A DNA stretch of 64,000 nucleotides from Eledone cirrhosa (taxonomy: Eukaryota): contig OZ024764.1 of assembly GCA_964016885.1 (NCBI GenBank), positions 28,892,001 to 28,956,000 of the forward strand, in the 5' to 3' direction. The notes beneath the pieces were generated by a model, which saw only the letters and a program-made list of their open reading frames with translations, was not told the DNA's origin and made no database searches. Every line of letters begins with the position of its first letter. Within the stretch, counting starts at the first letter, position 1. The translations under genes were made by a program, and so were the position numbers. Below, one piece after another: positions 1-64,000 of the stretch.

Positions 1-228
1 TCTCATTCTGTTCTTTATAAACCCATTTATAACATTTTATAAGGTTTTCTCAACGTAAACATCGGCGATTTCCCCCTCTCTATATATCTTATACTCTCTC
101 TCTCTCTCTCATATGATTAGAAAATGTTAAAAATAACAGCCAAATCTATCAACCTCTTATTTCTCACCTTCTCTTTACATCTATCACTCTGTCAGAAGTA
201 AAGAGAGATGAGAAATAAGAGATAGATA

Positions 229-412
229 GAGGGTGAGAAATACAAAGAAGAAAGAATAAAAGAAGTAAAGATAAGGTGAGAAATATGAGGTAGATAGAGT
301 AATAGAAATAAAGAGAGGGTGAGAAATACGAGGAAGAAAGTGTAATAGAAAAAAAGAGAGGGTGAGAAAGTAGAGGTAGATAGAGTAATAAAAGTAAAGA
401 GAGGGTGAGAGA
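229..412. repeat. Degenerate ~43-bp purine-rich minisatellite with an 86-bp dimer structure
   Basis: The GAGAGGGTGAGAAA-like anchor recurs at ~229, 270, 313, 356 and 399. GAGGTAGATAGAGTAATA recurs at 287 and 373 (86 bp apart). Confidence 0.6.
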
Positions 413-509
413 ATTGAGTGTGTGACACATTCGTCTTTCTATCTCTCTCTATTTCTCCTCCTTCCATGTATTATTGTCTCTTACTACTCATCGTAAAAGA
501 TGATCCCCC

Positions 510-800
510 GCGCCATCTTTCGAGTAAGCAATGAAACTCTAAAGAACCATGGGTGATAACTCTATTTGAAAAATTGAGGCGCCGGAAGGGTTCGAACCCA
601 TGTAACGTCATGATGCTAATGTTTGTAAGCCGAATCGCTAACCACCCATCTACATAAGTAACTGTTCGTAGCGCCCTCTTTCACTAAACAGTGAAACTAT
701 ATAAAAAGACTAGGAGATAACTCGTGTGGCACTATAGAGAAGAGTGTAAGATTCGAACCATGTAACGTTACAGCCCTAAGGTTAGTAAGCGGAGCTACGG
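510..800 (-). repeat. Degenerate ~161-bp tandem dimer, each unit carrying a tRNA-like (Pol III A/B box) head
   Basis: Anchors recur 160-161 bp apart: GCGCC-TCTTT at 510/671, TTCGAACC at 591/752, GTAAGC at 625/785. The minus strand of 575-655 reads GGTGGTTAGCG...GGGTTCGAACCC (A-box and B-box like). No clean cloverleaf. Confidence 0.5.
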
Positions 801-1112
801 ATTTAAAAGGAAAATCGCGTTTAAAATAAGCTTTATAAAGATAAACCAAATTTTATGTGACTCCATTTTGTTTGTTATTGTTTCTTTTACTGTTTTACTT
901 ATTTCTTATTTCTTATTAAATTACACTTAATTAATTCCATTAAATATTTATTCTTGCTCATATTAAATTACTGTATATTTATTCATGTCATTGTTGCAAC
1001 TTTCATTTCTACATCTTTCATTTATACCGACTGTTACACCGGTCGTATAATTACTTTTATAACACCGCTATATTACCTACATGAAAGAGGTAAATATTTA
1101 TTTCTCTTGTCT

Positions 1113-1545
1113 TCTTAACATAGCTAGGACCGTTTATTATTTACTAGTCTCTACTCCTAGGACTTTGCTGGTCTCATGTCCCCTCCATCAACACACAATC
1201 GGTAGAAAGCTGGTCGTCGGAGGTAAAGTGGCCCTGATTACAGGTCTAGTATTGAAGCCTTTCGGCGTGAGCCTTGCTGATGCCGACAGAGTTCCTGTGG
1301 TAGTTTTGGTAGCACAGGTGACATTTTATTGTGTTTAGGTACCGGCTAGTGCGGACACAGAGAGCACGACCAAGTGTAGAGGGCCAGCTTTGAAATTCGA
1401 GCGAAGGAGTGAACTAGTAAAAGAGGCAGGGTAAGCAGCATTGGTTCTAACGGTGGGACTAGAACGGAGGTTGGGTGGTGCTGGGGGTGGTCTAACAGCT
1501 AACAGTTGTAGGAGTGGTGGGGGTTTGCTAGGATTAATTTTTACA
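1113..1545 (-). mobile_element. Possible solo-LTR-like GC-rich segment abutting the Helitron helicase end (copy A; one terminus removed by a 34-bp deletion)
   Basis: Paralogous to 38135-38616, which is bounded by TGTA...TACA and has AATAAA near its minus-strand 3' end. No target-site duplication seen. Confidence 0.3.
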
Positions 1546-3825
1546 TCTGTCTGTGAACTCTTGAAAAAGCAACATACAATTGTCCAGGGTTAAATACTTG
1601 CTCAGGGAGGAACAGACCCACTTTATCATGTATTTGACCATGGTTCTTGTTGATTGTCATGGCATATGACAGTCTTAATGGAAACTGGGGTCTTTCCAAA
1701 GTAAAAGGGATGTTGGCACCACTGGGGGATAACTTCAGTCTTGGGATCAAAACACACCTGCCCATCAAAGGACCATAGATATGAGAAGCTTCGATAAAAT
1801 GTTTATGCAGTTCCACTACTTCTAATCTTGTGCCAATAAAATAATCTGTTCTGGATTGAAATATTCCATAGAAGCATTATTATTGATCCTGCTTTTAATT
1901 GGAGTTAGTGAGGCGGCATCCCAGAAGGTGTAAGCATTGCCTCTTTGAAAGTAAACTCTGTTTGTTCTCCAGGTGTGTGGCTAGGCTGTATACTGTATGT
2001 GATGTACCATGAAGCTTAAATTCTGAGAGACACAACACTGCTTCTGGCTGAGACACATACCTGCAACAAAGATAGGTTCTTATTTCATCATGGTTGTGTT
2101 GGTTCTGAGCCTCATTAGGTAATGCATTATTCGTTACTTCTATAGATGTACAATCATGCCCCATGTAACATATTTAAAGAGGTACTTGACACTTTTTACA
2201 GAAGCGCAAACTTCAACATTAATATGTGCACAATATTTCTTAAGCAAAAAGGCATTAAGTGGCACAACATTCCTGTTATCTACTGAATGTCATCCAATTT
2301 ACACTGCAGTTCCTGTCTTGCACCTCCTGTACTCTGGGTATCCATTTAGGTTCAATAATGTTTCCCTTCTGTAGGTTTTTGGATAGTTCTTTTGGAAAAA
2401 TCCATTTTGTATAAATGGGGGAAAAGGGTTTCCAGAACCACATGGCCTGTGGATAATAAACTTTTAAACCTGCTCATGTAGTACTGGATCATCTTCCAAT
2501 GCAGGTATTTCTGCTGACACGATTCTGTCAATGTCTTCTCTGTTTCATATCTTGTCTTCATTTTTTAAGGCTCAGTGTTATCATCTGTTTAGATAATTCA
2601 TTAAACCATTATACTCATCCACTCACAATTGGGCTTGATTGTTCCTCAAATATTGAAGCCTGCATCCCTCTACTTTCATATAGGCATCCACTAAATACTG
2701 CTAAAATAATTTACCTGCCCTATATATCGCACTAAATCCTCCTCTATATGCTATACAGTATATGTAATACTCCTGCATTGTCAGTCTATTGCAAACACAG
2801 GTCCTGCATTCCTCTCCATGTCACTATGCCACCAAAATTCACCATTATCGGTCGGTCATGAGGTCCAAGTGGCATGAATTATGTGGTATTTTCTGAGGAG
2901 GATGGTCTTTAGGAAAGATGATAATATCTCTTTGTACAGGTTGTGTGCCCTCAATCCCCCACAAAACAACAGCTATCATTACTAGTTGGTAAATTATAGC
3001 AGCTCATATCTGATCCTCTTCTAAATCTTAATTCACAGTTCTGTACACGACAATTTTCTCTTCTAGAACTTTGCTGTTTGATGCCATGCATTGTATTGTA
3101 CACTTCGACATATGGATAACATTCATGCAACACCTCTCTTATCATAGCCATTTTTTGTGGTGAGCAGTCATTATTTGTTGGTACTAGGGTGGTGGATTGG
3201 CAGTATCGGTAGAGCGTCAGACACCATGCTTTGCAGCATAGGGTTATGGCCCTTTACGTTCTGGGTTCAAATCCCTCTAAGGTTGACTTTGTTTTCATCC
3301 TTATGAGGTCGATAGAATAAAGTACCAGTAATTGCTGGCCTTGTGCCAGAAACAATTATTTGGTTGTACTTCCAATCTGTGCTACACACTTTCATTCCCA
3401 TCAATAATATATAACTGGCCATATTGTGGTGTATTTTCTGCAGGTTACAGAGATGGGGGTGTATTGATATGTTTGACCCTGAATATGAAAGCTATACGGG
3501 CCTCTGCCGGGTGGTAACACCAAATGAAGTGAAATAAATGTAGTTTTAATTGCAGATGTTTCTGTGAAATCAACTGCTTCCTGGCCTCTTTCAAAGAGAT
3601 TTCTCAGTCTCTCAGGGTATATTTGCAATGGTGGCAACACAACCTTTCCTTTATTACAACAGTTACAATTTTCATTTCTAAATTTCAAAGCTCCACAGTG
3701 ATCACACGAAACATTCATATCACTAATATGAAATTCTTCTACATTTCCATTAATATTAATTGTTGGCCAATTTCTCTTACAACGCTCATTATCCATTCTT
3801 CTCTGTCTGAATGTTTTCCATTCTG
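1546..3825 (-). pseudogene. Decayed, internally deleted Helitron RepHel (Rep initiator + PIF1-family helicase), copy A
   Basis: Minus-strand motifs occur in canonical order across stops and frameshifts: CDHCGALKF..E..CCNKGKVVLP; GPYSFHIQGQ; YGQLYIID; YNLPT; QYLVDAYMKVEGCRLQYLRNNQ; VSAEIP..DP..IHRPCG; GYPEYRR; DNRNVVP..HINVEVCASVKSVKYLFKYV/GHD (Rep motif 3 tyrosines); DEI..Y..RYVS.PEA; and the helicase end QFPLRLSYAMTINK..GQ..VF..GQLYVAFSRV. Confidence 0.93.
3186..3354 (+). mobile_element. tRNA-derived SINE (octopus-type) inserted in the Helitron ORF
   Basis: A-box-like TGGCAGTATCGG, B-box GGTTCAAATCC, body GTTGACTTTG.TTTCATCCTT..GAGGTCGAT..AAAGTACCAGT, 3' CTGGCCTTGTGCC. Flanked by a 16-bp degenerate TSD, ATTATTTGTTGGTACT (3170-3185) and ATTATTTGGTTGTACT (3355-3370). 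Helitron-like translation resumes on both sides. Confidence 0.85.
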
Positions 3826-3912
3826 TTGTTTATTATGTAATTAAATAGCTCTGTACAATACATAGAGCACTCTTCTTTTCTTTACCTTTTCTATAGAAAT
3901 ACAAGAACAAAC

Positions 3913-3952
3913 ATATATATATATATATATATATGTATATATGTGTGTATAT
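3913..3952. repeat. (TA)n/(TG)n microsatellite upstream of the Helitron ORF
   Basis: Read directly; paralogous tracts at ~31270-31290 and 41060-41103. Confidence 0.9.
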
Positions 3953-4066
3953 ACATAAACAAGACTGTTATTACTCCAACCAGTCTATTTACCTTTGATA
4001 ACTATCCTAAATATAAATACACCTATACCATACATACATATATCATATATCTTTTTGATGCCGTGG

Positions 4067-4423
4067 TATAGCAGAGATAAGCAAGAAGAGAAAAGAAATT
4101 GAAAAGGAGAAAAAAAAGGAAGTAAGAAGTCGGGGGAGGGACAGACACTTCACCCCAGTCTAAGTGGTCCCTCAGCCGCAACACGTGGAAGAAACGTAAA
4201 AGCGTTACCTCGGAACAAGGCCAGAGACACCTGCTACAATAGTTGCCCCTCCTCACGAGGCTCCTGCCGTCTTTCCTCCCGACTTTATGGAGGAAATCAG
4301 CAGTAGGGGGACCAAGTATGGCAGAGGTCTCAATGGAGTGGAAGAGGTGAGTCAGGCCTCAGTACTATCTTACTCTCCTCTGCGTTGCGGGGTGTGGAGC
4401 CTAGGTTTGTGGCTGTAGCTATA
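4067..4423. mobile_element. 357-bp GC-rich unclassified element (LTR-like), copy A
   Basis: GC-rich island in AT-rich DNA, bounded by the short inverted repeat TATAGC...GCTATA. Near-identical copy at 31404-31760 and a distant relative at 36700-37243. Confidence 0.3.
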
Positions 4424-4479
4424 TTTGAACTTTTATATGAAATTTCAGTTTTATATTTTTCACATCTTAAAACTTAATC

Positions 4480-4544
4480 TTAGTCTTTTGCAGCTCATCT
4501 AGTTTCATCTCACAGCACACGATTTGGGAACCACTGCTCTAGAG
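4480..4544. mobile_element. hAT/Charlie-like MITE terminus with target-like 8-mer
   Basis: TTTGGGAACCACTG (4523-4536; reverse complement CAGTGGTTCCCAAA, a Charlie-type TIR) is followed directly by CTCTAGAG, matching the NTCTAGAN target preference. No partner TIR found. Confidence 0.5.
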
Positions 4545-4882
4545 ATAGAAAAAGTATATTTTATGCAAGGCTTCCTTGAGACATAAAAACTATTTCAAGA
4601 GATCAACATGGGTAGAAAGGTTGAGAAATGCTGCTCAATGTTCTTCGGTTTTTGTTCACCTTTAAATAATCATGTATAAAATATCGGGTGTGCAAGATTT
4701 CATGAAAAGGTATAACATTATTTATGCTGATCTTGCAGGGACTAGCTCCAATTGAGATTTGTACAATTCCCACTAAACTCGAAACTCCTGGACAATATAT
4801 ACATATCTTTATAAGTTCCTGTGTATTGTGGCGGTGTCTAATGAAACATAAATATATACCATGCATGTCAGTCAGATTTGAA

Positions 4883-5112
4883 CAGAATTATTAGCCACAG
4901 GGGCAGAGATGTCCATAACATTACATGACAGAATTATTAGCCACAGGGGCAGAGATGTCCATAACATTACATGTCAGAATTATGAGCCACTGGGGCAGAG
5001 ATGTCCCTAACATTACATGTCAGAATTATTAGCCACAGGGGCAGAGATGTCCATAACATAACATGACAGAATTATTAGCCACAGGGGCAGAGATGTCCAT
5101 AACATTACATGT
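4883..5112 (+). repeat. 46-bp satellite, ~5 units, orientation A (CAGAATTATTAGCCACAGGGGCAGAGATGTCCATAACATTACATGW)
   Basis: Exact 46-bp period (4883, 4929, ...); switches strand at 5110-5112. Confidence 0.95.
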
Positions 5113-8100
5113 GGCTAATAATTCTGTCATGTAATGTTATGGACATCTCTGCCCCTGTGGCTAATAATTCTGTCATGTAATGTTATGGTCATCTCTGCCC
5201 CTATGGCTAATAAATCTGTCATGTAATGTTATGGACATCTCTGCCCCTGTGGCTAATAATTATGTCATGTAATGTTATAGACATCTCTGCCCCTGTGGCT
5301 AATAAATCTGTCATGTAATGTTATGGACATCTCTGCCCCTGTGGCTAATAAATCTGTCATGTAATGTTATGGACATCTCTGCCCCTGTGGCTAATAATTC
5401 TGACATGTAATGTTATGGACATCTCTGCCCCTGTGGCTAATAAATCTGCCATGTAATGTTATGGACATCTCTGCCCCTGTGGCTAATAAATCTGTCATGT
5501 AATGTTATGGACATCTCTGCCCCTGTGGCTAATAATTCTGACATGTAATGTTATGGACATCTCTGCCCCTGTGGCTAATAATTCTGACATGTGATGTTAT
5601 GGACATCTCTGCCCCTGTGGCTAATAATTCTGACATGTAATGTTATGGACATCTCTGCCCCTGTGGCTAATAATTCTGAGAGAGATGAAACAAGTGAGGG
5701 ATTAGAGTGTTGAAAGAAGAGAGAGAGAGCGAGATGAAATGAGAGAGTGTGAGCGAGATGAAACGAGACAGGGAGAGCGAGATGAAACGAGAGAGTGAGA
5801 GCGAGATGAAACGAGAGAGTGAGAGCGAGATGAAACGAGAGAGAGAGAGCGAGATGAAATGAGAGAGAGAGAGCGAGATGAAATGAGAGAGAGAGAGCGA
5901 GATGAAACAGGAGAGAGAGAGCGAGATGAAACGAGAGGGAGAGAGAGATAGAGGGAGATGAAACGACAGAGAGAGAGACAGATGAAACGAGAGAGAGAGA
6001 GATGAAATGAGAGAGAGGAAGAGTGAGATGGAACGAGAGAGAGGAAGACAGAGATGGAAGACAGAGGTGAAACGAGAGAGAGAGAGAGCGAGATGAAACG
6101 AGAGAGAGGAAGAGAGAGAGCGCGAGATGAAACGAGAGAGAGAGAGCGCGAGATGAAACTCTGTCATGTAATGTTATGGACATATCTGCCCTTGGGGCTA
6201 ATAATTGTCATGTAATGTTATGGACATCTCTGCCCCTGTGGCTAATAACTCTGACATGTAATGTTATGGACATCTCTGCCCCTGTGGCTAATAATTCTGA
6301 GAGAGATGAAACAAGTGAGGGATTAGAGTGTTGAAACAAGAGGAAGAGAGAGAGAGAGAGCGAGATGAAATGAGACAGGGAGAGCGAGATGAAACGCAAT
6401 AGTGAGAGAAGCGAGATGAAACGAGAGAGTGAGAGCGAGATGAAACGAGAGCGAGAGAGAGCGAGATGAAACGAGACAGAGAGAGCGAGATGTAATGAGA
6501 GAGAGAGAGAGCGGGATGGAACGAGACAGAGAGGAAACGAGAGTAGAGAGGGAGATGAAACGAGAGGGAGAGAGAGATGAAACGAGAGAGCGAGAGAGAG
6601 ATGAAACGAGGGAGATAGAGATGAAACGAGAGAGAGGAAGAGAGAGATGGAACGAGAAAGAGGAAGAGAGAGATGGAACGAGAGAGAGGAAGACAGAGAT
6701 GAAACGAGAGAGAGAGAGAGAGCGAGATGAAACGAGACAGAGAGAGCGCGAGATGAAACGAGAGAGAGAGAGAGAGCACGAGATGAAACGACAGAGAGAG
6801 AGACAGATTGAAGGAGGGAGATACAGATAAAACGAGAGAGAGGATGAGAGAGATGGAACGAGAGAGAGGAATAGAGAGATGGAACGAGAGAGAGGAAGAC
6901 AGAGATGAAACGAGAGAGAGAGAGAGCAAGATGAAACGAGAGAGAGAGAGCGCAAGATGAAACGAGAGAGAGAGAGAGCGCGAGATGAAACTCTATCATG
7001 TAATGTTATTGATATATCTGCCCCTGTGGCTAATAATTGTCATGTAATGTTATGGTCATCTCTGCCCCTGTGGCTAATAATTCTGTCATGTAATGTTATG
7101 GACGTCTCCGCCCCTGTGGCTAATAATTCTGACATGTAATGTTATGGACGTCTCTGCCCCTGTGGCTAATAATTCTGACATGTAATGTTATGGACATCTC
7201 TGCCCTGTGGCTAATAATTCTGACATGTAATGTTATGGACATCTCTGCCCCTGTGGCTAATAATTCTGAGAGAGATGAAACAAGTGAGGGATTAGAGAGA
7301 GATAAAACAAGTGAGGGATTAGAGTGTTGAAACAAGAGAGAGAGAGGAAGAGAGAGAGAGAGCGAGATGAAACAAGAGAGTGAGAGAAGCGAGATGAAAC
7401 GAGAGAGTGAGAGCGAGATCAAACGAGAAAGAGAGAGAGCGAGATGAAACGAGACAGAGATGAAACGAGAGAGAGAGGAAATGAGAGAGAGGAAACGAGA
7501 GTAGAGAGCGAGATGAAACAGGAGAGAGAGAGCGAGAAGAAACGAGCGGGAGAGAGAGATGAAACGAGAGAGCGAGAGAGAGATGAAACGAGGGAGATAG
7601 AGATGAAACGAGAGAGAGGAAGAGAGAGATGGAACGAGAGAGAGGAAGAGAGAGATGGAACGAGAGAGAGGAAGACAGAGATGAAACGAGAGAGAGCGAG
7701 ATGAAACGAGACAGAGAGAGCGCGAGATGAAACGAGAGAGAGAGAGCGCGAGATGAAACGACAGAGAGAGAGACAGATGAAAGGAGGGAGATAGAGATGA
7801 AACGAGAGAGAGGATGAGAGAGATGGAACGAGGGAGAGGAAGAGAGAGAGGAAGACAGAGATGAAACGAGAGAGAGAGAGAGCGCAAGATGAAACGAGAG
7901 AGAGAGAGCGCGAGATGAAACTCTGTCATGTAATGTTATTGACATATCTGCCCCTGTGGCTAATAATTTTCATGTAATGTTATGGTCATCTCTGCCCCTG
8001 TGGCTAATAATTCTGTCATGTAATGTTATGGACATCTCTGCCCTTGTGGCTAATAATTCTGACATGTAATGTTATGGTCATCTCTGTCCCTGTGGCTAAT

Positions 8101-11100
8101 AATTCTGAGAGATAGTAAACAAGTGAGGGATTAGAGTGTTGAAACAAGAGAGAGAGAGCGAGAAGAAATGAGAGAGTGAGAACGGGATGAAACGAGAGAG
8201 GGAGAGCGAGATGAAACGAGAGAGAGAGAGCGAGATGAAATGAGAGAGAGAGAGCGAGATGAAACGGGAGGGAGAGAGAGATGAAACGAGAGAGAGAGAG
8301 GAAACGAGAGTAGAGAGCGAGATGAAACAGGAGAGAGAGAGCGAGATGAAATGAGAGGGAGAGAGAGATGAAACGAGAGAGCGAGAGAGAGATGAAACGA
8401 GGGAGAGGAAGAGAGAGATGGAACGAGAGAGAGGAAGACAGAGATGGAACGAGAGAGAGGAAGACAGAGATGAAACGAGAGAGAGAGAGCGAGATGAAAC
8501 AGGAGAGAGAGAGCGAGATGAAACGAGAGGGAGAGAGAGATGAAACGAGAGAGCGAGAGAGAGATGAAACAAGGGAGATAGAGATGAAACGAGAGAGAGG
8601 AAGAGAGAGATGGAACGAGAGAGAGGAAGAGAGAGATGGCACGAGAGAGAGGAAGACAGAGATGAAACGAGAGAGAGAGAGCGAGATGAAACGAGAGAGA
8701 GAGAGCGCGACATGAAACGAGAGAGAGAGAGCGCGAGATGAAACTACAGAGAGCGAGACAGATGAAAGAAGGGAGATAGAGATGAAACGAGAGAGAGGAA
8801 GAGAGAGATGGAACGAGAGAGAGGAAGAGAGAGATGGAACGAGAGAGAGGAAGACAGAGATGAAACGAGAGAGAGAGCGAGATGAAACGAGAGAGAGAGA
8901 GAGCGTAAGATGAAACGAGAGAGAGAGAGCGCGAGATGAAACGACAGAGAGAGAGACAGATGAAAGGAGGGAGATAGAGATGAAACGAGAGAGAGGATGA
9001 GAGGGATGGAACGAGAGAGAGGAAGAGAGAGATGGAACGAGAGAGAGGAAGACAGAGATGAAACGAGAGAGAGAGAGAGCAAGACGAAACGAGAGAGAGA
9101 GAGAGCGCAAGATGAAACGAGAGAGAGAGAGAGCGCGAGATGAAACGACAGAGAGAGAGACAGATGAAAGAAGGGAGATAGAGATGAAACGAGAGAGAGG
9201 AAGAGAGAGATGGAACGAGAGAGAGGAAGTGAGAGATGGAACGAGAGAGAGGAAGACAGAGATGAAACGAGAGAGAGAGAGAGCGAGATGAAACGAGAGA
9301 GAGGAAGACAGAGATGAAACGAGAGAGAGGGAGAGCGAGATGAAACGAGAGAGAGAGAGCGCAAGATGAAACGAGAGAGAGAGAGCGCGAGATGAAACGA
9401 CAGAGAGAGAGACAGATGAAAGGAGGGAGATAGAGATGAAACGAGAGAGAGGAAGAGAGAGATGAAACGAGAGAGAGGAAGAGAGAGAGCGCGAGATGAA
9501 ACTCTCTCATGTAATGTTATCGACATATCTGCCCTTGGGGCTAATAATTGTCATGTAATGTTATGGACATCTCTGCCCCTATGGCTAATAATTCTGACAT
9601 GTAATGTTATGGACATCTCTGCCCCTGTGGCTAATAATTCTGTCATGTAATGTTATGGACATCTCTGCCCCTGTGGCTAATAATTCTGACATGTAATGTT
9701 ATGGACATCTCTGCCCCTGTGGCTAATAATTCTGACGTAATGTTATGGACATCTCTGCCCTGTGGCTAATAATTCTGACATGCAATGTTATGGACATCTC
9801 TGCCCCTGTGGCTAATAATTCTGAGAGAGATGAACCAAGTGAGGGATTAGAGAGAGATAAAACAAGTGAGGGATTAGAGTGTTGAAACAAGAGAGAGAGA
9901 GGAAGAGAGAGAGAGAGCGAGATGAAACAAGAGAGTGAGAGAAGCGAGATGAAACGAGAGAGTGAGAGCGAGATCAAACGAGAAAGAGAGAGAGCGAGAT
10001 GAAACGAGACAGAGATGAAACGAGAGAGAGAGGAAATGAGAGAGAGGAAACGAGAGTAGAGAGCGAGATGAAACAGGAGAGAGAGAGCGAGAAGAAACGA
10101 GCGGGAGAGAGGGATGAAACGAGAGAGCGAGAGAGAGATGAAACGAGGGAGATAGAGATGAAACGAGAGAGAGGAAGAGAAAGATGGAACGAGAGAGAGG
10201 AAGAGAGAGATGGAAGACAGAGATGAAACGAGAGAGAGCGAGATGAAACGAGACAGAGAGAGCGCGAGATGAAACGAGAGAGAGAGAGCGCGAGATGAAA
10301 CGACAGAGAGAGAGACAGATGAAAGGAGGGAGATAGAGATGAAACGAGAGAGAGGATGAGAGAGATGGAACGAGGGAGAGGAAGAGAGAGATGGAACGAG
10401 AGAGAGGAAGACAGAGATGAAACGAGAGAGAGAGCAAGATGAAACGAGAGAGAGAGAGAGCGCAAGATGAAACGAGAGAGAGAGAGCGCGAGATGAAACT
10501 CTGTCATGTAATGTTATTGACATATCTGCCCCTGTGGCTAATAATTGTCATGTAATGTTATGGTCATCTCTGCCCCTGTGGCTAATAATTCTGTCATGTA
10601 ATGTTATGGACATCTCTGCCCTTGTGGCTAATAATTCTGACATGTAATGTTATGGTCATCTCTGTCCCTGTGGCTAATAATTCTGAGAGATAGTAAACAA
10701 GTGAGGGATTAGAGTGTTGAAACAAGAGAGAGAGAGCGAGAAGAAATGAGAGAGTGAGAGCGGGATGAAACGAGAGAGGGAGAGCGAGATGAAACGAGAG
10801 AGAGAGAGCGAGATGAAATGAGAGAGAGAGAGCGAGATGAAACGGGAGGGAGAGAGAGATGAAACGAGAGAGAGAGAGGAAACGAGAGTAGAGAGCGAGA
10901 TGAAATGAGAGGGAGAGAGAGATGAAACGAGAGAGCGAGAGAGAGATGAAATGAGGGAGAGGAAGAGAGAGATGGAACGAGAGAGAGGAAGACAGAGATG
11001 GAACGAGAGAGAGGAAGACAGAGATGAAACGAGAGAGAGAGAGCGAGATGAAACAGGAGAGAGAGAGCGAGATGAAACGAGAGGGAGAGAGAGATGAAAC

Positions 11101-14100
11101 GAGAAAGCGAGAGAGAGATGAAACAAGGGAGATAGAGATGAAACGAGAGAGAGGAAGAGAGAGATGGAACGAGAGAGAGGAAGAGAGAGATGGCACGAGA
11201 GAGAGGAAGACAGAGATGAAACGAGAGAGAGAGAGAGCGAGATGAAACGAGAGAGAGAGAGCGCGACATGAAACGAGAGAGAGAGAGCGCGAGATGAAAC
11301 TACAGAGAGCGAGACAGATGAAAGAAGGGAGATAGAGATGAAACGAGAGAGAGGAAGAGAGAGATGGAACGAGAGAGAGGAAGAGAGAGATGGAACGAGA
11401 GAGAGGAAGACAGAGATGAAACGAGAGAGAGAGCGAGATGAAACGAGAGAGAGAGAGCGCAAGATGAAACGAGAGAGAGAGAGCGCGAGATGAAACGACA
11501 GAGAGAGAGACAGATGAAAGGAGGGAGATAGAGATGAAACGAGAGAGAGGATGAGAGAGATGGAACGAGAGAGAGGAAGAGAGAGAGGAAGACAGAGATG
11601 AAACGAGAGAGAGAGAGAGCAAGACGAAACGAGAGAGAGAGAGAGCGCAAGATGAAACGAGAGAGAGAGAGAGCGCGAGATGAAACGACAGAGAGAGAGA
11701 CAGATGAAAGAAGGGAGATAGAGATGAAACGAGAGAGAGGAAGAGAGAGATGGAACGAGAGAGAGGAAGTGAGAGATGGAACGAGAGAGAGGAAGACAGA
11801 GATGAAACGAGAGAGAGAGAGAGCGAGATGAAACGAGAGAGAGGAAGACAGAGATGAAACGAGAGAGAGGGAGAGCGAGATGAAACGAGAGAGAGAGAGC
11901 GCAAGATGAAACGAGAGAGAGAGAGCGCGAGATGAAACGACAGAGAGAGAGACAGATGAAAGGAGGGAGATAGAGATGAAACGAGAGAGAGGAAGAGAGA
12001 GATGAAACGAGAGAGAGGAAGAGAGAGAGCGCGAGATGAAACTCTCTCATGTAATGTTATCGACATATCTGCCCTTGGGGCTAATAATTGTCATGTAATG
12101 TTATGGACATCTCTGCCCCTATGGCTAATAATTCTGACATGTAATGTTATGGACATCTCTGCCCCTGTGGCTAATAATTCTGTCATGTAATGTTATGGAC
12201 ATCTCTGCCCCTGTGGCTAATAATTCTGACATGTAATGTTATGGACATCTCTGCCCCTGTGGCTAATAATTCTGACGTAATGTTATGGACATCTCTGCCC
12301 TGTGGCTAATAATTCTGACATGCAATGTTATGGACATCTCTGCCCCTGTGGCTAATAATTCTGAGAGAGATGAACCAAGTGAGGGATTAGAGAGAGATAA
12401 AACAAGTGAGGGATTAGAGTGTTGAAACAAGAGAGAGAGAGGAAGAGAGAGAGAGAGCGAGATGAAACAAGAGAGTGAGAGGAGCGAGATGAAACGAGAG
12501 AGTGAGAGCGAGATCAAACGAGAAAGAGAGAGAGCGAGATGAAACGAGACAGAGATGAAACGAGTGAGAGAGGAAACGAGAGTAGAGAGCGAGATGAAAC
12601 AGGAGAGAGAGAGCGAGAAGAAACGAGCGGGAGAGAGGGATGAAACGAGAGAGCGAGAGAGAGATGAAACGAGGGAGATAGAGATGAAACGAGAGAGAGG
12701 AAGAGAAAGATGGAACGAGAGAGAGGAAGAGAGAGATGGAAGACAGAGATGAAACGAGAGAGAGCGAGATGAAACGAGACAGAGAGAGCGCGAGATGAAA
12801 CGAGAGAGAGAGAGCGCGAGATGAAACGACAGAGAGAGAGACAGATGAAAGGAGGGAGATAGAGATGAAACGAGAGAGAGGATGAGAGAGATGGAACGAG
12901 GGAGAGGAAGAGAGAGATGGAACGAGAGAGAGGAAGACAGAGATGAAACGAGAGAGAGAGCAAGATGAAACGAGAGAGAGAGCGCAAGATGAAACGAGAG
13001 AGAGAGAGCGCGAGATGAAACTCTGTCATGTAATGTTATTGACATATCTGCCCCTGTGGCTAATAATTTTCATGTAATGTTATGGTCATCTCTGCCCCTG
13101 TGGCTAATAATTCTGTCATGTAATGTTATGGACATCTCTGCCCTTGTGGCTAATAATTCTGACATGTAATGTTATGGTCATCTCTGTCCCTGTGGCTAAT
13201 AATTCTGAGAGATAGTAAACAAGTGAGGGATTAGAGTGTTGAAACAAGAGAGAGAGAGCGAGAAGAAATGAGAGAGTGAGAGCGGGATGAAACGAGAGAG
13301 GGAGAGCGAGATGAAACGAGAGAGAGAGAGCGAGATGAAATGAGAGAGAGAGAGCGAGATGAAACGGGAGGGAGAGAGAGATGAAACGAGAGAGAGAGAG
13401 GAAACGAGAGTAGAGAGCGAGATGAAACAGGAGAGAGAGAGCGAGATGAAATGAGAGGGAGAGAGAGATGAAACGAGAGAGCGAGAGAGAGATGAAATGA
13501 GGGAGAGGAAGAGAGAGATGGAACGAGAGAGAGGAAGACAGAGATGGAACGAGAGAGAGGAAGACAGAGATGAAACGAGAGAGAGAGAGCGAGATGAAAC
13601 AGGAGAGAGAGAGCGAGATGAAACGAGAGGGAGAGAGAGATGAAACGAGAGAGCGAGAGAGAGATGAAACAAGGGAGATAGAGATGAAACGAGAGAGAGG
13701 AAGAGAGAGATGGAACGAGAGAGAGGAAGAGAGAGATGGCACGAGAGAGAGGAAGACAGAGATGAAACGAGAGAGAGAGAGCGAGATGAAACGAGAGAGA
13801 GAGAGCGCGACATGAAACGAGAGAGAGAGAGCGCGAGATGAAACTACAGAGAGCGAGACAGATGAAAGAAGGGAGATAGAGATGAAACGAGAGAGAGGAA
13901 GAGAGAGATGGAACGAGAGAGAGGAAGAGAGAGATGGAACGAGAGAGAGGAAGACAGAGATGAAACGAGAGAGAGAGCGAGATGAAACGAGAGAGAGAGA
14001 GCGCAAGATGAAACGAGAGAGAGAGAGCGCGAGATGAAACGACAGAGAGAGAGACAGATGAAAGGAGGGAGATAGAGATGAAACGAGAGAGAGGATGAGA

Positions 14101-14748
14101 GAGATGGAACGAGAGAGAGGAAGAGAGAGATGGAGCGAGAGAGAGGAAGACAGAGATGAAACGAGAGAGAGAGAGAGCAAGACGAAACGAGAGAGAGAGA
14201 GAGCGCAAGATGAAACGAGAGAGAGAGAGAGAGCGCGAGATGAAACGACAGAGAGAGAGACAGATGAAAGAAGGGAGATAGAGATGAAACGAGAGAGAGG
14301 AAGAGAGAGATGGAACGAGAGAGAGGAAGTGAGAGATGGAACGAGAGAGAGGAAGACAGAGATGAAACGAGAGAGAGAGAGAGCGAGATGAAACGAGAGA
14401 GAGGAAGACAGAGATGAAACGAGAGAGAGGGAGAGCGAGATGAAACGAGAGAGAGAGCGCGCAAGATGAAACTCTGTCATGTAATGTTATTGACATATCT
14501 GACCCTGTGGCTAATAATTGTCATGTAATGTTATGGTCATCTCTGCCCCTGTGGCTAATAATTCTGTCATGTAATGTTATGGACATCTCTGCCCCTGTGG
14601 CTAATAATTCTGACATGTAATGTTATGGACATCTCTGCCCCTGTGGCTAATAATTCTGACATGTAATGTTATGGAAATCTATGCCCCTGTGGCTAATAAT
14701 TCTGTCATGTAATGTTATGGACATCTCTGCCCCTGTGGCTAATAAATC
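5110..14748 (-). repeat. Composite satellite block 1, left arm (orientation B): 46-bp repeat runs alternating with 8 GA-rich modules
   Basis: Modules at ~5679-6159, 6300-6991, 7269-7921, 8108-9502, 9824-10499, 10685-12042, 12364-13021 and 13208-14472. Each begins TTCTG|AGAGA..AACAAGTGAGGGATTAGAG and ends GATGAAAC|TCT.TCATG. Confidence 0.95.
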
Positions 14749-14749
14749 A

Positions 14750-17700
14750 GAATTATTAGCCACAGGGGCAGAGATGTCCATAACATTACATGTCAGAATT
14801 ATTAGCCACAGGGGCAGAGATGTCCATAACATTACATGTCAGAATTATTAGCCACAGGGGCAGAGATGTCCATAACATTACATGACAGATTTATTAGCCA
14901 CAGGGGCAGAGATGTCCATAACATTACATGTCAGAATTATTAGCCACAGGGGCAGAGATGTCCATAACATTACATGACAGATTTATTAGCCACAGGGGCA
15001 GAGATGTCCATAACATTACATGTCATATTTATTAGCCACAGGGGCAGAGATGTCCATAACATTACATGTCAGAATTATTAGCCACAGGGGCAGAGATGTC
15101 CATAACATTACATGACAGATTTATTAGCCACAGGGGCAGAGATGTTCATAACATTACATGACAGAATTATTAGCCACAGGGGCAGAGATGTCCATAACAT
15201 TACATGACAGAATTATTAGCCACAGGGGCAGAGATTTCCATAACATTACATGACAATTATTAGCCCCAAGGGCAGATATGTCCATAACATTACATGACAG
15301 ACTTTCATCTCGCGCTCTCTCTCTCTCGTTTCATCTTGCGCTCTCTCTCTTCCTCTCTCTCGTTTCATCTTGCTCTCTCTCTCGTTTCATCTCGCGTTCT
15401 CTCTCTTCCTCTCTCTCGTTTCATCTCGCTCTCTCTCTCTCTCGTTTCATCTCTGTCTTCCTCTCTCTCGTTCCATCTCTCTCTTCCTCTCTCTCGTTCC
15501 ATCTCTCTCTTCCTCTCTCTCGTTTCATCTCTCTCTCTCGTTTCATCTCTATCTCCCTCGTTTCATCTGTCTCTCTCTCTGTCGTTTCATCTCCCTCTAT
15601 CTCTCTCTCGCTCTCTCGTTTCATCTCTCTCTCCCTCTCGTTTCATCTCGCTCTCTCTCTCCTGTTTCATCTCGCTCTCTCTCTCCTGTTTCATCTCGCT
15701 CTCTACTCTCGTTTCCTCTCTCTCGTATCCTCTCTCTCGTTTCCTCTCTCTCTCGTTTCCTCTAGCTCTCGTTTCCTCTAGCTCTCACTCTCTCGTTTCA
15801 TCTCGCTCTCTCTCTCTCATTTCATCTCGCTCTCTCTCTCTCGTTTCATCTCGCTCTAATCTGTCTCGTTTCATTTCGCTCTCTCTCTCTCTCGTTTCAT
15901 CTCGCTCTCTCTGTCTCGTTTCATCTCGCTCTCTCTCTTTCATTTCATCTCGCTCTCTCTCTCTCATTTCATCTCGCTCTCTCTCTCTCGTTTCATCTCG
16001 CTCTCACTCTCTCATTTCATCTCGCTCTCTCTCTCTCGTTTGATCTCGCTCTCACTCTCTCTTCCTCTCTCTCTCTTGTTTCAACACTCTAATCCCTCAC
16101 TTGTTTCATCTCTCTCTTATCCCTCACTTGTTTCATCTCTCTCAGAATTATTAGCCACAGGGGCAGAGATATCCATAACATTACATGTCAGAATTATTAG
16201 CCACAGGGGCAGAGATGTCCATAACATTACATGACAGATTTATTAGCCACAGGGGCAGAGATGTCCATAACATTACATGACGAATTTATTAGCCACAGGG
16301 GCAGAGATGTCCATAACATTACATGACAGAATTATTAGCCACAGGGGCAGAGATGTCCATAACATTACATGACATAATTATTAGCCACAGGGACAGAGAT
16401 GTCCATAACATTACATGACAGAATTATTTGCCACAGGGGCAGAGATGTACATAACATTACATGACAATTATTAGCCCCAAGGGCAGATATGTCCATAACA
16501 TTACATGACAATTATTAGCCCCAGGGGCAGATATGTCCATAACATTACATGACAGACTTTCATCTCGCGCTCTCTCTCTTCCTCTCTCTCGTTTCATCTC
16601 GCTCTCTCTCTCTCTCGTTTCATCTCGCTCTCTCTCTCGTTTCATCTCGCGCTCTCTCTCTTCCTCTCTCTCGTTTCATCTCGCTCTCTCTCTCTCGTTT
16701 CATATCTGTCTTCCTCTCTCTCGTTCCATCTCTCTATTCCTCTTTCTCTCGTTTCATCTAGCTATCACTCTCTCGTTTCATCTCCCTCTATCTCTCTCTC
16801 GCTCTCTCGTTTCATCTCTCCCTCCCACTCGTTTCATCTCACTCTCTCTCTCCGGTTTCATCTCGCTCTCTCTCTCTCCTGTTTCATCTTGCTCTCTACT
16901 CTCATTTCCTCTCTCTCGTTTCCTCTCTCTCGTTTCCTCTCTCTCTCGATTCCTCTCTCTCTCGTTTCATCTAGCTCTCACTCTCTCGTTTCATCTCGCT
17001 CTCTCTGACTCGTTCCATCTCGCTCTCACTCTCTCGTTTCATCTCGCTCTCTCTCTCTCATTTCATCTCGCTCTCTCTCTCTCATTTCATCTCGATCTCT
17101 CTGTCTCGTTTCATCCCGCTCTCTCTGTCTCGTTTCATCTCGCTCTCTCTCTCTCATTTCATCTCGCTCTCTCTCTCTCATTTCATCTCGCTCTCTCTCA
17201 CTCTCTCGTTTCATCTCACTCTCAATCTCTCATTTCATCTCGCTCTCTCTCTCTCATTTCATCTCGCGCTCTCTCTCTTCCTCTCTCTCGTTTCATCTCG
17301 CGCTCTCTCTCTTCCTCTCTCTCGTTTCATCTCGCTCTCTCTCTCTCTCTCGTTTCATCTTGCGCTCTCTCTCTTCCTCTCTCTCGTTTCATCTCGATCT
17401 CTCTCTGTCTCGTTTCATCTCTGTCTTCCTCTCGCTCGTTCCATCTCTCTCTTCCTCTCTCTCGTTCCATCTCTCTCTTCCTCTCTCTCGTTACATCTCT
17501 CTCTCTCGTTTCATCTTGCTCTCTCTCTCTCTCTCGTTTCATCTCTGTCTTCCTCTCTCTCGTTCCATCTCTCTCTTCCTCTCTCTTGTTCCATCTCTTT
17601 CTTCCTCTCTCTCGTTTCATCTCTCTCTCTCGTTTCATCTCTATCTCCCTCGTTTCATCTGTATCTCTCTCTGTCGTTTCATCTCCCTCTATCTCTCTCT

Positions 17701-20700
17701 CGCTCTCTCGTTTCATCTCTCTCTCCCTCTCGTTTCATCTCGCTCTCTCTCTCCTGTTTCATCTCGCTCTCTCTCTCCTGTTTCATCTCGCTCTCTACTC
17801 TCGTTTCCTCTCTCTCGTTTCGTCTCTCTCGTTTCCTCTCTCTCTCGTTTCATCTAGCTGTCCCACTCTCGTTTCATCTCGCTCTCTCTGTCTCGTTCCA
17901 TCTCGCTCTCACTCTCTCGTTTCATCTCGCTCTCTCTCTCTCATTTCATCTCGCTCTCTCTCTCTCATTTCATCTCGCTCTCTCTCTCTCGTTTCATCTC
18001 GCTCTCTCTGTCTCGTTTCATCTCGCTCTCGCTCTCTCTGTCTCGTTTCATCCCGCTCTCTCTGTCTCGTTTCATCTCGCTCTCTCTCTCTCATTTCATC
18101 TCGCTCTCTCTCTATCATTTCATCTCGCTCTCTCTCTCTCTCTCGTTTCATCTCGCTCTCACTCTCTCATTTCATCTCGCTCTCTCTCGTTTGATTTCGC
18201 TTTCACTCTCTCTTCCTCTCTCTCTCTTGTTTCAACACTCTAATCCCTCACTTGTTTCATCTCTATCTAATCCCTCACTTGTTTCATCTATCTCAGAATT
18301 ATTAGCCACAGGGGCAGAGATGTCCATAACATTACATGTCAGAATTATTAGCCACAGGGGCAGAGATGTCCATAACATTACATGACAGATTTATTAGCCA
18401 CAGGGGCAGAGATGTCCATAACATTACATGTCATATTTATTAGCCACAGGGGCAGAGATGTCCATAACATTACATGTCAGAATTATTAGCCACAGGGGCA
18501 GAGATGTCCATAACATTACATGACAGATTTATTAGCCACAGGGGCAGAGATGTCCATAACATTACATGACTGAATTATTAGCCACAGTGGCAGAGATGTC
18601 CATAACATTACATGACAGAATTATTAGCCACAGGGGCAGAGATTTCCATAACATTACATGACAATTATTAGCCCCAAGGGCAGATGTGTCCATAACATTA
18701 CATGACAGACTTTCATCTCGCTCTCTCTCTCTCTCGTTTCATCTTGCGCTCTCTCTCTTCCTCTCTCTCGTTTCATCTTGCTCTCTCTCTCTCTCGTTTC
18801 ATCTCGCGTTCTCTCTCTTCCTCTCTCTCGTTTCATCTCGCTCTCTCTCTCTCTCGTTTCATCTCTGTCTTCCTCTCTCTCGTTCCATCTCTCTCTTCCT
18901 CTCTCTCGTTCCATCTCTCTCTTCCTCTCTCTCGTTTCATCTCTCTCTCTCGTTTCATCTCTATCTCCCTCGTTTCATCTGTCTCTCTCTCTGTCGTTTC
19001 ATCTCCCTCTATCTCTCTCTCGCTCTCTCGTTTCATCTCTCTCTCCCTCTCGTTTCATCTCGCTCTCTCTCTCCTGTTTCATCTCGCTCTCTCTCTCCTG
19101 TTTCATCTCGCTCTCTCTCTCCTGTTTCATCTCGCTCTCTCTCTCCTGTTTCATCTCGCTCTCTACTCTCGTTTCCTCTCTCTCTCGTTTCCTCTAGCTC
19201 TCACTCTCTCGTTTCATCTCGCTCTCTCTCTCTCATTTCATCTCGCTCTCTCTCTCTCGTTTCATCTCGCTCTAATCTGTCTCGTTTCATTTCGCTCTCT
19301 CTCTCTCTCGTTTCATCTCGCTCTCTCTGTCTCGTTTCATCTCGCTCTCTCTCTCTCATTTCATCTCGCTCTCGCTCTCTCATTTCATCTCGCTCTCTCT
19401 CTCTCGTTTCATCTCGCTCTCACTCTCTCATTTCATCTCGCTCTCTCTCTCTCGTTTGATCTCGCTCTCACTCTCTCTTCCTCTCTCTCTCTTGTTTCAA
19501 CACTCTAATCCCTCACTTGTTTCATCTCTCTCTTATCCCTCACTTGTTTCATCTGTCTCTCTCTCTGTCGTTTCATCTCCCTCTATCTCTCTCTCGCTCT
19601 CTCGTTTCATCTCTCTCTCCCTCTCGTTTCATCTCGCTCTCTCTCTCCTGTTTCATCTCGCTCTCTCTCTCCTGTTTCATCTCGCTCTCTACTCTCGTTT
19701 CCTCTCTCTCGTATCCTCTCTCTCGTTTCCTCTCTCTCTCGTTTCCTCTCTCTATCGTTTCCTCTAGCTCTCACTCTCTCGTTTCATCTCGCTCTCTCTC
19801 TCTCATTTCATCTCGCTCTCTCTCTCTCGTTTCATCTCGCTCTAATCTGTCTCGTTTCATTTCGCTCTCTCTCTCTCTCGTTTCACCTCGCTCTCTCTGT
19901 CTCGTTTCATCTCGCTCTCTCTCTCTCATTTCATCTCGCTCTCTCTCTCTCATTTCATCTCGCTCTCTCTCTCTCGTTTCATCTCGCTCTCACTCTCTCA
20001 TTTCATCTCGCTCTCTCTCTCTCGTTTGATCTCGCTCTCACTCTCTCTTCCTCTCTCTCTCTTGTTTCAACACTCTAATCCCTCACTTGTTTCATCTCTC
20101 TCTTATCCCTCACTTGTTTCATCTCTCTCAGAATTATTAGCCACAGGGGCAGAGATATCCATAACATTACATGTCAGAATTATTAGCCACAGGGGCAGAG
20201 ATGTCCATAACATTACATGACAGATGTATTAGCCACAGGGGCAGAGATGTCCATAACATTACATGACAAATTTATTAGCCACAGGGGCAGAGATGTCCAT
20301 AACATTACATGACAGAATTATTAGCCACAGGGGCAGAGATGTCCATAACATTACATGACATAATTATTAGCCACAGGGACAGAGATGTCCATAACATTAC
20401 ATGACAGAATTATTTGCCACAGGGGCAGAGATGTACATAACATTACATGACAATTATTAGCCCCAAGGGTAGATATGTCCATAACATTACATGACAATTA
20501 TTAGCCCCAAGGGCAGATATGTCCATAACATTACATGACAGACTTTCATCTCGCGCTCTCTCTCTTCCTCTCTCTCGTTTCATCTCGCTCTCTCTCTCTC
20601 GTTTCATCTCGCTCTCTCTCTCTCGTTTCATCTCGCTCTCTCTCTCTCGTTTCATCTCGCGCTCTCTCTCTTCCTCTCTCTCGTTTCATCTCGCTCTCTC

Positions 20701-23700
20701 TCTCTCTCGTTTCATATCTGTCTTCCTCTCTCTCGTTCCATCTCTCTATTCCTCTCTCTCTCGTTTCATCTAGCTATCACTCTCTCGTTTCATCTCCCTC
20801 TATCTCTCTCTCGCTCTCTCGTTTCATCTCTCCCTCCCTCTCGTTTCATCTCGCTCTCTCTCTCCGGTTTCATCTCGCTCTCTCTCTCTCCTGTTTCATC
20901 TTGCTCTCTACTCTCGTTTCCTCTCTCTTGTTTCCTCTCTCTAGTTTCCTCTCTCTCTCGTTTCCTCTCTCTCTCGTTTCATCTAGCTCTCACTCTCTCG
21001 TTTCATCTCGCTCTCTCTGACTCGTTCCATCTCGCTCTCACTCTCTCGTTTCATCTCGCTCTCTCTCTCTCATTTCATCTCGCTCTCTCTCTCTCATTTC
21101 ATCTCGATCTCTCTGTCTCGTTTCATCCCGCTCTCTCTGTCTCGTTTCATCTCGCTCTCTCTCCCTCATTTCATCTCGCTCTCTCTCTCTCATTTCATCT
21201 CGCTCTCTCTCTCTCATTTCATCTCGCTCTCTCTCACTCTCTCGTTTCATCTCACTCTCAATCTCTCATTTCATCTCGCTCTCTCTCTCTCACTTCATCT
21301 CGCGCTCTCTCTCTTCCTCTCTCTCGTTTCATCTCGCGCTCTCTCTCTTCCTCTCTCTCGTTTCATCTCGCTCTCTCTCTCTCTCTCGTTTCATCTTGCG
21401 CTCTCTCTCTTCCTCTCTCTCGTTTCATCTCGATCTCTCTCTGTCTCGTTTCATCTCTGTCCTCCTCTCGCTCGTTCCATCTCTCTCTTCCTCTCTCTCG
21501 TTCCATCTCTCTCTTCCTCTCTCTCGTTTCATCTTGCTCTCTCTCTCTCTCGTTTCATCTCTGTCTTCCTCTCTCTCGTTCCATCTCTCTCTTCCTCTCT
21601 CTCGTTCCATCTCTCTCTTCCTCTCTCTCGTTTCATCTCTCTCTCTCGTTTCATCTCTATCTCCCTCGTTTCATCTGTCTCTCTCTCTGTCGTTTCATCT
21701 CCCTCTATCTCTCTCTCGCTCTCTCGTTTCATCTCTCTCTCCCTCTCGTTTCATCTCGCTTTCTCTCTCCTGTTTCATCTCGCTCTCTCTCTCCTGTTTC
21801 ATCTCGCTCTCTACTCTCGTTTCCTCTCTCTCGTTTCGTATCTCTCGTTTCCTCTCTCTCTCGTTTCATCTAGCTCTCCTACTCTCGTTTCATCTCGCTC
21901 TCTCTGTCTCGTTCCATCTCGCTCTCACTCTCTCGTTTCATCTCGCTCTCTCTCTCTCATTTCATCTCGCTCTCTCTCTCTCATTTCATCTCGCTCTCTC
22001 TCTCTCGTTTCATCTCGCTCTCTCTGTCACGTTTCATCTCGCTCTTGCTCTCTCTGTCACGTTTCATCCCGCTCTCTCTGTCTCGTTTCATCTCGCTCTC
22101 TCTCTCTCATTTCATCTCGCTCTCTCTCTCTCATTTCATCTCGCTCTCTCTCTCTCTCTCGTTTGATCTCGCTCTCACTCTCTCTTCCTCTCTCTCTCTT
22201 GTTTCAACACTCTAATCCCTCACTTGTTTCATCTCTCTCTTATCCCTCACTTGTTTCATCTCTCTCAGAATTATTAGCCACAGGGGCAGAGATATCCATA
22301 ACATTACATGTCAGAATTATTAGCCACAGGGGCAGAGATGTCCATAACATTACATGACAGAATTATTAGCCACAGGGGCAGAGATGTCCATAACATTACA
22401 TGTCAGAATTATTAGCCACAGGGGCAGAGATGTCCATAACATTACATGACAGATTTATTAGCCACAGGGGCAGAGATGTCCATAACATTACATGTCATAT
22501 TTATTAGCCACAGGGGCAGAGATGTCCATAACATTACATGTCAGAATTATTAGCCACAGGGGCAGAGATGTCCATAACATTACATGACAGATTTATTAGC
22601 CACAGGGGCAGAGATGTCCATAACATTACATGACAGAATTATTAGCCACAGTGGCAGAGATGTCCATAACATTACATGACAGAATTATTAGCCACAGGGG
22701 CAGAGATTTCCATAACATTACATGACAATTATTAGCCCCAAGGGCAGATGTGTCCATAACATTACATGACAGACTTTCATCTCGCTCTCTCTCTCTCTCG
22801 TTTCATCTTGCGCTCTCTCTCTCTTCCTCTCTCTCGTTTCATCTTGCTCTCTCTCTCTCTCGTTTCATCTTGCGTTCTCTCTCTTCCTCTCTCTCGTTTC
22901 ATCTCGCTCTCTCTCTCTCTCGTTTCATCTCTGTCTTCCTCTCTCTCGTTCCATCTCTCTCTTCCTCTCTCTCGTTCCATCTCTCTCTTCCTCTCTCTCG
23001 TTTCATCTCTCTCTCTCGTTTCATCTCTATCTCCCTCGTTTCATCTGTCTCTCTCTCTGTCGTTTCATCTCCCTCTATCTCTCTCTCGCTCTCTCGTTTC
23101 ATCTCTCTCTCCCTCTCGTTTCATCTCGCTCTCTCTCTCCTGTTTCATCTCGCTCTCTCTCTCCTGTTTCATCTCGCTCTCTCTCTCCTGTTTCATCTCG
23201 CTCTCTCTCTCCTGTTTCATCTCGCTCTCTACTCTCGTTTCCTCTCTCTCTCGTTTCCTCTAGCTCTCACTCTCTCGTTTCATCTCGCTCTCTCTCTCTC
23301 ATTTCATCTCGCTCTCTCTCTCTCGTTTCATCTCGCTCTAATCTGTCTCGTTTCATTTCGCTCTCTCTCTCTCTCGTTTCATCTCGCTCTCTCTGTCTCG
23401 TTTCATCTCGCTCTCTCTCTCTCATTTCATCTCGCTCTCGCTCTCTCATTTCATCTCGCTCTCTCTCTCTCGTTTCATCTCGCTCTCACTCTCTCATTTC
23501 ATCTCGCTCTCTCTCTCTCGTTTGATCTCGCTCTCACTCTCTCTTCCTCTCTCTCTCTTGTTTCAACACTCTAATCCCTCACTTGTTTCATCTCTCTCTT
23601 ATCCCTCACTTGTTTCATCTGTCTCTCTCTCTGTCGTTTCATCTCCCTCTATCTCTCTCTCGCTCTCTCGTTTCATCTCTCTCTCCCTCTCGTTTCATCT

Positions 23701-26700
23701 CGCTCTCTCTCTCCTGTTTCATCTCGCTCTCTCTCTCCTGTTTCATCTCGCTCTCTACTCTCGTTTCCTCTCTCTCGTATCCTCTCTCTCGTTTCCTCTC
23801 TCTCTCGTTTCCTCTCTCTATCGTTTCCTCTAGCTCTCACTCTCTCGTTTCATCTCGCTCTCTCTCTCTCATTTCATCTCGCTCTCTCTCTCTCGTTTCA
23901 TCTCGCTCTAATCTGTCTCGTTTCATTTCGCTCTCTCTCTCTCTCGTTTCACCTCGCTCTCTCTGTCTCGTTTCATCTCGCTCTCTCTCTCTCATTTCAT
24001 CTCGCTCTCTCTCTCTCATTTCATCTCGCTCTCTCTCTCTCGTTTCATCTCGCTCTCACTCTCTCATTTCATCTCGCTCTCTCTCTCTCGTTTGATCTCG
24101 CTCTCACTCTCTCTTCCTCTCTCTCTCTTGTTTCAACACTCTAATCCCTCACTTGTTTCATCTCTCTCTTATCCCTCACTTGTTTCATCTCTCTCAGAAT
24201 TATTAGCCACAGGGGCAGAGATATCCATAACATTACATGTCAGAATTATTAGCCACAGGGGCAGAGATGTCCATAACATTACATGACAGATTTATTAGCC
24301 ACAGGGGCAGAGATGTCCATAACATTACATGACAAATTTATTAGCCACAGGGGCAGAGATGTCCATAACATTACATGACAGAATTATTAGCCACAGGGGC
24401 AGAGATGTCCATAACATTACATGACATAATTATTAGCCACAGGGACAGAGATGTCCATAACATTACATGACAGAATTATTTGCCACAGGAGCAGAGATGT
24501 ACATAACATTACATGACAATTATTAGCCCCAAGGGTAGATATGTCCATAACATTACATGACAATTATTAGCCCCAAGGGCAGATATGTCCATAACATTAC
24601 ATGACAGACTTTCATCTCGCGCTCTCTCTCTTCCTCTCTCTCGTTTCATCTCGCTCTCTCTCTCTCGTTTCATCTCGCTCTCTCTCTCTCGTTTCATCTC
24701 GCTCTCTCTCTCTCGTTTCATCTCGCGCTCTCTCTCTTCCTCTCTCTCGTTTCATCTCGCTCTCTCTCTCTCTCGTTTCATATCTGTCTTCCTCTCTCTC
24801 GTTCCATCTCTCTATTCCTCTCTCTCTCGTTTCATCTAGCTATCACTCTCTCGTTTCATCTCCCTCTATCTCTCTCTCGCTCTCTCGTTTCATCTCTCCC
24901 TCCCTCTCGTTTCATCTCGCTCTCTCTCTCCGGTTTCATCTCGCTCTCTCTCTCTCCTGTTTCATCTTGCTCTCTACTCTCGTTTCCTCTCTCTTGTTTC
25001 CTCTCTCTAGTTTCCTCTCTCTCTCGTTTCCTCTCTCTCTCGTTTCATCTAGCTCTCACTCTCTCGTTTCATCTCGCTCTCTCTGACTCGTTCCATCTCG
25101 CTCTCACTCTCTCGTTTCATCTCGCTCTCTCTCATTTCATCTCGCTCTCACTCTCTCGTTTCATCTCGCTCTCTCTGACTCGTTCCATCTCGCTCTCACT
25201 CTCTCGTTTCATCTCGCTCTCACTCTCTCGTTTCATCTCGCTCTCTCTGTCTCGTTTCATCCCGCTCTCTCTGTCTCGTTTCATCTCGCTCTCTCTCCCT
25301 CATTTCATCTCGCTCTCTCTCTCTCATTTCATCTCGCTCTCTCTCTCTCATTTCATCTCGCCCTCTCTCACTCTCTCGTTTCATCTCACTCTCAATCTCT
25401 CATTTCATCTCGCTCTCTCTCTCTCACTTCATCTCGCGCTCTCTCTCTTCCTCTCTCTCGTTTCATCTCGCGCTCTCTCTCTTCCTCTCTCTCGTTTCAT
25501 CTCGCTCTCTCTCTCTCTCTCGTTTCATCTTGCGCTCTCTCTCTTCCTCTCTCTCGTTTCATCTCGATCTCTCTCTGTCTCGTTTCATCTCTGTCCTCCT
25601 CTCGCTCGTTCCATCTCTCTCTTCCTCTCTCTCGTTCCATCTCTCTCTTCCTCTCTCTCGTTTCATCTTGCTCTCTCTCTCTCTCGTTTCATCTCTGTCT
25701 TCCTCTCTCTCGTTCCATCTCTCTCTTCCTCTCTCTCGTTCCATCTCTCTCTTCCTCTCTCTCGTTTCATCTCTCTCTCTCGTTTCATCTCTATCTCCCT
25801 CGTTTCATCTGTCTCTCTCTCTGTCGTTTCATCTCCCTCTATCTCTCTCTCGCTCTCTCGTTTCATCTCTCTCTCCCTCTCGTTTCATCTCGCTTTCTCT
25901 CTCCTGTTTCATCTCGCTCTCTCTCTCCTGTTTCATCTCGCTCTCTACTCTCGTTTCCTCTCTCTCGTTTCGTATCTCTCGTTTCCTCTCTCTCTCGTTT
26001 CATCTAGCTCTCCTACTCTCGTTTCATCTCGCTCTCTCTGTCTCGTTCCATCTCGCTCTCACTCTCTCGTTTCATCTCGCTCTCTCTCTCTCATTTCATC
26101 TCGCTCTCTCTCTCTCATTTCATCTCGCTCTCTCTCTCTCGTTTCATCTCGCTCTCTCTGTCTCGTTTCATCTCGCTCTTGCTCTCTCTGTCACGTTTCA
26201 TCCCGCTCTCTCTGTCTCGTTTCATCTCGCTCTCTCTCTCTCATTTCATCTCGCTCTCTCTCTCTCATTTCATCTCGCTCTCTCTCTCTCTCTCGTTTGA
26301 TCTCGCTCTCACTCTCTCTTCCTCTCTCTCTCTTGTTTCAACACTCTAATCCCTCACTTGTTTCATCTCTCTCTTATCCCTCACTTGTTTCATCTCTCTC
26401 AGAATTATTAGCCACAGGGGCAGAGATATCCATAACATTACATGTCAGAATTATTAGCCACAGGGGCAGAGATGTCCATAACATTACATGACAGATTTAT
26501 TAGCCACAGGGGCAGAGATGTCTATAACATTACATGACAAATTTATTAGCCACAGGGGCAGAGATGTCCATAACATTACATGACAGAATTATTAGCCACA
26601 GGGGCAGAGATGTCCATAACATTACATGACATAATTATTAGCCACAGGGACAGAGATGTCCATAACATTACATGACAGAATTATTTGCCACAGGGGCAGA

Positions 26701-29700
26701 GATGTACATAACATTACATGACAATTATTAGCCCCAAGGGTAGATATGTCCATAACATTACATGACAATTATTAGCCCCAAGGGCAGATATGTCCATAAC
26801 ATTACATGACAGACTTTCATCTCGCGCTCTCTCTTTTCCTCTCTCTCGTTTCATCTCGCTCTCTCTCTCTCGTTTCATCTCGCTCTCTCTCTCTCGTTTC
26901 ATCTCGCTCTCTCTCTCTCGTTTCATCTCGCGCTCTCTCTCTTCCTCTCTCTCGTTACATCTCGCTCTCTCTCTCTCTCGTTTCATATCTGTCTTCCTCT
27001 CTCTCGTTCCATCTCTCTATTCCTCTCTCTCTCGTTTCATCTAACTATCACTCTCTCGTTTCATCTCCCTCTATCTCTCTCTCGCTCTCTCGTTTCATCT
27101 CTCCCTCCCTCTCGTTTCATCTCGCTCTCTCTCTCCGGTTTCATCTCGCTCTCTCTCTCTCCTGTTTCATCTTGCTCTCTACTCTCGTTTCCTCTCTCTT
27201 GTTTCCTCTCTCTAGTTTCCTCTCTCTCTCGTTTCCTCTCTCTCTCGTTTCATCTAGCTCTCACTCTCTCGTTTCATCTCGCTCTCTCTGACTCGTTCCA
27301 TCTCGCTCTCACTCTCTCGCTTCATCTCGCTCTCTCTCTCTCATTTCATCTCGCTCTCTCTCTCTCATTTCATCTCGATCTCTCTGTCTCGTTTCATCCC
27401 GCTCTCTCTGTCTCGTTTCATCTCGCTCTCTCTCTCTCATTTCATCTCGCTCTCTCTCTCTCATTTCATCTCGCTCTCTCTCTCTCATTTCATCTCGCTC
27501 TCTCTCACTCTCTCGTTTCATCTCACTCTCAATCTCTCATTTCATCTCGCTCTCTCTCTCTCACTTCATCTCGCGCTCTCTCTCTTCCTCTCTCTCGTTT
27601 CATCTCGCGCTCTCTCTCTTCCTCTCTCTCGTTTCAACTCGCTCTCTCTCTCTCTCTCGTTTCATCTTGCGCTCTCTCTCTTCCTCTCTCTCGTTTCATC
27701 TCGATCTCTCTCTGTCTCGTTTCATCTCTGTCTTCCTCTCGCTCGTTCCATCTCTCTCTTCCTCTCTCTCGTTCCATCTCTCTCTTCCTCTCTCTCGTTT
27801 CATCTTGCTCTCTCTCTCTCTCGTTTCATCTTTGTCTTCCTCTCTCTCGTTCCATCTCTCTCTTCCTCTCTCTCGTTCCATCTCTCTCTTCCTCTCTCTC
27901 GTTTCATCTCTCTCTCTCGTTTCATCTCTATCTCCCTCGTTTCATCTGTCTCTCTCTCTGTCGTTTCATCTCCCTCTATCTCTCTCTCGCTCTCTCGTTT
28001 CATCTCTCTCTCCCTCTCGTTTCATCTCGCTTTCTCTCTCCTGTTTCATCTCGCTCTCTCTCTCCTGTTTCATCTCGCTCTCTACTCTCGTTTCCTCTCT
28101 CTCGTTTCGTATCTCTCGTTTCCTCTCTCTCTCGTTTCATCTAGCTCTCCTACTCTCGTTTCATCTCGCTCTCTCTGTCTCGTTCCATCTCGCTCTCACT
28201 CTCTCGTTTCATCTCGCTCTCTCTCTCTCATTTCATCTCGCTCTCTCTCTCTCATTTCATCTCGCTCTCTCTCTCTCGTTTCATCTCGCTCTCTCTGTCT
28301 CGTTTCATCTCGCTCTTGCTCTCTCTGTCACGTTTCATCCCGCTCTCTCTGTCTCGTTTCATCTCGCTCTCTCTCTCTCATTTCATCTCGCTCTCTCTCT
28401 CTCATTTCATCTCGCTCTCTCTCTCTCTCTCGTTTCATCTTGCTCTCACTCTCTCTTCCTCTCTCTCTCTTGTTTCAACACTCTAATCCCTCACTTGTTT
28501 CATCTCTCTCAGAATTATTAGCCACAGGGGCAGAGATGTCCATAACATTACATGTCAGAATTATTAGCCACAGGGGCAGAGATGTCCATAACATTACATG
28601 TCAGAATTATTAGCCACAGGGGCAGAGATGTCCATAACATTACATGACAGATTTATTAGCCACAGGGGCAGAGATGTCCATAACATTACATGACGAATTT
28701 ATTAGCCACAGGGGCAGAGATGTCCATAACATTACATGTCAGAATTATTAGCTACAGGGGCAGAGATGTCCATAACATTACATGTCAGAATTATTAGCCA
28801 CAGGGGCAGAGATGTCCATAACATTACATGACAGATTTATTAGCCACAGTGGCAGAGATGTCCGTAACATTAAATGACAGATTTATTAGCCACAGGGGCA
28901 GAGATTCCATAACATTACATGTCAGAATTATTAGCCACAGGGGCAGAGATTTCCATAACATTACATGACAGAATTATTAGCCACAGGGGCAGAGATGTCC
29001 ATAACATTACATGACAGAATTATTAGCCACAGGGGCAGAGATGTCCATAACATTACATGACAATTATTAGCCCCAGGGTCAGATATGTCCATGACAGAGT
29101 TTCATCTCTCGCTCTCTCTCTTCCTCTCTCTCATTTCATCTCGCTCTCTCTCTTCCTCTCTCTCGTTTCATCTCGCTCTCTCTCTCGTTTCATCTCGCTC
29201 TCTCTCTCTCTCGTTTCACCTCTGTCTTCTTCTCTCTCGTTTCATCTCTCTCTTCCTCTCTCTCGTTCTATCTCTCTCTTCCTCTCTCTCGTTTCATCTC
29301 TCTCTCTCGTTTCATCTCTATATCCCTCGTTTCATCTGTCTCTCTCTCTGTCGTTTCATTTCCCTCTATCTCTCTCTCGCTCTCTCGTTTCATCTCTCTC
29401 TCCCTCTCCTTTCATCTCGCTCTCTCTCTCCTGTTTCATCTCGCTCTCTACTCACGTTTCCTCTCTCTCGTTTCCTCTCTTTCTCGTTTCATCTCTCTCT
29501 CGTTTCATCTCTCTATGTCTCATTTCATCTCGCTCTCTCTCTCTCTCATTTCATCTCGTTCTCTCTCTCTCTCATTTCATCTCGCTCTCACTCTCTCGTT
29601 TCATCTCGCTCTCTCACTCTCGTTTCATCTCGCACTCTCTCTCTCGTTTCATCTCTCTCTCTCTCTCTCTCATTTCATCTCGCTCTCTGTCTCGTGTCAT

Positions 29701-29720
29701 CTCGCTCTCTCTGTCTCTCG
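14750..29720 (+). repeat. Composite satellite block 1, right arm (orientation A): 46-bp repeat runs alternating with 8 CT-rich modules
   Basis: Reverse-complement architecture of the left arm. Modules at ~15301-16144, 16556-18294, 18710-20129, 20543-22266, 22774-24195, 24609-26400, 26814-28511 and 29099-29720 (truncated). Confidence 0.95.
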
Positions 29721-29868
29721 GGTCTGACGCCATGCTTTCCAGCATAGTTACGTCCCTTTACGATCCGAGGTCAACTTTGCCTTTCATCCTTACGGGGTCG
29801 ATAAAATAAAGTACTAGTAATGTACTGGTTAATTACTGACCTTGTGCCTAAAATAGAAACAATTATTA
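29721..29868 (+). mobile_element. 5'-truncated SINE of the same octopus-type family at the right edge of block 1
   Basis: GAGGTCAACTTTGCCTTTCATCCTTACGGGGTCGATAAAATAAAGTAC...CCTTGTGCCTAAAATAGAAACAATTATT aligns with 3186-3360. Confidence 0.8.
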
Positions 29869-30429
29869 GTTCAAAGAGAAACCACCATCATAGAGAAACC
29901 ACCATCCTACCTGAAATATTATGTTATCATATTAAATATTTCTTATACTGTCATGTTTTTTCTTTAAAACGATTGCATTTCAATAAAGTGAAGAAAACTA
30001 TTATATACTGTTGTTATATCATTATACTTTAGTTTTAACTTATTATATCTATGTGTATAAATATAATGTATGTAAGTGTGTTTGAAAATATATAATAATA
30101 ATATGCATGTTTGAAGCAGGGTTCAACTGAAATATCTACACCGGTAACTTAATTAGTGTTACACCTTAGGCATAAACTATTTGGCATTCTTTGAAGGAGG
30201 TACTAGGTTTTTCAATGTCTTAAATGGAGTATACACGCGCACACAATGCATATATATAAATTGTTTTTCTCTGTACAAAGAGATTGACATCATTTCTTAA
30301 ATCATTATTTAGGGTTTTACAACAAAACATATTGTATGTGTAATTATACAAATTGAATTTAAGTATTTATTTTAAAATTTTACATACACTTTAGTAGTAT
30401 ATATATATATATATATATATATTCATTTG

Positions 30430-31175
30430 TGATGCCATGCATTGTATTGTACACTTCGACATATGAATTACGTTCATGCAACACTTCTCTTATCATAGCC
30501 ATTTTTTATGGTGAGCAGTCATTATTTGTTGGTACTAGGGCAGTGGATTGGCAGTATCGGTAGAGCGCCAGACACCATGCTTTACAGCATAGGGTTATGG
30601 CCATTTACGTTCTGGGTTCAAATCCCTCCAAGGTTGACTTTGTTTTCATCCTTATGAGGTCGATAGAATAAAGTACCAGTAATTGCTGGCCTTGTGCCAG
30701 AAACAATTATTTGGTTGTACTTCCAATCTGTGCTACACACCTTCGTTCCCATCAATAATATATAACTGGTCATATTGTGGTGTATTTTCTGCAGGTTACA
30801 GAGATGGGGGTGTAGTGATATGTTTGACCCTGAATATGAAAGCTATACGGGCCTCTGCCGGGTGGTAACACCAAATGAAGTGAAATAAATGTAGTTTTAA
30901 TTGCAGATGTTTCTGTGAAATCAACTGCTTCCTGGCCTCTTTCAAAGAGATTTCTCAGTCTCTCAGGGTATATTTGCAATGGTGGCAACACAACCTTTCC
31001 TTTATTACAACAGTTACAATTTTCATTTCTAAATTTCAAAGCTCCACAGTGATCACACGAAACATTCATATCACTAATATGAAATTCTTCTACATTTCCA
31101 TTATTATTAATTGTTGGCCAATTTCTCTTACAACGCTCATTATCCATTCTTCTCTGTCTGAATGTTTTCCATTCT
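30430..31175 (-). pseudogene. Helitron RepHel 5' fragment (Cys-rich N-terminal region), copy C
   Basis: Near-identical to 3079-3825 (ORF 30770-31147: CDHCGALKF..CCNKGKVVLP, GPYSFHIQGQ). Truncated next to a (TA)n tract at 30398-30421. Confidence 0.9.
30537..30705 (+). mobile_element. SINE copy inside Helitron fragment C
   Basis: Same 169-bp insertion and same TSD as 3186-3354. Confidence 0.85.
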
Positions 31176-31403
31176 GTTGTTTATTATGTAATTAAATAGC
31201 TCTGTACAATACATAGAGCACTCTTCTTTTCTTTACCTTTTCTATGGAAATACAAGAACAAACATGTAAATATATATATATATGTATATACATAAACAAG
31301 ACTGTTATTGCTCCAACCAGTCTATTTACCTTTGATAACTATCCTAAATATAAATACACCTATACCATACATACATATATCATATATGTTTTTGATGCCG
31401 TGG

Positions 31404-31760
31404 TATAGCAGAGATAAGCAAGAAGAGAAAAGAAAATGAAAAGGAGAAAAAAAAAGAAGTAAGAAGTCGGGGGAGGGACAAACACTTCACCCCAGTCTAA
31501 GTGGTCCCTCAGCCGCAACCTGTGGAAGAAACGTAAAAGCGTTACCTCGGAGCAAGGCCAGAGACACCTGCTACAATAGTCGCCCCTCCTCATGAGGCTC
31601 CTGTCATCTTTCCTCCCGACTTTATGGAGGAAATCAGCAGTACAGGGACCAAGTATGGCAGAGGTCTCAATGGAGTGGAAGAGGTGAGTCAGGCCTTGGT
31701 ACTATCTTACTATCCTCTGCATTGCGGGGTGTGGAGCCTAGGTTTGTGGCTGTAGCTATA
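31404..31760. mobile_element. 357-bp GC-rich unclassified element, copy C
   Basis: Paralogue of 4067-4423. Confidence 0.3.
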
Positions 31761-32205
31761 TTTGAACTTTTATATGAAATTTCAGTTTTATATTTTTCAC
31801 ATCATAAAACTTAATCTTAGTCTTTTGCAGCTCATCTTGTTTCATCTCGCAGCACACGATTTGGGAACCACTGCTCTAGAGATAGAAAAAGTATATTTTA
31901 TGCAGGGCTTCCCTGAGACATAAAAACTATTTCAAGAGATCGACATGGGTAGAAAGGTTGAGAAATGCTGCACAATGTTCTTTGGTTTTTGTTCACCTTT
32001 AGATAATCATGTATAAAATATCGGGTGTGCAAGATTTCATGAAAAGGTATAACATTATTTATGCTGGTCTTGCAGGGACTAGCTCCAATTGAGAGTTGTA
32101 CCAATTCCCACTAAACTCGAAACTCCTGGACAATATATACATATCTTTATAAGTTCCTGTGTATTGTGTCGCTGTATAATGAAACATAAATATATACCAT
32201 GCATG

Positions 32206-32453
32206 TCAGTCAGATTTGAACTCACTATATTTGGCGTTTTATAGACAGAATTTGTTTGTTAAAACAATTGATTAAATAATAACTAAATAAAATTAATTCT
32301 ACAATCCTGGATAGGGAATGAACTTATAACTTCATAATAGAAGCCATCTATTCGAGCAGTATTGCCATCTAAGCCACCAGGTTACTTACAGAACTTCATT
32401 CAAATATAAAATATAAAATATATGCCAGACATAGTGAGTTCGAATCTGACTGA
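32206..32453. repeat. 30-bp inverted repeat containing a B-box-like motif and enclosing a tRNA-like fragment
   Basis: TCAGTCAGATTTGAACTCACTATATTTGGC (32206-32235) matches the reverse complement of 32424-32453 with 3 mismatches. The interior minus strand reads GGTGGCTTAGATGG...AGTTCATTCCC. Confidence 0.6.
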
Positions 32454-32570
32454 TTAGTTGGTCATTGTCCCAGCCAACAGTTTAAATCGCCAACCAGTAG
32501 GTGACATCGACTAGGTTGGGAAAACTTGGTTAAGTAGCTCCAGTTATTGCTACGTTAGACATATTCAAGA

Positions 32571-32679
32571 CTTATCGACACCGAATGGAAGAAAGGTAAA
32601 GTTGAACTCAGAGTAAAGAACAGGAAAAATACTGCAAAGAATTCTATCTGATGTTCTAACAATTCTACCAAATTACCTT
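32571..32679 (-). mobile_element. Diverged SINE fragment (same family, reverse orientation)
   Basis: Reverse complement reads TTGGTAGAATTGTTAGAAC...CTGAGTTCAACTTTACCTTTCTTCCATTCGGTGTCGATAAG. Confidence 0.65.
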
Positions 32680-32754
32680 ATGTATATATATTTATATCTA
32701 GAGATAAGAAGAAAACTGAAAGAAAGAAAAAAAAAAATGAGACCTTATATGTAA

Positions 32755-32823
32755 CCCATGACCAGGATTGAAACCGAAACCAGGACTACCACCATCTCTG
32801 GTATCACCCACCAGACCACCATG
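32755..32823 (-). other. Degenerate tRNA-like Pol III head
   Basis: Minus strand reads CATGGTGGTCTGGTGG...GGTTTCAATCCTGGTCATG, with A/B-box-like spacing. Not a foldable tRNA. Confidence 0.35.
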
Positions 32824-33600
32824 AAAGATACAAAAATTTGCTTTTTTAATATTTATAAGCCTACTTTCAATATTAAAGTAATTAACATGTGGTGTTGTTC
32901 ATGCCTTTCTCTATGTTATTGGTAAAAAATAAAGTATTTAAACCTCAAATTTTGTTATTCAAATATGCTTGCTTATGTAATTATAAATGTCGCAGAATAC
33001 ACACACATATATAGATGTGAAAATATTCAGGACCCCAACGGCTGTGCTACTGCCGTTTCGACATCTATATATATATATTTTTGTCCTAGGCTCTTTCAGC
33101 GCAGAAAGAATTCTCCAATGATCACAACCAGCTAATGGTGCCCAGTGGAAGCACTTTAGTCTAATTGTAACCCCAACGATCACGATTAGCGGCGGCTTTT
33201 TCGAGTCTGAGGTTGACTGCCAGATATATATATATATATCTATATATATATATATATATTTTTATACTTTGCTAGAATCCCGGAGAACAACAGAAAGATG
33301 CTGAGTTCAGAGTTTAAAAAACATGTCCCCTTTAATATAAAAACAATCCGAGTCTTGTAAAAGTGTTATTACTGTAATATAAAGTAGAAACCCTTTATTT
33401 AAACAAAGCTGCGATGCAGCGATCATCAAAGCAAACCCCAAAATGTAAACAAACTTCTCGCAGGTGCTGCCAGATACACGATAACATGTGTATACGAAGT
33501 GTAACAGGGAGTTGGGTCGTATTATATGACTTTCAAATTGACCCCTATTATATTCAAATTATCCCCTGTGGGGCGTGCACCCCACGTTGAGAATCCCTCA

Positions 33601-33890
33601 TAAATAAATATATGTGAGTGTGTTGCTATGACTGCTATTTCTAGCAGGTTTACTGCAGTCCTGTAGACGCACAACAAAAACCGGAAGTGGCAGCCATTAA
33701 AAAACTTTGGCTTAAAATCAGCCAAAAGATTTTCAATAATAGTAAAATTTTATTTTTGACAAGGACGATAACTTTTGTCTTACTTAATCGCAAAAATCGA
33801 GGCAAAAATTTTGAGGGTGTGCAGTTTACACGCTAAAAATAAACCTGCTAGAAATAGCAGTCATAGCAACTCACTTACATATATTTATAT
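33601..33890. mobile_element. MITE-like unit with ~45-bp terminal inverted repeats nested in the IR arm (mirror copy ~34515-34800)
   Basis: TATGTGAGTGTGTTGCTATGACTGCTATTTCTAGCAGGTTTA (33611-33652) pairs with TAAACCTGCTAGAAATAGCAGTCATAGCAACTCACTTACATA (33840-33881), in TA-rich flanks. Confidence 0.6.
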
Positions 33891-33894
33891 ATCA

Positions 33895-34014
33895 TATATA
33901 TATATATATGATATATATATGGACACTTTAGAAATAGCAGCGAATAACAGAAAGGACACACACACACACACATATATATATATACACACACACACATATA
34001 TATATATGCCCCAG

Positions 34015-34080
<66 letters not shown>

Positions 34081-34150
34081 TATATATATATGCCCCAGCA
34101 TACACACACACACACACATATATATACATATATATATATATGCCCCAGCA
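33895..34150. repeat. Compound (TA)n/(CA)n microsatellite with 3 TGCCCCAGCA interruptions
   Basis: TGCCCCAGCA at ~34007, 34091 and 34141 within TA/CA runs. Confidence 0.85.
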
Positions 34151-34479
34151 TGGTCTTGGACGATCGTCTAACTAAGACCAATAATAAAATACTTCAAAAT
34201 AAATTAAACACCCCTAAATCCGGGGTTACAACTTGGATTACTTAAAAGTCAGTAAAGCTGTAAAGATTCTATATTGTAAATAGGTGGTCGCATGTTCGAA
34301 TCCGGGCAAATCCCGAGAAAAATAACAAAAAGGACAATGTAAAAATAACAGCCATAGACGAGAGGAGGACACACACATGTATATATATATATATGTGTGT
34401 CTGTGTATGTGTTTGGCTGCTATATATATATATAGCGGTCAACACACACACACGTACATATATAAGTGTGTGTGTTTGG

Positions 34480-34515
<36 letters not shown>

Positions 34516-34801
34516 ATATAAATATATGTGAGTGGCTATGACTGCTATTTCTAGCAGGTTTATTTTAGCGTGTTAACTGGACACCCGCAAAATTTTTGCC
34601 TCGATTTTTGCGATTAAGTAAGACAAAAGTTATCGTCCTTGTCAAAAATAAAATTTTACTATTATTGAAAATCTTTTGGCTGATTTTAAGCCGAAGTTTT
34701 TTAATGGCTGCCACTTCCGGTTTTTGTTGTGCGTCTACAGGACAGCCAGAAACCTACTAGAAATAGCAGTCATAACAACACACTTATGTATATTTATATA
34801 T

Positions 34802-35135
34802 CAGGGATTCTCAACGAAGGGTACACGCCCCACAGGGGGCAATTTGAATTTAATAGGGGCCAATTAGAAAGTGATATAATACGACCAAACTTCCAGTTAC
34901 ACTTTGTTCACATGTTATCGTGTATCTGGCAGCAGCTACGAGAAGTTTGTTTATATTTTGAAGTTTGTTTTGATCATCGCGGCATCGTAGCTTTGTTTAA
35001 TTAAAGCATTTCTACTTTATATTACAGTAGTAACACTTTTACAAGACTCGGTTTATTTCTATATTAAAGGGGAACATAAACCTAATTTTTAAACGTTGAG
35101 GTGGGGCATGGAGCAAAAAAGGTTTGGAACTACTG
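34802..35135. mobile_element. Degenerate hAT (Charlie-like) MITE
   Basis: Left end CAGGGATTCTCAAC; right end AAAAAAGGTTTGGAACTACTG. Partial copies occur in the other IR arms. No TSD seen. Confidence 0.5.
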
Positions 35136-35269
35136 AAGACAACGAATCATCGTTTTTATTAATGTAAACAAACTTCTCGCAGGTGCTGCCAGATACACGA
35201 TAACATGTGTATACGAAGTGTAACAGGGAGTTGGGTCGTATTATATGACTTTCAAATTGACCCCTATTA

Positions 35270-36181
35270 TATTCAAATTATCCCCTGTGGGGCGTGCACC
35301 CCACGTTGAGAATCCCTCATAAATAAATATATGTGAGTGTGTTGCTATGACTGCTATTTCTAGCAGGTTTACTGCAGTCCTGTAGACGCACAACAAAAAC
35401 CGGAAGTGGCAGCCATTAAAAAACTTTGGCTTAAAATCAGGCAAAAGTTTTTTAACAATTTGCCAAGAAAGATAACTCTTGTCTTACTTAAGGCAAAAAT
35501 GTTGCGGGTGTGCAGATTGTTTGGTGTATTTGACTGCTATTTCTAGCATATATGGACACTTTAGAAATAGCAGCAAAACACGGGAAACATAAGAAAGAAG
35601 GTCACACACGTATATATATATATATAATTATGTATCTGTATATATATATACACATATATACATATATATATGCACAGATATATACATTTAAATATATATA
35701 TTTATATATACATACACGCGCGCACACACACCTATACGTAGATATGGGTGTGTGTATAGCTGGTATATATATATATATATGTATGGGTGAGTGTATAGCT
35801 GGTATATATATATATATATATATATAGGTGTGTGTCCTTCTTTCTGCTGTTTTCCGTTTTTCGCTGCTATTTCTAAAGTGTCCATACATGCTAGAAATAG
35901 AAGTCAAATACACCAAACAAACTGCACACCCGCAAAATTTTTGCCTCGATTTTTGCGATTAAGTAAGACAAGAGTTATCTTTCTTGGCAAATTGTTAAAA
36001 AACTTTTGCCTGATTTTAAGCCAAAGTTTTTTAATGGCTGCCACTTCCGGTTTTTGTTGTGCGTCTACAGGACTGCAGTAAACCTGCTAGAAATAGCAGT
36101 CATAGAAACACACTCACATATATTTATTTATGAGGTATTCTCAACGTGGGGTGCACGCCCCACAGGGGATAATTTGAATAT
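35270..36181. repeat. Long imperfect inverted repeat 2 (arms ~35270-35625 and ~35812-36181) around a TA-rich spacer
   Basis: Reverse-complement arms; mirrored pseudo-ORFs MPDFKPKFF.. (35241-35444 minus, 36006 plus) and MDTLEIAAK.. (35552 plus, 35885 minus). 35161-35450 is a direct copy of 33442-33730. Confidence 0.9.
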
Positions 36182-36699
36182 CCCCCTCTTTATATCAATT
36201 AGCACTAACTCTCTCCCTCTCTATATCTACTACACGGCACTCTCTTCCAATACCCCTCTCTATATGAAGAAACACCAAACTCTCCCCCTCTCTATATATT
36301 AAGCACTAAGTCAGGAATTTTTTTCTTCTTTTGTGCAGAGAGAGTAAAGTTGATTAAATCTACTGCAGTGAATTACTGGTATTTTATTTAATAAAAATTA
36401 AAATTTACTATTTGTCTTCGTTTAATTTTCGTTTTTCTTTACATAGTTTCGTTTCGTTAAATGTCTCCAGAATTTGTTTTTACTTTTACCGGATATTGAA
36501 GGTGTAAACTTGGTGTTGTCTAGAAACGTGTTAGAAATATTTTTCTTTTAATTGTGACGATTTTAACCGCAAAGTAAGTTTTTTTTACTGTTTATTTGTG
36601 GCTGGGACAACGTATGGTATGTGTTAATGTAAATGGTGAAGGTTTAAAGATTCTTTTTACAACTGAAAATCAGTTTGTTGTTGCTGCTAATTACTTAAC

Positions 36700-37243
36700 G
36701 CATGGAATAGATTTAAAAAATACACGATTGTTTCTCGGAAGAGAGGAAGAAGAAACAAATCACAGAAGCGGGTAGCACACACATTTGGGACCACATACAA
36801 CACAAAAACAGGTAATCCACACATCTGGGACCACATACAACACACCAGCAGGTAATACATACATCTAGGACCACATAAGCAGGTAATAACACATCTAGGA
36901 CCACATACAACACACAAGCAGGTAATACACACATCTAGGACGACATACAACCAAAGGCAGGCGAAAGGGGTGGACAAACGAGCTGCTACTAGAGCAAAAG
37001 ATAACAGTATCGCGAGGAGCACTGGGAAACCTCTCTAATGATTTTTTAGGCAAGCCAGCACGTCTGCAGCGTTACCTCGGGCGATGGCGAGGCTGAGGAG
37101 CTGGAACAACCAAGTGCCCTCACGAGCTTCACCAGTCACCTTCGTCAGGCTAGCCGCCAGTGAAGATAGGAATCTCGCAGTCAGTATCCCGACTCCCCCA
37201 AACGCCACAGGCTGGAAAATGTAGTTGGCCGACAGATCACATT
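36700..37243. mobile_element. Unclassified 544-bp insertion flanked by a 10-bp direct repeat
   Basis: ATTACTTAAC at 36690-36699 and 37244-37253. The interior shares spaced motifs with 4067-4423. Confidence 0.35.
36771..36951. repeat. 40-bp minisatellite (~4.5 units, one 30-bp unit)
   Basis: ACATYTRGGACCACATACAACAC..CAGGTAAT at 36781, 36821, 36861, 36891 and 36931. Confidence 0.9.
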
Positions 37244-37276
37244 ATTACTTAACTGTGATAGATATTCTGTCTAAAG

Positions 37277-37345
37277 GAGGGGCGTACAACAGGCGGCCCG
37301 CGGGCCACAATCGAGCCCACCTGACCAGTCAGAGTGGCCCGCAAT
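37277..37345. mobile_element. hAT-like subterminal end (GCGGCCCGCGGGCCACA motif)
   Basis: GGGGCGTACAACAGGCGGCCCGCGGGCCACA...GTGGCCCGC resembles the GGCCC-rich ends of hAT-Charlie MITEs. Confidence 0.4.
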
Positions 37346-37396
37346 GACTGTTGTAGGCTTATTTAGAATTTTTTCCATACCCGTAATACTTCTGTT

Positions 37397-38038
37397 AGTT
37401 GACCTATACTAAAGGACTTCACTGATAGGGTTATATGTGTTATAGTTTCCCAGTTGACCTATACTAAAGGACTTCACTGATAGGGTTATATGTGTTATAG
37501 TTTCCCAGTTGACCTATACTAAAGGACTTCACTGATAGGGTTATATGTGTTATAATTTCCCAGTTGACCTATACTAAAGGACTTCACTGATAGGGTTATA
37601 TGTGTTATAGTTTCCCAGTTGACCTATACTAAAGGACTTCACTGATAGGGTTATATGTGTTATAGTTTCCCAGTTGACCTATACTAAAGGGCTTCACTGA
37701 TAGAGTTATATGTGTTATAGTTTCCCAGAGGGCTTCACTGATAGGGTTATATGTGTTATAGTTTCCCAGTTGACCTATACTAAAGGACTTCACTGATAGG
37801 GTTATATGTGTTATAGTTTCCCAGTTGACCTATACTAAAGGACTTCACTGATAGGGTTATATGTGTTATAGTTTCCCAGTTGACCTATACTAAAGGACTT
37901 CACTGATAGGGTTATATGTGTTATAGTTTCCCAGTTGACCTATACTAAAGGACTTCACTGATAGGGTTATATGTGTTATAGTTTCCCAGTTGACCTATAC
38001 TAAAGGGCTTCACTGATAGAGTTATATGTGTTATAGTT
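37397..38038. repeat. 55-bp minisatellite, ~12 highly homogeneous units
   Basis: AGTTGACCTATACTAAAGGACTTCACTGATAGGGTTATATGTGTTATAGTTTCCC at 37397, 37452, 37507, 37562, 37617, 37672, 37727 (41-bp unit), 37768, 37823, 37878, 37933 and 37988. Confidence 0.97.
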
Positions 38039-38134
38039 TGAAACAAACTACCCGCATCAGTTATTATACTTTTATAACACCGCTATATTACCTACATGAA
38101 AGAGGTAAATATTTATTTCTCTTGTCTTCTTAAA

Positions 38135-38616
38135 TGTATAGAACATTTTTATTATATATATTCTTAACATAGCTAGGACCGTTTATTATTTACTAGTCTC
38201 TACTCCTAGGACTTTGCTGGTCTCATGTCCCCTCCATCAACACACACTCGGTAGAAAGCTGGTCGTCGGAGGTAAAGTGGCCCTGATTACAGGTCTAGTA
38301 TTGAAGCCTTTCGGCTTGAGCCTTGCTGATGCCGACAGAGTTCCTGTGGTAGTTTTGGTAGCACAGGTGACATTTTATTGTGTTTAGGTACCGGCTAGTG
38401 CGGACACAGAGAGCACAACCAGGTGGTGAGCTGGCAACGACCAAGTGTAGAGGGCCAGCTTTGAAATTCGAGCGACGGAGTGAACTAGTAAAAGAGGCAG
38501 GGTAAGCAGCATTGGTTCTAACGGTGGGACTAGAACGGAGGTTGGGTGATGCTGGGGGTGGGCTAACAGCTAACAGTTGTAGGAGTGGTGGGGGTTTGCT
38601 AGGATTAATTTTTACA
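38135..38616 (-). mobile_element. Possible solo LTR (482 bp)
   Basis: Termini TGTA...TACA; AATAAA motifs ~15 and ~50 bp from the minus-strand 3' end; cuts the helicase frame just after SRVHR. No TSD. Confidence 0.35.
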
Positions 38617-40955
38617 TCTGTCTGTGAACTCTTGAAAAAGCAACATACAATTGTCCAGGGTTAAATACTTGCTCAGGGAGGAACAGACCCACTTTATCAT
38701 GTATTTGACCATGGTTCTTGTTGATTGTCATGGCATATGACAGTCTTAATGGAAACTGGGGTCTTTCCGAAGTAAAAAGGATGTTGGCACCACTGGGGGC
38801 TCACTTCAGTCTTGGGATCAAAACACACCTGCCCATCAAAGGACCATAGATATGAGAAGCTTTGATAAAATGTTTATGCAGTTCTACTACTTCTAATCTT
38901 GTGCCATTACATAATCTGTTCTGAATTGAAATATTCCATAGAAGCATTATTATTGATCCTGCTTTTAATTGGAGTTTGTGAGGCGGCATCCCAGAAGGTG
39001 TAAGCAAGTTCATTTAGCTTGAACCAGGCAGCAAGGGTCCCTGCATTTCTACCACAACCTGAGCATTGCCTCTTTGAAAGTAAACTCTGTTTGTTCTCCA
39101 GGTGTGTGGCTAGGCTGTATAATGTATGTGATGTACCATGAAGCTTAAATTCGGACAGACACGACACTGCTTCTGGCTGAGACACATACCTGCAACAAAG
39201 ATAGGTTCTTATTTCATCATGGTTGTGTTGGTTCTGAGCCTCATTAGGTAATGCATTATTCGTTACTTCTATAGATGTACAATCATGCCCCATGTAACAT
39301 ATTTAAAGAGGTACTTGACACTTTTTACAGAAGCGCAAACTTCAACATTAATATTTCTTAAGCAAAAAGGCATTAAATGGCACAACATTCCTGTTATCTA
39401 CTGAATGTCATCCAATTTACACTGCAGTTCCTGTCTTGCACCTCCTGTACTCTGGGTATCCATTTAGGTTCAATAATGTTTCCCTTCTGTAGGTTTTTGG
39501 ATAGTTCTTTTGGAAAAATCCATTTTGTATAAATGGGGGAAAAGGGTTTCCAGAACCACATGGCCCGTGTATCATAAACTTTTAAACCTGCTCATGTAGT
39601 ACTTGATCATCTTCCAATGCAGGTATTTCTGCTGACACGATTCTGTCAATGTCTTCTCTGTTTCTTATCTTGTCTTCATTTCTTAAGGCTCAGTGTTATC
39701 ATCTGTTTAGATAATTCATTAAACCATTATACTCATCCACTCACAATTGGGCTTGATTGTTCCTCAAATATTGAAGCCTGCATCCCCCTACTTTCATATA
39801 GGCTTCCACTAAATACTGCTAAAATAATTTACCTGCCCTATATATCGCACTAAATCCTCCTCTATATGCTATACTGTATATGTAATACTCCTGCATTGTC
39901 AGTCTATTGCAAACACAGGTCCTGCATTCCTCTCCATGTCACTATGCCACCAAAATTCACCATTATGGGTTGGTCATGAGGTCCAAGTGGCATGAATTAT
40001 GTGATATATTCTGAGGAGGATGGTCTTTAGGAAAGATGATAATATCTCTTTGTACAGGTGGTCTGCCCTCAATCCCCCACAAAACAACAGCTATCATTAC
40101 TAGTTGGTAAATTATAGCAGCTCATATCTGATCCTCTTCTAAATCTTAATTTACAGTTCTGTACACAACAATTTTCTCTTCTTGCACTTTGCTGTTTGAT
40201 GCCATGCATTGTATTGTACACTTCGACATATGGATTACATCACGCAACACCTCTCTTATCATAGCCATTTTTTGTGGTGAGCACTCATTATTTGTTGGTA
40301 CTAGGGCGGTGGATTGGCAGTATCGGTAGAGCGTCAGACACCATGCTTTGCAGCATAGGGTTATGGCCCTTTACGTTCTGGGTTCAAATCCCTCCAAGGT
40401 TGACTTTGTTTTCATCCTTATGAGGTCGATAGAATAAAGTACCAGTAATTGCTGGCCTTGTGCCAGAAACAATTATTTGGTCGTACTTCCAATCTGTGCT
40501 ACACACCTTCGTTCCCATCAATAATATATAACTGGCCATATTGTGGTGTATTTTCTGCAGGTTACAGAGATGGGGGTGTAGTGATATGTTTGACCCTGAA
40601 TATGAAAGCTATATGGGCCTCTGCCGGGTGGTAACACCAAATGAAGTGAAATAAATGTAGTTTTAATTGCAGACGTTTCTGTGAAATCAACTGCTTCCTG
40701 GCCTCTTTCAAAGAGATTTCTCAGTCTCTCGGGGTATATTTGCAATGGAGGCAACACAACCTTTCCTTTATTACAACAGTTACAATTTTTATTTCTAAAT
40801 TTCAAAGCTTCACAGTGATCACACGAAACATTCATATCACTAATATGTAATTCTTCTAGATTTCCATTAATATTAATTGTTGGCCAATTTCTCTTACGAC
40901 GCTCATTATCCATTCTTCTCTGTCTGAATGTTTTCCATTCTAAGTCTATTTGCAT
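38617..40955 (-). pseudogene. Decayed, internally deleted Helitron RepHel, copy B
   Basis: Same motifs as copy A, plus TLAAWFKLN and LTPSGMPPHKLQLKAGSIIMLLWN..LCNGTRL..IPRL (PIF1 helicase C-terminal part) in ORFs 38801-39013, 38907-39293 and 40518-40955. Confidence 0.93.
40303..40471 (+). mobile_element. SINE copy inside Helitron B
   Basis: Same 169-bp insertion; TSD at 40287-40302 and 40472-40487. Confidence 0.85.
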
Positions 40956-41059
40956 GGAATAATTATATTCTGTTGTTTATTATGTAATTAAATAGCTCTG
41001 TACAATACATAGAGCATTCTTCTTTTCTTTACCTTTTCTATAGAAATACAAGAACAAAC

Positions 41060-41091
<32 letters not shown>

Positions 41092-41130
41092 GTGTGTATA
41101 TACATAAACAAGACTGTTATTACTCCAACC

Positions 41131-44100
41131 AGATGAAACTCTGTCATGTAATGTTATGGACATATCTGCCCCTGTGGCTAATAATTCTGTCATGTAATGT
41201 TATGGACATCTCTGCCCCTGTGGCTAATAATTCTGTCATGTTATGTTATGGACATCTCTGCCCCTGTGGTTAATAATTCTGACATGTAATGTTATGGACA
41301 TCTCTGCCCTGTGGCTAATAATTCTGACATGTAATGTTATGGACATCTCTGCCCCTGTGGCTAATAATTCTGAGAGAGATGAAACACGTGGGGGATTAGA
41401 GAGAGATAAAACAAGTGAGGGATTAGAGTGTTGAAACAAGAGAGAGAGAGGAAGAGAGAGAGAGAGCGAGATGAAATGAGACAGGGAGAGCGAGATGAAA
41501 CGCGAGAGTGAGAGAAGCGAGATGAAACGAGAGAGTGAGAGCGAGATGAAACGAGAGAGAGAGAGAGCGAGATGAAACGAGACAGAGAGAGCGAGATGTA
41601 ATGAGAGAGAGAGAGAGCGGGATGGAACGAGACAGAGAGGAAACGAGAGAGAGAGGAAACGAGAGTGAGGAAACGAGAGTAGAGAGCGAGATGAAACAGG
41701 AGAGAGAGAGCGAGATGAAACGAGAGGGAGAGAGAGATGAAACGAGGGAGATAGAGATGAAACGAGAGAGAGGAAGAGAGAGATGGAACGAGAGAGAGGA
41801 AGACAGAGATGAAACGAGAGAGAGAGAGAGATGAAACGAGAGAGAGAGAGCGCGAGATGAAACGAGAGAGAGAGAGCGCGAGATGAAACGACAGAGAGAG
41901 AGACAGATGAAAGGAGGGAGATAGAGATGAAACGAGAGAGAGGAAGAGAGAGATGGAACGAGCGAGAGGAAGAGAGAGATGGAACGAGAGAGAGGAAGAC
42001 AGAGATGAAACGAGAGAGAGGAAGAGAGAGAGCGCCAGATGAAACTCTGTCATGTAATGTTATGGACATATCTGCCCTTGGGGCTAATAATTGTCATGTA
42101 ATGTTATGGACATCTCTGCCCCTGTGGCTAATAATTCTGTCATGTAATGTTATGGACATCTCTGCCCCTGTGGCTAATAATTCTTTCATGTAATGTTATG
42201 GACATCTCGGCCCCTGTGGCTAATAATTCTGACATGTAATGTTATGGACATCTCTGCCCCTGTGGCTAATAATTCTGACATGTAATGTTATGGACATCTC
42301 TGCCCTGTGTCTAATAATTCTGACATGTAATGTTATGGACATCTCTGCCCCTGTGGCTAATAATTCTGTCATGTAATGTTATGGACATCTCTGCCCCTGT
42401 GGCTAATAATTCTGACATGTAATGTTATGGACATCTCTGCCCTGTGGCTAATAATTCTGACATGTAATGTTATGGACATCTCTGCCCCTGTGGCTAATAA
42501 TTCTGAGAGAGATGAAACAAGTGAGGGATTAGAGAGAGATAAAACAAGTGAGGGATTAGAGTGTTGAAACAAGAGAGAGAGAGGAAGAGAGAGAGAGGAA
42601 GAGAGAGAGAGAGCGAGATGAAATGAGACAGGGAGAGCGAGATGAAACACGAGAGTGAGAGAAGCGAGATGAAACGAGAGAGTGAGAGCGAGATGAAACG
42701 AGAGAGAGAGAGAGCGAGATGAAACGAGACAGAGAGAGCGAGATGTAATGAGAGAGAGAGAGAGTGGGATGGAACGCGAGAGAGAGGAAACGAGAGTAGA
42801 GAGCGAGATGAAACGAGAGGGAGAGAGAGATGAAACGAGAGAGCGAGAGACAGATGAAACGAGGGAGATAGAGATGAAACGAGAGAGAGAAAGAGAGAGA
42901 GAGCGCGAGATGAAACGAGAGAGAGAGAGCGCGAGATGAAACGACAGAGAGAGAGACAGATGAAAGGAGGGAGATAGAGATGAAACGAGAGAGATGAAGA
43001 TAGAGATGGAACGAGAGAGAGCAAGAGAGAGATGGAACGAGAGAGAGGAAGACACTGATGAAACGAGAGAGAGAGAGAGCGAGATGAAACTCTGTCATGT
43101 AATGTTATGGACATCTCTGCCCCTGTGGCTAATAATTCTGACATGTAATGTTATGGACATCTCTGCCCTGTGGCTAATAATTCTGAGAGAGATGAAACAA
43201 GTGAGGGATTAGAGTGTTGAAAGAAGAGAGAGAGAGCGAGATGAAATGAGAGAGTGTGAGCGAGATGAAACGAGACAGGGAGAGCGAGATGAAACGAGAG
43301 AGTGAGAGCGAGATGAAACGAGAGAGTGAGAGCGAGATGAAACGAGAGAGAGAGAGCGAGATGAAATGAGAGAGAGAGAGCGAGATGAAATGAGAGAGAG
43401 AGAGCGAGATGAAACGAGACAGAGAGAGAGCGAGATGAAACGAGAGAGTGAGAGCGAGATGAAACGAGAGAGAGAGAGCGAGATGAAACAGGAGGGAGAG
43501 AGAGAGGAAACGAGAGTAGAGAGCGAGATGAAACAGGAGAGAGAGAGAGCGAGATGAAACAGGAGAGAGAGAGCGAGATGAAACGAGAGGGAGAGAGAGA
43601 TAGAGGGAGATGAAACGACAGAGAGAGAGACAGATGAAACGAGAGAGAGAGATAGAGATGAAACGAGAGAGAGAGATGAAATGAGAGAGAGGAAGAGTGA
43701 GATGGAACGAGAGAGAGGAAGAGAGAGATGGAAGACAGAGGTGAAACGAGAGAGAGAGAGAGCGAGATGAAACGAGAGAGAGGAAGAGAGAGAGCGCGAG
43801 ATGAAACGAGAGAGAGAGAGCGCGAGATGAAACTCTGTCATGTAATGTTATGGACATATCTGCCCTTGGGGCTAATAATTGTCATGTAACGTTATGGACA
43901 TCTCTGCCCCTGTGGCTAATAACTCTGACATGTAATGTTATGGACATCTCTGCCCCTGTGGCTAATAATTCTGAGAGAGATGAAACAAGTGAGGGATTAG
44001 AGAGAGATAAAACAAGTGAGGGATTAGAGTGTTGAAACAAGAGAGAGAGAGGAAGAGAGAGAGAGAGAGCGAGATGAAATGAGACAGGGAGAGCGAGATG

Positions 44101-47100
44101 AAACGAGACAGAGAGGAAACGACAGAGAGGAGACGAGAGTAGAGAGCGAGATGAAACAGAAGAGAGAGAGCGAGATGAGACGAGAGGGAGAGAGAGATGA
44201 AACGAGAGAGCGAGAGAGAGATGAAACGAGGGAGATAGAGATGAAACGAGAGAGAGGAAGAGAGAGATGGAACGAGAGAGAGGAAGAGAGAGAGGAAGAC
44301 AGAGATGAAACGAGAGAGAGAGAGAGCGAGATGAAATGAGAGAGAGAGAGCGCGAGATGAAACGAGAGAGAGAGAGCGCGAGATGAAACGACAGAGAGAG
44401 AGACAGATGAAACGAGAGAGAGGAAGAGAGAGATTGAACGAGAGAGAGGAAGAGAGAGATGGAACGAGAGAGAGGAAGACAGAGATGAAACGAGAGAGAG
44501 AGAGAGCGAGAGGAAACGAGAGAGAGAGAGCGCAAGATGAAACGAGAGAGAGAGAGAGCGCGAGATGAAACTCTGTCATGTAATGTTATTGACATATCTG
44601 CCCCTGTGGCTAATAATTGTCATGTAATGTTATGGTCATCTCTGCCCCTGTGGCTAATAATTCTGTCATGTAATGTTATGGACATCTCTGCCCCTGTGGC
44701 TAATGATTCTGACATGTAATGTTATGGACATCTCTGCCCCTGTGGCTAATAATTCTGACATGTAATGTTATGGTCATCTCTGCCCCTGTGGCTAATAATT
44801 CTGAGAGAGATGAAACAAGTGAGGGATTAGAGTGTTGAAAGAAGAGAGAGAGAGCGAGATGAAATGAGAGAGTGTGAGCGAGATGAAACGGGACAGGGAG
44901 AGCGAGATGAAACGAGAGAGTGAGAGCGAGATGAAACGAGAGAGTGAGAGCGAGATGAAACGAGAGAGAGAGAGCGAGATGAAATGAGAGAGAGAGAGCG
45001 AGATGAAATGAGAGAGAGAGAGCGAGATGAAACGAGACAGAGAGAGAGCGAGATGAAACGAGAGAGTGAGATCGAGATGAAACAGGAGAGAGAGAGAGCG
45101 AGATGAAACAGGAGAGAGAGAGCGAGATGAAACGAGAGGGAGAGAGAGATAGAGGGAGATGAAACGACAGAGAGAGAGACAGATGAAACGAGAGAGAGAG
45201 ATAGAGATGAAACGAGAGAGAGAGATGAAATGAGAGAGAGGAAGAGTGAGATGGAACGAGAGAGAGGAAGAGAGAGATGGAAGACAGAGGTGAAACGAGA
45301 GAGAGAGAGAGCGAGATGAAACGAGAGAGAGGAAGAGAGAGAGCGCGAGATGAAACGAGAGAGAGAGAGCGCGAGATGAAACTCTGTCATGTAATGTTAT
45401 GGACATATCTGCCCTTGGGGCTAATAATTGTCATGTAACGTTATGGACATCTCTGCCCCTGTGGCTAATAACTCTGACATGTAATGTTATGGACATCTCT
45501 GCCCCTGTGGCTAATAATTCTGAGAGAGATGAAACAAGTGAGGGATTAGAGAGAGATAAAACAAGTGAGGGATTAGGGTGTTGAAACAAGAGAGAGGAAG
45601 AGAGAGAGAGAGCGAGATGAAATGAGACAGGGAGAGCGAGATGAAACGCAATAGTGAGAGAAGCGAGATGAAACGAGAGAGTGAGAGCGAGATGAAACGA
45701 GAGCGAGAGAGAGCGAGATGAAACGAGACAGAGAGAGCGAGATGTAATGAGAGAGAGAGAGCGGGATGGAACGAGACAGAGAGGAAACGAGAGAGAGGAA
45801 ACGAGAGTAGAGAGCGAGATGAAACGAGAGGGAGAGAGAGATGAAACGAGAGAGCGAGAGAGAGATGAAACGAGGGAGATAGAGATGAAACGAGAGAGAG
45901 GAAGAGAGAGATGGAACGAGAAATAGGAAGAGAGAGATGGAACGAGAGAGAGGAAGACAGAGATGAAACGAGAGAGAGAGAGAGAGCGAGATGAAACGAG
46001 ACAGAGAGAGCGCGAGATGAAACGAGACAGAGAGAGCACGAGATGAAACGACAGAGAGAGAGACAGATTGAAGGAGGGAGATACAGATAAAACGAGAGAG
46101 AGGATGAGAGAGATGGAACGAGAGAGAGGAATAGAGAGATGGAACGAGAGAGAGGAATACAGAGATGAAACGAGAGAGAGAGAGAGCAAGATGAAACGAG
46201 AGAGAGAGAGCGCAAGATGAAACGAGAGAGAGAGAGCGCGAGATGAAACTCTTTCATGTAATGTTATTGATATATCTGCCCCTGTGGCTAATAATTGTCA
46301 TGTAATGTTATGGTCATCTCTGCCCCTGTGGCTAATAATTCTGTCATGTAATGTTATGGACGTCTCCGCCCCTGTGGCTAATAATTCTGACATGTAATGT
46401 TATGGACATCTCTGCCCCTGTGGCTAATAATTCTGACATGTAATGTTATGGACATCTCTGCCCTGTGGCTAATAATTCTGACATGTAATGTTATGGACAT
46501 CTCTGCCCCTGTGGCTAATATTTCTGAGAGAGATGAAACAAGTGAGGGATTAGAGAGAGATAAAACAAGTGAGGGATTAGGGTGTTGAAACAAGAGAGAG
46601 GAAGAGAGAGAGAGAGCGAGATGAAATGAGACAGGGAGAGCGAGATGAAACGCAATAGTGAGAGAAGCGAGATGAAACGAGAGAGTGAGAGCGAGATGAA
46701 ACGAGAGAGAGAGAGAGCGAGATGAAACGAGACAGAGAGAGCGAGATGTAATGTGAGAGAGAGAGAGCGGGATGGAACGAGACAGAGAGGAAACGAGAGA
46801 GAGGAAACGAGAGTAGAGAGCGAGATGAAACGAGAGGGAGAGAGAGATGAAACGAGAGAGCGAGAGAGAGATGAAACGAGGGAGATAGAGATGAAACGAG
46901 AGAGAGGAAGAGAGAGATGGAACTAGAGAGAGGAAGAGAGAGATGGAACGTGAGAGAGGAAGACAGAGATGAAACGAGAGAGAGAGAGAGCGAGATGAAA
47001 CGAGACAGAGAGAGCGCGAGATGAAACGAGAGAGTGAGAGCACGAGATGAAACGACAGAGAGAGACAGATGAAAGGAGGGAGATAGAGATGAAACGAGAG

Positions 47101-50100
47101 AGAGGATGAGAGAGATGGAACGAGAGAGAGGAAGAGAGAGATGGAACGAGAGAGAGGAAGACAGAGATGAAACGAGAGAGAGAGAGAGCAAGATGAAACG
47201 AGAGAGAGAGAGCGCGAGATGAAACTCTATCATGTAATGTTATTGATATATCTGCCCCTGTGGCTAATAATTGTCATGTAATGTTATGGTCATCTCTGCC
47301 CCTGTGGCTAATAATTCTGTCATGTAATGTTATGGACCTCTCCGCCCCCGTGGCTAATAATTCTGACATGTAATGTTATGGACATCTCTGCCCCTGTGGC
47401 TAATAACTCTGACATGTAATGTTATGGACATCTCTGCCCTGTGGCTAATAATTCTGACATGTAATGTTATGGACATCTCTGCCCCTGTGGCTAATAATTC
47501 TGAGAGAGATGAAACAAGTGAGGGATTGGAGAGAGATAAAACAAGTGAGGGATTAGAGTGTTGAAACAAGAGAGAGAGAGGAAGAGAGAGAGAGAGCGAG
47601 GTGAAATGAGACAGGGAGAGTGAGATGAAACGCGAGATGAAACGAGAGAGTGAGAGCGAGATGAAACGAGAGAGAGAGCGAGATGAAACGAGACAGAGAG
47701 AGCGAGATGTAATGAGAGAGAGAGAGAGCGGGATGGAACGAGACAGAGAGGAAACGAGAGAGAGGAAACGAGAGTAGAGAGCGAGATGAAACAGGAGAGA
47801 GAGAGCGAGATGAAACGAGAGGGAGAGAGAGATGAAACGAGGGAGATAGAGATGAAACGAGAGAGAGGAAGAGAGAGATGGAACGAGAGAGAGGAAGAGA
47901 GAGATGGAACGAGAGAGAGGAAGACAGAGATGAAACGAGAGAGAGCGAGATGAAACGAGAGAGCGAGATGAAACGAGAGAGCGAGATGAAACGAGAAAGA
48001 GAGCGAGATGAAACGAGAGAGAGGAAGAGAGAGAGCGCGAGATGGAACTCTGTCATGTAATGTTATGGACATATCTGCCCTTGGGGCTAATAATTGTCAT
48101 GTAATGTTATGGACATCATTGCCCCTGTGGCTAATAATTCTGTCATGTAATGTTCTGGACATCTCTGCCCCTGTGGCTAATAATTCTGACATGTAATGTT
48201 ATGGACATCTCTACCCCTGTGGCTAATAATTCTGACATGTAATGTTATGGACATCTCTGCCCCAGTGGCTAATAATTCTGACATGTAATGTTATGGACAT
48301 CTCTGCCCTGTGGCTAATAATTCTGACATGTAATGTTATGGACATCTCTGCCCCTGTGGCTAATAATTCTGAGAGAGATGAACCAAGTGAGGGATTAGAG
48401 AGAGATAAAACAAGTGAGGGATTAGAGTGTTGAAACAAGAGAGAGAGAGGAAGAGAGAGAGAGAGCGAGATGAAACAAGAGAGTGAGAGAAGCGAGATGA
48501 AACGAGAGAGTGAGAGCGAGATCAAACGAGAAAGAGAGAGAGCGAGATGAAACGAGACAGAGAGGAAACGAGAGAGAGAGGAAATGAGAGAGAGGAAACG
48601 AGAGTAGAGAGCGAGATGAAACAGGAGAGAGAGAGCGAAAAGAAACGAGCGGGAGAGAGAGATGAAACGAGAGAGCGAGAGAGAGATGAAACGAGGGAGA
48701 TAGAGATGAAACGAGAGAGAGGAAGAGAGAGATGGAACGAGAGAGAGGAAGAGAGAGATGGAACGAGAGAGAGGAAGACAGAGATGAAACGAGAGAGAGA
48801 GAGAGCGAGATGAAACGAGACAGAGAGAGCGCGAGATGAAACGAGAGAGAGAGAGCGCGAGATGAAACGACAGAGAGAGAGACAGATGAAAGGAGGGAGA
48901 TAGAGATGAAACGAGAGAGAGGATGAGAGAGATGGAACGAGAGAGAGGAAGAGAGAGATGGAACGAGAGAGAGGAAGACAGAGATGAAACGAGAGAGAGA
49001 GCAAGATGAAACGAGAGAGAGAGAGAGCGCAAGATGAAACGAGAGAGAGAGAGCGCGAGATGAAACTCTGTCATGTAATGTTATTGACATATCTGCCCCT
49101 GTGGCTAATAATTGTCATGTAATGTTATGGACATCTCTGCCCCTGTGGCTAATAATTCTGAGAGAGATGAAACAAGTGAGGGATTAGAGAGAGATAAAAC
49201 AAGTGAGGGATTAGAGTGTTGAAACAAGAGAGAGAGAGGAAGAGAGAGAGAGAGCGAGGTGAAATGAGACAGGGAGAGTGAGATGAAACGCGAGATGAAA
49301 CGAGAGAGTGAGAGCGAGATGAAACGAGAGAGAGAGAGAGCGAGATGAAACGAGACAGAGAGAGCGAGATGTAATGAGAGAGAGAGAGAGCGGGATGGAA
49401 CGAGACAGAGAGGAAACGAGAGAGAGGAAACGAGAGTAGAGAGCGAGATGAAACAGGAGAGAGAGAGCGAGATGAAACGAGAGGGAGAGAGAGATGAAAC
49501 GAGGGAGATAGAGATGAAACGAGAGAGAGGAAGAGAGAGATGGAACGAGAGAGAGGAAGAGAGAGATGGAACGAGAGAGAGTGAGAGCGGGATGAAACGA
49601 GAGAGGGAGAGCGAGATGAAACGAGAGAGAGAGAGCGAGATGAAATGAGAGAGAGAGAGCGAGATGAAACGGGAGGGAGAGAGAGATGAAACGAGAGAGA
49701 GGAAACGAGAGTAGAGAGCGAGATGAAACAGGAGAGAGAGAGAGCCAGATGAAACAGGAGAGAGAGAGCCAGATGAAATGAGAGGGAGAGAGAGATGAAA
49801 CGAGAGAGCGAGAGAGAGATGAAACGAGGGAGAGCGAGATGAAACGAGAGAGAGGAAGCGAGAGATGGAACGAGAGAGAGGAAGACAGAGATGGAACGAG
49901 AGAGAGGAAGACAGAGATGAAACGAGAGAGAGAGAGCGAGATGAAACAGGAGAGAGAGAGCGAGATGAAACGAGAGGGAGAGAGAGATGAAACGAGAGAG
50001 CGAGAGAGAGATGAAACAAGGGAGATAGAGATGAAACGAGAGAGAGGAAGAGAGAGAGGAAGAGAGAGATGGCACGAGAGAGAGGAAGACAGAGATGAAA

Positions 50101-51077
50101 CGAGAGAGAGAGAGCGAGATGAAACGAGAGAGAGAGAGCGCGACATGAAACGAGAGAGAGAGAGCGCGAGATGAAACGACAGAGAGCGAGACAGATGAAA
50201 GAAGGGAGATAGAGATGAAACGAGAGAGAGGAAGAGAGAGATGGAACGAGAGAGAGGAAGAGAGAGATGGAACGAGAGAGAGGAAGACAGAGATGAAACG
50301 AGAGAGAGAACGAGATGAAACGAGAGAGAGAGAGCGCAAGATGAAACGAGAGAGAGAGAGAGCGCGAGATGAAACGACAGAGAGAGAGACAGATGAAAGG
50401 AGGGAGATAGAGATGAAACGAGAGAGAGGATGAGAGAGATGGAACGAGAGAGAGGAATAGAGAGATGGAACGAGAGAGAGGAAGACAGAGATGAAACGAG
50501 AGAGAGAGAGAGCAAGACGAAACGAGAGAGAGAGGGCGCAAGATGAAACGAGAGAGAGAGAGCGCGAGATGAAACGACAGAGAGAGAGACAGATGAAAGA
50601 AGGGAGATAGAGATGAAACGAAAGAGAGGAAGAGAGAGATGGAACGAGAGAGAGGAAGAGAGAGATGGAACGAGAGAGAGGAAGACAGAGATGAAACGAG
50701 AGAGAGAGAGAGCGAGATGAAACGAGAGAGAGGAAGACAGAGATGAAACGAGAGAGAGGGAGAGCGAGATGAAACGAGAGAGAGAGAGCGCAAGATGAAA
50801 CTCTGTCATGTAATGTTATTGACATATCTGCCCCTGTGTCTAATAATTGTCATGTAATGTTATGGTCATCTCTGCCCCTGTGGCTAATAATTCTGTCATG
50901 TAATGTTATGGACATCTCTGCCCCTGTGGCTAATAATTCTGACATGTAATGTTATGGACATCTCTGCCCCTGTGGCTAATAATTCTGACAAGTAATGTTA
51001 TGGAAATCTCTGCCCCTGTGGCTAATAATTCTGTCATGTAATGTTATGGACATCTCTGCCCCTGTGGCTAATAAATC
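41131..51077 (-). repeat. Composite satellite block 2, left arm (orientation B), 10 GA-rich modules separated by 46-bp runs
   Basis: Modules at ~41373-42045, 42505-43090, 43185-43834, 43974-44571, 44804-45382, 45523-46249, 46527-47225, 47503-48048, 48372-49066 and 49161-50801. Confidence 0.95.
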
Positions 51078-51078
51078 A

Positions 51079-54000
51079 GAATTATTAGCCACAGGGGCAG
51101 AGATGTCCATAACATTACATGTCAGAATTATTAGCCACAGGGGCAGAGATGTCCATAACATTACATGACAGATTTATTAGCCACAGGGGCAGAGATGTCC
51201 ATAACATTACATGTCAGAATTATTAGCCACAGGGGCAGAGATGTCCATAACATTACATGACAGATTTATTAGCCACAGGGGCAGAGATGTCCATAACATT
51301 ACATGTCATATTTATTAGCCACAGGGGCAGAGATGTCCATAACATTACATGTCAGAATTATTAGCCACAGGGGCAGAGATGTCCATAACATTACATGACA
51401 GATTTATTAGCCACAGGGGCAGAGATGTCCATAACATTACATGACAGAATTATTAGCCACAGGGGCAGAGATGTCCATAACATTACATGACAGAATTATT
51501 AGCCACAGGGGCAGAGATTTCCATAACATTACATGACAATTATTAGCCCCAAGGGCAGATATGTCCATAACATTACATGACAGACTTCCATCTCGCGCTC
51601 TCTCTCTCTCGTTTCATCTTGCGCTCTCTCTCTTCCTCTCTCTCGTTTCATCTTGCTCTCTCTCTCGTTTCATCTCGCGTTCTCTCTCTTCCTCTCTCTC
51701 GTTTCATCTCGCTCTCTCTCTCTCTCGTTTCATCTCTGTCTTCCTCTCTCTCGTTCCATCTCTCTCTTCCTCTCTCTCGTTCCATCTCTCTCTTCCTCTC
51801 TCTCGTTTCATCTCTCTCTCTCGTTTCATCTCTATCTCCCTCGTTTCATCTGTCTCTCTCTCTGTCGTTTCATCTCCCTCTATCTCTCTCTCGCTCTCTC
51901 GTTTCATCTCACTCTCCCTCTCGTTTCATCTCGCTCTCTCTCTCCTGTTTCATCTCGCTCTCTCTCTCCTGTTTCATCTCGCTCTCTACTCTCGTTTCCT
52001 CTCTCTCGTATCCTCTCTCTCGTTTCCTCTCTCTCTCGTTTCCTCTCTCTATCGTTTCCTCTAGCTCTCACTCTCTCGTTTCATCTCGCTCTCTCTCTCT
52101 CATTTCATCTTGCTCTCTCTCTCTCTCGTTTCATCTCGCTCTAATCTGTCTCGTTTCATTTCGCTCTCTCTCTCTCTCGTTTCACCTCGCTCTCTCTGTC
52201 TCGTTTCATCTCGCTCTCTCTCTCTCATTTCATCTCGCTCTCTCTCTCTCATTTCATCTCGCTCTCTCTCTCTCGTTTCATCTCGCTCTCACTCTCTCAT
52301 TTCATCTCGCTCTCTCTCTCTCGTTTGATCTCGCTCTCACTCTCTCTTCCTCTCTCTCTCTTGTTTCAACACTCTAATCCCTCACTTGTTTCATCTCTCT
52401 CTTATCCCTCACTTGTTTCATCTCTCTCAGAATTATTAGCCACAGGGGCAGAGATATCCATAACATTACATGTCAGAATTATTAGCCACAGGGGAAGAGA
52501 TGTCCAAAACATTACATGACAGATTTATTAGCCACAGGCGCAGAGATGTCCATAACATTACATGACGAATTTATTAGCCACAGGGGCAGAGATGTCCATA
52601 ACATTACATGACATAATTATTAGCCACAGGGACAGAGGTGTCCATAACATTACATGACAGAATTATTTGCCACAGGGGCAGAGATGTACATAACATTACA
52701 TGACAATTATTAGCCCCAAGGGTAGATATGTCCATAACATTACATGACAATTATTAGCCCCAAGGGCAGATATGTCCATAACATTACATGACAGACTTTC
52801 ATCTCGCGCTCTCTCTCTTCCTCTCTCTCGTTTCATCTCGCTCTCTCTCTCGTTTCATCTCGCTCTCTCTCTCTCGTTTCATCTCGCGCTCTCTTCCTCT
52901 CTCTCGTTTCATCTCGCTCTCTCTCTCTCTCGTTTCATATCTGTCTTCCTCTCTCTCGTTCCATCTCTCTATTCCTCTCTCTCTCGTTTCATCTAGCTAT
53001 CACTCTCTCGTTTCATCTCCCTCTATCTCTCTCTCGCTCTCTCGTTTCATCTCTCCCTCCCTCTCGTTTCATCTCGCTCTCTCTCTCCGGTTTCATCTCG
53101 CTCTCTCTCTCTCCTGTTTCATCTTGCTCTCTACTCTCGTTTCCTCTCTCTCGTTTCCTCTCTCTCTCATTTCCTCTCTCTCTCGTTTCATCTAGCTCTC
53201 ACTCTCTCGTTTCATCTCGCTCTCTCTGACTCGTTCCATCTCGCTCTCACTCTCTCGTTTCATCTCGCTCTCTCTCTCTCATTTCATCTCGCTCTCTCTC
53301 TCTCATTTCATCTCGATCTCTCTGTCTCGTTTCATCCCGCTCTCTCTGTCTCGTTTCATCTCGCTCTCTCTCTCTCATTTCATCTCGCTCTCTCTCTGTC
53401 ATTTCATCTCGCTCTCTCTCACTCTCTCGTTTCATCTCACTCTCAATCTCTCATTTCATCTCGCTCTCTCTCTCTCATTTCATCTCGCGCTCTCTCTCTT
53501 CCTCTCTCTCGTTTCATCTCGCGCTCTCTCTCCTCCTCTCTCTCGTTTCATCTCGCTCTCTCTCTCTCTCTCGTTTCATCTTGCGCTCTCTCTCTTCCTC
53601 TCTCTCGTTTCATCTCGATCTCTCTCTGTCTCGTTTCATCTCTGTCTTCCTCTCGCTCGTTCCATCTCTCTCTTCCTCTCTCTCGTTCCATCTCTCTCTT
53701 CCTCTCTCTCGTTTCATCTCTCTCTCTCGTTTCATCTTGCTCTCTCTCTCTCTCGTTTCATCTCTGTCTTCCTCTCTCTCGTTCCATCTCTCCCTTCCTC
53801 TCTCTCGTTCCATCTCTCTCTTCCTCTCTCTCGTTTCATCTCTCTCTCTCGTTTCATCTCTATCTCCCTCGTTTCATCTGTCTCTCTCTCTGTCGTTTCA
53901 TCTCCCTCTATCTCTCTCTCGCTCTCTCGTTTCATCTCTCTCTCCCTCTCGTTTCATCTCGCTCTCTCTCTCCTGTTTCATCTCGCTCTCTCTCTCCTGT

Positions 54001-57000
54001 TTCATCTCGCTCTCTACTCTCGTTTCCTCTCTCTCGTTTCGTCTCTCTCGTTTCCTCTCTCTCTCGTTTCATCTAGCTCTCCCACTCTCGTTCCATCTCG
54101 CTCTCACTCTCTCGTTTCATCTCGCTCTCTCTCTCTCATTTCATCTCGCTCTCTCTCTCTCGTTTCATCTCGCTCTCTCTGTCTCGTTTCATCTCGCTCT
54201 CGCTCTCTCTGTCTCGTTTCATCCCGCTCTCTCTGTCTCGTTTCATCTCGCTCTCTCTCTCTCATTTCATCTCGCTCTCTCTCTCTCATTTCATCTCGCT
54301 CTCTCTCTCTCTCTCGTTTCATCTCGCTCTCACTCTCTCATTTCATCTCGCTCTCTCTCGTTTGATTTCGCTCTCACTCTCTCTTCCTCTCTCTCTCTCT
54401 TGTTTCAACACTCTAATCCCTCACTTGTTTCATCTCTCTCTAATCCCTCACTTTATTCATCTCTCTCAGAATTATTAGCCACAGGGGCAGAGATGTCCAT
54501 AACATTACATGTCAGAATTATTAGCCACAGGGGCAGAGATGTCCATAACATTACATGACAGATTTATTAGCCACAGGGGCAGAGATGTCCATAACATTAC
54601 ATGTCATATTTATTAGCCACAGGGGCAGAGATGTCCATAACATTACATGTCAGAATTATTAGCCACAGGGGCAGAGATGTCCATAACATTACATGACAGA
54701 TTTATTAGCCACAGGGGCAGAGATGTCCATAACATTACATGACAGAATTATTAGCCACAGGGGCAGAGATGTCCATAACATTACATGAAAGAATTATTAG
54801 CCACAGAGGCAGAGATTTCCATAACATTACATGACAATTATTAGCCCCAAGGGCAGATATGTCCATAACATTACATGACAGACTTTCATCTCGCGCTCTC
54901 TCTCTCGTTTCATCTTGCGCTCTCTCTCTTCCTCTCTCTCGTTTCATCTTGCTCTCTCTCTCTCTCGTTTCATCTCGCGTTCTCTCTTCCTCTCTCTCGT
55001 TTCATCTCGCTCTCTCTCTCTCTCGTTTCATCTCTGTCTTCCTCTCTCTCGTTCCATCTCTCTCTTCCTCTCTCTCGTTCCATCTCTCTCTTCCTCTCTC
55101 TCGTTTCATCTCTCTCTCTCGTTTCATCTCTATCTCCCTCGTTTCATCTGTCTCTCTCTCTGTCGTTTCATCTCCCTCTATCTCTCTCTCGCTCTCTCGT
55201 TTCATCTCTCTCTCCCTCTCGTTTCATCTCGCTCTCTCTCTCCTGTTTCATCTCGCTCTCTCTCTCCTGTTTCATCTCGCTCTCTACTCTCGTTTCCTCT
55301 CTCTCGTATCCTCTCTCTCGTTTCCTCTCTCTCTCGTTTCCTCTAGCTCTCACTCTCTCGTTTCATCTCGCTCTCTCTCTCTCATTTCATCTCGCTCTCT
55401 CTCTCTCGTTTCATCTCGCTCTAATCTGTCTCGTTTCATTTCGCTCTCTCTCTCTCTCGTTTCATCTCGCTCTCTCTGTCTCGTTTCATCTCGCTCTCTC
55501 TCTCTCATTTCATCTCGCTCTCGCTCTCTCATTTCATCTCGCTCTCTCTCTCTCGTTTCATCTCGCTCTCACTCTCTCATTTCATCTCGCTCTCTCTCTC
55601 TCGTTTGATCTCGCTCTCACTCTCTCTTCCTCTCTCTCTCTTGTTTCAACACTCTAATCCCTCATTTGTTTCATCTCTCTCTTATCCCTCACTTGTTTCA
55701 TCTCTCTCAGAATTATTAGCCAGAGGGGCAGAGATATCCATAACATTACATGTCAGAATTATTAGCCACAGGGGCAGAGATGTCCATAACATTACATGAC
55801 AGATTTATTAGCCACAGGGGCAGAGATGTCCATAACATTACATGACGAATTTATTAGCCACAGGGGCAGAGATGTCCATAACATTACATGACAGAATTAT
55901 TAGCCACAGGGGCAGAGATGTCCATAACATTACATGTCAGAATTATTAGCCACAGGGGCAGAGATGTCCATAACATTACATGACAGATTTATTAGCCACA
56001 GGGGCAGAGATGTCCATAACATTACATGTCAGAATTATTAGCCACAGGGGCAGAGATGTCCATAACATTACATGACAGATTTATTAGCCACAGGGGCAGA
56101 GATGTCCATAACATTACATGTCATATTTATTAGCCACAGGGGCAGAGATGTCCATAACATTACATGTCAGAATTATTAGCCACAGGGGCAGAGATGTCCA
56201 TAACATTACATGACAGATTTATTAGCCACAGGGGCAGAGATGTCCATAACATTACATGACAGAATTATTAGCCACAGGGGCAGAGATGTCCATAACATTA
56301 CATGACAGAATTATTAGCCACAGGGGCAGAGATTTCCATAACATTACATGACAATTATTAGCCCCAAGGGCAGATATGTCCATAACATTACATGACAGAC
56401 TTTCATCTCGCGCTCTCTCTCTCTCGTTTCATCTTGCGCTCTCTCTCTTCCTCTCTCTCGTTTCATCTTGCTCTCTCTCTCGTTTCATCTCGCGTTCTCT
56501 CTCTTCCTCTCTCTCGTTTCATCTCGCTCTCTCTCTCTCTCGTTTCATCTCTGTCTTCCTCTCTCTCGTTCCATCTCTCTCTTCCTCTCTCTCGTTCCAT
56601 CTCTCTCTTCCTCTCTCTCGTTTCATCTCTCTCTCTCGTTTCATCTCTATCTCCCTCGTTTCATCTGTCTCTCTCTCTGTCGTTTCATCTCCCTCTATCT
56701 CTCTCTCGCTCTCTCGTTTCATCTCACTCTCCCTCTCGTTTCATCTCGCTCTCTCTCTCCTGTTTCATCTCGCTCTCTCTCTCCTGTTTCATCTCGCTCT
56801 TTACTCTCGTTTCCTCTCTCTCGTATCCTCTCTCTCGTTTCCTCTCTCTCTCGTTTCCTGTCTCTATAGTTTCCTCTAGCTCTCACTCTCTCGTTTCATC
56901 TCGCTCTCTCTCTCTCATTTCATCTTGCTCTCTCTCTCTCGTTTCATCTCGCTCTAATCTGTCTCGTTTCATTTCGCTCTCTCTCTCTCTCGTTTCACCT

Positions 57001-60000
57001 CGCTCTCTCTGTCTCGTTTCATCTCGCTCTCTCTCTCTCATTTCATCTCGCTCTCTCTCTCTCATTTCATCTCGCTCTCTCTCTCTCGTTTCATCTCGCT
57101 CTCACTCTCTCATTTCATCTCGCTCTCTCTCTCTCGTTTGATCTCGCTCTCACTCTCTCTTCCTCTCTCTCTCTTGTTTCAACACTCTAATCCCTCACTT
57201 GTTTCATCTATCTCTTATCCCTCACTTGTTTCATCTCTCTCAGAATTATTAGCCACAGGGGCAGAGATATCCATAACATTACATGTCAGAATTATTAGCC
57301 ACAGGGGAAGAGATGTCCAAAACATTACATGACAGATTTATTAGCCACAGGGGCAGAGATGTCCATAACATTACATGACGAATTTATTAGCCACAGGGGC
57401 AGAGATGTCCATAACATTACATGACAGAATTATTAGCCACAGGGGCAGAGATGTCCATAACATTACATGACATAATTATTAGCCACAGGGACAGAGGTAT
57501 CCATAACATTACATGACAGAATTATTTGCCACAGGGGCAGAGATGTACATAACATTACATGACAATTATTAGCCCCAAGGGTAGATATGTCCATAACATT
57601 ACATGACAGTTATTAGCCCCAAGGGCAGATATGTCCATAACATTACATGACAGACTTTCATCTCGCGCTCTTTCTCTTCCTCTCTCTCGTTTCATCTCGC
57701 TCTCTCTCTCGTTTCATCTCGCTCTCTCTCTCTCGTTTCATCTCGCGCTCTCTCTCTTCCTCTCTCTCGTTTCATCTCGCTATCTCTCTCTCTCGTTTCA
57801 TATCTGTCTTCCTCTCTCTCGTTCCATCTCTCTATTCCTCTCTCTCTCGTTTCATCTAGCTATCACTCTCTCGTTTCATCTCCCTCGATCTCTCTCTCGC
57901 TCTCTCGTTTCATCTCTCCCTCCCTCTCGTTTCATCTCGCTCTCTCTCTCCGGTTTCATCTCGCTCTCTCTCTCTCCTGTTTCATCTTGCTCTCTACTCT
58001 CGTTTCCTCTCTCTCGTTTCCTCTCTCTCGTTTCCTCTCTCTCTCGTTTCCTCTCTCTCTCGTTTCATCTAGCTCTCACTCTCTCGTTTCATCTCGCTCT
58101 CTCTGACTCGTTCCATCTCGCTCTCACTCTCTCGTTTCATCTCGCTCTCTCTCTCTCATTTCATCTCGCTCTCTCTCTCTCATTTCATCTCGATCTCTCT
58201 GTCTCGTTTCATCCCGCTCTCTCTGTCTCGTTTCATCTCGCTCTCTCTCTCTCATTTCATCTCGCTCTCTCTCTGTCATTTCATCTCGCTCTCTCTCACT
58301 CTCTCGTTTCATCTCACTCTCAATCTCTCATTTCATCTCGCTCTCTCTCTCTCATTTCATCTCGCGCTCTCTCTCTTCCTCTCTCTCGTTTCATCTCGCG
58401 CTCTCTCTCTTCCTCTCTCTCGTTTCATCTCGCTCTCTCTCTCTCTCTCGTTTCATCTTGCGCTCTCTCTCTTCCTCTCTCTCGTTTCATCTCGATCTCT
58501 CTCTGTCTCGTTTCATCTCTGTCTTCCTCTCGCTCGTTCCATCTCTCTCTTCCTCTCTCTCGTTCCATCTCTCTCTTCCTCTCTCTCGTTTCATCTCTCT
58601 CTCTCGTTTCATCTTGCTCTCTCTCTCTCTCGTTTCATCTCTGTCTTCCTCTCTCTCGTTCCATCTCTCCCTTCCTCTCTCTCGTTCCATCTCTCTCTTC
58701 CTCTCTCTCGTTTCATCTCTCTCTCTCGTTTCATCTCTATCTCCCTCGTTTCATCTGTCTCTCTCTCTGTCGTTTCATCTCCCTCTATCTCGCTCTCTCG
58801 TTTCATCTCTCTCTCCCTCTCGTTTCATCTCGCTCTCTCTCTACTGTTTCATCTCGCTCTCTCTATCCTGTTTCAGTTCGCTCTCTACTCTCGTTTCCTC
58901 TCTCTCGTTTCGTCTCTCTCGTTTCCTCTCTCTCTCGTTTCATCTAGCTCTCCCACTCTCGTTTCATCTCGCTCTCTCTGTCTCGTTCCATCTCGCTCTC
59001 ACTCTCTCGTTTCATCTCGCTCTCTCTCTCTCATTTCATCTCGCTCTCTCTCTCTCATTTCATCTCGCTCTCTCTCTCTCGTTTCATCTCGCTCTCTCTG
59101 TCTCGTTTCATCTCGCTCTCGCTCTCTCTGTCTCGTTTCATCCCGCTCTCTCTGTCTCGTTTCATCTCGCTCTCTCTCTCTCATTTCATCTCGCTGTCTC
59201 TCTCTCATTTCATCTCGCTCTCTCTCTCTCTCTCGTTTCATCTCGCTCTCACTCTCTCATTTCATCTCGCTCTCTCTCGTTTGATTTCGCTCTCACTCTC
59301 TCTTCCTCTCTCTCTCTCTCTTGTTTCAACACTCTAATCCCTCACTTGTTTCATCTCTCTCTAATCCCTCACTTGTTTCATCTCTCTCAGAATTATTAGC
59401 CACAGGGGCAGAGATGTCCATAACATTACATGTCAGAATTATTAGCCACAGGGGCAGAGATGTCCATAACATTACATGACAGATTTATTAGCCACAGGGG
59501 CAGAGATGTCCATAACATTACATGTCATATTTATTAGCCACAGGGGCAGAGATGTCCATAACATTACATGTCAGAATTATTAGCCACAGGGGCAGAGATG
59601 TCCATAACATTACATGACAGATTTATTAGCCACAGGGGCAGAGATGTCCATAACATTACATGACAGAATTATTAGCCACAGGGGCAGAGATGTCCATAAC
59701 ATTACATGAAAGAATTATTAGCCACAGAGGCAGAGATTTCCATAACATTACATGACAATTATTAGCCCCAAGGGCAGATATGTCCATAACATTACATGAC
59801 AGACTTTCATCTCGCGCTCTCTCTCTCGTTTCATCTTGCGCTCTCTCTCTTCCTCTCTCTCGTTTCATCTTGCTCTCTCTCTCTCTCGTTTCATCTCGCG
59901 TTCTCTCTTCCTCTCTCTCGTTTCATCTCGCTCTCTCTCTCTCTCGTTTCATCTCTGTCTTCCTCTCTCTCGTTCCATCTCTCTCTTCCTCTCTCTCGTT

Positions 60001-63000
60001 CCATCTCTCTCTTCCTCTCTCTCGTTTCATCTCTCTCTCTCGTTTCATCTCTATCTCCCTCGTTTCATCTGTCTCTCTCTCTGTCGTTTCATCTCCCTCT
60101 ATCTCTCTCTCGCTCTCTCGTTTCATCTCTCTCACCCTCTCGTTTCATCTCGCTCTCTCTCTCCTGTTTCATCTCGCTCTCTCTCTCCTGTTTCATCTCG
60201 CTCTCTACTCTCGTTTCCTCTCTCTCGTATCCTCTCTCTCGTTTCCTCTCTCTCTCGTTTCCTCTAGCTCTCACTCTCTCGTTTCATCTCGCTCTCTCTC
60301 TCTCATTTCATCTCGCTCTCTCTCTCTCGTTTCATCTCGCTCTAATCTGTCTCGTTTCATTTCGCTCTCTCTCTCTCTCGTTTCATCTCGCTCTCTCTGT
60401 CTCGTTTCATCTCGCTCTCTCTCTCTCATTTCATCTCGCTCTCGCTCTCTCATTTCATCTCGCTCTCTCTCTCTCGTTTCATCTCGCTCTCACTCTCTCA
60501 TTTCATCTCGCTCTCTCTCTCTCGTTTGATCTCGCTCTCACTCTCTCTTCCTCTCTCTCTCTTGTTTCAACACTCTAATCCCTCATTTGTTTCATCTCTC
60601 TCTTATCCCTCACTTGTTTCATCACTCTCAGAATTATTAGCCACAGGGGCAGAGATATCCATAACATTACATGTCAGAATTATTAGCCACAGGGGCAGAG
60701 ATGTCCATAACATTACATGACAGATTTATTAGCCACAGGGGCAGAGATGTCCATAACATTACATGACGAATTTATTAGCCACAGGGGCAGAGATGTCCAT
60801 AACATTACATGACAGAATTATTAGCCACAGGGGCAGAGATGTCCATAACATTACATGACATAATTATTAGCCACAGGGACAGAGATGTCCATAACATTAC
60901 ATGACAGAATTATTTGCCACAGGGGCAGAGATGTACATAACATTACATGACAATTATTAGCCCCAAGGGTAGATATGTCCATAACATTACATGACAGACT
61001 TTCATCTCGCGCTCTCTCTCTTCCTCTCTCTCGTTTCATCTCGCTCTCTCTCTCTCTCGTTTCATATCTGTCTTCCTCTCTCTCGTTCCATCTCTCTATT
61101 CCTCTCTCTCTCGTTTCATCTAGCTATCACTCTCTCGTTTCATCTCCCTCTATCTCTCTCTCGCTCTCTCGTTTCATCTCTCCCTCCCTCTCGTTTCATC
61201 TCGCTCTCTCTCTCCGGTTTCATCTCGCTCTCTCTCTCTGCTGTTTCATCTTGCTCTCTACTCTCGTTTCCTCTCTCTCGTTTCCTCTCTCTCGTTTCCT
61301 CTCTCTCTCGTTTCCTCTCTCTCTCGTTTCCTCTCTCTCTCGTTTCATCTAGCTCTCACTCTCTCGTTTCATTTCGCTCTCTCTGACTCGTTCCATCTCG
61401 CTCTCACTCTCTCGTTTCATCTCGCTCTCTCTCTCTCATTTCATCTCGCTCTCTCTCTCTCATTTCATCTCGATCTCTCTGTCTCGTTTCATCCCGCTCT
61501 CTCTGTCTCGTTTCATCTCGCTCTCTCTCTCTCATTTCATCTCGCTCTCTCTCTCTCATTTCATCTCGCTCTCTCTCACTCTCTCGTTTCATCTCACTCT
61601 CAATCTCTCATTTCATCTCGCTCTCTCTCTCTCATTTCATCTCGCGCTCTCTCTCTCTTCCTCTCTCTCGTTTCATCTCGCGCTCTCTCTCTTCCTCTCT
61701 CTCGTTTCATCTCGCTCTCTATCTCTCTCTCGTTTCATCTTGCGCTCTCTCTCTTCCTCTCTCTCGTTTCATCTCGATCTCTCTCTGTCTCGTTTCATCT
61801 CTGTCTTCCTCTCGCTCGTTCCATCTCTCTCTTCCTCTCTCTCGTTCCATCTCTCTCTTCCTCTCTCTCGTTTCATCTCTCTCTCTCGTTTCATCTTGCT
61901 CTCTCTCTCTCTCGTTTCATCTCTGTCTTCCTCTCTCTCGTTCCATCTCTCTCTTCCTCTCTCTCGTTCCATCTCTCTCTTCCTCTCTCTCGTTTCATCT
62001 CTCTCTCTCGTTTCATCTCTATCTCCCTCGTTTCATCTGTCTCTCTCTCTGTCGTTTCATCTCCCTCTATATCTCTCTCGCTCTCTCGTTTCATCTCTCT
62101 CTCCCTCTCGTTTCATCTCGCTCTCTCGCTCCTGTTTAATCTCGCTCTCTCTCTCCTGTTTCATCTCGCTCTCTACCCTCGTTTCCTCTCTCTCGTTTCG
62201 TCTCTCTCATTTCCTCTCTCTCTCGTTTCATCTAGCTCTCCCACTCTCGTTTCATCTCGCTCTCTCTGTCTCGTTCCATCTCGCTCTCACTCTCTCGTTT
62301 CATCTCGCTCTCTCTCTCTCATTTCATCTCGCTCTCTCTCTCTCATTTCATCTCGCTCTCTCTCTCTCGTTTCATCTCGCTCTCTCTGTCTCGTTTCATC
62401 TCGCTCTCGCTCTCTCTGTCTCGTTTCATCCCGCTCTCTCTCTCTCATTTCATCTCGCTCTCTCTCTCTCATTTCATCTCGCTCTCTCTCTCTCTCTCTC
62501 TCGTTTCATCTCGCTCTCACTCTCTCATTTCATCTCGCTCTCTCTCGTTTGATTTCGCTCTCACTCTCTCTTCCTCTCTCTCTCTTGTTTCAACACTCTA
62601 ATCCCTCACTTGTTTCATCTCTCTCTAATCCCTCACTTGTTTCATCTCTCACAGAATTATTAACCACAGGGGCAGAGATGTCCATAACATTACATGTCAG
62701 AATTATTAGCCACAGGGGCAGAGATGTCCATAACATTACATGTCAGAATTATTAGCCACAGGGGCAGAGATGTCCATAACATTACATGACAGATTTATTA
62801 GCCACAGGGGCAGAGATGTCCATAACATTACATGACGAATTTATTAGCAACAGGGGCAGAGATGTCCATAACATTACATGTCAGAATTATTAGCTACAGG
62901 GGCAGAGATGTCCATAACATTACATGTCACAATTATTAGCCACAGGGGCAGAGATGTCCATAACATTACATGACAGATTTATTAGCCACAGGGGCAGAGA

Positions 63001-63800
63001 TGTCCGTAACATCAAATGACAGATTTATTAGCCACAGGGGCAGAGATTCCATAACATTACATGTCAGAATTATTAGCCACAGGGGCAGAGATTTCCATAA
63101 CATTACATGACAGAATTATTAGCCACAGGGGCAGAGATGTCCATAACATTACATGACAGAATTATTAGCCACAGGGGCAGAGATGTCCATAACATTACAT
63201 GACAATTATTAGCCCCAGGGTCAGATATGTCCATGACAGAGTTTCATCTCTCGTTTCATCTCTCTCTCCCTCTCGTTTCATCTCGCTCTCTCGCTCCTGT
63301 TTCATCTCGCTCTCTACTCACGTTTCCTCTCTCTCGTTTCCTCTCTTTCTCGTTTCATCTCTCTCTCGTTTCATCTCTCTATGTCTCATTTCATCTCGCT
63401 CTCTCTCTCTCTCATTTCATCTCGTTCTCTCTCTCTCTCATTTCATCTCGCTCTCACTCTCTCGTTTCATCTCGCTCTCTCACTCTCGTTTCATCTCGCA
63501 CTCTCTCTCTCGTTTCATCTCTCTCTCTCACTCTCACTCTCTCATTTCATCTCGCTCTCTGTCTCGTGTCATCTCGCTCTCTCTGTCTCTCGTTTCATCT
63601 CGCTCTCACTCTCTCGTTTCATCTCACTCTAACTCTCTCATTTCATCTCGCTCTCCCTGTCTCGTTTCATCTCGCTCCCACTCTCTCATTTCATCTCACT
63701 CTCTTTCTCTCATTTCATCTCGCTCTCTCTCTCTTGTTTCAACACTCTAATCCCTCACTTGTTTCATCTCTCTCTAATCCCTCACTTGTTTCATCTCTCT
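51079..63800 (+). repeat. Composite satellite block 2, right arm (orientation A), 8 CT-rich modules separated by 46-bp runs
   Basis: Modules at ~51584-52428, 52795-54467, 54882-55708, 56399-57241, 57654-59388, 59803-60629, 60998-62653 and 63241-63800. Confidence 0.95.
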
Positions 63801-64000
63801 CTTGTTTCAATTCTTTCTCTCTCTCTCTCTCTCTCTCTCTTTCTATCCCCTCTCTCTGTTGTTTCATCCCCTTCTCTCCCCCTCTCTCTCTTCCCCTCTA
63901 TCTCTATTCCTCTCTCTCATCCCCTCTCTCTCTCTTCCTCTCTCTCTCTCTCTTCCTCTCTCCCCTCACCCTCTTGTTTCAACTCTCTCCTCGTTTCAAC
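63801..64000. repeat. Degenerate (CT)n-rich low-complexity tract with GTTTCA motifs
   Basis: Irregular CT runs containing TTGTTTCAA, GTTTCATC and CGTTTCAAC; continues past the window edge. Confidence 0.8.

What the first reader, a model, noticed from the sequence alone, without database searches (positions are those of the whole stretch)
1052..64000. ~36-37 kb macro-unit: dead Helitron followed by a ~23-25 kb palindromic composite satellite, present twice in tandem
Seen: the order [LTR-like segment, Helitron RepHel, B-arm satellite, palindrome centre, A-arm satellite] occurs twice. Offsets are 37015 bp for the Helitron block (1052 vs 38067) and 36329 bp for the centre (14749 vs 51078). Rare terminal variants (GCTACAGGGG, TCCGTAAC, GAGATTCCAT, CCCCAGGGTCAGATATGTCCATGACAGAG) are shared by 28740-29100 and 62880-63241. 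Known: Helitron/Helentron elements carry and spread tandem repeats (Drosophila DINE-TR1, oyster Helentron-associated satellites). Inference: this is a multi-level repeat (dinucleotide, ~20-bp motif, module plus 46-mers, higher-order repeat, palindrome, macro-unit), possibly spread by rolling-circle transposition or ordinary segmental duplication. It is the best candidate here for an undescribed system, and it is structural or non-coding rather than protein-coding.
Basis: partly seen in the sequence, partly recalled or inferred. Interest (0 to 1): 0.75.

Follow-up and report, generated by a model that had tools for sequence, protein, structure and literature searches.

The report
Nested macrosatellite carrying a dead Helitron
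The window holds two of the four differing sub-units of a roughly 100-kb repeat, part of a family that fills megabases of a few animal chromosomes; the jumping gene inside lacks both of its ends and was likely just carried along, and the 'palindrome' is likely one old strand-switch copied 67 times, so this is an elaborate but ordinary kind of satellite DNA.

Summary
The described order and offsets are real, but 36-37 kb is not the period. The two units (A, B; Helitron parts 92-96% alike) are sub-units of a 98-106 kb four-part higher-order repeat, and each has 99.1-99.6% copies about 100 kb away. The family fills about 2 Mb of C25, with related arrays on C18 and C20. The RepHel relic lacks its HUH region, helicase core and both termini, which dispersed relatives retain. 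It also forms satellite-free arrays, so rolling-circle spread is not supported. The 'palindrome' mirrors for only about 200-270 bp; the arms carry different variants. All-direct, micro-inverted, single-module and empty forms exist elsewhere. Best reading: a patchwork of transposon relics gained a 46-bp/TC composite satellite, one microhomology-mediated inversion likely followed, and unequal exchange likely amplified every level. This is a new member of a known kind (composite macrosatellite with satellite macro-dyads). The scan reported similar structures on other pieces of this genome.

The parts
1052..1540 (.). 'LTR-like' segment: piece of a dispersed repeat that lies next to the Helitron's original insertion site; LTR identity not shown
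   Evidence: A less-deleted copy at C25:28.011-28.013 Mb has the Helitron 3' end about 150 bp before this segment; 69-82% matches in 7 of 7 dispersed loci checked
1547..3811 (-). Dead RepHel relic (aa 154-512, 633-838, 1370-1498 of a 1530-aa RepHel; copy B adds aa to 867); HUH region, helicase core and both termini missing
   Evidence: tblastn with P0001; DNA homology to dispersed relatives ends near 3811; termini absent
3984..4880 (.). Segment X, non-coding; continues into U1 in satellite-free copies, fused to the 46-mer array here
   Evidence: Junction census in loci then held; junction text
4882..5110 (+).
   Evidence: TRF, map
5096..5125 (.). Strand-switch junction J1 (+ to -) with about 3 bp of shared sequence; interrupted hairpin
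5111..14748 (-). Reverse arm of unit A: 9 arrays of 46-mers alternating with GA-rich ~24-bp minisatellite tracts (G-type junction)
14737..14761 (.). Centre junction J2 (- to +), near-perfect fold-back; the same 25-mer occurs 67 times in the genome
14750..29719 (+). Forward arm of unit A: 8 arrays of 46-mers with TC-rich tracts (C-type junction)
29720..30430 (.). 'post' segment closing the satellite insert, joined to Helitron position ~3081-3086
30437..32218 (.). Second copy of Helitron 5' piece plus X (96% to 3086-4880), so that a direct duplication brackets the satellite
32220..37390 (.). Non-coding spacer U1-U4 with internal inverted repeats and short VNTRs
   Evidence: no Pfam family above its cut-off in the ORFs tested there
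37397..38039 (+). 55-bp VNTR, 11.7-11.9 copies here, 4.7-30.5 in other units of the 464 kb
38067..41132 (.). Front of unit B: LTR-like segment plus RepHel relic, joined through a 2-bp overlap straight to the reverse arm (X and J1 absent)
41133..51077 (-). Reverse arm of unit B (11 arrays, G-type)
51066..51090 (.). Centre junction J2 of unit B, identical to 14737-14761
51079..64000 (+). Forward arm of unit B (8 arrays, C-type); 'post' follows 323 bp past the window end

Best explanation
This is a composite macrosatellite whose window-visible units are two sub-units of a 98-106 kb higher-order repeat, in which the Helitron lacks both termini and was likely multiplied as a passenger by unequal exchange. 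Shown: an empty ~10.6 kb monomer of transposon relics exists; versions with one 46-mer/TC module, with all-direct modules, with a 200-bp inversion inside the 46-mers, and with long opposed arms exist; all long-arm units share one centre sequence; chromosomes differ in their higher-order arrangement. Inferred history: (1) a Helitron inserted into ordinary repeat-rich DNA and decayed by deletions; (2) that stretch became a tandem monomer; (3) a 46-bp/TC composite satellite was joined to it through 2-3 bp overlaps; (4) one template-switch or inversion event inside the 46-mer array made junctions J1 and J2, giving a (+)(-)(+) layout; (5) modules multiplied within each arm, and monomers, dimers and four-mers multiplied and moved between chromosomes by unequal exchange and segmental duplication; (6) the opposed arms now and then recombine, flipping the centre or making chimeric arms. 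Likely role: none specific; heterochromatic bulk DNA. The order of steps 3-4, and whether the long reverse arm grew from the small inversion or the small inversion is a collapsed long arm, are not resolved.
For: Period and identities: A vs A at -105.8 and +98.2 kb 99.6% over 4880 bp; B vs B 99.1-99.3%; A vs B 92.3-95.8%. 67 centres: C25 36, C18 16, C20 13, C644 2; 66 exact. C20 repeats a B+C pair at about 39 kb. Relic covers only part of RepHel, with no tblastn cover of bins aa 550-599 and 900-1249 in the 122 loci then held. Parental termini (A|TC start; hairpin then CTAG|T-type end) seen in dispersed copies, 0 hits in 464 kb. Satellite-free arrays of the relic on C23 and fragments with unrelated end points on C18, C24, C25, C26, C27. 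Intermediates: empty unit at window +185232 and single-module units; all-direct array on C1; +5|-4|+7 on C18. 120 of 120 modules match best within the same arm orientation; reverse arms 53 of 53 G-type, forward 45 C and 6 G. Centre flipped against its unit at C18:34.938, C18:35.729 and twice on C644; chimeric C/G arms on C18. Copy numbers of modules and of the 55-bp VNTR vary between near-identical units. No host gene found: only RepHel, reverse-transcriptase and PHD pieces pass Pfam cut-offs; no Rfam hit in 60 kb of flank.
Against: The 46-mer/TC satellite is almost confined to this Helitron-bearing unit in the assembly: of the 46-mer loci I mapped, only C7 (2.7 copies) has no relic nearby, and only the first 100 of 4887 hits were listed. 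The single-module insert sits at one Helitron position with TGA on both sides, which looks like an insertion site; I found no donor locus. 22 of 23 examined centres are intact, which is high for a fold-back. The X-segment tree does not settle the order of early steps (key forks under 90% support, context labels partly faulty). Most of the 1.5 Mb reverse block on C25 was inferred from search positions, not read.
Confidence: 0.8

Rival explanations
1. The centres are kept because they do structural work: the unit is a (peri)centromeric or heterochromatin-organising macro-dyad array in which the fold-back would form a hairpin or loop bound by chromatin proteins.
For: 22 of 23 examined centres intact, 66 of 67 hits exact; 200-bp arms at 94-96% fold at about -300 kcal/mol as single strand; on C25 two oppositely oriented blocks flank an 80-bp satellite of at least 250 kb and other satellites; conserved inversion points were hypothesised to matter in Tribolium centromeres (PMC12581902, passages).
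Against: The search finds only centres with at most 1 mismatch, and units are young (99% alike), so identity is expected. The family is on only a few of the large contigs; half the sub-units (C, D, E) have no centre; one centre is deleted (C20:27.2376 Mb). The 80-bp satellite was absent from 14 of 14 samples near the C18 and C20 arrays. An assembly gap lies between the two C25 blocks, so their opposed orientation may be a scaffolding choice.
Confidence: 0.1
2. A non-autonomous Helitron captured the satellite and spread the macro-unit by rolling-circle transposition, as Cg_HINE or DINE-1 elements do.
For: All array copies examined share the same internal deletions; near-identical relic copies lie on at least 8 contigs; other Helitron families with long open frames exist in the genome; tight satellite-relic association.
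Against: Both termini absent, and the left terminus is crucial for Helraiser transposition (PMC5876387, passages); dispersed fragments share no end point; the unit includes DNA from beyond the parental 3' end; period differs by locus (about 8.6, 11, 15, 39 and 100 kb); junctions show 2-3 bp overlaps, not CTAG|TC.
Confidence: 0.06
3. The tandem units or the palindromes are assembly artefacts (haplotype duplication or chimeric fold-back reads).
For: No long reads could be laid; no Logan contig bridged the centre; near-identical 100-kb repeats are hard to assemble, so copy number may be off.
Against: A and B differ by 4-8% and each recurs; arms differ in module type and number; same junction on four contigs; no N in 464 kb; raw RAD reads of another sample of the same species label show opposite-strand joints at 14746/14748 (21 and 34 reads, from only 3 and 2 start places, at least 49 letters on the short side); segment X has summed contig depth 1300-3000 over most of its length in an independent run.
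Confidence: 0.04

Closest known systems
Human composite repeats / macrosatellites (TELO_Comp, ACRO_Comp, LSAU-BETA; Hoyt et al., 10.1101/2021.07.12.451456, passages read)
   Same: Unit made of three or more repeat types (TE pieces, simple repeats, satellites), tandem arrays and single copies on several chromosomes, attributed to unequal crossing over; TELO_Comp has a variable 49-bp array bounded by a duplicated segment, as the 46-bp array here is bounded by duplicated HelB-X.
   Different: Unrelated sequence; here the inner satellite switches strand, and diverged sub-units form a ~100 kb four-part repeat.
Tribolium freemani satellite macro-dyads (TfSat01/TfSat03; PMC12581902, passages read)
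   Same: Multi-kb opposed satellite sub-arrays with conserved inversion points.
   Different: Those are centromere-wide on most chromosomes and simple-monomer; here one ancestral switch point inside a TE-relic macrosatellite on three chromosomes, centromere status untested.
Inverted triplication by template switching (ODIRA; PMC10766186, passages read) and fold-back insertions at breaks (PMC11724301, abstract only)
   Same: (+)(-)(+) layout with two junctions at very short inverted repeats; secondary rearrangement of the junctions.
   Different: ODIRA junction spacers are given as 40-80 nt; here about 1 nt (J2) and about 26 nt (J1). A plain inversion fits equally; no origin dependence tested.
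Helentron-carried satellites (Cg_HINE of Pacific oyster, DINE-1; PMC7492417, passages read)
   Same: Helitron-superfamily sequence next to a tandem array in an animal genome.
   Different: There the array lies between intact element ends and copies are dispersed; here the parent is a canonical TC...CTAG Helitron, its ends are lost, and copies are clustered.
TE-derived tandem arrays shaped by unequal exchange (Drosophila R1, Bari1; PMC5932611, passages read)
   Same: Deletions and insertions inside an array expand and can organise into higher-order repeats; arrays persist with incomplete termini.
   Different: Those start as element dimers; this monomer is a multi-element patchwork.

Membership tests
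Composite macrosatellite (Hoyt et al. definition) | Unit of three or more repeat types | tested here: met
   RepHel relic, RT-bearing LINE relic in sub-unit D, 46-bp, ~24-bp and 55-bp repeats
Composite macrosatellite (Hoyt et al. definition) | Head-to-tail tandem array of the unit | tested here: met
   About 400 kb read continuously on C25; arrays on C20, C18, C23
Composite macrosatellite (Hoyt et al. definition) | Copy-number change by unequal crossing over | tested here: inconclusive
   Variable module, VNTR and sub-unit counts between 99% identical units fit it; no between-individual data
Mobile non-autonomous canonical Helitron | 5' terminus starting TC after a host A | tested here: not met
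   Seen in 2 dispersed relatives; 0 hits in 464 kb at up to 8 substitutions
Mobile non-autonomous canonical Helitron | 3' hairpin followed by CTRR and host T | tested here: not met
   Seen in dispersed relatives and one less-deleted copy at the block edge; 0 hits in 464 kb
Mobile non-autonomous canonical Helitron | Copies share end points; tandem joins are CTAG|TC | tested here: not met
   Dispersed fragments end at different places; junctions are 2-3 bp overlaps
Autonomous Helitron | Intact RepHel with HUH motifs and helicase | tested here: not met
   About aa 513-632 and 868-1366 missing; stops and frameshifts
Helentron/HINE/DINE-1 central-repeat satellite | Array between element ends with subTIRs, IR, microsatellite and 3' palindrome | tested here: inconclusive
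   No dedicated subTIR search; array borders are rearrangement joints that differ between sub-units and the parent is TC...CTAG type
True large palindrome (arm-to-arm mirror) | Colinear, near-identical arms kept alike by conversion | tested here: not met
   Mirror only 200-270 bp; 120 of 120 modules closest within own arm; occasional crossovers on C18 and C644
Inverted triplication (ODIRA type) | Inverted segment between two direct ones, junctions at short inverted repeats | tested here: met
   X|+5|-arm|+arm in 3 of 3 A units of the 464 kb; C18 micro-version
Inverted triplication (ODIRA type) | Copy gain of the inverted segment at the time of the event | tested here: inconclusive
   Within a tandem array an inversion and a triplication look alike
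Centromeric satellite / macro-dyad | CENH3 occupancy; presence at primary constrictions | not testable with these tools
   No ChIP or FISH data; distribution limited to few contigs
LTR (for 1052-1540) | Paired direct LTRs or a solo LTR with TG..CA ends and a target duplication | tested here: inconclusive
   No pair; C1 'pair' is an inverted-repeat insertion with an 8-bp duplication; no target duplication seen by eye; family not identified

The most novel reading that the evidence does not exclude
The single fold-back junction has been kept intact while being amplified 67-fold because it works as a structural element (hairpin, cruciform or loop anchor) of cephalopod heterochromatin or centromeres, and the opposed arms act as a built-in inversion switch that keeps reshuffling the array; the family would then be a complete, readable series from empty monomer to 100-kb higher-order repeat of a functional macro-dyad.
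Probability: 0.1. Interest if true: 0.65.

Novelty: new member of a known kind. Interest (0 to 1): 0.3.

Why it matters
As it stands it is a well-preserved case study: one genome holds empty, single-module, all-direct, micro-inverted, long-armed, centre-deleted, centre-flipped and chimeric versions, plus chromosome-specific higher-order repeats of 39 and about 100 kb. That makes the rates of palindrome loss, flipping and unequal exchange measurable with population long reads. It also cautions against reading Helitron-satellite adjacency as rolling-circle spread without checking termini. My 8 literature searches listed no description of this family or of cephalopod macrosatellites, but the library lacks most subscription papers. 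It would matter much more only if the centres prove functional.

Tried and rejected
X end (4880) as the Helitron 5' terminus: it reads TC on the minus strand, but satellite-free and solo copies run on into U1 and the real terminus was found elsewhere; rejected. C1 'LTR pair': an inverted-repeat insertion; rejected. C7 as donor of the 46-mer: 2.7 near-identical copies inside a SINE-like head, no TC tract; direction cannot be told. A word-level likeness between the 46-mer and the Helitron 3' hairpin was noticed by eye and not tested; treated as chance. A CTCF-like look of the 46-mer (recalled motif) was not tested. The pattern was meant to count intact and interrupted Helitron junctions but matched only the interrupted form (44 of 45 hits). 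The X tree (55 copies of at least 780 bp, shorter ones left out) had a faulty right-context label and did not order the early steps. Link to the 80-bp satellite: found only between the C25 blocks; a 40-nt variant gave 52 hits, all there. Expression: no RNA holder listed. Logan contigs did not bridge the centre, which proves nothing. Rfam was run on 60 kb of flank, not on the window itself. Look-ups of earlier findings by sequence and nearby place returned nothing. Counting X-end junctions genome-wide was not achieved; it was done only on fetched loci.
Full report
Setting. The window is G000:C25:28892001-28956000 of a 3.0 Gb genome; the contig is 29.35 Mb long. The animal is likely an octopus; this rests on a SINE-like repeat that I recall and on earlier scan notes, and was not tested.

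Observation. Composition flips from GA-rich to TC-rich at about 14.75 and 51.08 kb. TRF shows 46-bp arrays alternating with ~24-bp GA/TC minisatellite tracts. Not described: five forward 46-mers at 4882-5110 followed by a strand switch, and a third partial Helitron-plus-X copy at 30437-32218.

The real period. I read 200 kb on each side and mapped landmarks. Sub-units are A (1052-38066), B (38067-74627), C (15.3 kb, one forward 46-mer array plus one TC tract set into the Helitron relic) and D (9.4 kb, relic plus a dead reverse-transcriptase element, PF00078); an empty ~10.6 kb monomer lies at +185232. A recurs at -105.8 and +98.2 kb at 99.6%; B at 99.1-99.3%; C and D at 97.5-99%; A and B fronts are only 92.3-95.8% alike. 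So the window shows two older paralogues inside a young 98-106 kb repeat. The array ends near 29.099 Mb. A reverse-oriented block spans about 26.45-28.01 Mb, known mostly from search positions. The centre 25-mer has 67 hits (C25 36, C18 16, C20 13, C644 2; 66 exact; control 0). The type-C junction has 44 hits on C18, C20 and C25. The end of the satellite tract has 95 exact hits, all on C18, C20 and C25. A 26-mer of the 46-bp unit has 4887 exact hits; extrapolating per-unit counts accounts for roughly 4500 of them, a rough estimate. C20 repeats B+C at about 39 kb.

The Helitron. A 1530-aa RepHel homologue (P0001) aligns to the window at aa 154-512, 633-867 and 1367-1498 with stops and frameshifts; the HUH region and helicase core are missing. 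Dispersed relatives are 67-90% alike to the relic in DNA and match only the coding relic, not X or the flanks. They show canonical ends: A|TC in two copies, and a hairpin followed by CTAG|T (one copy has a variant tetranucleotide), as described for Helraiser, where the left end is crucial (PMC5876387, passages). Neither end is in the 464 kb, at up to 8 substitutions. One less-deleted copy at the edge of the reverse block keeps the helicase and the 3' end, about 150 bp from the 'LTR-like' segment; the array unit therefore contains DNA from beyond the element's end and lost the end by deletion. The same relic forms satellite-free arrays on C23 (periods about 8.6 and 11 kb) and fragments on five other contigs with no shared end points. 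The Helitron is a passenger.

The palindrome. Mirror identity is 94-96% for 200 bp and decays to 54-55% at 800 bp. Of 120 modules in the 464 kb, all match best within their own orientation. One letter at the 46-mer/TC joint separates the arms: reverse 53 of 53 G, forward 45 C and 6 G. Both junctions lie inside 46-mers at 2-3 bp inverted overlaps, giving a (+)(-)(+) layout like an inverted triplication (PMC10766186, passages) or a plain inversion. Other loci hold simpler forms: all-direct modules on C1, a 200-bp inversion +5|-4|+7 on C18 beside an empty unit with the same X type, and a centre-deleted copy on C20. G is the state on C1, at the C18 micro-inversion and in single-module units, which fits an early origin of the reverse arm but does not prove the order. 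The arms do recombine at times: the centre is flipped against its unit in 4 of 23 examined switches, and C18 has chimeric C/G arms. 22 of the 23 keep the exact centre. J1 occurs in two sequence forms among 8 examined.

Independent data. RAD reads from another sample with the same species label show opposite-strand joints at the centre, from few start places. Contigs of two other organism labels carry the 46-mer and its TC joints while X is partial or low; this hints that the composite satellite is older than its fusion to the relic, but these runs are of unrecorded type and contigs show presence only.

Gene content. Among 73 further ORFs of 62 aa or more from the non-satellite parts, one passed a Pfam cut-off, a PHD finger next to the reverse-transcriptase relic. 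No Rfam hit in 60 kb of flank.

Against my reading. The satellite is almost never away from the relic in this assembly; the type-C insert has TGA on both sides and no donor was found; centre retention is high; the tree of X copies is weak; copy numbers rest on one assembly.

Comparison and verdict. The structure meets the definition of a composite macrosatellite (Hoyt et al., passages) and resembles Tribolium macro-dyads (PMC12581902, passages). It fails the tests for a mobile Helitron and for a true arm-to-arm palindrome. Earlier scan notes on other pieces of this genome reach similar readings; they are AI notes and not independent support. No supplements were read. Verdict: real, larger than reported, a new member of a known kind; interest 0.3.

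Noticed in passing
G000:C25:28.14-28.40 Mb (L160-L162, L198): An 80-bp satellite of at least 250 kb (about 90-92% between samples) sits between the two opposed macrosatellite blocks, among 49/72, 132, 65 and 79-bp repeats and an assembly gap near 28.45 Mb; a centromere candidate only by position.
   Followed up: partly
G000:C20:3.5-5.2 Mb, C27:13.0-15.5 Mb, C19:35-40 Mb, C16:0.54-0.80 Mb: A different Helitron family (53-56% to the query) recurs at about 100-150 kb spacing on C20 and C16 and in clusters on C27 and C19, some copies with open frames of 1036 aa, suggesting other long-period tandem blocks.
   Followed up: no
G000:C23:15.18-15.29 Mb and 17.44-17.57 Mb (L103-L112): Satellite-free arrays of the same relic-bearing monomer with their own deletions; some copies carry a LINE-like insertion.
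   Followed up: partly
G000:C7:42172770-42172890 (L056): 2.7 copies of the 46-mer inside a SINE-like head, without TC tract or Helitron; possibly a small templated insertion.
   Followed up: partly
G000:C1:212612270-212613956 (L052): A 1.7-kb insertion with about 700-bp terminal inverted repeats and an 8-bp target duplication inside the 'LTR-like' segment.
   Followed up: partly
L141 around 7990-8030 (G000:C2:393.768 Mb): The parental Helitron's 5' TC directly follows a CTAG, as if inserted behind or in front of another Helitron end.
   Followed up: no
G000:C18:35.03-35.09 Mb (L204-L209): A derived repeat of about 22-26 kb made of an inverted tail, a chimeric arm, a centre and a forward arm, three times in a row.
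   Followed up: partly
window 33400-36300: Spacer U2-U3 holds several opposed copies of a 300-700 bp repeat separated by AT microsatellites, varying in number between units.
   Followed up: no
window 206-410 and 36761-36961: Short 43-bp and ~40-bp tandem repeats in the spacer; the latter has a related array near window +262600.
   Followed up: no
G000:C25:14.683-14.725 Mb (L066-L070): A small separate cluster of three type-C units, one with a 36-copy 46-mer array.
   Followed up: partly
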